Source: Chiloscyllium plagiosum
Lineage: Eukaryota
DNA: 64,000 bases
Reading direction: 5' to 3'
Assembly (NCBI RefSeq): GCF_004010195.1
Contig: NC_057719.1
Span: forward strand, 6,720,846-6,784,845
The position numbers and the translations under genes were made by a program. The notes beneath the pieces were generated by a model. It did not search any database and was not told the DNA's origin. It saw nothing but the letters and a program-made list of their open reading frames with translations. Positions 1 through 64,000 of the stretch are shown here, piece after piece (within the stretch, counting starts at the first letter, position 1; every line of letters begins with the position of its first letter).

Positions 1-303
1 TCTCAGCACCGCCTTCTTGACCTGCAATCTTCTTCCCGACCTCTCCGCCCCCACCCCCTCTCCAGCCTATCACCCTCACCTTAACCTCCTTTCACCTATC
101 GCATTTCCAACTCCCCTCCCCCAAGTCCCTCCTCCCTACTTTTTATCTTGGCCTGCTTGGCACACCTTCCTCATTCCTGAAGAAGGGCTTATGCCCAAAA
201 CGTCGATTCTCCTGTTCCTTGGATGCTGCCTGACCTGCTGCGCTTTTCCAGCAACACATTTTTCAGCTCTGATCTCCAGCATCTGCAGTCCTCACTTTCT
301 CCT
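1..303 (+). mobile_element. Penelope-like element 3' fragment (family A pLTR) with decayed hammerhead motif
   Basis: Pyrimidine-rich tract, then CTGAAGA-A-GGGC-TTAT-GCCC-AAAA-CGTC near 177-204 (GAAA changed to AAAA) and the family A tail ...CAGCATCTGCAGTCCTCACTTTCTCC that recurs many times in the window. Confidence 0.8.
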
Positions 304-1784
304 AGATTAATTTAGGATATTAGTGAGGAAGGGTCTGTTTCCATGCTGTACAGCTCTATGACTGTATGAGATGGGCTGCAACTCTCTGCATTGGACCTGG
401 GATTATTAAATGAACTCTTTATGTCAACCAGTGGTGAGCAAATTAAAAGATTTTAGAATTGAATTAGGTTAATTGAGCTTTTTTTTCTCCTTCCTAGTGT
501 TGATGTAGGTCACCCACATTACAAGGAATTCCTACAGCCTGATTCACCGCTCTTGAGCCGATCCATTATAGCAAGACCCTGATCAATTGTGACTTTGATA
601 GTGATCAGCTTTCAGGTTTCATGCCTCTGGCCATGCAGTGTCCTTTTAACTAAATATTAAAAGGAGAGGATTGCACCCCCCCATGCCCTGCCCTGGGCAG
701 CTTTTATCTTAATGAGGACAACAGATTTACCATAACCCCATTCCAAAGCATGAATAGTTTATACGGGACTACTTAGTTGGCTAAAAGCACAGAAACCTGC
801 TTACATCATTTATGAAACATGTTGCATCTGTATGCATTTCCTGTAAGCTTTATCATGAAAAATTCCTACATTCCCATTTCTGTTTTAAACTAGCTATGCA
901 AACCTATCATTATTGATAGGTTCCTCATTGTTGGTGCAGTGTAATGACAGTGTGATAAGTTTCTACAGGCAGTTTCCGTTATAAATATGGGTTGTGGAAT
1001 TTACAATCGAACTATATAAATATGCATGGAGTGTACTGAATGGTTTACATTGTACTTACAGCACAGAAACCGGCCATTTGGCTCAACTGGTTCATAGCAG
1101 TGTTTATGCTGTTCCTGAGTGATCCTTCCACCCCAACTCCACTTCATCTAACTCTATCATTATATTGTTATATTCTTTGCTGCCTGATGTTTATCATTTC
1201 ATTCCTGTGTCTAGTGACATAAGAGACAGTGTATGCTTATGTCTGTTCCCTTAGCTAGTTTTCTGTGGGTCAAGTCACTCACCGGAGGCTGTAGTTCAAG
1301 GATCGTCACTCTGCAGGAGGCATGGCTCGTCAGGAAGCTCTCCCACTCTTACCCCCTCTTGTAGGCATTTTGGAAGGCTTTGCAGGTGGATTATAAACCT
1401 GTTTGGCCTTGTCAGGGACACCCCTTTTGTGGCCATCAAGTCCTGAGGTGGGACTGTAATCCGGAGCTTCTGCCTCACAGGCAGGGATGCTGACCACGGC
1501 AACACAAGATCTCTCTTGTCCATTGAAATTCCCCTTAAATGCATCCATGCTCTTTGCTTCAGCCATTACTTGGGGGAGCACGTTTCATGTTATTACCATT
1601 TATTGAGTAAAGAGGTCTCCTGAGTTCCTCACTGGACATGTTGGTGACCATCTTGTACTGATGGGCCCCCTTCCTAGTCCCCAATATGTACAAATATACC
1701 TTACCCAAACCATTTCTCCACACTCTGGTGCCATATCACCTGAAGACTGAACTTGATCTGGACTGCTAGGTGGGTTTTGTCTGG

Positions 1785-2168
1785 CGATGTATTCATTGGA
1801 ATTTAAAAAAATTAGAGGACATCTGATTGAAATGTGTAAGTTTCTTAGGGAACTTAACAGGGTAGATGAAGAGAGGTTGTTTCCCCTTGTTGGAAACTCT
1901 AGGACCAGAGAGCAAAATCTCAGAGTAAGGAGTCATCCTTTTAAAACAGAAATGAAGAGGGTTTTTTTCTCCTAGATGGTAGCAAATCTGGCTCATTGTG
2001 TATATTCAAGGGTGAGATAGACAGATTTTTAATCAGTGAGGGAATCGAGGGTTATGGGGATAAGGCAGGAAGGGAGCTGAGGATCATTAGGTCAACTATT
2101 ATCGAATTGAATAATGAGCAGACTCGATGGGCTCAATGACCTACTTCCACTCCTACTCTTGTGGTCTA
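1785..2168 (+). mobile_element. CR1 LINE 3' fragment
   Basis: ORF 1787-1975 (YSLEFKKIRGHLIE...LFPLVGNSRTR) is typical CR1 ORF2 C-terminus and parallels 45160-45543. Confidence 0.85.
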
Positions 2169-3559
2169 AGACAGTTTCAGAGTTGGGGCCAGGTCATGGA
2201 AGGGCTTGAAAGCAATTGGAAAATCGAGTCATTTCCAAACTGGGAGCCAGTGTAGGTCAGCGAGCACAGAGTTAATGGGTGAATGGAGTTGGTGTGAGTT
2301 AGGACACAGACAGCATAATCTGATTGCACTGCCTTTTACTATGTCCCAAAGGTTGAGGGTTATGAGATCAACCATGCTCTGATTGAATGGCAGAGCAGAG
2401 TCGAGGGGTCAAATGGCCTACTCTGTCAGTATGTCTTGTGGCCTATATGAAAATAGAGACAATTGTAGGTCACTTTGTTTGTTCCGTTAAAGTCAATGGG
2501 CGAATCAGGATCAGTGAATAACAAAGTAGTCAAACTCAGTGTAACACGGTGTACATTAAAAGTGCCCCCTTTCCTGCAGTAATCAGCAAAGCAGGTCCAT
2601 ATTTTTGCTGTTAGTACGTGTTGGTGCAACATGAATTCCTCACTCAGTTGTAAACTTGCACACCACTGCTCTACAGGGAAATGTATTTCAAAGGCAATTT
2701 TAGACAAAACAGTTAGTGCAAATTTTATTGCATCAAGTGCAGCACTTGAAATGAGCCGAAAGTGGTGTTGTTAGAAATACTATTAAGACCCACAATCTGT
2801 TCAGACATCTCCACTGTTCGGAACAATTTGCTTTTGAATTGGTTCATACAACAAGGACCTCTTTCGTCTCTTTGAAGGAGTGTAATTCAATGAATTAAAA
2901 ATAAAGCGGAACAATGGATCAAAGCAAGATGAGAGTAACTTGTTATTGTCGCAGTCAAGCTGCCCTGTCAATTACATAATAGGGCCAGACCCAAGTGGTG
3001 GAAGGGACTTGAATTAATTCGGTGAGGTGTGACACATGTTCTGTGCCAGGCTATATGTACCACTCTCGATTTGATGGTCCCTGTGGAAAGAAAAGAAGGA
3101 ATGTCTTGCATTTGCTGACCACCTTTCATTTCCATGGGAATGTCCCAGAGCACTTGAGAGTCTTGGAGTCTTGGAGATATACAGCATGGAAACAGACCCT
3201 TTGGTCCAACTCATCCATGCTGACCAACTATCCCAACCCTATCTACTTTGCAGCCAATATTTGACGTTTAGCCACAGTTTGCACACAGCAAGCTCCAACA
3301 TGAATCATCTGATTTTTGTTTTGGAAATGCTGATCTCTGGATGAACTCCACTGCCCTTCTTCAAATTTCATAAAAAGTGGATAGGGCACAAACCTTCTGA
3401 CTCAGAGTGTGGCGTTTCCAACTCTGCCGTGACTGATGCCGACTTCATGTGGCACAGAGTGTGATGATGGCAATTTTGGACTCATAATGGATGAGTTTGT
3501 CAATTTATAGAGTCATCGAGATCTACAGAAGAGAAAATGGGCGTCTGTGTCAGTCAAAA

Positions 3560-4080
3560 TAAAAGACAGCAGAAGATAGATGTGATACCAACCTTTAAAA
3601 ATGGAAACATAAGGAAAAAAATAATTTTGTGAAGATGAAGGGTGCGTTAATGAGAGTCAAGCTTTCAACAGAGACAACTTGTAAGTTATTAAATCCATCT
3701 GCTTTCCTGCATCCCACAGAAATCTGGACAATAACAAGGATCTATGGAAGAAAATAGTGGCCTTTGAAATATAGATGCTCAGATGTGTGATTAAAAAAAA
3801 ATCCACATACAGACCATAATACAAATGAAGAGGTAGTTCAAACTGCAAGAGTAATAGGAACCTGAAAAGGAATGTCGATATTTTGACTGTTTGGTTGGAG
3901 CTCAGGAGATCTCTTCGAGAGGGTAAAGTGGATGACAGTAGGAAGAGGAGGTGACCCAGGCTTATTTGGATGATAGGGGTCACAGAGCAGTTTGCAGATG
4001 AATTGCTGCAGATGAGGATGAAGCAAGACAGTTGAATGGAACACAGCATGGCAACAGATCTCCTGATTAGGGTAGATCCA
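3560..4080 (+). mobile_element. Decayed RTE-clade LINE 3' fragment
   Basis: Broken frames give WTITRIYG/KDLWKKIVAFEI*ML and EGKVDDSRKRR*PRLIWM, resembling RTE ORF C-terminal motifs (ETWT..., EGK.EG.R.RGRP...W). Confidence 0.6.
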
Positions 4081-4409
4081 AGCAGGGAGTGGGAAAGAGC
4101 ACGTGTTTGGGGAGGGTGCAAGGTGCGAGTGAGACTGGTAGCTGAGAGACTTAAGAGAAGATGCTATCTATGTTAGCCCTTGTACTCACTGGATGGGTTG
4201 ACTCAATCCATCAGGGCAAGAGCCCTAGCAGAGTTAATGTTAATGCTTGGGCAATGTCACTGCAATCTGTGATAACCACATTGCCATATTGCTCTCGGGC
4301 AGGGGAGATTGCACAGTTAGAACCTTCATCTCCAAACACGTACACACACAGTCTCATCCAATAGGAATCCAAACCAATCATAAACCTAAACCAAGCTTCT
4401 GAGTTTTCT

Positions 4410-4735
4410 TTAATATTCATTCACGGAATGAAGGTGTTGCTGGTTAAGCCAGCATTTATTGCCCACCCCTAATTGCCCAGAGGGCAGTTAAGAGTCAGCC
4501 AGGTTGCTGTGAGTCTGGAGTCACATGTAGGTCAGACCAGGTAAGGATGGCAGTTTCCTTCCCTAAAGCACATTAGTGAACCAGATGGGTTTTTCCAACA
4601 ATTGACAATAGATTCATGATCATTATTAAACTTGTAATTTCAGATTTTATTACTGAATTCAAATTTCACCATCTGCTGTAGTGAGATTTGAACCTGGGTC
4701 TCCACAACATTACCTGGATCTCCGGATTAACAGAT
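4410..4735 (-). mobile_element. tRNA-derived SINE with L2-like tail
   Basis: Reverse complement of the family at 12930-13775 and 21220-21965 (CCCATCTGGTTCACTAATG...GGGCAATAAATGCTGG). Confidence 0.75.
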
Positions 4736-4939
4736 TAACAGGGAGTAATGTTGTGATAACAGACTGCAGAAGCATCACCCAATCTCTGATGTGGGAACTG
4801 TACACCCCAAAAGATCTCAAGACTCTGTGCACTGAGTGTGTTCCACCTCCATCTTTCCCAAGTGGAGCTGCACTTGATGGAGCGCATGTCTGAAAACTGT
4901 CTCAATCACCCACTGTGATTTATTTCATCCAGTAAAATT

Positions 4940-5400
4940 AATGAGTAGCATTTGTGTACAGGAGCAGGGAGATTATGCTGTTCCTATATAAAACACCAGT
5001 TGGACATGAGCTGGAGTATCATGTACACTTCTTGGTACCACACTTGAGGAAGGATGTGGATGCATTGGAGATAGTATGGAAGGGAATTTTTCAGTTCTGA
5101 GGGAATATTAATAAAGTTGAGATTGTTTTCCTTGGAGAGAAGAGATGAATAGTAGATTAGAATTTCAAAATTGGAGGAGATCTGGATAGAGTAGAGAAGG
5201 AGAACTGTTCTGACTCATAAATTAATTTTGAATGAGAGGGCACAGATTTACAATGTTTTGAAAAAGAAGTAAATGGGATGAAGAAAGAAACTTCTGGCTG
5301 TGCAAGTAGTTTGAGTCCAGAATGCACTGCCTGGAAGTGTGGTGGGGCAGGTTCAATTAAAGCAACTCAAGACGGCCTGAGGTGATCATTTAACAACAGC
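4940..5400 (+). mobile_element. Old CR1 LINE 3' fragment
   Basis: Degenerate LYKT..LEY..F.PHLRKDVDALE-like coding and similarity to other CR1 tails. Confidence 0.65.
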
Positions 5401-5734
5401 CTCCTCCTGCACGGTAACAATTCTGACAATTTCCTTCATTGCCTTCCATGTACATGTTTACTGTAAGTGGAATTTTCCACAGGGACAGGGACGGGCAGAA
5501 CAGAAATATCCCCACCTTTTGCCTTGCACCAATCATCCCTTTTATCATTTAATCTCTCCTGCCTTCTACTCTATCAGAGCTTATGTCTGAAATGTTGATT
5601 TTCCTGCTTCTCGGATGCTGCCTGACCTGTTGTGCTTTTCCAGCGCCACTCTTTTTGATTCTACTCTATACAGCCTGTTCTTCCCTTTTCCTACCCAACT
5701 TTCCCCAGCTTTGTTACTTTAACTCTACCTTTAA

Positions 5735-5956
5735 GGAGAAAGTGAGGACTGCAGATGCTGGAGATCAGAGCTGAAAATGTGTTGCTGGAAAAACACAGCA
5801 GGTCAGGCAGCATCCAAGGAGCAGGAGAATCGACGTTTCGGGCATAAGCCCTTCTTCAGGATTCCTGAAGAAGGGCTCATGCCCGAAACGTCAATTCTCC
5901 TGCTCCTTGGATGCTGCCTGACCTGCTGGGCTTTTCCAGCAACACATTTTCAGCTC
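5735..5956. mobile_element. Fold-back PLE family A insertion with two hammerhead motifs
   Basis: Inverted arms meet at about 5861-5863. Hammerhead cores at 5832-5859 (-) and 5865-5892 (+). Flanking direct repeat TTAACTCTACCTTTAA at 5719-5734 and 5957-5972. Confidence 0.9.
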
Positions 5957-6130
5957 TTAACTCTACCTTTAACAGTTACAAATTGTTGAATTTCTCAATG
6001 TCTTCCAGCTCTGAATAAAAGGTTTTGTCAACTCTGTTCCTGCATCTCTGCAGATGCCTCCTGACCTGCTGAGTTTTTCCAGTATCAGCAGCATAATGCT
6101 TTAGTGAAATTCATTCCTGTGTCATTGGCT

Positions 6131-6270
6131 TCCTTCTTCCTTTTCTCCCTCTCTCCTGTTGTCTGTCTCTCTCTCCCCCCTTTCTCTTTCTCTCTCCCCC
6201 CCCCTCTCTTTGTCTCTCTCTCTCCCCCTTTCTCCTTTTTCTCTCTCCTCTCTTTTTCTCACTCTTCTTT
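6131..6270. repeat. CT-rich low-complexity tract
   Basis: About 140 nt that is almost entirely C/T. Confidence 0.9.
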
Positions 6271-6279
6271 CATGTACTT

Positions 6280-6630
6280 TGCTCGCTAAATTGTTTAATT
6301 ACATTCAGTTAACTCTTCCATGCCTCCCCTATGGTTCATAATTAGTCCCTGAGAGAAGAGAAAATTACCTAACATACAGATGGCTTTTGTCAGGCAGAGG
6401 TGTATTCCTCAGCCGACTGGCTTAGTCTCATTTGCAGGCACCAAACAGAGTGAATGTTGTAATTAGCCCATTACCACTGCACTTGAAACAGCAACTGCAG
6501 ATACTGTAATAAGAGCAATTGGCATCCCCCAGGAAACTGATGCACTCGGCAGTTGCAACCAGAGAGCGCCAACGGCTATTCTGTGGAGCAGAGGTGCTCC
6601 TTTGCTTGCAATTCCTGACTGGAAACCAAA
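6280..6630. promoter_or_regulatory. Candidate conserved non-coding element (enhancer-like)
   Basis: Unique sequence with several TAAT/ATTA homeodomain cores and a CAGATG E-box; no resemblance to the window's repeats. Conservation not tested. Confidence 0.4.
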
Positions 6631-6720
6631 AGCGAAGTACTAAGGGCTGCTGGGGTCTTTAATTACACAGGAAGTGCTGCAGACAAATTTGGCAGGTCTG
6701 TTAGCGTCTGTAGAGAGAGA

Positions 6721-6922
6721 TGATTTGGAGGAGCCGGTGTTGGACTGGGGTGTACAAAGTTAAAAATCACACAACACCAGGTTATAGTCCAACAGGTTTA
6801 ATTGGAAGCACTAGCACTAGTAATAATACAACAACCACCTGATGAAGGAGCGTCGCTCCGACAGCTAGTGCTTCCAGTTAAACCTGTTGGACCATAACCT
6901 GGTGTTGTGTGATTTTTAACTT
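6721..6922. mobile_element. Fold-back PLE family B insertion nested in an older PLE family C remnant
   Basis: Inverted AAAGTTAAAAATCACACAACACCAGG... arms. Hammerhead at 6839-6867 has GACA in place of GAAA. Direct repeat TGTAGAGAGAGA at 6709-6720 and 6923-6934. Confidence 0.85.
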
Positions 6923-7039
6923 TGTAGAGAGAGAAGCAGAGTTAATATTTCAATTCCAGTATGACTTAGAATAGTGAGGTACTTGGTCTTGACTCAATGG
7001 GCCGAAGAGTCTTTTTCTGTGCGGGTGACCTCTGTGACT

Positions 7040-7490
7040 CTTTCTTTGTTTCTGAAGGGAGAAGTGATGATTTTTGTGTGCAAAACAGAGGTGAGCAGGA
7101 GCAAGTGGAATAAAAGGCGAGGTCAGAGCAAGGTTACAAGGCGAAGGAGATTGAAGATCACAGATGTGATAGCAAAAAAGGAAAAAGGAGGGTGGTGAAA
7201 CACTGGTACACTGCAGCAGGCCGAGGACACCAATTGAGCATGAGGGCAAGATGGTGCATTAAAATGTCCAGTAACCCCAAAGAGCTGGGTCATGGGCAAG
7301 GACTTAGTGGAATGTTCTGCAAGGTGGACATCCATTTGAGGAGACTGCATTGTGAGCAAAGAATACAGAGGACTGAATTGAAACAAAACGTAGATTTTTC
7401 TGCTCCTTGGATGCTGCATGACCTGTTGTCCTTTTCCAGCACCACTCTAGTATTGACATTAATCTCCAGCATCTGCAGTCCTCACCTTAA
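7040..7490 (-). mobile_element. Decayed PLE with GIY-YIG endonuclease remnant
   Basis: Minus-strand frames give CFNSVLCILCSQCSLL and HLAEHS...VTGHFNAPSCPHAQL, the typical PLE GIY-YIG region. A + strand pLTR tail abuts at about 7385-7490. Confidence 0.6.
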
Positions 7491-8074
7491 CCCCCTGAAT
7501 TGAAAAAAAGCCCAAGTAAATGGCTGTTTCACTTGGAAGGAGTATTTAGGATCTTGGACATGAGAAGGGCGGAGGCAATAAAACAATGTAATTGCGTGTG
7601 AAGGTGCCAAGAGGGTAGAGTGACTGGAAATCAGTGTTTTCTTTTTAAAACCACCACCCAGTCACCCATTTCTACAACTCCAGGTCCAAAGGCTTGATTT
7701 CAGTATTCTCATCCTCATGCTGAAAACCTTCCATGTGTGAGGGATGATGCATTGGGTAGCACTCTCACCTCTGAACCAGAAGATCTGCTTTCAGGTTTCA
7801 TGACCTGTGGCAGATCATTATCATGCCACAGACTTGAGACTGACATCTCAGCTGTCACTCTCAATGCGGTACCATGGGAGTCCTGCACTGTTACGGGATA
7901 CTGGCACAAGTTTGCAGTTCAGGTTTGAAAATTGCAGATAATGAGACATCAAACCAATCTGTCCCATTTGTCCTCTAAAGTGAACATTAGGATTACCAAG
8001 GAACTACGTCAAAGAAGATCAGAAGAGTTCTCCATACTTTGCTGAACAATACTTATCTCTGACTTATTCCCCTC

Positions 8075-8720
8075 TCCAGAGGTTTGAGTGCAATATTCCC
8101 ACGTTTTCAGATGACACACAGTCAGCTGGGAGGCTGAGTTATGAGGAAAATACAAAGAGGCCCCAAATGGATTTAGACAGGCAGAGTGAATGCATAAAAA
8201 ATTGGCAAATGCAATACAATGTGGAGAAATGTAAAGTTATCCACTTTGGTAGGAAAAAAGAGTACATAAAACATTTCTTAAATGATGACAGGCTGAAAAG
8301 TGATGAACTGCAGAGATACGTGTCCTTATGAGTCATGGAAAGTTAACATGCAGTTACAGCAAGCAATCAGGAAGGCAAGTGCTCCGATGGCCTTTATTAC
8401 AAGAGATTTGAGTATGTCATGTTGTGATTATATAGAGCCTTGCTGAGTATTGTGTGTAGTTTTGGTCTTCTCACCTGGGGAGGCACTTGCCATTGAGAGA
8501 GTGCACCAGAAACTCACAAAATTAATCCCTGGAATTCCTGGTTAAATAGATTGGGCCTCTATTTAAGAGGAGCTTAGACGAGTAAGAAGTTATTTCATTC
8601 AAACATACAGGATTCTAATGGAGATCAATAGAGTTGGTGCAGGAAGGATGTCTCCCCTTGGGGGTGGCAAGGTTGGATATGGAGCCAGGACACAAAGTCC
8701 CAGAATAAGAGGCAGGTCAC
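8075..8720 (+). mobile_element. Old CR1 RT fragment
   Basis: Degenerate FSDDT...WQMQYNVEKCKVIHFG motifs. Confidence 0.75.
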
Positions 8721-8799
8721 ATAATTGCAGCGAAAGGGTTGGCAAACTTCCCTCACCCATCCTTCCGAACCACCACAACCTTCCCTCTCCACAGCCATG

Positions 8800-9150
8800 G
8801 GACGATGGGTAACATTCTCACCTCTGAGTCAGAAGATTGCAAATTCAAGTCGTACTCCAGAAACCGAGCAAAAATCTCGACTGGCTTCACTGAAGGATTA
8901 CTCAGGAATGTTGTCTTATGAACAAGAAATTAACAGAGGCTCCACGTGCTTTTCCAGGTGGATATAAAGTGATCTCTCGCACTATTTCAAAGAAGCGCTG
9001 AGAGTTCTCTCTGGTGCCCCTAGCCTTTGTTTATCCCTCAACCAACAACATAAAGCAGGTCGTTATCTTGTCAGCATTTGTGGGAGCACAGATTGGCTAC
9101 TCCATTGCAGCAACAACTACACTGTAAAACACTTGAAAGATGCAATTTAA
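8800..9150 (+). mobile_element. Deu-domain (SacSINE1/AmnSINE-like) SINE
   Basis: tRNA-like head (CCTCTGAGTCAGAAG...TTCAAGTC) plus CTATTTCAAAGAAG...TTTATCCCTCAACCAAC core. Related copies at about 7750-8070, 9650-9985, 29290-29620(-) and 61510-61830. Confidence 0.6.
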
Positions 9151-10185
9151 TCTCAAGTATTTCTTTCTTTCTCCCATCGAAGTTATTTTGTTTGGGCTCA
9201 GCCATGATCGCGTTTATGCAGAAGAATATATTGTCTTTTCCTGCAAAGGTGAATAATGCAGCATGAATCATGTCCGGCCAATCATGGCTCCTGTGTCTCC
9301 GGATTAGTATCTTACCTTGGGGGATGGTAGAAAAGTTGGCTGAGGTCATTGGCTCTTTTATGTCTGTACAAACTAGACCCTGGGGAACACTGTACAGTTC
9401 TTGATTGTTAAACAGCATTGTGGGTAATCTTCTAGTCACTTTACAACCTACTAATATTCAATCAATATTCCTTCAACCATGAGACAGGATACATAAGATT
9501 GCTGAAGAGTATGAGGAAGGAAGAGTATGGGGAAGAAAGAAGTGGGAGGCAGACATTGGAGAGGATATTGCGGTAGATAGATTTTGTACACCTACCAGCG
9601 TACAACAAACTAACTTCATTGGAGGTAGTCATGCTCAAGGTATCAGTTATGGCTCAGGTTGTAGCATTCTTATCTTTTCTACAGGAGGTTGTAATGCAAT
9701 CCCCACTCAGGACCTGAGTACAAAGCCTGGCCTGACAGTGCAGTGCTGTGCTGTTGGAAGCATTGTCTTTTAGATGAGACATTAAACTAAGGGCCTGTTT
9801 GCCATTTCAGCTACAGTAGATGTTGGCTTTATTTCAAAGAAGATGAAGGCTGTTCCCTGTACGGTTTCCCGTCCAATATTCACCTCTCAACAAAGACCTA
9901 GAACAGTTAACCTGGTCGGTTGCTCAGCACAAATTAACCATTGCATTTTCTACTTTGTGAAAGTTGCTATAAAAATTACAAGTTGAGGACCCTGTGCACT
10001 CCCAGTCAGGTGTTATGCGGACCATCTGAAGAGCAAAGCTGTTTCTGCTCTACTTAAGCAGCTGGGTAACTGCTGATAGCACAAATGAGACTTTATGCTT
10101 CAGAGTAATGGCCTCTCTGGTTTCCCCTGTCTCGGCACCAGCCATCCTTAAGACTTCCTCAGAGTTAGATCCACACGGGACCCAC

Positions 10186-10285
10186 GGTTCTGAAGAAGGG
10201 TCACTGAACTTGAAACGCTAACTCTGCTTTCCCTGCACAGCTGCTGCTAGATCTGCTGAATTTCTCCAGAAATTTCTGTTTTTGT
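10186..10285 (+). mobile_element. PLE family C pLTR fragment with hammerhead motif
   Basis: GGTT-CTGAAGA-A-GGGTCACTGAACTT-GAAA-CGCT-AACT (10186-10223); GGTT/AACT can form stem I. Related copies at about 10680 and 49700. Confidence 0.65.
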
Positions 10286-10984
10286 ACCACAGTCTGTTGC
10301 TGGTTTGGGCTAAATCAACAGATAGACACATGTTGGTGGCCTGGCCTTGTAAAGTAATATTGGATCTAGAACTGCAATCAGAACAGACACATTGGGGTGA
10401 CTGAGCACCATATTGAGACTTAGAGTTATAGAGTCATAGAGATGTACAGCATGGAAACAGACCCTTCAGTCCAACCCGTCCATGCCGACCAGATAGTGAA
10501 TGCCTAACTGGTGTGCTTCCCTGATGCTATATAATTCGAGAACAACAACTTGCAATAAATATTGTGCATTGAGCATATTAAAAAAAGATCATTTTCACTT
10601 CACAGGAACAGTGTTTAACAACATTTCACTTTCAGGACAAAAGATGCTGTAGAACCTCAGCAGACCAGGCAGCAGAACCCAATTCTGAAGAGTCATTTCG
10701 GACACGAATTGTTAACTCTGTTTCTCTCTCTCCACAGTTGTTGCCAGATCTGCTGAGCTTCTTCCATCATTTTCTCTTTTTATTTCAGATTCCCAGCATC
10801 TGCAGTAATTTGGTTTTATATATTTGAAGAAACAGCTTAAAAGAAATTAGATAGGTATAGAACCTAAGAGCTAAATTGAAAGAAGAGTTCAGTGAAGAGA
10901 GAGGTCAAGAGTCAGTGAAGTTTAGGGAAGGAATTCCAGAACTTGCGACAGAGGCATCACTTGATTAAAATTGTGAATTTTAAA

Positions 10985-11280
10985 AAAATCATGAGATGTG
11001 GGAGTCAAGGCCAGTGTCTTAAGCCCTTTATTGTCTATCCCTAATTGCCCTCAAGAAGGTGGTGATGAGCTGCTACCTTGACTCAATGCAGGTCCCTCAA
11101 GATGGGGAGGGGGCTCCAGTATTTTGACTCAGTGGCAGGGGAGAAATGGCGATATATTTCCAAGTCAAGATGGTAAGTGGCTTGGAGGGGAACTTGCAGG
11201 TGGTCGTGATACCATGTGTCTGCTGCCCTTGTCCTTCTAGATGGAAGTGGTTGTGGGTTTGGAAGGTGCTTTTGAAGGAC
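10985..11280 (-). mobile_element. L2-like LINE 3' tail
   Basis: Reverse complement of the tail at 28250-28545 (CACCTTCCAAACC...CACCACCTTCTCAAGGGCAATTAGG). Confidence 0.7.
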
Positions 11281-11951
11281 ACACAGAGACAGTGACCAAA
11301 CTCTGCACCAGAGCAGGAGATAGAATTTCCGCTGGGGTTCTTATACCCAATAATTATTCAGTGGCCACTGTTGGAAGATTCCATAAGGGTTGATGCTAAA
11401 CAAATGCTGAATTTGGTTTGAGTCAGCTTTGGTTGTAAATTTTATCAAAGAACGAATACCCAGTCCTAACTTCCTAATGCTTGCATATAAAACTATATAC
11501 TCTGGCGAGGTGCCTGAGGAGCAAACTGGGTATGAGGGTCTGTGGAACTATATGACAGAATGAGTTAGCACCATCAATACAGAAAGGACTAAAATTTATT
11601 TTTACATGAATATTGCTACATAAGAAACTAATTGCAATGTTTAATGCATGAACAGTACATCTGACTGACGCCAAATATATATGCTTGTGTGCATTGCCCC
11701 AGGTGACATAAGCTGGTAGGTTCTATATAAATCTTTTAAAATTGCCAGTTTAATGTTATAAGAGAGTTCAAACATTAATTATTTTAATATCAAATTCTAA
11801 ACCCAAATGTTTCCATAGACACTAATAATGTAATATATTTAGCTCAACCCCCGCTTCCTTCAGGTGCTTTGTGCAAGGGGTGAGCTTTGGGGTTGCACAC
11901 AATTAGGATTGAGCTCTGACGGTTTATTATTTAAGACTGAATCTTGCCTTG

Positions 11952-11965
11952 GTTGCCATGGTAAC
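11952..11965. promoter_or_regulatory. RFX X-box motif
   Basis: GTTGCCATGGTAAC fits the X-box consensus GTNRCC-N0-3-RGYAAC and lies in unique sequence. Confidence 0.45.
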
Positions 11966-12097
11966 ACATCTGAAAAATGAACAACAATGTACTTAGGTGT
12001 TAAATATTATTTATATTTTGGAATGAACACTCAGACCTCAGCTTTGTAGTAAATAAAAGAGCTCACTCCTTTTTCTGAATGAGAGCTGCAAACAGGA

Positions 12098-12416
12098 TGA
12101 TTAGGGGTTTAGATAGGGTCGACAGTGAGAATCTTTTTCCACATATGGGGTCAGCTATTACAAGGGGGCATAGCTTTAAATTAAGGGGGGTAGGTATAGG
12201 ACAGATGTTAGGGGTAGGTTCTTTACTCAGCGAGTCGTGAGTTCATGGAATGCCCTGCCAGTAGCAGTGGTGGACTCTCCCTCATTATGGGCATTTAAGC
12301 GGGCATTGGATAGGCATATGGAGGATAGTGGGCTAGTGTAGGTTAGGTGGGCTTGGATCGGCGCAACATCGAGGGCCGAAGGGCCTGTACTGCGCTGTAT
12401 TCTTCTATGTTCTATG
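12098..12416 (+). mobile_element. CR1 LINE 3' end
   Basis: TCAGCGAGTCGTGAGTTCATGGAATGCCCTGCC (QRVVSSWNALP), GGGCCGAAGGGCCTGT and a TTCTATG-repeat tail. Confidence 0.85.
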
Positions 12417-12929
12417 ATCTGACGCAACAACTTGCGATGCTATAGCAACTTCAATATAGTGAAACGTCTCAAGGTGCTTCTGCAGCAGAGTTATTAGATA
12501 AAAATCTACCGAAATGTGACTGAGTAATATAGGAGATATTTTAACAGGTGGCCAATAGCTTTGTCAGAGAGAGAAACTTTAAGAGGTAACCTTAAAGGAA
12601 AAGAGAGGCAGAGAGGTTTAGTTAGGAACTTCCCAATCTTAAAGCCCAGGAAGCTGAAGGATACATCTCGATGACTCTATGGCACAGCCTAATGGTAAAG
12701 TGATTAAACTGGGGGCTGCACGAGAGGTCAGAATTAGGGGACTGTAGAAATTGCAAAGATTGTCGGGGACTTGACAGGGTAAATGCGGAATGGTTGTTTC
12801 CCCTGGTGGGACCACCTAGGATCAGAGGGTTTAATCTCAGAACAATTTAAGACAGAGAAAAGAAGAGTTTTCTTCTCTTAGAAGGTGGTGAATCTGTGGA
12901 AATCTTTACCACAGAGGACTCCCAACGGG

Positions 12930-13775
12930 AAGCGGTGGTCCAGTGGCATTGTTGCTGGACTGTTAACCCAGAGACCCAGATAATGTTCTAGGGACCAGGG
13001 TTCAAAGCCTGCTATGGCAGATGGTGGAATTTGAATTCAATAAAAGTCTCAAATTATGAGTCTAATGATGATCACAAATCCATTGCCAATTGTCGGAAAA
13101 ACCCATCTGGTTCACTGATTCCCTTTAGGGAAAGAAACAGCTGTCCCTACCTGGTGTGGCTTACATGTGACTCCACAGTAATATGGATCAGTGGTGCTGG
13201 AAGAGCACAGCAATTCAGGCAGCATCCGAGGACGGGCAAAATCGACGTTTCGGGCAAAAGCCCTTCATCAGGAATAAAGGCAGAGAGCCTGAAGCGTGGA
13301 GAGATAAGCTAGAGGAGTGTGGGGGTGGGGAGAGAGTAGCATCTTGCAAGGATGCCTGCCTTGAAGACGTTTTCCTCCTCTCTCTACAAGAATCTCAGGG
13401 AGTCTCTCTCCCACTGCAACTCCCAGGTCATTTCCTCAGCCCTGAAGCTCTTCAACCATGTCCTGAAACCAACTACTCTATGCTACTCTCTCCCCACCCC
13501 CACCCTCCTCTAGCTTATCTCTCCACGCTTCAGGCTCTCTGCCTTTATTCCTGATGAAGGGCTTTTGCCCGAAACGTCGATTTTGCCTGTCCTCGGATGC
13601 TGCCTGAATTGCTGTGCTCTTCCAGCACCACTGATCCAGAATCTGGTTTCCAGCATCTGCAGTCATTGTTTTTACCTCGTTTTTTCCACAGTAATATGGT
13701 TGACTCTAAACTGCCCTTGGAGTAATTAGGAATGGGCAATAAATGCTGGCTCTCTTCCATGGATGAATTAAAAAT
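12930..13775 (+). mobile_element. tRNA-derived SINE with L2-like tail, split by a PLE insertion
   Basis: A-box-like TGGTCCAGTGG and B-box-like GGTTCAAAGCC; the body continues after 13699. Confidence 0.75.
13187..13684. mobile_element. Fold-back PLE family A' insertion with two intact hammerhead cores
   Basis: About 159-bp inverted arms (13184-13342 and 13480-13638). Cores at 13244-13271 (-) and 13551-13578 (+). TSD TCCACAGTAATATGG at 13172-13186 and 13685-13699. Confidence 0.9.
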
Positions 13776-14001
13776 AGTCTGCTATTTTAGGAATTTTAGT
13801 TCAGAGTCACTGAGTTGGAAATCGAGCTACAAACACTATAGCAAATCAGGAAGGGGACTGGTTACCTCATCATTTTGTTTCAGGATTTGAAAACTTACCT
13901 TAGGGTATGTCAGGAACCAGAGTGTGTTACAGGAAGTCAGCACATTGTGATGGAGGAGCCTTAATCATCAATTAAAAGGTGCTTGCTCTCTGTATAGATG
14001 A

Positions 14002-14239
14002 GGTTAAAAATCACATGACACCAGGTTATAGTCCAACAGGTTTATTTGGAAGCACAGGCTTTCAGAGCACTGCTCCTTTATCAGGTAACTAGTGGAGTGG
14101 ATCCTACTCCACTAGTTACCTGCCGAAGGAGCAGCGCTCTGAAAGCTTGCTTTTCCAAATAAACCTGTTTGACTATAACTTGGTGTCGTGTGATTTTTAA
14201 CTTTGTCCATCCCAGTCCAACACCGGCACCTCCACATGA
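14002..14239. mobile_element. Fold-back PLE family B insertion
   Basis: Inverted arms centred on CAGGTAACTAGTGGAGTGG-ATC-CTACTCCACTAGTTACCTG (14082-14122). Hammerhead cores are decayed. TGTATAGA occurs on both flanks. Confidence 0.8.
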
Positions 14240-14329
14240 TGTATAGACAAGATGAAGGATTCTGGAGTGGATGAACAGACCTACCATGGCAGCTTGGTGA
14301 AGAACATCACTCAAACGTGTGGGCAGGTG

Positions 14330-16550
14330 ATGCAAGGAATCTAGTTATGAAGGGAAACAACATAGTCAGGGAAAGATACAGTTTCTGCACCTAACACAGG
14401 AGCTCAGGAAGTTGTGTTGCCTAGTTGGTGCCAGGGATAAGGATACCATCTCGTGGCTGGAGAAGAACTTGGGGAGAGTGGGAGGATCCAGTTGTTGTAG
14501 TCCACAAGAGAACCAACAAATGGGTAGAACTGGAATGATGTTTTACTGATGGAATTTGAAGAGTTTGGGTACAAATTAAGACCCAGAGCATCTCTGGATT
14601 GTTACCTGAGATCTGTATCAATTAGTTTGACTTGAAAAACCAAAACATAGCAAGCAAGATCCATCCATGGCTCACTCAGGGAGGTGAGGATAATTTTGGC
14701 TCAAAAGAAGCAGTTTAAATGTTGCAAAGAACAATACCAGGTCTGGTATTGAATACTGTGAGTGTTGTAGAAATCAGCAAGGATGTAGCAAAAAAGTTGA
14801 TCTGGCAAAAAGAAATAGAGTATGAGAGTAAGCTAGCAACGAATATAAAAATGGATTGTACTGGCTTTTGGGAAAATATAATGATGTGGAGGTGCAGGTG
14901 TTGAACTGGGGTGGACAAAGTCAAAGCTGAAAATGTGTTGTTGGAAAGCTGCACTTTTCCAGCAACACGTTTTCAGCTCTGATCTCCAGCATCTGCAGTC
15001 CTCACTTTCTCCTGGACAAAGTCAGAAGTCACTGACAACTGGTTATAGTCAAACAGGTTTATTTTAAATCACAAGCTTTTGGAGCACTGCTTCTTCATCA
15101 GGACTGTAACCTGCTGTCGTGCGACTTCTGAATAAGAACATTAAAAGAAGTTAATAGTCACTTAGAAGCAGAGATGGAAATATTATTATGGGGAATAGGA
15201 AATGGCAGAAATATTGACCAAATATTTTGTCTGTCTTTATAGCACAAAGGCACAAATTTTGTACTAGTATTAGATGATAACCTAAGAGCTTAAAAATGTG
15301 CTTAGTTTTACTAAAGGGAAATCCTTTTCATAAATTTATTAGCGTTCTTTGATGATGTTGCTAGTCAGATACATGAAGTGAAGCCAATAGATATAATATA
15401 CCTGGATTTCTGAATAGCATTCGATAAGATGCCATACAATAGAATAATAGGAGAGAAAATGGCTTTTGAAGTAACGTGTAAAATATTAGTGTGCATGGAG
15501 GATTTGTTAATGGACAGGAATCACAGGGTGGGCTAGACATCATTTTCAAGTCTGCAAACAGCGAATTGCAGAGTGCCATAATAATCAGTGCTGGCCTCTC
15601 AATCATTTACAATCTAAATTTGGAATGAAGTGTCAGAGAGTAATGTATCTACATTTGTGAATGATACAAAGTTAGGTGGAAAAGTCAGTTATGGGAAGGG
15701 TACAGAGAAGCTGCAAATAGATATAGACAGTAAAAGTGAGTGGGCATCAAGAAGATAGATTAATTATCATATCAGTAAGTATGAAGGTATTCACTTTGAT
15801 CATAAGAATAGTGAAACAAAATGTTTTAAATGTGTCAAATTTGTCAGAATTGATGTTCAAAGGCTTGGGTGTGATTGGACCAGGAATGCAGGAACTCAGT
15901 AGGCAGGTGCACTAATTCAAAAGGTGATTGGCATGTTGACCTTAATACAAGAGGATTAAGGTATAACAATAACAAACTCTTGCTAAAATTTTTTCAGGGT
16001 CTTGGTGAGAGCACATTTGGACAACGTGCATAATCTCCACATTACAAAAGGATATACTTGCATTGGAGGTGGTACAATGAAGGTTCACAAAACTATTCCC
16101 TGGCAGGAGGCAGTTGTCCTAAAACCAGAGGCTTAGTAAATTGATTGTATATTCTCTGGAGTTTAAAAGAATGGAAGGTGATCTTATTGAGACATTCAAG
16201 TCTCTGAAGGGACTTAACAGGGTAGAGAGTTTGGTTCTGCTGGCGAGGAATTCTAAACTGTAGATCACAAACTCAGTACAAGGGGCCAAGGACTGACATG
16301 AGGTGAAATTGCTTCATTCAGCAGTATGTGAATTGATGAAATTCTCTACCTCAGAGGGGACTCTGGGTGATCCATCATTGAATCCATTTAAGGCTGGGAT
16401 AGATAGACACTTGGAGTCTCAAGGGATCCGGAGAGTGAGCAAGAGAGTGGAGCTGAAATCCAAGGCCAGCCACGATTGAATTGAATTAGCAGAGAAGGGT
16501 CAGTGGGCTGAAGGATCGACTCCAGCTCTTCTTTCTGCTGTTCTTGTAAA
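14330..16550 (+). mobile_element. Highly decayed, internally deleted CR1 LINE (ORF1 esterase, RT and 3' end remnants)
   Basis: DPVVVVHKRTN (esterase-like) near 14485, IYLDF near 15395, FVNDTKLGG near 15655, and a CR1-like 3' end. Confidence 0.7.
14882..15130 (-). mobile_element. PLE family B fragment containing a nested family A fold-back (14924-15012)
   Basis: The nested piece is flanked by TGGACAAAGTCA at 14912-14923 and 15013-15024. Confidence 0.8.
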
Positions 16551-18171
16551 CCTTCTCTCCACGGTCTCAGTCAACTTCTTAAAGAATGGTGCCCAGAATT
16601 GTACCCTTAATATAACTCGTGATTCAAACAGCAGCAGATTTCGCTGAGGTTGATCGTCAAGCAAATTGTCCCTTTAAGAGTGCATTGTGACATTCTGTCT
16701 TCTGATTTATTTCACTGGTCGGGATCCTATAGGAGTGCCCCTGCAATATGACCTCATTGTTGTTCTTCTCTGATGAGCTGAATCATACTGTTTCCATTCA
16801 AGCAGTGACTGCTCTGATAATTGATCTATTTATATGAGTTTTAATGGTAAAGCCATCTCTACTGTTTTTGTGTTTCTATTCAATACCATGGAATGGTATA
16901 GAAAGGCAATGAATGTGTTTGCCTGTGTATTGCTCTCAGGCAGTCATGATTCATGCAGCACTCAAATGGTCAGGTAAACCACAGGGATACAGATCGTGAT
17001 GCGAAGGAGCTGATGTAAAGGACATTTTGGGAATTTCACTGTCTCAGAATCTGTGCTTCCCGATACAACAAAGTTTTGGAGGTGAGGGTGAGAAAAGAAT
17101 ATCAAAGAATTTCTTTGGGGGAAAGAATATCAAACAAGCACAGGAACACAGCAATTTCAGCAATGACTCTGTACAGCATTTATGTAGCACCTTTTATATT
17201 AACAAAATGTCACAAAATTCTTCACAGGAGCTTCATCAATTCACTCCCACCTTCTCCCAGGCAATTAGAGATGAGTAATAAATAGTATCTACTCAACAAC
17301 ACTATATCTCATGAAAGAATTGTAAAAAAACAGATAATATTAGGGAGGAGACCAAAACTTCAAAGGAGTAAGTTTTAAAAGGATTCTTAAAGGGAAATAG
17401 TGAGGCACTTTATAAATGAAGTTGTTGTTGTTCCAGAGATGTTCCAAGAAACGGGAGGAAGGTACCAGGTGTGTTTGAGCTAAATTAGTCTACAAGCAGA
17501 TGGACATGTTGCTTTACACAGTTTAACACAGTAACTTTCTATCAGATGGTATGTGATTTGCCAAACTCAATATATAAGCTTCCCGTGAACAGTTAAAGTC
17601 AAACCTATTTCAAGATGTTGGCTCCTCACAGAACTTGCTTGCTTAATGACCCTTGGCATATCCTCTTACGTGTGTTAAAGGGACTCAGGGATGTCCTCAG
17701 AGCATGCCTGAAGAGATTAAACGACCTCTGGTCATTCGTGGCGGCCCCTGGATTATGACCGAGAAGGCTGATTCGGAAAGGCACCAGGAACGTGCAGAGA
17801 CTAAGTCAAGCTGTCGGAGAGATTGTGCAAATGCATCTACACAAGCCTTCCAACTAACATTGCCTGCCTTGCATGTGCCAGAATTGGCAGATCACTCACC
17901 ACAGTTGTCAGCCATCTCAGCACACATCAAACTTAAATTTAAACAAGTCATACTCAGTCTTGAGGGACTGATAAAGAAGAAGGGGAATCATTGTAAAATG
18001 AAAGAATAGCAATCTTCATGACCTCAGGACATCCTGAAGCATTCTGCAGCCTTTTAGCCACTTCTTTAATGCATAATGTGCAGCGGCCAAATTGCATACA
18101 ACAAGGTTTCACAAACAGCAATGTGATAATAAAAGCAAAATATTGCAGATGCTTGACATCTGAAATTAAAA

Positions 18172-18491
18172 GTCGAGAGTGTGGTTGGAAAAGCACAGCA
18201 GGTCAGGCAGCAACCAAGGAGCAGGAAAATCGACATTTTGGACACAAGCCCTTCATCAGGAAACCTGGGTGGGTGCAGTGAGAGAGAGAGAAAAACCACT
18301 GAGATCCCTGTAGAGAAAGGAGGAGAACTTCTTCAAACCGGGCAAACTTGGAAGAGGCTTCGCAGTCGGGTTGAAATCAATTAGGAGAAAGTGAGGACTG
18401 CAGATGCTGGAGATCAGAGTCGAGAGTGTGGTGCTGGAAAAGCACAGCAGGTCAGGCAGCAGGAGAATTGATGTTTTGGGCATAAGCCCTT
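18172..18491 (-). mobile_element. PLE family A in tandem arrangement: pLTR - internal segment - pLTR
   Basis: Two same-strand pLTR copies are separated by a segment similar to 13343-13479. Flanked by CATCTGAA(A/C)TTAAAA at 18157-18171 and 18492-18506. Confidence 0.75.
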
Positions 18492-20798
18492 CATCTGAAC
18501 TTAAAATACAAGGTGTTCAAAAAACTCAGTAAGGCAGCATCTGTGAAGAGAGAAACAGAATTAGCATTTTGAGTCCAGAACTAGGGTGTAGAACTGCATA
18601 ATGTGAGTTAGATGGACTGTTTTGTTAATGGTTATGGGGTAAATTTTGGTTCTGAACCTCAAGTTCTTTGAGTAATACCATTGGAATCTTTTAATTTCTA
18701 CTTTTTGATTTGTTCACGGGATGTAGACTTCACTGAAGATCAATTACCCTGGTGCTGGTGAGGCACCTATTTGAATCACTGCAGTTCATGATGTTCAGGG
18801 ACACTCACAATGCCATTGGCGACGAAGTTCAGGATTTGGATCCAGTCACAGTGAAGAAACAGCGATATATTTCAAAATCAGGATGGGATGTGGCTAAGAA
18901 TTAGAATTGGGTTTATTGTTACATGTATTGAAGTATACAGATGCATGATTACAGCAAAAAGTATACAAAGTCACAACTTCTGGTACCATCTTCAGTACAA
19001 AGATACCTATGTACAAATCTTAGGTATAAATTAGAAAAATGAAGAAATAAAGTTAAGAGATCAGCATTACAGACCTAAAGTTCTAAGGCAGGGAGTACAC
19101 GCTGAGTTTCATCTTGGGGTCGGGAGTCCATGAGTCCATGTTGGGCTGGCTTGAAAGGGAACTTTCAGATGGTGGTCTTGTCCTTGTAAGTATTGGTTCC
19201 AGTTTGGAAGCTGCTGCCAAAGGAACTATGGTGAGTTGTTGAAGTGCACTTTGTGGATTCAACTTTGCACTGGTGGTAGAAACTTAATCAAGGAGAACAT
19301 TAGAGCTGTTGGAAAGACAGGTTGTTCACCAAACTCATAAAAATTGTATTTGAAAGAAAGATGTGAGGCTACAAAGAAGCTTAATATCTGACCATTTGAA
19401 GAAGCAAATGTTTTCAGTCGTGATTATTAACCCAAGTTTTAATTATTGAAATGAAATAGCTCCTTGCTTCTTTTAATGGAAGGTGCCAAAAGCAGGGAAG
19501 ATAACCATTGACTGAACAGCAACAACATCTTGAGCTTATGTGGCTGAGTAAAATATTTCCAGTTGCTTCACGAGATGATTATCCGCAGGAATTAAAATCC
19601 TACACACCTACACAAGGGAATATGAGGACAGATGCCCTCCCAAAATGGTGGGTTTTTAGTAACATCCTAAATTTAAAGAGGTGCAGAGACAAAGAGGTTT
19701 AGGGAGGGAATTTCAGTGACAATGGTTTCATCAACTGCTGCCATGGCCGCTCATAGTCAGACAAAGGAAATTAGGGATGCTTAAAGGGTTGCCAACTCTG
19801 GGTAGACATATACCTGGGGATATTGTTGCCTGACCGCTTGCCTCTAACTGTCCCATCTGACGTCGCTGTCAAAGATGCCCATTGAGGTGGTGAATCATCT
19901 TCCTAAACTGATTGGAAAAGGAAGAGCCTCAACCCATATAATTTCAGAATGATTGCAGCAATAAAGGAGGCCATTTAGCTCATCATGTCTGTGCCAGCTC
20001 TCTGTAAAAGCCACTCAACCTGTCCCATTCTTCTGCCTTTCCCCCATGGCCCCAAAGTTCTTTCATCTTAAATAGAAAAATTCATGAATGTCAGTCCAAC
20101 TTCCTCCCCACGTCATAGAATCGTAGAATCCTTACAATGTGGAAGTAGGCCATTCAACCTACTGTAGTATCATGGTTTTGTAACTAATGAATAAAGTTTT
20201 TAAACAATTTTCTTAACAATGGTGAATTTCCCATGCAATCCTGTCCTGGCACTTTGTCCTTAATCCTCAGGGACTCCAAACCATGAACATGATCAGGTGA
20301 TCACAGTTGGAGGAACGCTGAATTCTTGGAGGAATTAGCGGGCTTGACAAGGTCGAGTTCATGGAGGGATTTGAACATCAGTATGACCATTTTAAACTCA
20401 GGCTTTTGTTAATGTATTGGTCGTCTCCAGCTATTGCACAAACTGCAACCTGTTTCTGTTGCTCCCCAGCTGCACAGCACTGATCTGAAGTATTCATTGG
20501 TAAGCAGGCAGGCAACAAGAGACAATATGACTCCCAAGCCTGCCCCTCCTCCCCCTCCTCCTGAGACCTTCCTGATGTTACTTCAGATGAATCCAGATGG
20601 TCCCCCAGTTTAATGGGTTCCATATTCTCAATGCGATCCGGAAGCAGCAAGGCTGTGATTAAAAACTGTGCGGTGCTATCTAAAATCCCCACATGGATGC
20701 CTTCTGCCATAGTAACGGCCTCTTACACAGACGTTGTATTTCTGTGGTTCTATCATTCTCCTGCCTAGGGTCGCAAAGAGATTAAACAAGTAGCCTCC

Positions 20799-20819
20799 TG
20801 TGTGTGTGTGTGTGTGTGT
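20799..20819. repeat. (TG)n microsatellite
   Basis: About 10 TG units. Confidence 0.9.
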
Positions 20820-21219
20820 ATGAAACAACATTGCAGTCTGTGGGATGTGTATTAATTGAGTGGGGTAGAGATATAAAATGCTTGCTTGTCATTTGCTCAC
20901 TTCCTTTTAATTTTAAGTGTTTGAAAAATAATTAGTTTCTCCTCACTACTTTTTCTCTTCTCCTCAATCACTCTTGCTTTCCTCTGAAAGGCACTGAAAT
21001 GAACCGTGCTGGAGGCAATTCTGTTGTCAACTCAACCAAGCAGTCATTCCTCACGTTCCACTCCTCACAGGTTGCCAGCAGCCTAGCAAACTCTGGAAAG
21101 AAGCTCAGCCAGCCCCAAATCTGCCCTCATGTGGCATCATTGCTTTCTAAAGGAGCTCACTGGATAAGAAGAATAAACTTGCATTTCCATAACGCCTCTC
21201 ACAACCCTATGATTTAGGG

Positions 21220-21965
21220 GAGACAAAGTGGTGTAGTGGTAATGTCATTGGACTAGGAATTGGACTGCTACAGAAAACCAAAACATTGAATTTTTTCAAG
21301 AAGGCGCTAGAGTCATAGAAATGTACAGCATGGAAATAGACCTTTCAGTCCAACCCTTCCATGCCGACTAGATATCCCAACCCAATCTAGTCCCACCTGC
21401 CAGCACCCGGCCCATATCCCTCCAAACCTTTCCTATTCATATACCCATCCAGATGCCTCTTAAATATTGCAATTGTACCAGCCTCCACCACATCCTCTGG
21501 TTGGATAGTTCTTAAAATCAAAGGGTATGGGGAGAAAGTGGGAACAGTTTACTGAGTTGGATGATCGATCATAATCATATTGATTAGCAGATAAAGCTCA
21601 ATGGCCTACTCCAGGTCCTAATTCTCTATGTTTCTGTGTAAGTGCAGAATACTGCTCTGGGGACACAGGTTCAAATTTACCATGGTATTCAATCAATAAC
21701 AATCAGGATTCAAATCCTTATTTCTGTGATGATGACTATGAATTTATCATTGATAGTGATAGAAACCCATCCAGTTCACTAATGTCTTTTAAGGGAAGGG
21801 AATCTGCTGTCCTTACTCAGTCCAATCTACACGTGACTCCAGACCCACAGCTATTTGTTTGACTCTTAACTGCTGACTGAAATGGCCCAACAGACCACTC
21901 AATTTGAGGCAATTAGGTCAACAAACGCTGACTTTGTCTGTGATGCCTACATCCAATGAAAGAAT
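21220..21965 (+). mobile_element. tRNA-derived SINE interrupted by CR1 tail fragments (about 21309-21640)
   Basis: GTGGTGTAGTGGTAATGTCA head; the body resumes near 21650. Confidence 0.7.
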
Positions 21966-22811
21966 AAAAAACCTCTCTGGTTTGTCTGGTTATGGTGGCA
22001 CCTCTGATAGTGCAACTCTCCCCCAATACTCCACCAGGAGTGTCGCCCTGAAATACACGCTTGTGGCTCCAAGTTGGGACTTGAACTAGTAATCTTCTGA
22101 CTTAAAGATGAGCATGTTACCCTCTGAACTCCAGATCGTAACAGGGACCCCAGTTTGTGTTTCTTGTCCCTCTTCCAATCCCAGGTATGCTGGAGACAAT
22201 TCTGAGGCACTAATTTACAATTCTGGCCAAGAGCAGTTGCTGCTACTCAATTGTCTGAGTTGTTCCTGTGGCACATAACCAGCTAATGTCCCTAGTGCTT
22301 TTAGCTCAAGGGAGGCCAGTAGTGAAGCACAGAAAACCATTCTCAATGAGCCCGTTTAAAGAAATCATTCCATGGTTGAGATTCAATAACATAATTGTCA
22401 ATCCGTGGCAGTAGGCCTTTCCCTATGATCACACTGGCAGGTATAACGGGCTCAAGTCTGAGAGAGATGTGGCTGCAGCAAATGCTTTAGAATCGGGGTG
22501 GGGTGGTGAGTTGGCGTAGAGACAGTGGCATTTGGCAATGTCAGCTGCAGGAGGAAATTAAAGTCAATGAATTCACAAACCTGGAAATTAAAACTGGGAA
22601 TGGTGACGATGATGACTATCATCAGTTGTCATTAATAATCTGTCCAGTTCTCACTTATGGGAAGGAAATCTGCTGACCTTACCTTGGGTTTCACCTGGAG
22701 GCCAAAAGGCCTTCAACATTATGTTGTGAGATTCATTGCAATCGTGAACCTGTTGCTATAGAGCAGTTCATCAACACCGAGGCTGGAGGATTGGGATTCC
22801 ACAAGATCTTG

Positions 22812-23490
22812 AAGTGCAGATTCATAGTTTCTTGAAAGTAGATTCGCAGGGAGATAGGACAGTGAAGTAGGCGCTTGGTATGCTTTCCTTTATTGGTCAG
22901 AGCATCAAGTATAGGACCTGGGAGGTGATGTTGTGGCTGTACTGCACATTGGTTAGGCCACTTTTGGAATATTGTGTGCAATTCTGGTCTCCCTCCTGAT
23001 GGAAGGATGTTGTGAAACTTGAAAGGGTTCAGGAAAGATTACAAGGACATTACCAGGGTTTGAGGGTTTGACGTATAGGGAGAGGCTGTTCTCTGGAGAG
23101 TTGGAGGCTGATGTGTGACCTTCTAGAGGTTTATAAAATCATGAGGGGCATGGATAGGGTAAATAGACAAGTTATTTTTCCTGGGTTATGAGTCCAGAAC
23201 TAGAGGGCATAGGTTTAGGGTGAGAGGGGAAAAATTTAAAAGGGACCTAAGGGGCAACTTTTTCACGCAGAGGGTGGTATGTGCATGGAATGAGCTGCCA
23301 AAGGAAGTGGTGGAGGCTGGTACAATTGCAACATTTAAAAGGCATCTGGATGGGTATATGAAGGGTTTGGAGGGATATGGGCTGGGTGCTGGCAGGTGGG
23401 ACTGGATTGGGTTGGGATATCTGGTCGGCATGGACAAGTTGGACCGAAGGGTCTGTTTCCGTGCTGAACATCTCTATGAGTCTATGACTG
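22812..23490 (+). mobile_element. CR1 LINE 3' portion
   Basis: LVRPLLEYCVQFWSP; ORF 23220 RGNFFTQRVVCAWNELP; TCTATG-type tail. A second, related 3' end follows at 23642-23940. Confidence 0.9.
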
Positions 23491-24977
23491 TTTGTCACCT
23501 CCAGACTTGTCTTTTCCAATGCATGGATGGTCTCCACATTCTACCCTTTGTAAATCTGTGGTCATCTGAAGCATTGCTGCCTTTGTCATGCCTCATATCA
23601 TATCCCATTCTTCTATGAGCCTTGTGCTTACTGACTTGTACTGGGGTCGGGGAGTCCAGAACTAGAGGGCATAGGTTTAGGGTGAGAGGGGAAAGATATA
23701 AAACCTAAGGGGCAACTTTTTCACACAGAGGGTGGTGCGTGTATGGAATGAGTTGCCAGAGGAAGTGGTGGAGGCTGGTACAATTACAACATTTAAAAGG
23801 CATCTGGATAGGTATATGAGTAGGAAGGATTAGAGTCTTGAGGCCAAGTGCTGGCAAATGGGACTAAGCTAGTTTAGGATATCTGGTCAGCATGGACAAT
23901 TTGGACCAAGGTGTCTGTTTCCATGCTGTATATTTCTATGAGGCTAAGAGAGTTCTTTCAGAGTCCAATAATTTTCCCTTGGCATTTAATCTGCTTGGAT
24001 CATTTATTTCCACCAATTTGGAGGGATTGGGGCTGGGTATTGATGGGGTTGGGGGACTAGGATGGCATGACAAGAATCCATTGACCCCATCAAACCAAAA
24101 CATCTTTTGGATTGAGGAGCAGGAGATCAAAGTTGAAACTTTATTGCTGGAACAGCACAGCAGGTCAGGCAGCATCCAGGGAACAGGAGATTCGTTTCGG
24201 GGGGCACAGGTGCAGGTCAGGAAGGCGGTGCCGGGCTGGAGGGATTCGGCTGAGACAAGGTGGGGGGAGGGGGGATGGCACCAACATATCGCATATGACA
24301 GACCCTATCTGTCAAATGTCAGTCTTAGAACTAACACAGCAAGAGTGGTCCTTGCTAAACAGTTTGAGAATAAGCCCAGGGCCCCTGGTACAGTCAATGT
24401 CCATCCTTGGAGCCTCAGTACAAACTCTTTGTACACCTGTGGAGGGACACAAACAATGTTGCACATTTACTGAAGAGTGTCCCCTCTACTAGCAAAATGG
24501 CTGACCAATCACCTTCAACTCCGCAAACGAGGGGTTGGACAATCCAAAGGTGTTAAATGCAGTGTTACTGGCTTTATTAATGGGGGCATTGAGTACAAAA
24601 AGGTGACGCTGATCTTGTGTAAAACAACTGGTTAGGTCTCAGCTGAAGTATTGTGACAGTTGTGAGCACCACATTAAATGAAATGACGCCACATTGGATA
24701 TAGTGCAGAAGTGATTCACAAGATGGCTCAGGGAATGAGAAACCTCACCCATGGGAACAGATTGAAAACACTGGGACTATTCTCCTTGGAGGCTGAGAGG
24801 AGAACTGATAGAGGATTTCAAAATCATCAGTGGTCTAGACAGTGGAGATTGGGATAAATTGTTCCATAAAAGAAACACGAATGAGAGGGCATCAATTTAA
24901 AGGGATCTGCAAATCAAGCAAGGGTGATGTGAGAATAAATTTTAGTTAGGACCTGGAATGCACTGCCTGGAAATAAT

Positions 24978-25475
24978 GATATGGAGGAGCCGGTGTGAAC
25001 TGGGATGGACAAAGTTAAAAATCACACAACACTAGATTATAGTCCAACAGGTTTATTTGGAAGCACTAGCTTTCGTAGGACTACTTCCTCAGGTGGTTGT
25101 GGAGCATAAGAACATAAAACACAGAATTTATAACAAAACATTATGGTCTCTGGATCAGTGGTGCTGGAAGAGCACAGCAGTTCAGGCAGCATCTAACGAG
25201 CAACGAAATCGACGTTTCGGGCAAAAGCCCTTCATCAGGAATAAAGGCAGTGAGCCTGAAGTGTGGAGAGATAAGCTAGAGGAGGGTGGGGGTGGGGAGA
25301 AAGTAGCATAGAGTACAATGCGTGAGTGGGGGAGGAGATGAAGGTGATAGGTCAGGGAGGAGAGGGTGGAGTGGATAGGTGGAAAAGGAGATAGGCAGGT
25401 CTGGTTTCTGCAGCATCTGCAGTCATTGTTTTTGCCTCCAAAACATCAAAGTGTCATGCAACTGAAATGATCCAG
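24978..25475 (-). mobile_element. PLE family B fragment with a nested family A' fragment (about 25150-25437)
   Basis: Family B terminus at 24978. The nested piece has an intact minus-strand hammerhead core at 25211-25238. Confidence 0.8.
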
Positions 25476-25479
25476 GTTT

Positions 25480-26152
25480 GTTCAATTGATACGGAACTGG
25501 CTAGAAACTAGAAAACAAAGGGTGGTGGTGGAGGGTTGCTTTTCAGCCTGGAGGCCTGTGACCAGTGGAGTGCCACAAGGATAGGTGCTGAGTCTACTGT
25601 TTTTTGCCATTTATATAAATGATTTAGATGTGAACATACAAGGTATGGTTAGTAAGTTTGCAGATGACACCAAATTTGGAGGTGCAGTGGACAGCGAAGA
25701 AGGTTCCCTCAGAGTTCAAGAGGATTTTGATCAGATGGGCTGAGGAGTGGCAGATGGAGTTTAATTTAGATAAATGTGAAGTGCTGCAGTTTGGAAAAGC
25801 AAATTATAGCAGGACTTATACACTTAATGGTAAGGTCCAAGGGAATGTTGCTGAACAAAGAGACCTTGGAATGCAGGTTCATAGCTCCTTGAAAGTAGAG
25901 TCACAGGTCAATCAGATGGTGAAGGAGGCATTTAGTATGCTTTCCTTTATTGATCAGAGCATTGAGTACAGGAGTTGGGAGGTCATGTTGCGGCTGTACA
26001 GGACATTGGTTAGGCCACTGTTGGAACATTGTGTGCAATTCTGGTCTTCTACCTGTCAGAAGGATGTTGTGAAACTTGAAAGGGTTCAGAAAAGATTTAC
26101 AAGGATGTTGCCAGGGTTGGAGGATTTGAGTTGCCAGGGTTGGAGGATTTGA
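25480..26152 (+). mobile_element. CR1 RT fragment
   Basis: VTSGVPQG, SKFADDTKFGG; ORF 25658-26152 WAEEWQMEFNLDKC...LERVQKRFTRMLPGL. Confidence 0.9.
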
Positions 26153-26734
26153 TTCTTCCTGTCAACCAAGACTACTAAAGCTCTAGTGCTGCACCTTCAC
26201 ACTGGAACTCTCTCCCTGTTCAGCTATTTCCGTTTTCCATTTTTGCAATTGCAGCTATAGTTTTCAGCAGTCTTCTGTAATTCATTGCAAATTCCTTTTA
26301 AGTTGGGTAGATTGCACCACACAGTTACTAGTGCACGAGGGAAAGCATTCACCATGCAGATACTCTGCCTAGTGCTGCAAGGGGGCACCAACTTTGCCCG
26401 AAACGTCGACTGTACTGCTCCCCGGATGCTACCTGACCTGCTGTGCTTTTCCATCATCACATTCCACCTAAATGGGCAGATCACAGTCCAGGAGTGATGT
26501 TTGTCAGCCATATTTCTCCTAATTTCTCCTGCTGCTGTGCTGACTTCCAAGGTCCATGTGCAAAGCACAAATCAATGTGTTGGTAAACCAACCCACACGC
26601 AGACCGTCCGAGTAGCTGTGTGCAGTCACACAGCTTAGAGAGAGCGTTATGTGTGAGTGCCTCTAAACAATTATCCAACGTAGACATGTAAATAGAAGCA
26701 CTGCATTTTTCATACTTTTTATTATTTATTAGAT

Positions 26735-27080
26735 GTGGCAACTCCAGCATTGGTTGACCATTTACCAGTTTTCTTTGAACTGAATCTTCATCATTTCAGT
26801 GGACAGTCAAGAGTCAGCCATGTTGCTGTGGGTCTGGAATCACGTGGGCCAGTTAGGGACGGCTGATTTCCTTCCCTTAAGGACATTCGTGAACCAGATG
26901 GGCTTTTACAATAATTAATGATAGTTTCAAGGCCCCATGTCTGAGACTAGCTTTATTTTCCAGATTTGTTTATCCACTGAATCCAAATTCCACAGCTGCT
27001 GTGGTGAGATTCCCACGTTCCCAAACCAATAGTTTGGGTCACTGGATTACTTATCCAGTGACATGACCACTGCCACCATC
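26735..27080 (-). mobile_element. tRNA-derived SINE (same family as 12930)
   Basis: Reverse-complement similarity, including GAACCAGATGGG and TGTTGCTGTGGGTCTGGA. Confidence 0.7.
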
Positions 27081-27342
27081 CCTCCCAGCTATTAAAGACT
27101 TCAAAATAGTCACTCCATCCTCCCACTAATTAGAGTTGTTGCCTTTTGCCTGGCAGGCGTGTGAGGGGATGCAGTTATAACGGGACATGCTAACATGCAC
27201 AGAAAGAAGGCTGGCAGCAGCTGGTTGCTTACCCCTATATAAAATCTGTCTTGGGCTCTTGTAGCGCGGTGTTGTGTCCTTATTCTGGGCTGGAAGGCTC
27301 AGGTTCCAGTCTCACCTGCTCCAGAGTTGTGTCATAACAAGT

Positions 27343-27665
27343 GGGCAGCACGTGGCACAGTGGTTAGCACTGCTGCCTCACTGCGCCAGAGACCAGGGTT
27401 CACTTCCCACCTCAGGTGACTGACTGTGTGGAATTTGCACATTCTCCCCATGTCTGTGTGGGTTTCCTCCGGGTGCTCCGGTTTCCTCCCACAGTCCAAA
27501 AATGTGCAGGTTATGTGAATTGGCCATGCTAAATTGCCCGTAGTGTTAGGTGAAGGGGTGAAATGTAAGGGAATAGGTCTGGGTGGGTTGCGCTTCGGCA
27601 GGTCGGTGTGGACTTGTTGGGCCGAAGGGCCTGTTTCCACACTGTAAGTAATCTAATCTAATCTA
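27343..27665 (+). mobile_element. HE1-type V-SINE
   Basis: A box TGGCACAGTGG, B-box-like GGTTCACTTCC, V-domain (TGCACATTCTCCCC...GGTTTCCTCCCACAGTCCAAA), CR1-like tail and (TAATC)n end. Confidence 0.9.
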
Positions 27666-27879
27666 AAGTCTGAACAAATTAGTTAAAAGTATCGATACCA
27701 TCCCTCCTGCCATGATCATGGACAGGAGATCAATTGCTGATGATTATTTAACCATCCCAAAACTCCTCCTGCCCCCAACTGTAGTTGAAAATTAATCCCT
27801 GTCAACTTTCAAGACAAACACAGACTAAGAAATTCAGAATAGGAGCAAGGTTGTTAGGAATAGAATGCAGATGTATAAA

Positions 27880-28545
27880 TTGTAAATGAGTGTCAAATCC
27901 CTGCTATCAACATCCTGGAGTTACCACTGACTAGAAAATCAGCTGGGCTCTCCATATAAAAAAACATTGTTACAAGAGCTGGTCAAAGGCTAGGAATATT
28001 ACGGCAAGTAACTCACCTCCTGATTCCTCAAAGTCAGTCCATCATCGATACTGTACAAGTCAGGAGTGTGAATGGCATTCTTCCCACCTACCTGGATGCA
28101 GCCCAACAACACTCAAGAAGTTTTACACCATCCAGGACAAAACAGCCATTTAATTGGCACCACATCCACAAGCAACCACTCTCTCCACCATCAACACTCA
28201 GTAGCAGCAGTGTAGGCCATCTACAAGATGCATTGCAGAAATGTATCCAAGATTTTTACGCAGCACCTTCCAAACCTATGACCACTTCCATTTGGAAAGA
28301 CAGATACATGGGAACTCCACCATTTTCAAGTACCCTTCCAAGCCACTCACTATCCTGACTTGAAAATATATCTCCATTCGTTCACTACCACTGGCTCAAT
28401 ATCCTGGAACTCCCTTTCTAATGGTATTGTGGATCTACCTGCAGCATATGGACTGCATCAGTTCAAGAAGGCAGCTCATCACCACCTTCTCAAAGGTAAA
28501 CTCGGATAGCCAGCTGTGCTCACATCCCATGAGAGAATGAAAAAC
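27880..28545 (+). mobile_element. L2-like LINE 3' fragment
   Basis: QVRSV..., TLKKFYTIQDK-like coding; 3' tail shared with the SINE family at 12930. Confidence 0.7.
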
Positions 28546-31500
28546 AAGTCAATTTTTATAGCACCTTTAACATCCCAAGGTGTTTCACAGGAGCGACGTC
28601 CAAACGAAATTTGACACTTGAGCCACGCAAAGATATATTAAGACGAGTGACCGAAGGCTTAGTCAAATAAGTAGAGTATAGGCATGTCCTAAAGAGTGAG
28701 AAGAGGGAAGGATATTTCTTATGACTTGCCTGTGCTCCAAATTCAAACCTCCTCCCCCTCTGGCTACTGCCAGGGAGCCAAACTTACCAGAAAGGTGCAA
28801 AGAACTCTAATGTTTCTAAAAATGAATGGAGCAGTTTCATAGCAAGAGACACACTACAAAATGATCCTGCAGATTTGCTCTGAAATCACCAGAATAGCAA
28901 GCTTGCTGTCTGGGAGCCTGCTTGATGAGGGAAAGCTCCATTAAATACCAATCAGTATCGGATTGTTTTGGCTCATTGTACTGCCAGTTGTTCCCCAAAC
29001 ACACAGAAAGACATTCAATGCTATGGGAATTTAATAGGTGTGTGCCAGAAGAAAATTCTTTTATTAACTCCTAATTTATCCCTACGTAGTGGTATAATCA
29101 ACCTTGTTGAATGTAAGCCCATGTTGTCTGCATATGCAGTTTCACCATGACAGGATCCTGCTGTGTAGTGCCCAATTTGTATTTGCCTTATATGATTTGT
29201 GTTGCCCATTTTCATTTTCCCAACCATGCCTGCCCCAACCTACTCTCTGATTCATAACAATGTTAAAGGAAACAGCTTCTGCATCTACAGTAACTTTCTG
29301 AAGCTCAAAATGTCTTTAAGTGCTTTTAGACAATTTGTAAAGTGTCTTCCCTGTTGCAAATGTGTGGAAGAATAGCAGCCAATTACCACACAGCAAGCTC
29401 TCACAAACAGCCAGAAGACAATGACCAATTTGCCTCTTATTTTTAGTGACAGTGGTTGAGAGATAAATATTGACCCCAATGCTGAGAAGATCTCTTCAAA
29501 ATGGTCCCACGGGATCTTTTGGATCCACCCGGGAGGGTTGATCAACTTAACTTTTCAACTGAAACCAGCACCTCTGACAGTGTGGTGACGCTCTCAGAAC
29601 CGCACTCAGTGTGTCAGTCGAAGCCTCTGTTCCATTCATCCATTTTTACTGCCTGGTAAAAGATGCTGTTTGGTCAGCCTGAAACTTGTTAGTCTTCCAG
29701 AACATGGCGTTGACCCTAACAAATGTTGCAGACTGGCACAATGCAAGGTCCAGGACTAAACCTGGGGCAGCTGGTGCCAAGGAGCAGTGGGGAAAGACCA
29801 CTATCTGAGAACCTTCTGCTGAATTGGGGTCTGTTCAGTTTTTGTACCCTGCTGGTGTCTCAAATACATGTAAGTAGAGTCTTGTACAAGTAAGAGATGC
29901 CTTTGCTTTGTTTAGACAGAGTCAAACTCTGATGATTGTTTCCTTGAAATGTTACTATACAGAGCCGAACTGCATTTGTGACTATATATATGATATATAG
30001 TTAAAAATCACACAACACCAGGTTATAGTCCAACAGGTTAATTGGAAGCACACTAGCTTTCGGAGCGACGCCGACATGACTAATATATAATATATATTTT
30101 TGAAATGTAAAAGCACTTCAGTATCTCCTGTGGTTGTGAAAGATCACACCAAGCAGTATGCTTAAACTGGGCCAAGATGGTTGAGGCTTCCAGCTATTCC
30201 CAGGTGAGTTGTGTCCAGGGTTCAGAAGGTTGAGAAAAATTGGAAGAGTATAGTGTTGTCTTTCATGCTTGTTGCGTACTTTGTCTGTGCCTGTGAATGT
30301 GACTAAATCCAGGCTAGAAATATTCCCAGATCATTGGCACTGAACAAAGAGAACAGATCCCCCATTCACTGCCTTCTGAACATTTTATTCCCCATTGCAC
30401 CCAAACATTACTCACACATCGGTCAGTCCCTGGCTTAAAGAACCCAGAGCAACCGAGTGAAGAACCACATCCTGCAGAGTGACAATTGAATCATAGGCTG
30501 ATGAGTGGAGCAATTTGCATAGATCTATAAACACAGTAACTGAATCACTTTAGACGCTGAGGCATTTTTTTGAAATAAAAAGTTTATTGCTGGACATAAC
30601 ACCCTCTCCGTCCAGTCTGTGTGCACGAGTTGAAGTGATATATCATTGGGCTGGCTTCCCCTGAGCCCCATAATACAAGGGGTTGGTAAAGCTCCCATTG
30701 GACACCTGCCCTTGGACTTATTGACACTGCTACATGCCCAAGTAAGTGGCAATTAAGGGTCTTAATCCGCTACCCAAAAATGCTAAGGAACAGGAGGTGA
30801 ACGGCCAAGACTGTTTTGTGAATTGTATCCTCGAGAAGATGCAGAGGGTGGACTGGATGACCTTTCCACTTGAGGGACTTGAATATGACCCGACGTGTTC
30901 TCGCTACCGGGGCTGATGTTTTTTCTGAACAATGATGGGGGTGAAGTGGTGCAAATGCCCTGGAATACGAAGCCTTCTTGTTGAACTCAGCGGCAGTCTT
31001 ATTGAAATCAATGAACAACAAAAAAAATTACATTTGTATCGTGCCTGTTGTGCAGGGAAAAATCCCAAAAGTGTCACATTTGCAATATCGTGAAACGTTT
31101 GGCAACATTGAGCCATGTGAGACAAATGATCAAAGGCATGGTCAAAGAGGAGCATCCGGAGACAGAGGAAAGAGCCAGAGAGGAGTTTGACAGGAAATTC
31201 TGTGGAGTGCAGTTTGAACCCAAAACTATCCGACTAAGAGTAACACTGGGAAAGCTCACTCTCTCGGGTGGGAGTGAGGGAATTGGTGTTGCTGCTGAGA
31301 GTGAGAGGTTGTGTTCAACCAACGTAGAAAGAGGAAGAATAGGCGACAAATGCAGTTATAGAGTCTTAGAGTCATAGAGATGTACAGCACAGAAACAGAT
31401 CCTTCGGTCCAACCTGTCCATGCCGACCAGATATCCCAACCCAATCTAGTCCCACCTGCCAGCACCCGGCCCATATCCCTCCAAACCCTTTTCTGGCAGC

Positions 31501-31599
31501 AAACAATCCAGGATGCGGGCTAATGCCTCTGGTATGGACGCTCCTGTAAAATCTGAGATCGTTCAGTCACCTTGATACTCAGAGAAATGCAATTGGGAC

Positions 31600-32110
31600 T
31601 TCTGAACATAACAACGAGGAGCAGGAGTAGGCCATCTGGCCCTTTGAGCCTTCTCCTCCATTCAGTAAGATCATGGCTGATCTTTTCTTGGCCTCAGTTC
31701 CACTTACCCGCCCTCTCACAATATCCATTGATTCCTTCATTATTCAAAAAAAAATCTATTTGAGCTTTAAAAGCATTCACTGAAGTAGAATCAACTACGT
31801 CACTGGGCAGGGAATTCCACAGATTCACAACCCTCTGGGTGAAGAAGTTCCTTCTCAATTCAGTCCTAAATCTGCTCCCCCTAATTTTGAGGCTATGCCC
31901 TCTTGTCCTAGTTTCACTTGCCAGTGGAAATATCCTCTCTACTTCCATCTTATCCATTCCCTTCATAATTTTATATGTTTCTATGAGATTCCCCCTTATT
32001 CTTTTGAATTCGAATGAATATAATCCCAGTCGACTCAGTCTCTCCTCATAAGCCAACCCCCTCAACTCCAGAATCAACCCGGTGAACCTCCTCTGCACCC
32101 CCTGTAGTGC
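31600..32110 (-). mobile_element. CR1 LINE 3' fragment
   Basis: ORF 31694-32167(-): QRRFTGLI...LGLYSFEF..RGNLIETYKI...FFTQRVVNLWNSLP. Confidence 0.9.
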
Positions 32111-32194
32111 CAGCAAGATTGAAAGGCACTGTATGAATGCATCTTCTTTCTTTCTCATCAGTGTCATTATAAGACTTCATCTGTCTTCCTGCAG

Positions 32195-32264
32195 GGAAGT
32201 GGATCGAGATTTGGATGGCCACGTCAGCTTCAAGGACTTTGAGATTGTCATGCGCCATGAATGA
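32195..32264 (+). CDS. EFCAB11: Terminal coding exon of EF-hand calcium-binding domain-containing protein 11
   Basis: Acceptor CTTCATCTGTCTTCCTGCAG|G ends at 32194 (phase 2). Translation R|EVDRDLDGHVSFKDFEIVMRHE* has a canonical EF-hand loop and closely matches the human EFCAB11 C-terminus as I recall it (REVDRDSDGHVSFRDFEY...). Confidence 0.88.
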
Positions 32265-32502
32265 CAATCTAATGAAGCCTGGAGTGAGGAAGGATGTTGC
32301 AGATCTTTCAGCCCCAAGGGCAACAACACTGCTCCCTCATGAATGGGGAGTGACCTGGGAGACAAAGCCATTGCTCAATCAGAAATGTCACCCAAATGCA
32401 GTTTATATATTTCATGTTCTCCCTCCAACTGCAGCAGTGATTCAATATTCAATGTGGTATTTGTGTACTTCCAGGAACATGTAGCTTTGTTACAATGAAT
32501 GC

Positions 32503-32508
32503 AATAAA
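32503..32508 (+). terminator. EFCAB11: Polyadenylation signal of the EFCAB11 transcript (3' UTR about 32265-32530)
   Basis: AATAAA about 240 nt after the stop, followed by GT-rich TGTTGTCTTGTATGTT. Confidence 0.7.
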
Positions 32509-32661
32509 CTTGTTGTCTTGTATGTTCAGCATCATATCTCGGTTCTAGTGGCAGATTCAAAGTGAATGGTTTAGTTCTCACACCATCTGCAGTCTCCTGA
32601 AAACATAGAAATAAGGAGTAGCATCTGGTCATTCAGCCTCCTGGGTCTGCTCTGTCATTCA

Positions 32662-34828
32662 TGGGCATACAGCACAGAAACAGACCCTTCGGTCCAACTT
32701 GCCCACACCGACCAGACATCCCATTCTGACCTAGTACCATTTGCCATAATTTGACCCATATCCCTCCAAACCCTTCCTATTCATTACTCATCAAAATGTC
32801 TTTTAAATGTTGTAATTGTGCCTGTTCCTACCACTTCTTTTGGCAGCTTGTTCCATACACGCATCACTGTCTGCATGAAAAAAATTACCCCTCAAGGCCT
32901 TTTTAAATCTTTCCCCTCTCACCTTAAACCCATGCTGTCTAGTTTTGGACTCCCCCACTCTCGGAAAAAGTTGTTGGCTATTCATCCTATCCATGCCCCA
33001 CATGATTTTATAAACCTCTATAAGGACCCCCTCAGCCTCCTACGCTCCAGGGAAAAAAGCCTTACCCTGTTCAGCCTCCCCCTCGTACTCAAACCCTCCA
33101 GTCCTGGCAACATCCTTGTAAATTTTTTCAGTTGACTCTTAAGTTTAACAAAATCTTTCCTATAGATGGATGACCAGAATTGTACACAATATTCTAAAAG
33201 TGGCCTTACCAATGTCCTGTACAGCCGCAGCACAACATCCCAACTTCTGCACTCAATGTTCTGATCAATGAAGGCTAGCATGCCAAATGCCTTCTCCACT
33301 CTCCTGCCGGCCTGCAAATCTAAAGGAACTATGCACCTGCACATTCAGGTTGGGCAACACTCCCCAGAGCCCTACCATTAAGTATATAAGTCCTGTCCTG
33401 GCTTGCCTTACCAAAATGCAACACCTCACATTTATCAACATTAAACTCCATCTGCCACTCCTCAACCCATTGGTCCATCTGATCAAGGTCTCATTGTACT
33501 CTGAGGTAACCTTCTTCGCTGTCCACTATACAACCTATACTGGTGTCATCTGCAAACTTACTAACCATACCTCCTAGATTCGCATCAAAATCATTTATAT
33601 AAATCATGAAACGCTGGTAACAGGCCTCCAGTCCAAAACAACCTTCTACCACCACCCTCTGTCTCCTACCTTCAAGCCAATTTTATATCCAATTGGCTAG
33701 CTGCCCCTGGATCTCATGTGTTCTAACCTTACTAACCAGTGTACTGTCAGAACCTTGTTGACAGCTTTGCTGAAGTCCATATAGACAATGTCTATCGCTG
33801 TCCTTTCATCAATCTTCTTTGCCACCTCTTCACGAAAGTCAACTAGTGAGACACAATTTCCCATGCACAAAACCATGTTGACTATCCCTAATCAATGCAC
33901 GTAAATCCTGTCCCTCAGAATTCCTCCAGCAAGTTACCCACCATGGTTCTTCCTTACAGCCTTTCTTAAATAATAGTACCACATTAGCTGACCTCCAGTC
34001 TTCCAGTACCTGTAGCTGTCAATGATACAAATATCTCAGCAAGAGGCCCAGCAATCTCTTTAGATTAGAGTGGTGCTGGAAAAACACAGCAGGTCAGGCA
34101 GCATCCGAGGAGCAAGAAAATCAACGTTTCGGGCAAAAGCCCTTCATCAGGAATCTCTTCCGTAGCTTCTTACAACGTTCTGGGAAATACCTGATCAGGT
34201 CCCAGGGATTTATTTATTTATATGTGTTTTCGGACTCCAGTACCTCCTTTTATCAAGACATCACTGTTTATTTCCCCAAGTTCCTAGTTTCCATGTCCTT
34301 ATCCACAGTAAATACTAACACAAAATATTTGTTTAGTATCTCATCCACTCCCGTGTTCAACACATAAAGGTGCCCTAGTTACTGTTTTGTCCTCACTTAT
34401 AGAATCTCTTTGGATTTCTTTAACTCTATTTGCCAAAGCTATCTCATGTCCACTTTTTGCACTTTGTCTTACATATACTCCGACGCTCGAGGGAGAATAG
34501 CCCCAGCCTCTCCCTTTAGTTAAACCCTCCAACCCTGGCAACATACTTTTAAATCTTTTCTGACCACTTTCAAATTTCACAACATCGTTCCTGTTGCAGA
34601 GAGACTGAAATTGCACACAGTATTCTGATAGTGGCCCAACCAATGTCCTATACAGCTGCAATATTTCCTCCCAACTCCTATACTCAATGCACTGACCAAT
34701 AAAGGCAACCATACCAAATGCCTTCCTCACTATCCTGTCTTCCTGAGACTCCACTTTCAAGGAACTATGAACCTGCACTCCAAGCTCTCTGTCCAGCAAC
34801 ACTCCCTAGGACCTTACCATTAAGTGTA
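32662..34828 (-). mobile_element. CR1 LINE fragments (RT through 3' end, plus a second piece at about 34490-34828)
   Basis: Minus ORFs 33018-33344 and 34341-34802 (LYRTLVRPLLEYCVQFWS). A nested PLE piece at about 34060-34154 has a minus-strand hammerhead at 34123-34150 and AATCTCTT on both sides. Confidence 0.9.
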
Positions 34829-35679
34829 GCCTGTGTGAAGTGCAAAAGTAATTTACAACATTATTTGAGCTGAGAGGTAGTAAAAGCAAAATGTAGGAGA
34901 TGTTTCATCTTATGGGGGAGCCAGAGCTGGAGCTTCATGTGTAAGATAGTCATGACTCAACCAAAGAAGGAAGTTGGGAGAAACTGTTCTATCTAGACAG
35001 TGCTGAGAATATTGTGTTCAGTACCATGTGGAGTGTTGAAGTGACCATTATTGATATATTTAACAGCAATCTAAATAAACACAGGGGAGAAAAAAAATAG
35101 AAGACCAAGCAGAGGGGAGTGAGATGGCTCATGTACAGAGACTGGTTGAGCTGAACAGCCTGTTCCTGAGCTTTAAACGCAATGAAAGTTTCCAGCAGAG
35201 TGCTGTTTATGTTCTGTGTGAGGCAGTATTTGGTCTATAGTGAATGAAATCAGTTTCAAAGAACAGAAGATTGGTAGTCATGTCAAGTTGAGTGTTTGTA
35301 ACAGAGTCTGAATATCGCACCGTGGACCAACTTTTGGCTACCTGTCCCAGGATTTGGTTATGTTGGCTTGGAGTCACATTTTCTCTGATAAAGTTCCTGC
35401 AAAGAACCTTCGAATGGTAACCTGGTTGATGCTTTTCAGGTAAATGTTCAAAATGAAACTCATTGAGAACAATCTATTCATTTTGCGAATGACAGTTCAT
35501 TCAAGTTAAACACAGAACTACTATAAAGAGGTTCAGCTGCATCTTAAAACTTAATCTGCTATGCATGGTGATGTTAGTACTACACATTATAGACTTAGAA
35601 GTATATAAATCCAGGTATTAATTATCATATTATTGTAACAGTACTCTGGAGAGATGGTGATTCATACTGGGAGAGTTGC

Positions 35680-36480
35680 TTGAAATTGTACCTGCAGTTT
35701 ATTTACGGCAAGTAATATTCAATTGGCTTTTATATTTGCTGGTGCAAATTTCAGATTTGCTTAATTAGTAATTGAATGATATTTTAACATCTGCAGTGGT
35801 ACTGTCATAGGCAGGACTCCACAGAAAACACTGGCCCATGAGCAAGCTGAGAAATTTGCGTGTGTGCAATGAATCAATGTAAATTACTTTGACTTCATTA
35901 TTTCTGAAATTCAGTGTGACAGCTGTCGTCTAATCTAAGTACATGTGTTGCATTTCATTACAGCCTCAGATGCTTAATAAAATAATCAATGCATTTGCTG
36001 TATTAAAATCTGCCCAGATCCACAGATAATGTAATTAAAATAATTTCCATCAATGACCCTGTGTAGTTAGAATGGGCCTGAAATATTCTTGTGCATGCAG
36101 GAAACAGTTCCAGGACTGGGGGCAATCATTCCTGAACTTTGGCACCAGCAGCGTACAGCAATGTTACATAGATTCAGATCATCTCTCAGAGGTTAATAAG
36201 CTTGTACAACTTTAATTGGACCATGCTAAATTCCACCCCAACCCTCCTTTAGTTGTTGCTTGGGTTCTGCCTGTGGGGAGCTGAGAAGAGTCGACAGCTG
36301 TCACAAAGTGATTATGCTATATTTGTACTTATTAACTCCACTGTCAATAAATATGTTACATTTATCATCAGCCGAATGATCAGAGGACAAGAGTTGACAC
36401 ACCTCACTGTCACCTCACTTGGAAAACTGAGTGAAGAATCTCATTAACACGGGAAAGCATTAACCAAGAGTAACAGCTAC
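35680..36480. promoter_or_regulatory. Candidate enhancer rich in TALE/homeodomain sites
   Basis: Unique AT-rich block with TGTGACAGCTGTCG at 35915-35928 and its exact reverse complement at 36292-36305, further TGACAG sites, and many TAAT cores. Confidence 0.5.
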
Positions 36481-36844
36481 AACTGAGATCATCGTTCTGC
36501 CTTGAATGGAGGGTATGGATAGGAGAGGCCTCCTTATCTTTGTTACTTCTTTAATATTAGGGCAAACCATCATTGACTACAGTTTGCAGGAGCCGATGGG
36601 AATGTAGAGTTTGGAGGTGTCTAATTTTCTTTTATTTCAACTGTGGTTTAAGCTTATTCCTATGCACAGTTTTTAAATTCTATTATTTCTTGATTTCTAA
36701 CTAAAATCAAGTAACAAGGTGGATCTTGCATTTATGTAGTGCCTTTTATAACCTGAGATTGTCTCAAGCCAACATATAACTATTGAAGTATATTAACCTT
36801 TGTGATATAGAGACATTTCTTAAAACTTCACTTCCTTCAATACT

Positions 36845-37410
36845 AACCCACAGTAGTATCTACATCCACAAGATGCACTGCACTAACTCATCAAGACTCC
36901 TTTGACAGCACCTTCCAAACTTTAGGCCTCTGTCTCCGAGAAGGACAGGGATAGCAGATGCACAGGAACACCACCATCTGCAAGTCACAAAAGCGTTATG
37001 ATGCAGAAGAGGGCCATTTAGCCCACTGGCTTTGCACCAACTCTCCAAATGAGCATTATGACCCCGTGCCTCCCACATTTTCCCAATACCCTTTCATGTT
37101 GTTTCTATTTTAAAAAATCTAATGCCCTCTTGAACGCATCGATTGAACCTGCCTCCACTACATTTCCAGTCAGTGCATTCCAGGCCCAACTACTTGTTTC
37201 TTCCAAGTTTCCCATATTCTGATTTGAAACAGTATCACCACTCCTTCACTGACACGAGGTCAAAATCCTGGAACTCCCTCTCTAACAAGCATTATTGAGT
37301 GCCTATATCACATGGACTGCACTGCTTTAAGAAAATAACCTGCCACCTCAGGGCAATCAGAATTGGCAATAATTTAGTCTTGCTAGCACCAACTGCACCC
37401 CATGAACAAT
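36845..37410 (+). mobile_element. L2-like 3' tail with nested CR1 tail (about 36985-37200, -)
   Basis: Similarity to 28200-28545. Confidence 0.65.
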
Positions 37411-39939
37411 TTTAAAATTACCAAGGTCCCATAAACAGCAAAGATATTGATAACAAGATCAAAGTGACAAAACAAGTTTTAGCGATGTTACTTCAGTGAT
37501 AAATATTTGCCAGTTTACTTTGCCATTGATATGTTAACGCTAATATTAGATCTCTTATTAATCTTCAGGACCCAAAGGAATACAAAGCTCATCTATGCAA
37601 ACATTCCTTAGAATTTAATGCTCTTAGATCTAATTTAGCACTGTGACCCCAGAAAGGTCAGTGTATCCCTTCTGAAGAGATATTTCTTCTCTCTGAAAGG
37701 GTCATTCGACTGTTGGGTTCTCATTTCCAAAGAGCGGTGGAGGATGGGACTTCAAATTTATTCAATACTGAGTTGGATAGATATTTGATAGTCATGGGTT
37801 ATGGGGGGGGCATACAGGAAAGTGGAGTTCAGACTGCAACTAGATCTCAGTCATGACCTTATCGAACGGTGGAACAGGTTTAAAAGGCTCAATAGCCTTC
37901 TCCTGCTCCTCAGTCCTATACCCCACAAGATGCAGTGTCTTGGATAGAAGGCTGTGTTCCGGGTAGAGTCTAACTCTGTACAGTGGAAGTATGATTTCCC
38001 CATTTTTGGCTTTGAATTTTAAAAAAGTAAATTTTAAGATCACCTAGGGATTAAGTGAGAGTTTAACGATGAGCCTCATTGAAACAATGATCATTAGCTG
38101 TTTACCAAATCTGAGGTGTCATTTTGTTAACCTGTGCTTGGAATTTTAAGTCCCCTATTCATTTGCTCGAAATTTACCGAATTTCAATTTAATACCTCAT
38201 TGTTAGTGATTTTCTCCAAATTTGTTTAGATTTTTTTTAAGAGTTCCAATTCTCCCACTCAATATTTGAAATAAAATCAAGAGAACTAATCCAGGTAATA
38301 TTATCATCTCCGATCACACTCCAGTGTATCTGTTGGTTAAGATTAAGGGGCTAGAGTGGGCCCGAAGCACTGGCGAATGGATCCCTTTATTCTTAAGGAT
38401 GATAATTTTGTGGAGTATTTCTCTAAGGAATTTCAGCCGTCCCTAGCCATTAATTCAGGCTCGGTTAGTAGCCCATCCGTCCTTTGGTAAACTGTCAAAG
38501 CCTACGCCGGAGGTTAGTTATCTCCTACTCTGCCAGTAGGAACCGGCAGAAGGGCAAACAGCAACGTCTCCTTGAAGCACGGTTGAAGATAGCCGAGAAG
38601 ACTTACTTTGACTGGCTCTCATTGGCCAAGCTGAAGAGGATTACGGCGCTGCGGTCTGCATAGAATTCCATGCTCACGCAGACAGCAAAGAAGGAGCTTA
38701 CTTTCACAGAACAAAAGTTATATGAGCATGGTGACAAACTGGGTAAGTACCTAGCGTATCTCACCAGGAAAAGGAGTGCACCTCAAGCCATTGTGTAAAT
38801 TAGGGAAGGATCTGGGAACCTATCATGTGATTCCAAAAAGATTAATGTGGCATTCCAGAGATTTTACTCTGAATTATACCAGTCTGAAGGTTATGAGGAG
38901 GGGTGGGCCAAGATGGAGTCCTTTTTCGAGGATCTGGAGCTCCCAGGTGTGACCCCCAAACAAGAGTATTTTCTCAATGTCCCCTTATCAGAACAAGAGG
39001 TGGAGGAGGCTGTGAAGCAGCTTCAGAGTGGAAAGGGGCTCAGTCCTGATGGACTTCCCAGAGAATTCGATAAGGAATTTATGAGCATATTGTCAGGTCC
39101 GATGCACAACATGTTCAATGACTCATACAGCCTTGATCATCTCTACGAGAGGCCAATATTTCACTTATTGGGAAGGTCCTGGAGAATGTGCTTCTTACAG
39201 GCCCATTTCACACTTAAATGTTGATTTTAAAATCCTCTCTAAGACTCTTGCATTAAGGTTGGAAACTGTGTTATCTTCTGTTGTTAAAGAGGACCAGATG
39301 GGCTTCATAAAGGGCCGCAGATCCTCCAATAATGTTAGGAGACAGCTTAATGTAATTCAAGCTTGTCAACAACAGTCAATACAGGGATTGGTGATTTCTG
39401 TAGGTGCAGAGAAGGTATTTGACTGAATTGAGTGGCAGCACCATTTTTATATTCTAGAGTGGTTTGGCTTGGGCGAAGCCTTTATAAGATGGGTAAAGGT
39501 TCTCTACAGTGACCCTGTCACTGCGGTCATCATCAATGGGGTGCGATCGAGCAATTTTAACATTTCTTGGTGCAGCTGACAGGGCTGTCCCCTTTCGCCT
39601 TTGTTTTTTACATTGGGATTGAACCGTTGGTGGAGGCCATTCATTGGGATCCCGGTTTATCGGCTCCAGAAGTGGGGTCAAATTTACATAAGATTTCGTT
39701 GTTTGCAGACAATGTCCTCATTTTTTTGTCAAACCCAGCGGTTTCGGTGCCTTGCCTGATACAATGCATCAGCGCGTTTGGCACCTTTTCAGGGTATAGG
39801 ATGAGTTTTGCAAAATCAGAGGCTATCCCTATGGGTGGTCTTACGAAGGTGCTAGGTCTTGAGAGCGAATCTCGATTCCCATTTAAGTGGTCCCGGTGGG
39901 GTTTTATGTGTTTGGGCATATTTATCACTCCAGTTCTTG

Positions 39940-40098
39940 CTATAAATTCTGTGTCTTACAATTGTGTACTCCACAACCACCTGATGAAGGAGCAGCGCTC
40001 TGAAAGCTAGTGCTTCCAATTAAACCTGTTGGACTGTAACCTGGTGTTGTGTCATTTTTAACTTTGTACACCCCAGTCCAACACCGGCATCTCCAAAT
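39940..40098 (+). mobile_element. PLE family B pLTR inserted in the L1
   Basis: CAC-CTGATGA-A-GGAGC-AGC-GCTCT-GAAA-GCTA-GTG at 39978-40012. TSD CAGTTCTTG at 39931-39939 and 40099-40107. Confidence 0.85.
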
Positions 40099-41553
40099 CA
40101 GTTCTTGATCGGTTGTTTAAAGCCAATTTTGTTCAATTTTTCGACAAAATCAAACAAGACCTTCAAAGATGGGAGGGCACTTCTGATCTCATGGTTAGGT
40201 CGGACAGCTCTTATTATTATGAATATTTTCCCCCATTTTGTTTTACCCTATACAGAAGCTCCCCCTGATTTTCGATAAGCAAACGTTCAGGAGACTAAAC
40301 AGCTGGTTCATCTCTTTTACTTGGCATCGTAAGTGGCCCCTTATTAAATTAGCTAAACTGCAACTGCCTCACAGATTGGGGGTGGGGGGGAGGTGGGTCT
40401 CCCGGACATTAAAAACTATCAACTAAGCTCGCTTTTATCTTATGTGAGTGATCGGGTTTGTGGGGATCCTCTTCCAACATAGTTAGATATGGAAACCTCT
40501 CAGGCAGGGTGACCCCTTGCTCGCTTGCTGTTTTTGGACGAAGTGAGGACAGTTAAGGAATATTGCCATAATCCAATAGTTATCAATACACTTAACGTAT
40601 GGGGGGGCAATTCGGCAGAGAGAAGGCAATATTGGCAAAACATCTTTTCTTGCACCTATAGTTTCTTACACCTGTAGTGGGTATGCCGGGTTTTCATATG
40701 GGGATGATGGATTCAGGATTCAAACATTGGGCAGCTAGGGGTGTGTCTTGCATGGGTGATTTATTTGGGGGGGACATAATGATGTCTTTTGATGAATTAG
40801 CGCAGAAATGTGAACTATCTAGCAGGGACCGCTTTCATTTTTTTTCCAAGTTAGGAATTTTATTCAAAAAAAGACTACACTTTAGACCGATCCCTACAAT
40901 TCCAACGTAGAGAGGAGGGTGCTCAGTGCTAAGAGTATACTTTCTGTTCGCACTTTATATCATCAACTGGGGTGGGGGTTGGCCCTCAGATGACTTTGAT
41001 CGGCTTTGCAGGGTGTGGGAGAGAGAGCTAGGTGTTGAGGTCACCTCAGAGGCATGGGAGATATTTGGGAAAATGCAAGAAAGATATCAGTTGAAGATTA
41101 TCCACAGGGTCCACTTGGCTCCGGATCGTTTGTCAAAATTTAAACCAGGGATATCTTCAACATGCCCCGAGTGAAGAGTTAGTATGGGCACTCTTACCCA
41201 TTGTCTCTGGTACTGTGGTAAGCTTCAAACATACTGGAGCGCTGTGGTGGGTGCAATGGAGGGGATTTTGGGTGTAAGGGTGAAGGACCCAATTTCTCTT
41301 CTTCTTGGCCTGCCCAGTGTATTCCCTGTGGATGTGCATAAGAAAAACTTTTCAGCATCCTCACTTTCTGCGCAAGAAAGCATATTTTGTTAGTTTGGGT
41401 GTCCGAAAATCCCCTGGGCCTGTTGGGTTGCCATAAGATTCTTATGGAGCATATCCCCCTTGGATTTTCTTACAAGTATGGTACACCACAAAACTGAGAA
41501 TTTCTATAAGACATGGCAGCCCTTTTTGGATTACCTGGACACACATTTATCTG

Positions 41554-41752
41554 AGGAACAGGAGAATCGACGTTTCGGGCATAAGCCCTTCTTCAGGAAT
41601 CGGCAGCATCCAAGGAACAGGAGAATCGATGTTTCGGGCATAAGCCCTTCTTCAGGAATCCTGAAGAAGGGCTTATGCCCGAAACGTCGATTCTCCTGTT
41701 CCTTGGATGCTGCCTAACCTGCTGAGCTTAATTCCAGCAACACATTTTCAGC
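41554..41752. mobile_element. PLE family A insertion with three hammerhead motifs (two tandem on -, one on +)
   Basis: Cores at 41569-41596(-), 41628-41655(-) and 41661-41688(+). TSD ACA(C/G)ATTTATCTG at 41541-41553 and 41753-41765. Confidence 0.9.
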
Positions 41753-43124
41753 ACAGATTTATCTGCCACACTAATAAGGGCTTTTATATAGCTGGAACGA
41801 TTGTGCTTTATAAGTCCAATATCCAGTGAAGGGGAACTGCGAACGTATGAATAGGTGAAAATGAATGCTCTCGATATTCGAGTGTTAGTGTTTTGTTTGC
41901 TGCACTGTAATATAATTATTTATTAGTTTGTTGTTAGTTATTATTTATTTAGTTAAGTAGTTAATTGATTTTTAAAATATATTTTATATATATTTGCTCA
42001 TGAGGGCGGTTTAGGTTTTAAATTTTTTTGTATTCTTTCTTGGTATTGTTTTGAATTGTGTTGTTTTGTATTTGTTGTGTTATTAAAAAATCTGTTTTCA
42101 ATAAAAATATATTTTAAGAGAAGATACTGTATGTAACACTAAATATTGTTATTGGAAGTGAGAAGGCAATTTATTGACTGATGTCTTCGGTTACCCTGGG
42201 ATACTGGAGGGAGGAAAGACAGATAAGACAGGAAGGGTAACTCGAACAAAATTGGCTTGAACATTGACTTGCTGTTTTGATGTGTCTAAACATTAAAGTT
42301 TTAATTGACCACTCTTTGACAGTAACAGACTGTGCTTCAGGGCTTTAATTGCTATCATTTGGCTTTGGAATTGGTGGGATAAAGAGGAGCCTGCGGATAC
42401 AAATGGCTATGCTTCAGTCATTGGCAACAAGCTACCTCACAGCAGGTTGGAACAGTTAAGAGCATGACATAAGGACAATACGTTTTTTTGCCACTGGTCT
42501 GCAACTTGTAAAGAAAAGGACCATTGTCATTTGGACCTGCTGGAAGATTTGGAGTCTGGAGGATTCAGCATCATAGTTTAAAAAACACTGAGTCGTTTTG
42601 ACATCCAGATCTTGTCCCAAAAGGATCAACTCCATGCCTAACCCCTCGAGATCGAGGCAAGCTGGAGGTAGAATTGGGTGTGTGTATGCAAAAATTTCAA
42701 TTTGACTTGTATGTTGCTGGTTGCGAAGCAAAATATGACTCTTTTTGCACCTAGCCACAACCAGAACACTTTAAAGTTATTATTGTTTTTAGAAGGTAGA
42801 ATTTTTTTTAGGAATATTGGTCTTGACAGACAACCAGCGGAATTCTTAAACCTGCCATTGAGACACCCACAACAGCAGTGCATTGCTAACTCTCCCTCTA
42901 ATTGTTCTTTCTTCTTGTTGGGTGAACATTGACACATCAAACCTGAGGATCAGGGCAGAACAGGTGAGCTAATAACTCATGCAGTTATACCCAAATGTTT
43001 AGGAAGTATAGCATTTTTGGGTGTTAAGTCATCACTCAGTTAGTACGAGCCCCACCTGTGTGTCAGACGGTTATGGGCTCAGGTCCACTCCAGACACTTG
43101 AGCACACAATCTAAACTGACCTTC

Positions 43125-45617
43125 ATGGCATGTCAGAAGGACAAGGTAACGGTGATCATGGGCGACTTCAACATGCAGGTGGACTGGATGAATAACGTTG
43201 CCAGTGGATCCCAAGAAAGGGAATTCATGGAATGCTTACAGGATGGCTTTTTGGAATAGCTTGTGATGGAGCTCACAAGGGAGCACGCTATTCTGGACTT
43301 AGTTCTATGTAATGAGCCAGACTTTGTAAAAGATCTTCAAGTAAGGGAACACTTAGGAGGCAGCGATCATAATATGGTAGAGTTCAGTCTGCAGTTTGGA
43401 AGAGAGAAGGCAAAATTGGATGTAATGGTGTCACAATTAAATAAAGTTAAATACAGGGGCATGAGAGAGGAACTAACGATAATTGTCTGGAAGCAGAGCC
43501 TAGTGGGGAAGACAGTAGAGCAACAATGGCAGGAGTTTCAGGGTGTAATTAAGGACACAGTACAGAGGTTCATCCCAAAGAAAAGAAAGATTATCCAGGG
43601 AGGGGTTAGACAGCCATGGCTAACAAAGAAAGTCAGGAAATGTATCACAGAAAAAGAGAGATCCTATAAAGTGGCCAAGAGCACTGGGAACTCAGAAGAT
43701 TAGGAAGACTACAAAAACAAACAGGATAACAAAGAGAGAAATAAGGAAGGAGAGGAACAAATATGAATGTAGGCTAGCCAGTAATATTAGAGATGATGGT
43801 AAAAGTTTCTTCAATATGCAAGAAACAGATGAGAGGCAAAAGTAGAAATTGGCCGCTCCAAATTGATGCTGGAAGGCTAATGATGGGAGATAAGGAAATA
43901 GCTGAAGAACTTAATAAGAACTTTTCATCAGTCTTCACAATGGAAGACATGAGTAATATCCCAACAATTAAGGAGAGTCAGGGGGCAGAGTTGAGTATGG
44001 TAGCCATTACAAAAGAGAAAGTGCTAGAAAAGCTAAACAGTCTAAGAATCGATAAATCTCCTGGCCTGGATGGGCTACATCCTAGAGTTCTGTGGGAGGT
44101 GGCTGAGGAAATTGTAGAGGTGCTGATTGTGATCTTTCAAAAATCACTGGAGTCAGGGAAAGTCCCAGATGATCGGAAAATCGCTATTGTAACCCCCTTG
44201 TTCAAGAAAAGATCAAGACAAAAGATGGAAAATTATAGGCCAGTTAGCCTAACCTGGGTTGTCAGTAAAATTCTAGAATCCATCTTTAAGGATGAGATTT
44301 CTAAATTCTTGGAAGTGCACGGTCGAATTAGAACAAGTCAGCATGGATTTAGTAAGGGGAGGTCATGCCTGACAAACCTGTTAGAATTCTTTGACGAGGT
44401 AACAAGTAGGTTAGGCCAGGGAAACCCAGTGGATGTTTTCTATCTAGACTTCCAAAAGACCTTTGCTAAGCTGCCTCATGGGAGACTGCTGAGTAAGGTG
44501 AGGGTCCATGGTGCTCAAGGTGAGCTACTGGCATGGATTGGGGATTGGCTGTCTGACAGAGGCAGAGAGTTGGGATTAAAGGTTCTTTTTCGGAATGGCT
44601 GCTGGTGACAAGTGGTATCCCGCAGGGTTCAGTGTTGGGGCCGCAGCTGTTCACTTTATATATTGATGATCTGGATGAAGGGACTGGGGGCTTTCTGGTA
44701 AAGTTCGCTGATGATACGAAGTTAGGTGAATAGGCAGGTAGTACTGAGGAGGTGGGGAGGCTGCAGAAAGATTTAGACAGTTTAGGAGAGTGGTCCAGGA
44801 AATGGCAGATGAAACTCAACGTGAGCAAATGCAAGGTCTTGCATTTGGAAAGAAGAATACAGGGATGGACTATTTTCTAAATGGTGAGAAAATTCATAAA
44901 GCTGAAGTTCATAAAGGGATCTGGGAGTGCTAATCCAGGATTCTTTAAAGGTTGATTTGCAGGTTGAGTCCATGATTAAGAAAGCAAATGTAATGTTGTC
45001 ATTTATCTCAAGAGGGTTGGAATGTAAAAGCAGCGATGTGCTTCTGAGACTTTATAAAGCTTTGGTTAGGCCCCATTTAGAATACTGTGTCCAGTTCTGG
45101 GCCCCACACCTCAGGAAGGACATACTGGCACTGGAGCATTCCAGCAAAGATTCACACGGATGATCCCTGGAATGGTAGGCCTAATGTATGATGATTGGCT
45201 GAGGATCTTGGGATTGTATTCATTGGAGTTTAGAAGGTTGAAGGAAGATCTAATAGAAACTTACAAGATAATCCATGGCTTAGAAAGGGTGGACGCTGGA
45301 AGGTTGTTTCCGTTAGGCGGGGAGACTAGGACCCGTGGGCATAGCTTTGGAATTAGAGAGGGTCAATTTAGAACAGAAATTAGGAGACATTTCTTCAGCC
45401 AGAGAGTGGTGAGCCTGTGGAATTCATTGTCACGGAGCGCAGTGGAGGCCAGGATATTGGGTGTCTTCAAGGCAGAGATTGATAAATTCTTGATCTCGCA
45501 AGGAATTAAAGGATACGGGGAGAGTGCGGGTAAGTGGAATTGAAACGCCCATGATTAAATGGCGGACTTGATGGGCTGAATGGCCTTGCTTCCATTCCTA
45601 TGTCTTATGGTCTTATG
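43125..45617 (+). mobile_element. CR1 LINE, 5'-truncated ORF2 pseudogene (endonuclease C-terminus, RT, 3' end), inserted in a Deu-SINE
   Basis: IMGDFN, ILDLVLCN, GSDHN, KSPGLDGLHPRVL, NYRPVSLT, QHGFSKGRSCLTNLLEFF, KFADDTK, and a TCTTATGG tail. TSD GACCTTC at 43118-43124 and 45618-45624. SINE halves at about 43035-43124 and 45618-45760. Confidence 0.95.
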
Positions 45618-46879
45618 GACCTTCTCAGTACCAGAGGATCTGTCTTTCAGTTGTGGTGTTAAGCCCTGTTTCTTCTGTCAGGTGGATGGAAAAATATCCT
45701 ATTTAAAAGGAAAGCAGTGGAGTTATTCCCAGAGTCTTGGCCAATATATTTCTCCCAACTGAGGAATGCTGGTTTAATGGAGGTGCTAGTCTTTGCTTTC
45801 AACCCACTTTCACTTTGAAACTTTACAACCAGAACTTGCCGTCCCTCTCAGGAGGGTATGTAAAAGTTCCTGTAATACAGCTTAAAGAGAAGCCACATTC
45901 TCTTGGCATTCTAATGGATCATGCAACACAGAAAGAGGCCATTCAGCCCATTTTGTTTGTACTAGCTCTTTGGATGAACTTTGAAATTAGTTCCACACAT
46001 CCCTTTTTATCCCATAGCAAATGTTTCATAAGATCAGAAGAAATACTAACAGGAGTAGGCCGTTGAACCCCTCAGGTCTGTTCCACCATTCAATAGGATC
46101 ATATTTCAACATTCCTCTCATCACTTTCCTGCCCTTTCCTTGTATGCCTTGAGTCCCCAACTGATCAAGAATCTCTCTATCTCAGCCATAAATATACACA
46201 AGGACTCTGCCCCCATCAGCTCACTGTGGAACTCAGACTCACAACCCTGTGGGAGAAGAAATTCTTCATCATTGGCTCTTCTTTATTCTGAAACTGTGCC
46301 CTAAACTCTCCAAAGAGGAGAAACATCCTCTCAGCATTTACACTGTCAAGCTCCTTAAGAATCCAATATGTGTCATGTGTTTCCCTCTCAAGTCTTTATT
46401 CAACTCCTTGCTGAGTCTCCTGCAAGTCCTCCAAGCTACCCCTCCCTATCTTGTTGGTTCCCATAACCACTGGTTGTTCGCCCTCCCTTTCCAGAGATTT
46501 ATCCATCGGTTTCACTATTCAGCCCTTGCGCCCAGGAGGCAGCAGACCTTACGGACTCACGATCTCGGCTGCACACTAGACTGTCTGTCCCTCAAATTGC
46601 TGAGTCACCAATATTACCAGCTTTCTAATCTGCCTACCAGCCTCTCTCTCTTCCCAGTGTAGCCTCATGCATCACAGTATTGTGGTTTTCCCTCACATCA
46701 TCGCAATGACTCAGTTGGATCTGGATGATCCCGCTTTTTTGTGAAGACAGATGCAAAGTATTCATGAAGTGCCATGCCAACATCTTCCAGCTCTACACAG
46801 CAATTACCTTGTGGTCTTTTATGGACCTACTCTTCCCTTAGTTATACTGTTACTCCATCTGTATAGATGAAACATACAG

Positions 46880-47200
46880 TCATAGTCATGAAATCCTAGA
46901 GTCATTCAGCATGGAAACAGACCCTTCAACCCAACCAGTCCATGTCCAACATAATCACAAACTAACTAATCCCACCTGCCTGCTCCTGGCCCATACCCCT
47001 CCCAATCTTTCCCATTCATGTACTTATCCAAATGTATTTTAAATGTTGTAATTGCACCCACATCCACCACTTCCTCAGAAAGTTTATTCCATATGTGAAC
47101 CACCCTCTGTATAAAAAATTTGACCCTCATATCTTTCTTAAAACTTTCTCCTCTCACCTTAAAAATGTGCCCTCTAGTCTTGAAATATCCCATCCTCAGG
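46880..47200 (-). mobile_element. CR1 3' end
   Basis: ORF 46966-47193(-): KTRGHIFKVRG...FFIQRVVHIWNKL. Confidence 0.85.
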
Positions 47201-47994
47201 TATTCAGGTTCACCTTGATTTTGCTTGACAAATACTTCACATCCTCTTTTTGTTTTCTTAATTTCCTTTTTTTATTTCTTTATTTCAATTGCTTCAGCCT
47301 CTGGAAGCTATTTCCTTCAGCCATCTTGACCTGAAGCTCTGGAATTCCCTCCCTTTTGACTTAGTATAAAATTTTGTTTGATAACGCTCTGGATGCTTTG
47401 CTACTTTAAAGGTTCTATAAAAATTCAAGATGCTGTTGTCAACCTTTCCTTTAAGGCAATTCTTCAAACCTCAAACCTTATCGCCTGGCCCTATCATAAC
47501 GTCTACTTCTGTGGCTTGATTTCAAATTTTGTTTGATAACAAAAGTCATATAACTCCATTTTGTTAATAGTTAACTGTATCACAAATGAGATTGGTTATG
47601 GTCCTCCCCGTACTCTATGCTCACACGCCCATGCACTTTCAACTTGGAACTCAGTGACAACAGTGTCATGGTGCAGTGATCGAGCCAGGGATATCACTGG
47701 TTTCCACTGGTCTTCATGTTGAGTAGTACTTTGACTCTGAACAGCAGAAAAGCCTCAAAATCCCTTTTTAAATTCAATAAGAACAATAGTTATCTTGTTG
47801 AAAAGAGACTCACATTTCATAATCTTTTCATCTTCTACTCATCAGGACAAACACAAGAATGCCAAACTTCAAAAATGATCAATAGGATAAAAGGATGCTG
47901 ATTGGCTAGCAGGTTAATTCTGATTGGACAAGGAGTTGGCATGGATAAAGCTAGCTTGTTGGCTAGTTAATATAAAACGTCCTACAATGGAACA

Positions 47995-48108
47995 CAGGAG
48001 AAAGTGAGGAGTACAGAAACTGGAGATTAGAATCAAAAAGTATGGCACTGGAAAAGCACAGCAGGTCAGGCAGCATCTGAGGAGCAGGAGAATTGACGTT
48101 TCAGGCAT
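47995..48108 (-). mobile_element. PLE family A pLTR fragment
   Basis: AGGAGAAAGTGAGG...GCAGGTCAGGCAGCATC...GACGTTTCAGGCAT. Confidence 0.75.
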
Positions 48109-48314
48109 GCTAAAAAGCAAAATTTAAACAGATGGTAAAATCTTGTCAAATACACAATTTTTGAGGAGCATTTTTAAGAGGATAGAGAGGGGTAGGAAGA
48201 TGGAGAAGTCCAGAGAAAGGAATTACAGAGATAAGGAGCCAAACTACTATAGCATTTACACCAATGTTGAAGTGGTGAAAACCAGTGATGCTCATAATGA
48301 CTGAATTCAATCAG

Positions 48315-48866
48315 GATTTGGAGGGGCCAGTGTGGTACTGGGGTGTACAAAGTTAAAAATCACACAATGCCAGGTTATAGTCCAGCAGGTTTTTTAAAAC
48401 ACTAGCTTTCAGAGCACTGCTCCTTCATCAGGTGGTTGTGGAGTATAAGATTGTAAGACACAGAATTTATAGCAAAAGTTTACAGTTTGATGCAACTGAA
48501 ATTATGTGATTTTCAAAACCTGCATGAATCCATATAAACCTCTGTAAAACTATACAGAGGGTTTGTCAGTCTGACATCGCATTGGGACACAGACAGACTT
48601 TAGACCTGTTGTTTAAAAAGCTGAGTTATCTTGGGAATGTAATTTAAAAGAAGTTCTGGGAATTACATATCAAAGTACAGAAACTGGCATATCCCATTAT
48701 AAAAGATGAAAGTTTTAATCCAAGATTGTTTACTGTATCACGTCTCCATGACACTGGACTCCTTTAGCTATAAATTCTGTGAGCATGATCTTAACCCCCA
48801 CAACCACCTGATGAAGGAGCGCCGCTCTGAAAGCTTCCAAATAAACCTGGCGTTGTGTGATTTTTA
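48315..48866. mobile_element. Fold-back PLE family B insertion
   Basis: Minus arm at about 48315-48505; plus arm to 48866 with a hammerhead from 48808. TSD ACTGAATTCAA(T/C)CAG at 48300-48314 and 48867-48881. Confidence 0.85.
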
Positions 48867-48894
48867 ACTGAATTCAACCAGTACTGAGATCTCA

Positions 48895-49385
48895 GAACAA
48901 AGAACAGTACAACAAAGGAACCAGCCCTTCATCCCACCAAGCCTGTTCTGACAAATGATGCCTTTCTAAACTAAAAACCTTTTGCTTCCACATTTTGTAT
49001 CCCTCTATCCTTGCCTATTCATACATCTGACAAGGTGCCTGTTAAACTTTGCTATTGTATCTGCTTCTGCTTTTGACTGCACATTCCAGGTACTTACTAC
49101 CTTCTGAGTAAAAAACTTGCCTCTCACATTCCCTTTAAACTTTCCCACTTTTATCTTAAGCCTTTACCTTAATTGACATTTCTACGACCCATTCTACCCA
49201 GATTACTCTCAAAGTTACTCTCATAATTTTGCAAACTTCTATCAGGTCGCCCCCTTAGGCTCCAACGTTCAAGTGAAAACAAATCAAGTTTGTCCAATCT
49301 CTCCTCATTGTTAATACTCTCCAAACCAGGCAACAACCTGTAAAATCATTTCTGTGCCCTCTCCAAACATCCTTCTGGTAGTGTG
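48895..49385 (-). mobile_element. Old CR1 3' fragment
   Basis: AGAACAAAGAACA tail and reverse-complement CR1 similarity. Confidence 0.7.
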
Positions 49386-49459
49386 CAACCATCAGGTTGT
49401 TTTGCTGCAGGAGTTGACAGAGATCAGAGGGGGCAAAGCCATAGCTGAATTAGAAGACA

Positions 49460-49790
49460 CGAATAAAAACTGAAAGAATTATGGATGCTGTAAATCAGAA
49501 ATGAAAACAGAACTTGCTGGAAAAGCTCAGCAGATCTGGCAGCATCTGTGAAGAGAAGTCAAGATGTGGTGGTGCCGGGTGTTGGACTGGGGTGGACAAA
49601 GTTGAAAATCACACAAAACCAAGTTATAGTCCAACAGGTTTATTTGAAAATACAAGTTTTTGGAGTGCTGCTCCTTTATCAGGTAGCTCGTTGGGAACCC
49701 AGTTCTCAGGAAGGATCATCGGACCCGAAATGTTAGCTTTGATTTCTCTTCACATATGCTGCCAGATCTGCTGAGCTTTTCTAGAAAACA
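49460..49790. mobile_element. PLE family C fold-back with nested family B fragment (about 49562-49690)
   Basis: AAAAGCTCAGCAGATCTGGCAGCAT ... ATGCTGCCAGATCTGCTGAGCTTTT inverted arms; decayed hammerhead near 49705-49735. Confidence 0.7.
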
Positions 49791-50310
49791 CAAATGGTAG
49801 TTTTAAAATTAAACCACTGCTTAAACAGGAGCCAGGATAGGTTAAAGGAATTCGTGTGGTATACGAAATGGCAACAAGTGTTTTGGATGACTTCAAGTTT
49901 ATGGAGGGCAGAATGTGGGAGGCCAGCCGAGACTGCATTTGAAAAGTCACGTCTGAAGGTAACAAAAGATCAAAAGAATCAGAAAATTCCAAACTAAAAG
50001 CAAATAACTGTCAACAGATAACTCTGAGTACAGGTAACTCAAAGGTTCACAGATTATCACCTCGGCATTAATTTCTTTTCACTTCAGCCACTTACAATCT
50101 GGCTGCAATAACTGCTATTAGACTAACTACAGGCTGCATACCAGCACTTCACGATATGGCTCTAAAACAGAATAACCTGCCTGCAACCCATTCCAAAACT
50201 CAATGGCCAATCTTCACGTTAGTTTAGTGCCACTGCAATCAGATGAATGCAAAACGTGCAAACATTAATACTGGGATAGCAGGGCACAGGTGACCTAGCA
50301 ACAATATACT

Positions 50311-51800
50311 TAGAGGTGCCGGTGTTGGACTGCATGGACAAAGTTAAAAATCACACAACTCCAGGTTATAGTCTGACAGGTTTAATTGGAAGCACTAGCA
50401 TTTGGAGCGTTGCTCCTTCATCAGGTGGTTGTGGGGGTTAAGATCATGCTCACAGAATGTATAGCCAAAGGAGTCCAGTGTCAGGGAGATGTGACACAGG
50501 AAACAATCTTAGATTAAAACTTACATCTTTTAGAATGGGATATGCTGGTTTCTGTACTTTGATATATGAATCTCAGAACTTCTTTTAAATTACATTCCCA
50601 AGATAGCTCAGCTTTATAAACAACAGGTGTGAAGTCTGTCTGTGTCCCAATGCGATGTCAGACTGACAAACCCTCTGTATAGTTTTACAGAGTTTTACAT
50701 GGATTCATGCAGCTTTTGAGCAAAATAAAACGCAATTCTTCAAAAACAAATTCACCCCATAAGCTGCTGTGTGTGCGCATGTAGGAGCAACAGATTGAGC
50801 GTGCATGTGAGTGTGTGGGTGTGGGTGTGAGTGCACATGATGGTGTGGGTGTATTTTTGTGTATGTGTAAGCTTGGTTAAGTGTGTGTGAGTGTGATGGG
50901 GTATGTGTGAGAGGGTGCGTGTTTTGGTGTGATTGCAGGGGGTGTATGGGTGTGCACATGAGAGAGAGCCTGTGTTTGAGGGAGGGTCTGCGAGGGTGTG
51001 TGAATATGCAGGACAACAACAGTGGGACAAAACCATACAACCCTGCCACAGCAGCTGCTGCAAGACATGTCAGAGTATCAACACAGATAACACCATTACA
51101 TGTGGGGACACCTCCCACCATGTTCACTGTAGGTACTCATGTGACTTGGCCAATGTGGTCTATCTCATACACTGCAGGCAAGGATGCCCTGAGGGATGGT
51201 AGGTTGGTGAGACTGAGCAGACGCTACGACAATGGATGAATGGACACCGCACAACAATCACCAAAAAGGGTGTTCCCTCCCAGTCGGGGAACGTTTCAGC
51301 GGTCTGGGACATTTGGCTTTGGACCTTTGGGCGGACTTCAGGACAAGCGACAGCGCAGACTGGCCGAGCAGAGGCCGATAGCAAATTTCGGTACCTATGG
51401 GAATGGCCTCAACCAGGACCTTGGGTTCATGTCACATTACAAGTGACACCACAGCACGATACACTCTCTCTCACACACACATACACTCCTACATATCACG
51501 CAGACCCTCCCTCACACGCAAGCTCTTTCTCATATGCACACACCAACACATGCACCCTCTCACACATGCCCCATCACACTCACACACACACTTACCTAAG
51601 CTTACACACACACATACATACAAAGTTAAAAATCACACAACACCAGGTTGTAGTCCAACAGGTTTAATTCGAAGCACTAGCTTTCGGAGCGCTGCTCCTT
51701 CATCAGATGATTGTGGAGTATAAGATTGTAAGACACAGAATTTATAGCAAAAATTTACAGTGTGACGTAACTGAAATGATATATTGAAAAAGACCTGGAT
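50311..51800. mobile_element. PLE family B composite with coding remnant and inverted pLTRs
   Basis: Minus pLTR plus TG-rich 3' region (50311-50990), plus-strand ORF end and CA-rich tail (51010-51620), and a second minus pLTR with an intact hammerhead at 51678-51706. Confidence 0.85.
51020..51446 (+). pseudogene. GIY-YIG endonuclease domain of a Penelope-like element
   Basis: PCHSSCCKTC...YSCDLANVVYLIHCRQGCPEGW*VGETEQTLRQWMNGHR ... RRLAEQRPIANFGTYGNGLNQDLGFMSHYK*; premature stop and frameshifts. Confidence 0.9.
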
Positions 51801-51875
51801 TTCAGTCTTGTTGCTTCATTAACCATCTGTTTCAAATGTGCATCTGTCTGAGAGCAATTTTTGTCTGGTGGGTGT

Positions 51876-52237
51876 GGCTGGCACAGTGGCTCAGTAGTTA
51901 GCACAGTTGCCTCACAGCACCAGGGACCTGCGTTCAATTCCACCCTCTGGCAACTGTCTGTGTGGAGGTTGCACATTCTGCCTGTGTCTGAGTGGGTTTC
52001 CTTCGGGTGTTCTAGTTTCCTCCCACAGTCCATAGTTGTGTAGGTTAGGGTGGATTGTCCATGCTAAATGCCCCATAATGTCCAGGGATGTGCAGGCTGG
52101 GTGGATTAGCCATTGGAAATGCAGGGTTACACAGGTGGGGTGGGGGGATGAGTCTGGGTGGGATGCTCTTCAGAGGGTTAGTATGTATTTGAGGGGCCAA
52201 ATGGCCTGTGCCCCCACTGTAGGGATTCTATGATTCT
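51876..52237 (+). mobile_element. HE1-type V-SINE
   Basis: TGGCTCAGTAG A box, GTTCAATTCC B box, V-domain and ATTCTATGATTCTA tail. Confidence 0.85.
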
Positions 52238-53368
52238 AACTGTGCATCTCACCTTGTTAATATGTAGCCTCCTAACCTCCTACCCATAAGGACATGAGAT
52301 TATGAAAATTCCTGCCTTGGGAGTTGAAACAGGAAGCTCTTTGGATGCTTTTCCAGCATCACACTCTCGACCTGGTGATTTGAGTTTACTGTTTGCTCCT
52401 GAGCGCCTCCACCAGAGACACCCAGGACCAGAATCTCAGGGCGCACACTGTGGGTGGCAACTGAAAGCTGCCAACATCCATAGACCTTGCATTGTACACT
52501 CGGAAGACTCTCCTCAACATAGTGGCATATCTTTGATCTACGTACCTGACACTTGTGCACATAGTTGCACATCAAGCCAAACCAGCAACTCTCACTGTAG
52601 TGCTGCTGCAAGGACACTGTATGCTCAGGGTCAGGAACAATCCCCAGCTTGTGCATTGGATCAGGCAACATATCTGGGCTGTTCACATGCTCTCTTAATA
52701 CCCACGCATTTTAACCTACTACATGCTCATAACATTCCTGCCTTGTCTTGCTTTTCCTTACCTTTTCTCACTTTGCTCCCTCAGCCATGAATTCCATGCT
52801 CAGGGTACTTCTGTCTTTTTCTAATCAACCTGTTCAGATGTGTTCTCTGGAGCAGCTTAGATGTGAACCCAAGCCTCCTGGCTCAGAGTAGGAATGCTAC
52901 CACAGTGCCACTCAAAGGCAGGAAGCTTGTCATGGTTGTCAGCATCCCTCAGTCAAGTGAAGTCTTCAGTCAGGCAGTCAACTGTAACCTCTGATACCAA
53001 TCCAGGGACTTGGACATGGTCAGTCAGCTACTGGGAGTGGTCAGTGACAGGATCCCACTCCTATGAGGAGTGAAGAGCTGAATGTCAGTCAGCCCACCAC
53101 CTAACTTGGCTTGTGTTGTGCTGTGTTCTCCTGGAATGGGAGGTATCAAAGGAGATGGGGTAAAGTGATGAGTTTTCCTGGGTAGGTGAGTAGGCAGCAC
53201 AGGGGGCAGGCAGTGCAGGGGACATGCAGTGTTAGTGCTGTCAGGGGTTGGGGTGGGTGACAGTGAGTGAGGGAAGATGTTGCAGGTGATAGAGCAGGAA
53301 CCTTAGTGGGAGGTATGTGCAGAAGTAGGGTGAGTGTGGGGTTGCAGAGAGATGATGATGGCACTTAC

Positions 53369-54382
53369 GCTGGCAAAGTGGAGAATGTTCACTAGGATGA
53401 TCCCTGGAATGGAGGGACTGTCTTCTGAGCAAAGGCTAAACTGGTTGGGGCTTCACTCATTGGAACTGAGGAGGATGAGAGGAGATCTAGTTGAAACATG
53501 CAGGATTCTTAAGGGGCTTGACAGGGTAAATGCTGAGGTAAAAACCGGACCATATCTGCCTATCTTCTTTCCCACCTATCCACTCCACCCTCCTCCCTGA
53601 CTTATCACATTCATCCCCTCCCCCACTCACCTATTGTACTCGATGCTACTTTCTCCCCATCCCCACCCTCCTCTCATTTATCTCTCCACCCTTCAGGCTC
53701 TCTGCCTGTATTCCTGATGAAGGGCTTTTGCCCGAAACATCGATTTTACTGCTCCTCGGATGCTGCCTGAACTGCTGTGCTTTTCCAGCACCACTCTACT
53801 CCAGGGTAAATGCTGAGAGGATGTTCCCCCTCATGAGAGAGTCCAGGACAGAGGGCATGGCCTCAGAATTAAAAGGCACCAATTTCAGATTGAGATGAGG
53901 AGGAATTTCTTCTCTCAGAGGGTTGAGAGTCTTTGGAACTCCTTGCCGTAGAGATCTGTGGGGGCAGATATACATTTATGTTTTATTTTATATATATTTA
54001 AGGCTGAGGTAGATAGATTCTCGGTCAATTGGTGAATCAAGAGTTATAGGGAAATTGGTGGAAAGTGGGTCTGAGGAATGTCAGATTGGCCATGATCCTA
54101 TGATGGAGCAGGGTTAAAGGACTGAATAGCCTACTCCTGTTCCCATTTATTATGGTCCTATGATCTTATTCACCCTCATTGTACACTGTTGGGCATACCT
54201 CCAGATTGCTGAGACTGCACTGGCCTGGTTGACAATCTTGGACTACTATCGGCAGGGTCTGTGGTTGTGGCCTCCAATGCCCGTCCTTGGGAGTAGTCAT
54301 CCTGCCTCTGCATCACCTCAAAAGCAACATCTCCAAGTCCCCGGCCACAGAGCGGAGCCCTATGTTCCCGCGCGTCTGCCAT
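53369..54382 (-). pseudogene. Decayed Myb/SANT-like exon of a PIF/Harbinger-type transposon, split by a CR1 (about 53387-54162)
   Basis: MADAREHRAP / GDLEMLL / EVMQRQD / *SKIVNQASAVSAIWRYAQQCTMRVN, resuming after the CR1 as ILHFAS and followed by donor GTAAGT (53363-53368, -). Confidence 0.55.
53387..54162 (+). mobile_element. CR1 3' fragment with nested PLE family A' (53538-53801)
   Basis: FTRMIPGMEGL...LRRMRGDLVET. The nested piece has TSD CAGGGTAAATGCTGAG (53522-53537 and 53802-53817) and a hammerhead at 53714-53741. Confidence 0.9.
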
Positions 54383-56529
54383 TTCTGGGCAAATGTCATG
54401 ATCTGTGCAGGACAGCTCCAGAGTAACGATGCTTGTCCAGGTGCACATGGCCTTTTAAAGATATGACAGCCCCACTGATTTAGGTCCATTCTGGGATATC
54501 TGGGCGGTGGCAAATTCTCCCAGCGACAGCCAGTGGTACAGTCGGACCAGCATCAGATGAGAGGAGCATCACAGCAGCAGGCTAGTGAATTAACGAGATG
54601 ACTTTAGATTGATAGTACAGGGAAATTTGCTCAGCCTCCTTGTGAGAAACCCTCCATGAAACGCAATGAAATCCAGACAGCTAAAAATATGTAGGTTTTA
54701 GCCCTATAAAGACATGCAACTTGGCATGAATGTCCAGGCCAATATATTTCCCTTGATGGACATACCTAAACTTATTATTGTTTAGTTATTACTTTGATGT
54801 TTGTGGGTGCCCCCTACTCGATGTAAATTAGCTGCTGTGTTTTCTGTATCACAACAGTGAATACTCTTTTTAAAAAGAGCTTATTAAATTGGCTGCAAAG
54901 CTCCTTTGGGGCATCCTGGTGTATTGAAAGGTGCTTTATAAATGTAAGACTTATCTTTCTCTCCATGAGCTCTCTAAGGAGGTTGCTTTTTGCATAAAGT
55001 GAGCATTATGGAAAGAGAGTAACCCAGTATGCTCACATCACAGTAGGGGGCCTTCAGACAGAAATCAGGAACAGAAACCCCGAATGAAATTTCTGTTCCC
55101 AGGCTCAGTGAGATGAAAGAGGAAAGAAAGGTAACTAACACACCTGTAGGACCTTCCAATTTGTTTAGCAGACTCGATACAAAGGCGACTAATTTTACTG
55201 GAATACTTGGTGACCAGGACTGAATTACTGTAGATGTGATACAGTTTTAACAGTAAACAACATTTTTCACATCACCTTGAAAAAAGTCACTGTGCTCACG
55301 AAATGTATGAGTCAGTCTCTGAGAGTTGCATTATGTGTGTTGCCACAATGTCCACTTAATTACTAGTCTGTGGAAGCATTGTTTACAGCATTTAATCAAA
55401 TGCTTCATTAAGACTGGTTTACAGAATCTGAATCTCTTCTTCTGTATTGTCTTTGATCTCAATACTCCAACCATGAGCTCTATCAGCAAATGTTAATTAA
55501 AAGTGCAGTTAGATGAGACACTGTTGAAAAACAAAACATTTTATGTTCAGCCTACTCTGTAGAGATGAATAGTGTTATCACAGATAGGTGGAGTTATTCA
55601 ATTTGTCACGTGTATGCTGACACTAAAAGCTGAATCAATAAAAGAGTCCTAAAGGCATATTCAAAATGCATATCTTCCCTGGGAATAAATCTGCAGAACC
55701 TCATTCCAGTGTCAAGTCTACAAAATAAATTATATCTCTCAACTATGTTGGTTGGTGAGGAATTGGAATAATTTTCAGCAATATGCTGGTGCCCATTTTT
55801 CAGTAAATCAATTGAGAAAATGCTGACTGTTACGAAGGAAAATAGATTTAAGTGATAGATTTGGAGATGCCGGTGTTGGACTGGGTGTACAGAGTTAAAA
55901 ATCACACAACACCAGGTTATAGTGTTGTTTAACTGGAAGCACTAGCTTTCGGAGTGCTGTTCCTTCATCAATTGTAAGACACTGAATTTATGGCAAAAGT
56001 TTACAGTGTGATGTAACTGAAATTATACATTTAAGTGTGATAGATTTAAGTGTGAAATCTAGTTAAACTCCTAGTTTAAACAATAACACATACACACACA
56101 GGCACTCCTATACACACACACACACACATACACACAGACACCCCTATACACAGACACGCACAGACACTCACACACACTGCTACAGACACACACACTCCCA
56201 CATGCACCCTGTCTCAGACTTAGACCCCTTTTCACTCACACATATACACTCTCTCACAGACACTCACAACCCCCCACCCCAAACACACTCACACACACAT
56301 GTACACATACACACGTACACATACGTTTGTGGGGTGAATTTGTACTTGCAGAGTTACATTGTACTTTGTGCAAAAACTGCATGAATCCATGTAAGACTCT
56401 GTTTACTTATTTTTTAGATTAGAATCAGTTTAAACATTATGGGACAGACAACAGAACACAGGGTATAAACAATGACTGCAGATGCTGGAAACCAGATTCT
56501 GGATTAGTGGTGCTGGAAGAGCAGCTGAG

Positions 56530-56756
56530 CTGAAAGTTTGGAACTAGGGTGAGGTGAGGGAAGGGGAAATGAGGAAACTGTTGAAGTCTACATTGATTCC
56601 CTGGGGTTGAAGTGTTCCGAGGCGGAAGTTGAGGCGTTCTTCCTCCAGGCATCTGGTGGTGAGGGAGCGGCGGTGAAGGAGGCCCAGGACCTCCATGTCC
56701 TCGGCAGAGTGGGAGGGGGAATTGAAATGTTGGGCCACAGGGCGGTGTGGTTGATT
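56530..56756 (-). pseudogene. C-terminal GIY-YIG region of a second PLE family
   Basis: ORF 56544-56765(-): PVAQHFNSPSHSAEDMEVLGL...RCLEEERLNFRLGTLQPQGINVDF. Confidence 0.85.
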
Positions 56757-56905
56757 ACAGAACACAGGGGGCTAACACCTTCAGCAACTTAACATCTTAT
56801 CTGGGCTGACACCAATTGTTACAGTTAACCTGAGAATGTAACTTTAAAAAGGTTTTGTGACTTACATATGAAAGAAGTGAAACTAACATGGTCATTCTAA
56901 CAGAT

Positions 56906-57107
56906 TTAAAAATCACACAACACCAGGTTATAGTCCAACAGGTTTAATTGGAAGCACACTAGCTTTTGGAGCGACGCTCCTTCATCAGGTGATGAAGGAG
57001 CGTCGCTCCAAAAGCTAGTGTGCTTCCAATTAAACCTGTTGGACTCTAACCTGGTGTTGTGTGATTTTTAACTCTGTACACCCCAGTCCAACACCGGCAT
57101 CTCCGAA
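56906..57107. repeat. Near-perfect palindrome (82-bp arms, 2-nt spacer) formed by a PLE family B insertion
   Basis: 56906-56987 versus 56990-57071 with one mismatch seen. TSD TCATTCTAACAGAT at 56892-56905 and 57108-57121. Confidence 0.9.
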
Positions 57108-57614
57108 TCATTCTAACAGATGAGAGACTTAACAAACAATCAAGGTATTTTCAATGTATAATTTCAGTTACATCACACTGTAAACTTTTGCCATAAATTC
57201 AGTGTCTTCCAATTGATGAAGGAACAGCACTCCGAAAGCTAGTGCTTCCAGTTAAACAACACTATAACCTGGTGTTGTGTGATTTTTAACTCTGTACACC
57301 CAGTCCAACACCGGCACCTCCAAATCACAAATAACAACAATATTGTTAGTGTCAATTCACACTCGTTGCTGTTGTGATTCCCAACAGTCATAGAAATCCC
57401 CCAGTTCCTGCAGCTCTGGATCTTGTTAGAAGCAGGTTAGGTGGGATTTCCTTGTCCCACTCCTCCACTACACACACCAAACTTGGAGTTTATAAAGGGA
57501 AGTGATATTGCCAATTGTCAGATTGTTCAGTGCTCAATATCCAAAACAAGCGAGATGATGGTATAGTGGTAATGTCACTGCGCCAGTAATCAGAACTCAA
57601 TCACATCATTTATC

Positions 57615-58720
57615 ATAGATTACATTTTCTTACAATGGACACCAAGCTGACAGAGCTGTGGTTCTCTATTCTCCTTCTTCCTCCCTTATTAAAGAGTAGG
57701 GCTACATTTGCTACCTTCCAGTCAGCAGGAACCTTCCCAGAATCTATAGAATTACAAAAATAAACACCAATGCATCCTTTATTTCTATTGTTACTTTCTT
57801 CAAAACTCTGAAAGGTGAATGGATGGGATAGGTATGAAAGGAAATGGACCAAATTCAGGCAAATGGGACTAGATTAATTGTGAAAATTGGGCTGCATAGA
57901 CTGGTTGGGCCAAAGGGCCTGTTACTATGCTATAAACCTCTATGACTCTGGGATGAAGCTCCCCTGGTCCTGAAGATTTATCAGTATTCGATCCAGTTAA
58001 TTTTTCAAGTATTATCTCTTCACTAATACTAATTTATTTTAGTTCCTCAGTTACACAAGTTCCTTGGTTAGTTAGTATTTCTGGGAGAGTTTCTATATTT
58101 TCTTCTATAAAGACAGACTTGACTGTTCAGTTTCCCTGCTATTTCCATGTTCTCCATTATAAACCCTCCTGCCCCCACATGTAACAATCACATCCTTGCT
58201 AATCTTTTACCTTTCACATATCTGTAAAAGCTTTTACAAGATGCTTTTATTTTTTTGCTAGCTTGCATTTATACTTTCTTTTCACTTTTCTTACTAGTTT
58301 CTGGGCCCTCCTTTGCTGGGTCCGAAATTGTTCCCAATCTTTAGGCTTATCTTTATTTCTAGATTTTTAAGTGACCATTTCCTCTGATCCTTAGCAATCC
58401 TTAGTTACTTTCATTAACCAGGGTTGAGTCACCTTTTCCTTTAGGTGTTGTGACTTAGAAGAATTTATATCTGTTGCAGACCCTGTTGGAGGACTTTAAA
58501 TACTAGCCATAGCCTGCCTGCCATCACACGCTTAGTGTAGTTTCCCAATCCACCAGAGCATAGCCCCTGAACATCACAGTCCCCTCTGCTCAGATTGAAA
58601 ATCTTAGTTTCAGGATAACTTGGTCACATTTAAACTTATTGTAGAATTTTGTCATATTATCGTCATTATTTCTTCTCTACAAGATTATTAATTAACCATT
58701 AAGTCCAAAATAGCCAGTCC
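57615..58720 (-). mobile_element. Old CR1 ORF2 fragment
   Basis: ORF 57613-57852(-): DSGKVPADWKVANVALLFNKGG...SVSLVSIV. Confidence 0.75.
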
Positions 58721-58779
58721 CTACAATGAAAAGTACTGTTTTGCGTGCTAACCAGACAAATCATGCTCCACATGAGTAT

Positions 58780-58931
58780 GTATCGACGTTTCGGGCATAA
58801 GCCCTTCTTCCTGAAGAAGGGCTTATGCCCGAAACGTCGATTCTCCTGTTCCCTGGATGCTGCCTGACCTGCTGCGCTTTTCCAGCAACACATTTTCAGC
58901 TCTGATCTCCAGCATCTGCTGACCTCACTTT
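58780..58931 (+). mobile_element. PLE family A insertion with a short inverted head and intact hammerhead
   Basis: Core at 58811-58838, with an inverted copy of about 28 nt immediately upstream. TSD CTCCACATGAGTAT at 58766-58779 and 58932-58945. Confidence 0.9.
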
Positions 58932-58945
58932 CTCCACATGAGTAT

Positions 58946-59297
58946 ATCAGAGTAATAAAACAGAATGCAGAACATAGTGTTTGAGCTACAAAGAAGATGC
59001 AGGGAAAGATCAACACGCATATATGAGAGGAGTGTCCATAAGTCTGATAACAGCAAGGATGAAGCTTTCTTTGAATCTGTTGGTACATGTTTTCAAATGT
59101 TTGTGTCTTCTGCTCAATGGAAGAGGGTAGAATAGAGTATAACCAGGGTAGGAAGGGTCTTTGATGATGTTGGCTGCTTTCCTGAGTCAGCGGGAAATGT
59201 AGATGGAGTAAATGTAAGGAAGGCTGTTTTTTTTTGACGGTCTGGGCTGCGTCCACAAGTCTCTATAATTTCTTGTGGTCTTGGGCAGAGCTGTTAC
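58946..59297 (-). mobile_element. Rex1/Babar-like LINE 3' fragment
   Basis: Minus-strand KAANIIKDPSYPGYTLFYPLP...TNRFKESFI, typical of Rex1-type ORF ends. Confidence 0.6.
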
Positions 59298-59299
59298 TA

Positions 59300-59520
59300 C
59301 AGGTACACAATCCTTTATCCAAAATCCTTGGGGCCAGTTGTTTTTCAGAATTTGGAATTTGGAATAAATGACATTTTCACATCTGAATGACATGGTCTGA
59401 GTGGGTGTGGAGTTGGGTCACCTGTTTGCATGCCAAATGACACTCCATACTCTATGAAATAAATTTCGGATTTTGGAGCTTTACAGATTTCGGAATTTCA
59501 GATAAAGGATTGTGTACCTC
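59300..59520. mobile_element. Tc1/mariner-pogo (Tigger-like) MITE
   Basis: TIRs CAGGTACACAATCCTTTATC and GATAAAGGATTGTGTACCTC (19/20 match), with TA at 59298-59299 and 59521-59522. Confidence 0.85.
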
Positions 59521-59714
59521 TATCAGGAATTTATCCTCCACCGAATTAGTGCTGACCTAATTAACCCAGTCTATGTGCAAATTTAAGTCACCCATTATAA
59601 CAGTTTTACCCATGCAACATGCACTTCCAATTTCCTAATTTATGGTGTGCTGAAAATTAGTTTTATGGTTTGATATTCTTTAAACAACTCTCACCAATGT
59701 TTGCTTCCACTTAA

Positions 59715-60360
59715 AGTCATAGAGTCATAGAGATGTGCAGCATGGAAACAGACCCTTCAATCCAAATTGTCCATGCCGACCAAATATCCCAACTTTGGAA
59801 AATATTAAGATTGATAAGTCCCCAGGGCCAGGCCAGATTTATCCTAGGCTGCTCCAGGAAGCGAGAAAGGAGGTTGCTAAGCCGCTGGTGAGGATCTTTG
59901 CCTCCTCACTCTCCACGGGAGTCGTACCGGAGGATTGGAGGGAGGCAAATGTTGTTCCACTTCTCAAGAAGGGTAATAGGGAAATCCCTGGCAATTACAG
60001 ACCAGTCAGTCTCTTGTCTGTCGTCAGCAAAGTTGTGGAAAGAATTCTGAGGGATAGGATTTATGACTATTTGGCAAAGCATAGTGTGATTAAAGGCAGT
60101 CAGCATGGCTTTGTGAGGGGCAGGTCATGCCTCACAAATCTTATTGAGTTCTTTGAGGAGGTGTCAAGACAGGTCGATGATGGTCGAGCAGTGGATGTGG
60201 TAAATGGATTTCAACAAGGCATTTGATAGGGTTCCCCATGGTAGGCTCATTCATAAAGTTTTCCCTGGGATGGGGGAGTCCAGAACTAGAGGGCATAGGC
60301 TTAGGGTGAGAGGGGAAAGATATAAAAGGGACCCAAGGGGCAACTTTTGCACGCAGAGGT
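59715..60360 (+). mobile_element. Mosaic of CR1 fragments (RT piece plus 3' pieces)
   Basis: ORF 59735-60226: KSPGPGQIYPRLL...NYRPVSL...QHGFVRGRSCLTNLIEFFE. An inverted tail piece lies at about 59715-59793. Confidence 0.9.
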
Positions 60361-61218
60361 CTCTGCCTGTACTTATAGGCAGTGAGTTGAAGATTCCCAT
60401 CACCCTCTGGATGAAAATTGTTTTCTCATATTTGATGCTTGCCATTGCTTTTTCGTGCTTCTATTTTTGATGACTTCTTTCCTTTTTTTTTACCAGTTAT
60501 GCTTTTCTCGAATCTGACCTTTCTCTTATATTCCCAGCCCCCTTGCCAATCTAGTTTTAAATCCACCTTAACAGCAGTAACAAATCTCCCTGTGAGGATA
60601 ATTGTCCTGATTCTGATAGGCACTGCAAAGTAGGAAACCAATCTGTGAGTGAGACTATCTCGGGGAACTTGACCACCACCTCCTTGGTTTTTTTGGAACA
60701 CCTGGAGGTCACTCACTCCTTATCTGCCCACCCAACTTTCAGTCATGGTGTGACTTGTTCCCCAAACATGCTATCTATGTAGTCCCCTGCCTCAACGATG
60801 CACAACACCGCCTCCTACTGTGGCTTGAGTTCCAAATCCAGGAGCTCACATTGTGCAGCTGCTGACACTTCCTACAGATGTGTTAATCCCAGACACATGG
60901 TACGTCCACGGCTTTCCAGATTCTATAGGCCGTACATTCCACTTGCCAGGCTGCTCTGCCATGTAGTAACTATACTGACTATTTATTACAAGTGGAATAG
61001 CCAACCAGCTCCTCCTGCTGTACCAAAGTAGGAGCCAAATATTGGACAGTGAAGAAAACAGGTTAAAATAAAATTAAAACAAAAGCACGTCTTCCTCACT
61101 TCACCTGCCTCACCACTCATCAGACTCACTTGATTTATTGCAAACAATGCTGATTCAGCTAGAGTTTCATAGATTATGAACAAAAGGTTCAAAAACAACT
61201 CCCTTTCATGAAAGCTTG

Positions 61219-61264
61219 CTCTCACTCTCTCTCTCTCACTCTCTCTCTCTCTCTCACACACACA
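61219..61264. repeat. (CT)n(CA)n microsatellite
   Basis: Direct observation. Confidence 0.85.
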
Positions 61265-62112
61265 TAAATCTCTAAGCCTTGGGAAAAAAAAAAGCCTCAT
61301 CAAGCGTTATCTTAAAAATACTTTGGCTAAATATTAGTTAAATTCATCCATGCTGGTCTGTTGCTGAAATTACTTTGCACACAAGCTGTCCTGGATCAGT
61401 TATGATTGGCTGCATCAACTCTTCTGCAGACAGTGGTATAGATTTGTATCTTCTTCAATAATGTTCGAAAGTAATATTTGCGAAAACATATCTTCACAAC
61501 TGTCTGAACATTTTGGGTTCATGTGCCACTCAAAGACTTGAGCACACAATCCAGACTACACTCCCAATGCAGTCATGAGGTATATTGCACTGTTGAATTT
61601 GATTTCTTTTGTGTGTGATTTTAAGTGGATGCCCTTTCTGTCCTCTCAAGGCAATGTGAAAGATCCATAGCATGAATTTGAAGAAGAATAGCAAGTTTTT
61701 TTTAAATAGGGAGATTTTCCTTGGTATTTTGGTCAATATTTATTCCTCAATCAACACCTAAAACGAATTATCTGATCAGTAGAGTCTTGCTGTAGACATA
61801 TTGGCCACTGAATTTTTCATCATCTACACATCAGGAAGTTCTTCATTGATGATAAAGGTTTGTAGAATATACTTTGCAATGTTCTTTTCCCCCCAGGCAA
61901 GATATGGAGCATGAAAGGGAGACAGGTAGCAGAAAAATTTGAAGTGATTTAAACTGCGTCCTGTATTGTTTTTATTTGGTGTAAGTAGATTTAAATTGAA
62001 CTCTGCATTGTCCAAGGGTAGTTTACACATTATTGAACCAGGAGCGTTAACATGTTTCTGACCGTCTTGAAGGCTATTAAAACCATGAGCTACATCTCTG
62101 CCAGGACTCTGG

Positions 62113-62241
62113 CATTCCTGAAGAAGGGCTTATGCCCGAAACGTCGATTCTCCTGTTCCTTGGATGCTGCCTGACCTGCTGCGCTTTTCCAGCAACACAT
62201 TTTCAGCTCTGATCTCCAGCATCTGCAGTCCTCACTTTCTC
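62113..62241 (+). mobile_element. Solo PLE family A pLTR with intact hammerhead core
   Basis: Core at 62118-62145. CATTCCTGA is duplicated at 62113-62121 and 62242-62250. Confidence 0.9.
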
Positions 62242-62394
62242 CATTCCTGACTACTGCTTTTGAATAGTATTATACAGCTCAGAAAAAAGCCTTTCAACCC
62301 ATTGTGTCTGTGCTGATAATCTGAAAAGGTTATCTGACATGCACTGTCCAGTTCTTTCCCTATAGTCCAGCAATTTATTTTCCTTTTCAAGTGA

Positions 62395-64000
62395 GGCTAG
62401 GAACAGAGTGCGAGTGCAGCTGAACACGTGGCTGCAGAGCTGATATAGGGGGGAGGGCTTCAGACATATGGATCATTGGGATACCATCTGGGGAAGGTGG
62501 GACCTGAATAAGGAGGATGGTTGCACCTGAACTGAAGGGGTACCAATATCCTAGGCAGGAGGTTTGCTAAAGCTCTTTGGGAGGGTTTAAACTAATTTGG
62601 CAGGGGAATGGGAACTGGAGTTATGGATCAGAGAATGGGGTAGCTGGTGAACAGGCGAATACAGCGTGCAGAGAGTCTGTGAGGAAGGATAGACAGTTGA
62701 TAGGGCAAAGTTAAAGTCAGTGTGATGGGTTGAAGTGTGTCTATTTTAACGCAAGAAATGTCAGGAATAAGGGTGGTGGACAAACTTAGAGTTTGGATCA
62801 GTATTTGGAGCTACGATGTTGTGGCCATTGCAAAGACTTAGATATCACATGGGTTGGATGTGCCAGGGTTTAGATGTTTCAAAAGGACTGGGGAGGAAAA
62901 TAAAAGAGGTGGGGGAGTGGCACTGCTAATCAGGGATTGTATCATAGCTGCAGAAAGGGAGGTTGGCAAGGAGGGTTTGTCTCCTGAGTTTGTCTGTGAG
63001 TAGAAGTCAGAAACAGGAAAGGAGCAGTCACTTTATTGGAAGTTTTCTACAGACCCCCTAATAGCAAAGAGACGCAGAGGAGTAGATTTTGGAAAAGTGC
63101 AAAAGTAACAAGGTTGTTGTCATGGGTGACTTCAACTTCCCTAATATTGATTGAAACCTCCTTAATTCAAATAGTTTGGATGGATTTTGTCAGATCTGTC
63201 CAGAAAGGATTCCTGACTCAATATGTAGATAGGGCAACTAGAGAGGAGGCCATATTGGATTTGGTGGTTTGCAATGAACCAGGTCATGTGCCAGCTGTCT
63301 CAGTGGGAGAGTATCTTGGTGATAGTGATCATAACCTCCTGACCTTTACTATTGTCATGGAGAGGAATAGGAGCAGATGGTATGGGAAAGTATTTAATTG
63401 GGAGAAATGGGGAATAATAATGCTATTAGGCAGGAACTATGGAGCACAAATTGGGAACAGATGTTCTCAGAGAAATGCACATTAGAAATGTGGAGGTTGT
63501 TTAGGGAGCACTTGCTGATAGCACTGGATAGGTTTGTCCCACTGAGGCAAGAAGAGGATGGTCAGGTGAAAGAATCTTGGATGACAAGAGGTGTGGAAAA
63601 TTTAGTCAAGTTGAAGAAGGAAGCTTACTTAAGGTTGAGGAAGCAAGGATCAGACAAGGCTTGAGAAGGCCAGCCAGTAACGAACTGAAGATGGACTTAA
63701 GAGCACTAGAACGGGGCATGAAAAAGCCTGGACGGGTAGGATTAAGGAAAATCCCAAGATGTTTTACACTTATATGAGGAACAAGAGGATGGCCAGAATG
63801 AGGGTAGGGATGATCAGGGATATTGGAGGAAACTTGTGCTTGGAGTTGTAGGAAGTAGGGGAGGTCCTTAATAAATACTTTGCTTCAGTATTCACTCGTG
63901 AGAAGGACCTTGTTGTTTGTGAGGACAGCGTGAAATAGGCTGATATGCTGGAATAACTTGATGTTAAGAAGGAGGATGTGCTGGAAAAAGCATAAGGATA
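62395..64000 (+). mobile_element. CR1 LINE: ORF1 esterase end and ORF2 endonuclease region, running off the window
   Basis: QLNTWL...GFRHMDHWDT, DG.HLN-like; FYRPPNS, MGDFNFP, TREEAILDLV, GDSDHN. Confidence 0.9.

What the first reader, a model, noticed from the sequence alone, without database searches (positions are those of the whole stretch)
5832..62145. At least three PLE families carry minimal hammerhead ribozyme motifs, with more than a dozen recognisable copies in 64 kb
Seen: family A/A' is CTGA(A/T)GA-A-GGGC-NNNN-GCCC-GAAA-CGTC, with intact cores at 5832(-), 5865(+), 13244(-), 13551(+), 25211(-), 41569(-), 41661(+), 58811(+) and 62118(+). Family B is CAC-CTGATGA-A-GGAGC-NNN-GCTCC-GAAA-GCTA-GTG (39981+, 51678-). 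Family C is GGTT-CTGAAGA-A-GGGTC..-GAAA-CG.T-AACT (10190+). The families differ in flanking sequence but keep the core, an extra A after A9, a compensatory stem II and a 4-nt palindrome (ACGU or AGCU) in place of stem III. The motif lies on the same strand as, and downstream of, the GIY-YIG ORFs. Known: PLEs carry minimal type I hammerheads thought to act as dimers. Inference: this genome holds a very large population of short, non-coding, ribozyme-bearing PLE derivatives. Stem I is weak in family A (about 2-3 bp), so activity is uncertain.
Basis: partly seen in the sequence, partly recalled or inferred. Interest (0 to 1): 0.72.

Follow-up and report, generated by a model that had tools for sequence, protein, structure and literature searches.

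The report
Penelope hammerheads with fossil cutting record
These short repeats are end-pieces of Penelope-type jumping genes carrying an already described tiny self-cutting-RNA motif; most copies were likely made from uncut RNA, but nine copies elsewhere in the genome are joined to the small RNA U6 exactly at the predicted cut, which likely records these ribozymes cutting in living cells.

Summary
Observation real. The window has 18 hammerhead-shaped motifs (controls 0-2); the genome has 79,576 exact A/A' cores, 17,799 B and 133 C. They match the minimal type I hammerheads of Penelope-like element (PLE) end repeats (Cervera and de la Pena 2014). A-type and B cores lie downstream of Neptune-type GIY-YIG frames in other loci, not in the window; family C has no ORF link. 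Stem I and the palindrome covary across families. Copies look like end-stubs of coding PLEs, not a separate non-coding family: 3' ends fall at two sites 30-40 nt apart, 5' ends peak about 4 nt before the core (33 of 99 A-type) and not at the cut (3 of 99), so most likely copy uncut, capped RNA. Nine independent U6 snRNA copies, each with exactly five T, join at the predicted cut; none joins at the common upstream end. This likely records cleavage to a 5'-OH followed by RtcB-type ligation. RNA reads showed no end pile-up. Earlier notes of this scan reported the U6 joints and start-site stubs on other DNA of this genome; I re-tested both. Known kind, with indirect evidence on an open question.

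The parts
5735..5963 (.). Family A fold-back pair: minus arm with core 5859-5832, plus arm with core 5865-5892 (first stem I pair broken); both arms begin 2-4 nt before the core
10186..10280 (+). Family C copy, degenerate core 10190-10219 (imperfect stem II, U16.1 lost)
13184..13667 (.). Family A' inverted pair: cores 13271-13244 (-) and 13551-13578 (+); 13344-13480 matches the start of the A' ORF as seen in L153
25149..25402 (-). Family A' end with about 190 nt upstream of the cut; core 25238-25211
24977..25138 (-). Family B copy with variant stem II (GTAG/CTAC); core starts at 25092
34069..34155 (-). A-type stub beginning at -32 from the cut; core 34150-34123 (U at position 17)
39934..40100 (+). 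Family B end; core 39981-40009, predicted cut after GAAAGCUA
41549..41758 (.). Family A cluster: natural head-to-tail pair on the minus strand (cores 41655-41628 with ACAU, and 41596-41569, 59 nt apart, one extra G at the joint) folded back on a plus copy (core 41661-41688)
48315..48508 (-). Family B end; core starts at 48431
50310..50960 (-). Long family B arm: CA-rich tract, 3' untranslated part, degenerate core at 50424-50396
51026..51443 (+). Broken family B GIY-YIG endonuclease fragment with CX4CxxC linker (Neptune type), head-to-head with the long minus arm
51619..51790 (-). Family B end; core 51706-51678, antisense to the neighbouring GIY-YIG fragment
53568..53795 (+). A-type end; core 53714-53741 (ACAU in place of ACGU)
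56471..56756 (-). Family A' GIY-YIG C-terminal fragment joined to the element's 3' end with the hammerhead part deleted
58777..58936 (+). Family A fold-back stub; core 58811-58838
62113..62243 (+). Family A stub, -33 to +98 around the predicted cut after 62145; core starts at 62118

Best explanation
The motifs are minimal type I hammerheads in the end repeats of several coding Penelope-like retrotransposon families; most short copies are likely run-off DNA copies of the uncut, probably capped front of the element's RNA, and a minority of the RNA is likely cut by the ribozyme in germ-line cells and then likely ligated to U6. Steps. (1) Shown: the core lies 190-280 nt (A-type) or 450-800 nt (B) behind a GIY-YIG frame on the same strand; in A' the ORF starts about 135 nt behind the cut. 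(2) Inferred: transcription starts about 4 nt before the core, at the A of a YYANWYY initiator-like word, so that the 5' strand of stem I is the first bases of the RNA. (3) Shown: copies end at two 3' sites about 35 nt apart; inferred from the Anolis element: these are internal start sites of reverse transcription. (4) Inferred: starting there on the 5' repeat, the enzyme runs off the capped end after 90-130 nt; the cDNA end often folds back on itself, giving the inverted pairs; longer copies come from the 3' repeat. (5) Inferred: sometimes two motifs pair through the ACGU or AGCU palindrome, or the element's protein helps folding, and the RNA is cut after GUC or CUA, leaving a 5'-OH. (6) Shown: U6 with five T is joined at that bond in nine insertions; inferred: an RtcB-type ligase joined U6 (2',3'-cyclic phosphate) to the 5'-OH and the PLE enzyme copied the chimera.
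For: Position behind GIY-YIG frames; RT+EN frame for B in L096/L097: (RVT_1 E 6.9e-6, below Pfam's cut-off). Covariation at positions outside the family patterns: pair 2.1-1.1 C-G (A, A', B), U-A (C), A-U (D); 2.2-1.2 U-A, A-U, C-G; palindrome CG versus GC. 5' ends: 33 of 99 A-type copies at -33..-28, 25 at -27..-3, 3 at -2..+2 (p 3e-10 for the peak; no excess at the cut, p 0.87). G against A before ATTCC: 1,582 against 545 in a genome with 29% A and 20% G. 3' ends near +62 and +97 (A) and +58 and +90 (B). U6: 6 of 6 matches (5 events) at the cut for A'-type within a window of about -12..+16, 2 of 2 for B, two more events (L029, L089); 0 PLE joints at upstream ends; all nine have five T, the mature U6 end that bears the cyclic phosphate (PMC6789731 passages); in 3 of 5 fold-back events examined (L155, L157, L159) the inverted arm copies across the U6 joint.
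Against: No cleavage was measured. One raw RNA run laid 2,173 reads on an A copy with no place where many molecules begin or end, and 92% ran on into other sequence (a poly(A) single-cell library, weak for this question). Monomers do not fold into the hammerhead: P(pair 2.1-1.1) 0.001-0.05. The largest family (A, CUGAAGA) gave no U6 joint and family C none. Two U6 copies are joined inside the PLE endonuclease frame (L041, L045) and about 15 of the 44 U6 matches read are joined to a SINE start, so other routes to U6 chimeras exist. In the 20 of 1,582 G-start loci read, the G belongs to a target duplication or a fold-back arm in about half. The start site is inferred from DNA ends only. Frangieh 2024 found no Anolis RNA reads ending at the cut and no need for the cut in vitro.
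Confidence: 0.72

Rival explanations
1. Same elements and same cut, but U6 was added by the reverse transcriptase jumping from the cut RNA end onto U6, with no RNA ligation.
For: U6 is also joined to SINE 5' starts, which an RtcB-type ligase should not accept (PMC6789731: a 5' triphosphate blocks ligation). L153 has a second joint within 2 nt of the cut, onto ORF sequence.
Against: No U6 joint at the far commoner upstream end; exactly five T in 9 of 9, whereas the SINE joints vary in T number.
Confidence: 0.13
2. The short copies form their own non-autonomous, SINE-like families that are transcribed from an internal promoter and moved by the PLE protein.
For: Stubs outnumber long copies in the sample (24 of 99 A-type reach beyond -40; 37 of 119 when gap-flanked copies are added); a stub re-transcribed from -32 would give the same product; non-autonomous PLE relatives are described.
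Against: Stub ends match those of GIY-YIG-linked copies; 5' ends and fold-back joints differ from copy to copy; no shared internal deletion or tandem array was seen.
Confidence: 0.1
3. The motif is a conserved protein-binding or promoter structure and not a working ribozyme; the RNA end at the 'cut' comes from a cellular nuclease or an RT pause.
For: Weak stem I, monomers misfold; low in vitro activity of minimal hammerheads; 8 of 9 Xenopus dimers inactive; cut dispensable for insertion in vitro.
Against: The joint falls on the hammerhead bond in families with different sequences at the site (GUC/GAUU and CUA/GUG), without microhomology in the A types and one base away from the nearby AG in B; the catalytic core is kept while the stems covary; the Anolis motif cuts with protein help and needs C3 and G8.
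Confidence: 0.05

Closest known systems
Minimal hammerheads (min-HHR) of metazoan PLE pseudo-LTRs (Cervera and de la Pena 2014, PMC4209133; parts 1-2 of 4 read, two supplement files searched)
   Same: Core, extra base after A9, G10.1-C11.1, palindrome in place of helix III, short helix I, consensus families, mostly solitary truncated copies, close pairs on opposite strands.
   Different: About ten times the largest counts given there (about 4,000 coelacanth, 9,000 Xenopus); stem II only 4-5 bp; 'shark' absent from the two supplement files searched; no start-site or U6 analysis in the parts read.
Poseidon element of Anolis, PAc (Frangieh et al. 2024, PMC11167929; parts 1-2 of 4 read)
   Same: Two internal RT start sites bounding a 30-40 nt tail; hammerhead near the start of the RNA; uncut RNA as the main template.
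   Different: The elements here have Neptune-type linkers; the A' ORF start lies behind the cut; here there is a DNA record of ends at the cut, which the authors did not find in RNA reads.
U6/LINE-1 chimeric pseudogenes formed by RtcB ligation (Moldovan et al. 2019, PMC6789731; passages read)
   Same: U6 ending in its U tract joined to a retroelement RNA and retrotransposed.
   Different: There the joint lies at varied places, made by unknown nucleases; here 9 of 11 U6-PLE joints seen fall on one predicted ribozyme bond.
Animal non-LTR retrozymes (bioRxiv 10.64898/2026.07.22.740005, parts 1-3 of 5 read; PMC7229834, search listing only)
   Same: Type I hammerhead, PLE-related, non-coding copies.
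   Different: Retrozymes are tandem arrays with a motif in each unit; the copies here are solitary or fold-back stubs, with one head-to-tail pair in the window.

Membership tests
PLE minimal type I hammerhead | CUGANGA and GAAA core around stem II with G10.1-C11.1 | tested here: met
   (part of the search descriptor, so not independent)
PLE minimal type I hammerhead | Extra base between A9 and 10.1 | tested here: met
   A in A, A', B, C and U in D; 40 of 41 motifs when the base was optional
PLE minimal type I hammerhead | Palindromic 15.1-16.1 and no helix III | tested here: met
   ACGU in A, A', C, D and AGCU in B
PLE minimal type I hammerhead | Short helix I with compensatory changes between families | tested here: met
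   3-4 bp, pairs differ by family (n = 57, 21, 8, 14, 3 copies)
PLE minimal type I hammerhead | Self-cleavage as a dimer or with protein help | not testable with these tools
   Only indirect: U6 joints; RNA lay inconclusive
Penelope-like element (EN+) | Motif in the end repeat behind an RT + GIY-YIG frame | tested here: met
   B: RT+EN in L096, L097. A', older A types and one CUGAAGA copy (L120): GIY-YIG part only, RT mostly hidden by assembly gaps
Penelope-like element (EN+) | Same link for family C | tested here: inconclusive
   0 of 13 C copies have a GIY-YIG frame upstream; all are short
Penelope-like element (EN+) | 30-40 nt optional tail and inverted 5'-truncated copies | tested here: met
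   Two 3' end clusters; inverted arm in 38 of 99 A-type and 23 of 58 B copies
Neptune clade | CX2-5CxxC linker plus CCHH in the endonuclease (PMC8557442 passages) | tested here: met
   B: CX4CxxC and CCHH; an A-type element in L096 has CX4CxxC, A' has CCHH
Neptune clade | Placement in an RT tree | not tested
   No tree was built; Nematis shares the linker
Non-LTR retrozyme | Tandem arrays with a hammerhead in each unit | tested here: not met
   One head-to-tail pair among 40 ends in the window; tandem arrays elsewhere in the genome were not searched
Rfam hammerhead families | Match to a covariance model | tested here: not met
   No hammerhead family among 16 hits at E<=1

The most novel reading that the evidence does not exclude
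PLE hammerheads are a switch at the very 5' end of the RNA: uncut capped RNA yields only dead-end stubs, while cutting removes the cap and hands a 5'-OH to the host ligase RtcB, which normally closes the unit-length RNA into a circle on which the internally primed RT can read through to make long copies. U6 chimeras are mis-ligations from that pathway, and a genome of this kind holds a countable, family-by-family fossil record of ribozyme activity in the germ line.
Probability: 0.25. Interest if true: 0.8.

Novelty: new member of a known kind. Interest (0 to 1): 0.5.

Why it matters
Whether the minimal hammerheads of animal PLEs cut in cells is open in the papers read: low activity in vitro (PMC4209133), function 'still unclear' (PMC8557442), no RNA ends at the cut and no need for it in vitro (PMC11167929). 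U6 joined at the exact bond in several families is indirect in vivo evidence and points to a host ligase, which can be tested directly. The 5' end map also suggests where the RNA starts and why the genome holds hundreds of thousands of 90-130 nt stubs. The motif itself is known.

Tried and rejected
Rfam scan: only hairpin-driven microRNA matches. Long 'open frames' of 1,000-2,200 aa were assembly gaps; no full-length element was recovered. Pfam found no family for the two window peptides or for L096. Idea that a start codon in loop II opens the main frame: loop position 4 is T in 55 of 58 A-type loops, but in family A that frame stops after 26 codons; it stays open only in A'; rejected as a general rule. 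A pile-up of plain 5' ends at the cut: not found. U6 joints for family C: 0 matches, but the family is old and the pattern strict. Second match (L195) is not U6. RNA: no listed holder is on record as RNA; run X22 laid 0 reads and X21 showed no end pile-up; contigs cannot show ends. Literature searches for Penelope+shark+retrotransposon+Neptune and hammerhead ribozyme+U6 snRNA+chimera+Penelope gave 0 papers; the library lacks most subscription papers, supplement file 1 of PMC4209133 could not be searched and the preprint's supplements are closed, so a shark count or a similar remark may stand there.
Full report
Observation. A descriptor asking for CUGANGA, an optional extra base, a stem of at least 4 bp and GAAA finds 18 motifs in the window against 0-2 in each of 20 second-order Markov controls, and 41 in 685 kb of 72 evenly spaced 10-kb stretches of the own genome against 2 in the reversed sequence. 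The window is thus about five times richer than that sample. Exact patterns give 79,576 A/A' cores, 17,799 B cores and 133 C cores in the 3.56-Gb assembly, with 0 in each reversed control. Scaling the sample gives roughly 200,000 intact-looking motifs and roughly 0.8 million element ends (157 ends in 685 kb); these are extrapolations. Rfam has no hammerhead match. The C copy at 10190 and the A copy at 5865 are damaged. Earlier notes of the scan call the genome a shark; I did not test that.

Link to PLEs. In the window the two GIY-YIG remnants do not show the claimed order: 51026-51443 (+) has the nearest core on the opposite strand, and 56550-56756 (-) has lost its core. In other loci the order holds: A-type cores mostly lie 190-280 nt behind the end of a GIY-YIG frame on the same strand in more than 25 loci (about half of them fetched through the A' peptide, so not a random set), one CUGAAGA core does so in L120, and B cores lie 450-800 nt behind the frame in four loci. 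L096 and L097 hold RT plus GIY-YIG frames of family B (RVT_1 E 6.9e-6, under the cut-off). The CX4CxxC linker and CCHH motif point to the Neptune type by the criteria of PMC8557442 (passages); no tree was built. None of 13 C copies reaches a coding frame; C is tied to A by similar 3' sequence only. No complete element was found, as long copies run into assembly gaps.

Structure. With families anchored on core and stem II (and, for A and A', on the first bases after the cut), the remaining positions still pair and covary between families: 2.1-1.1 is C-G in A, A' and B, U-A in C and A-U in a further family D; 2.2-1.2 is U-A, A-U or C-G; 2.3-1.3 is U.U in A and A' (U-A in one subfamily), C-G or U-A in B and G-C in C; the palindrome is ACGU or AGCU (57, 21, 8, 14 and 3 copies, not a random set). 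This is the signature described in PMC4209133 (parts 1-2). Single motifs do not fold into the active shape (P of pair 2.1-1.1 is 0.001-0.05), as expected for a motif that needs a partner or a protein.

Ends of the copies. In the 72 stretches, the window and its two neighbours, 134 A-type copies were aligned to a panel of real long copies; 15 with low score and 20 that touch a gap or a locus edge were dropped (13 of the 20 are long). Of the other 99, 33 begin at -33..-28 from the predicted cut, 25 at -27..-3 and 3 at -2..+2; the peak is significant (p 3e-10) and the cut shows no excess (p 0.87). B shows a broader cluster (19 of 58 at -40..-28). Position -32 is the A of CTCATTCC or TTTATTCC, which fits the YYANWYY initiator word (recalled), and is also where stem I pairing stops. 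Before ATTCC, G outnumbers A by 1,582 to 545 where the element has C, as a copied cap would give; but among the first 20 such loci the G lies in a target duplication or a fold-back arm in about half, so this is moderate support. 3' ends cluster near +62 and +97 (A), +63 and +98 (A') and +58 and +90 (B): the PLE tail, which PMC11167929 (parts 1-2) equates with two internal start sites of reverse transcription. An inverted arm precedes 38 of 99 A-type and 23 of 58 B copies. The simplest reading: short copies are run-off products from the uncut front of the coding RNA.

U6 record. Following earlier notes I tested U6 joints. A pattern allowing any joint from about -12 to +16 gave 6 matches, all at the cut (5 events, since two are arms of one insertion); the B pattern gave 2 of 2 at the cut. 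Reading 44 of the 48 Rfam U6 matches added two events (L029, L089) and showed two U6 copies joined inside the endonuclease frame and about 15 joined to a SINE start. So 9 of 11 U6-PLE joints seen are at the bond. Patterns covering upstream joints, including the common -32 end, gave no PLE joint (0; 1 match, the LINE-like joint of L033). All nine have exactly five T, the mature U6 end that carries a cyclic phosphate and that RtcB joins to a 5'-OH but poorly to a triphosphate (PMC6789731 passages). In L155, L157 and L159 the fold-back arm copies across the joint, so the chimera existed before the insertion was completed. Against this: the largest family A gave none, C none, and the SINE joints show that jumps onto U6 occur. 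One raw RNA run gave 2,173 reads on an A copy, on both strands, mostly running on into other sequence, with no pile-up of ends.

Mechanism and verdict. Shown: motif, number, PLE context for A-type and B, covariation, end maps, U6 joints. Inferred: start site and cap, internal priming, cleavage, ligase. The part that bears on an open question is the U6 record, which my two searches did not find in print but which this scan has noted before in this and other genomes; the control at the upstream end and the five-T count are my tests here. Interest 0.5.

Noticed in passing
L153 (G000:C1, about 38,727,600-38,728,285, minus): U6 joined at the cut, then about 530 nt of A' sequence running into the ORF start, then a second joint within 2 nt of the cut and the tail: two cut-site 5' ends in one insertion.
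   Followed up: partly
L034, L035, L039, L044, L047, L049, L050, L051, L079, L080 and others: About 15 of 44 U6 matches are followed directly by the 5' start of a tRNA-type SINE, with a varying number of T: a second route to U6 chimeras, probably template jumping.
   Followed up: no
L142:4926-4960 (+), L111, L057: A further hammerhead family (D) with U as the extra base, a 6-bp stem II and its own stem I; not seen in the window.
   Followed up: partly
window 41549-41659 (-); run X7 contig joint: Head-to-tail pair joined at +26 with one extra G before ATTCC; the same joint appears in a contig of a public run. A natural dimer for assays, though the first copy has ACAU.
   Followed up: partly
genome-wide: The most numerous family (A, CUGAAGA) has no U6 joint while the rarer CUGAUGA types have several; families may differ in cutting rate.
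   Followed up: partly
window 56935-57043: Perfect family B fold-back hairpin; such hairpins give the spurious microRNA matches in Rfam and could make double-stranded RNA if transcribed.
   Followed up: no
window 62113-62121 and 62244-62251: The bases after this stub repeat its first eight bases (ATTCCTGA), so the target site shared microhomology with the 5' end and that end is uncertain by about 9 nt.
   Followed up: no
L030, L032, L088: U6 followed by a tRNA-like sequence (L030), and U6 preceded by what looks like a 5S rRNA 3' end and followed by LINE-like sequence (L032); labels recalled, not tested.
   Followed up: no
window 43260-45540, 59723-60223, 63000-63482, 38799-40007: Broken LINE reverse transcriptase and endonuclease fragments (CR1/L2-like and L1/Tx1-like by recalled motifs) make up the other long frames of the window.
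   Followed up: no
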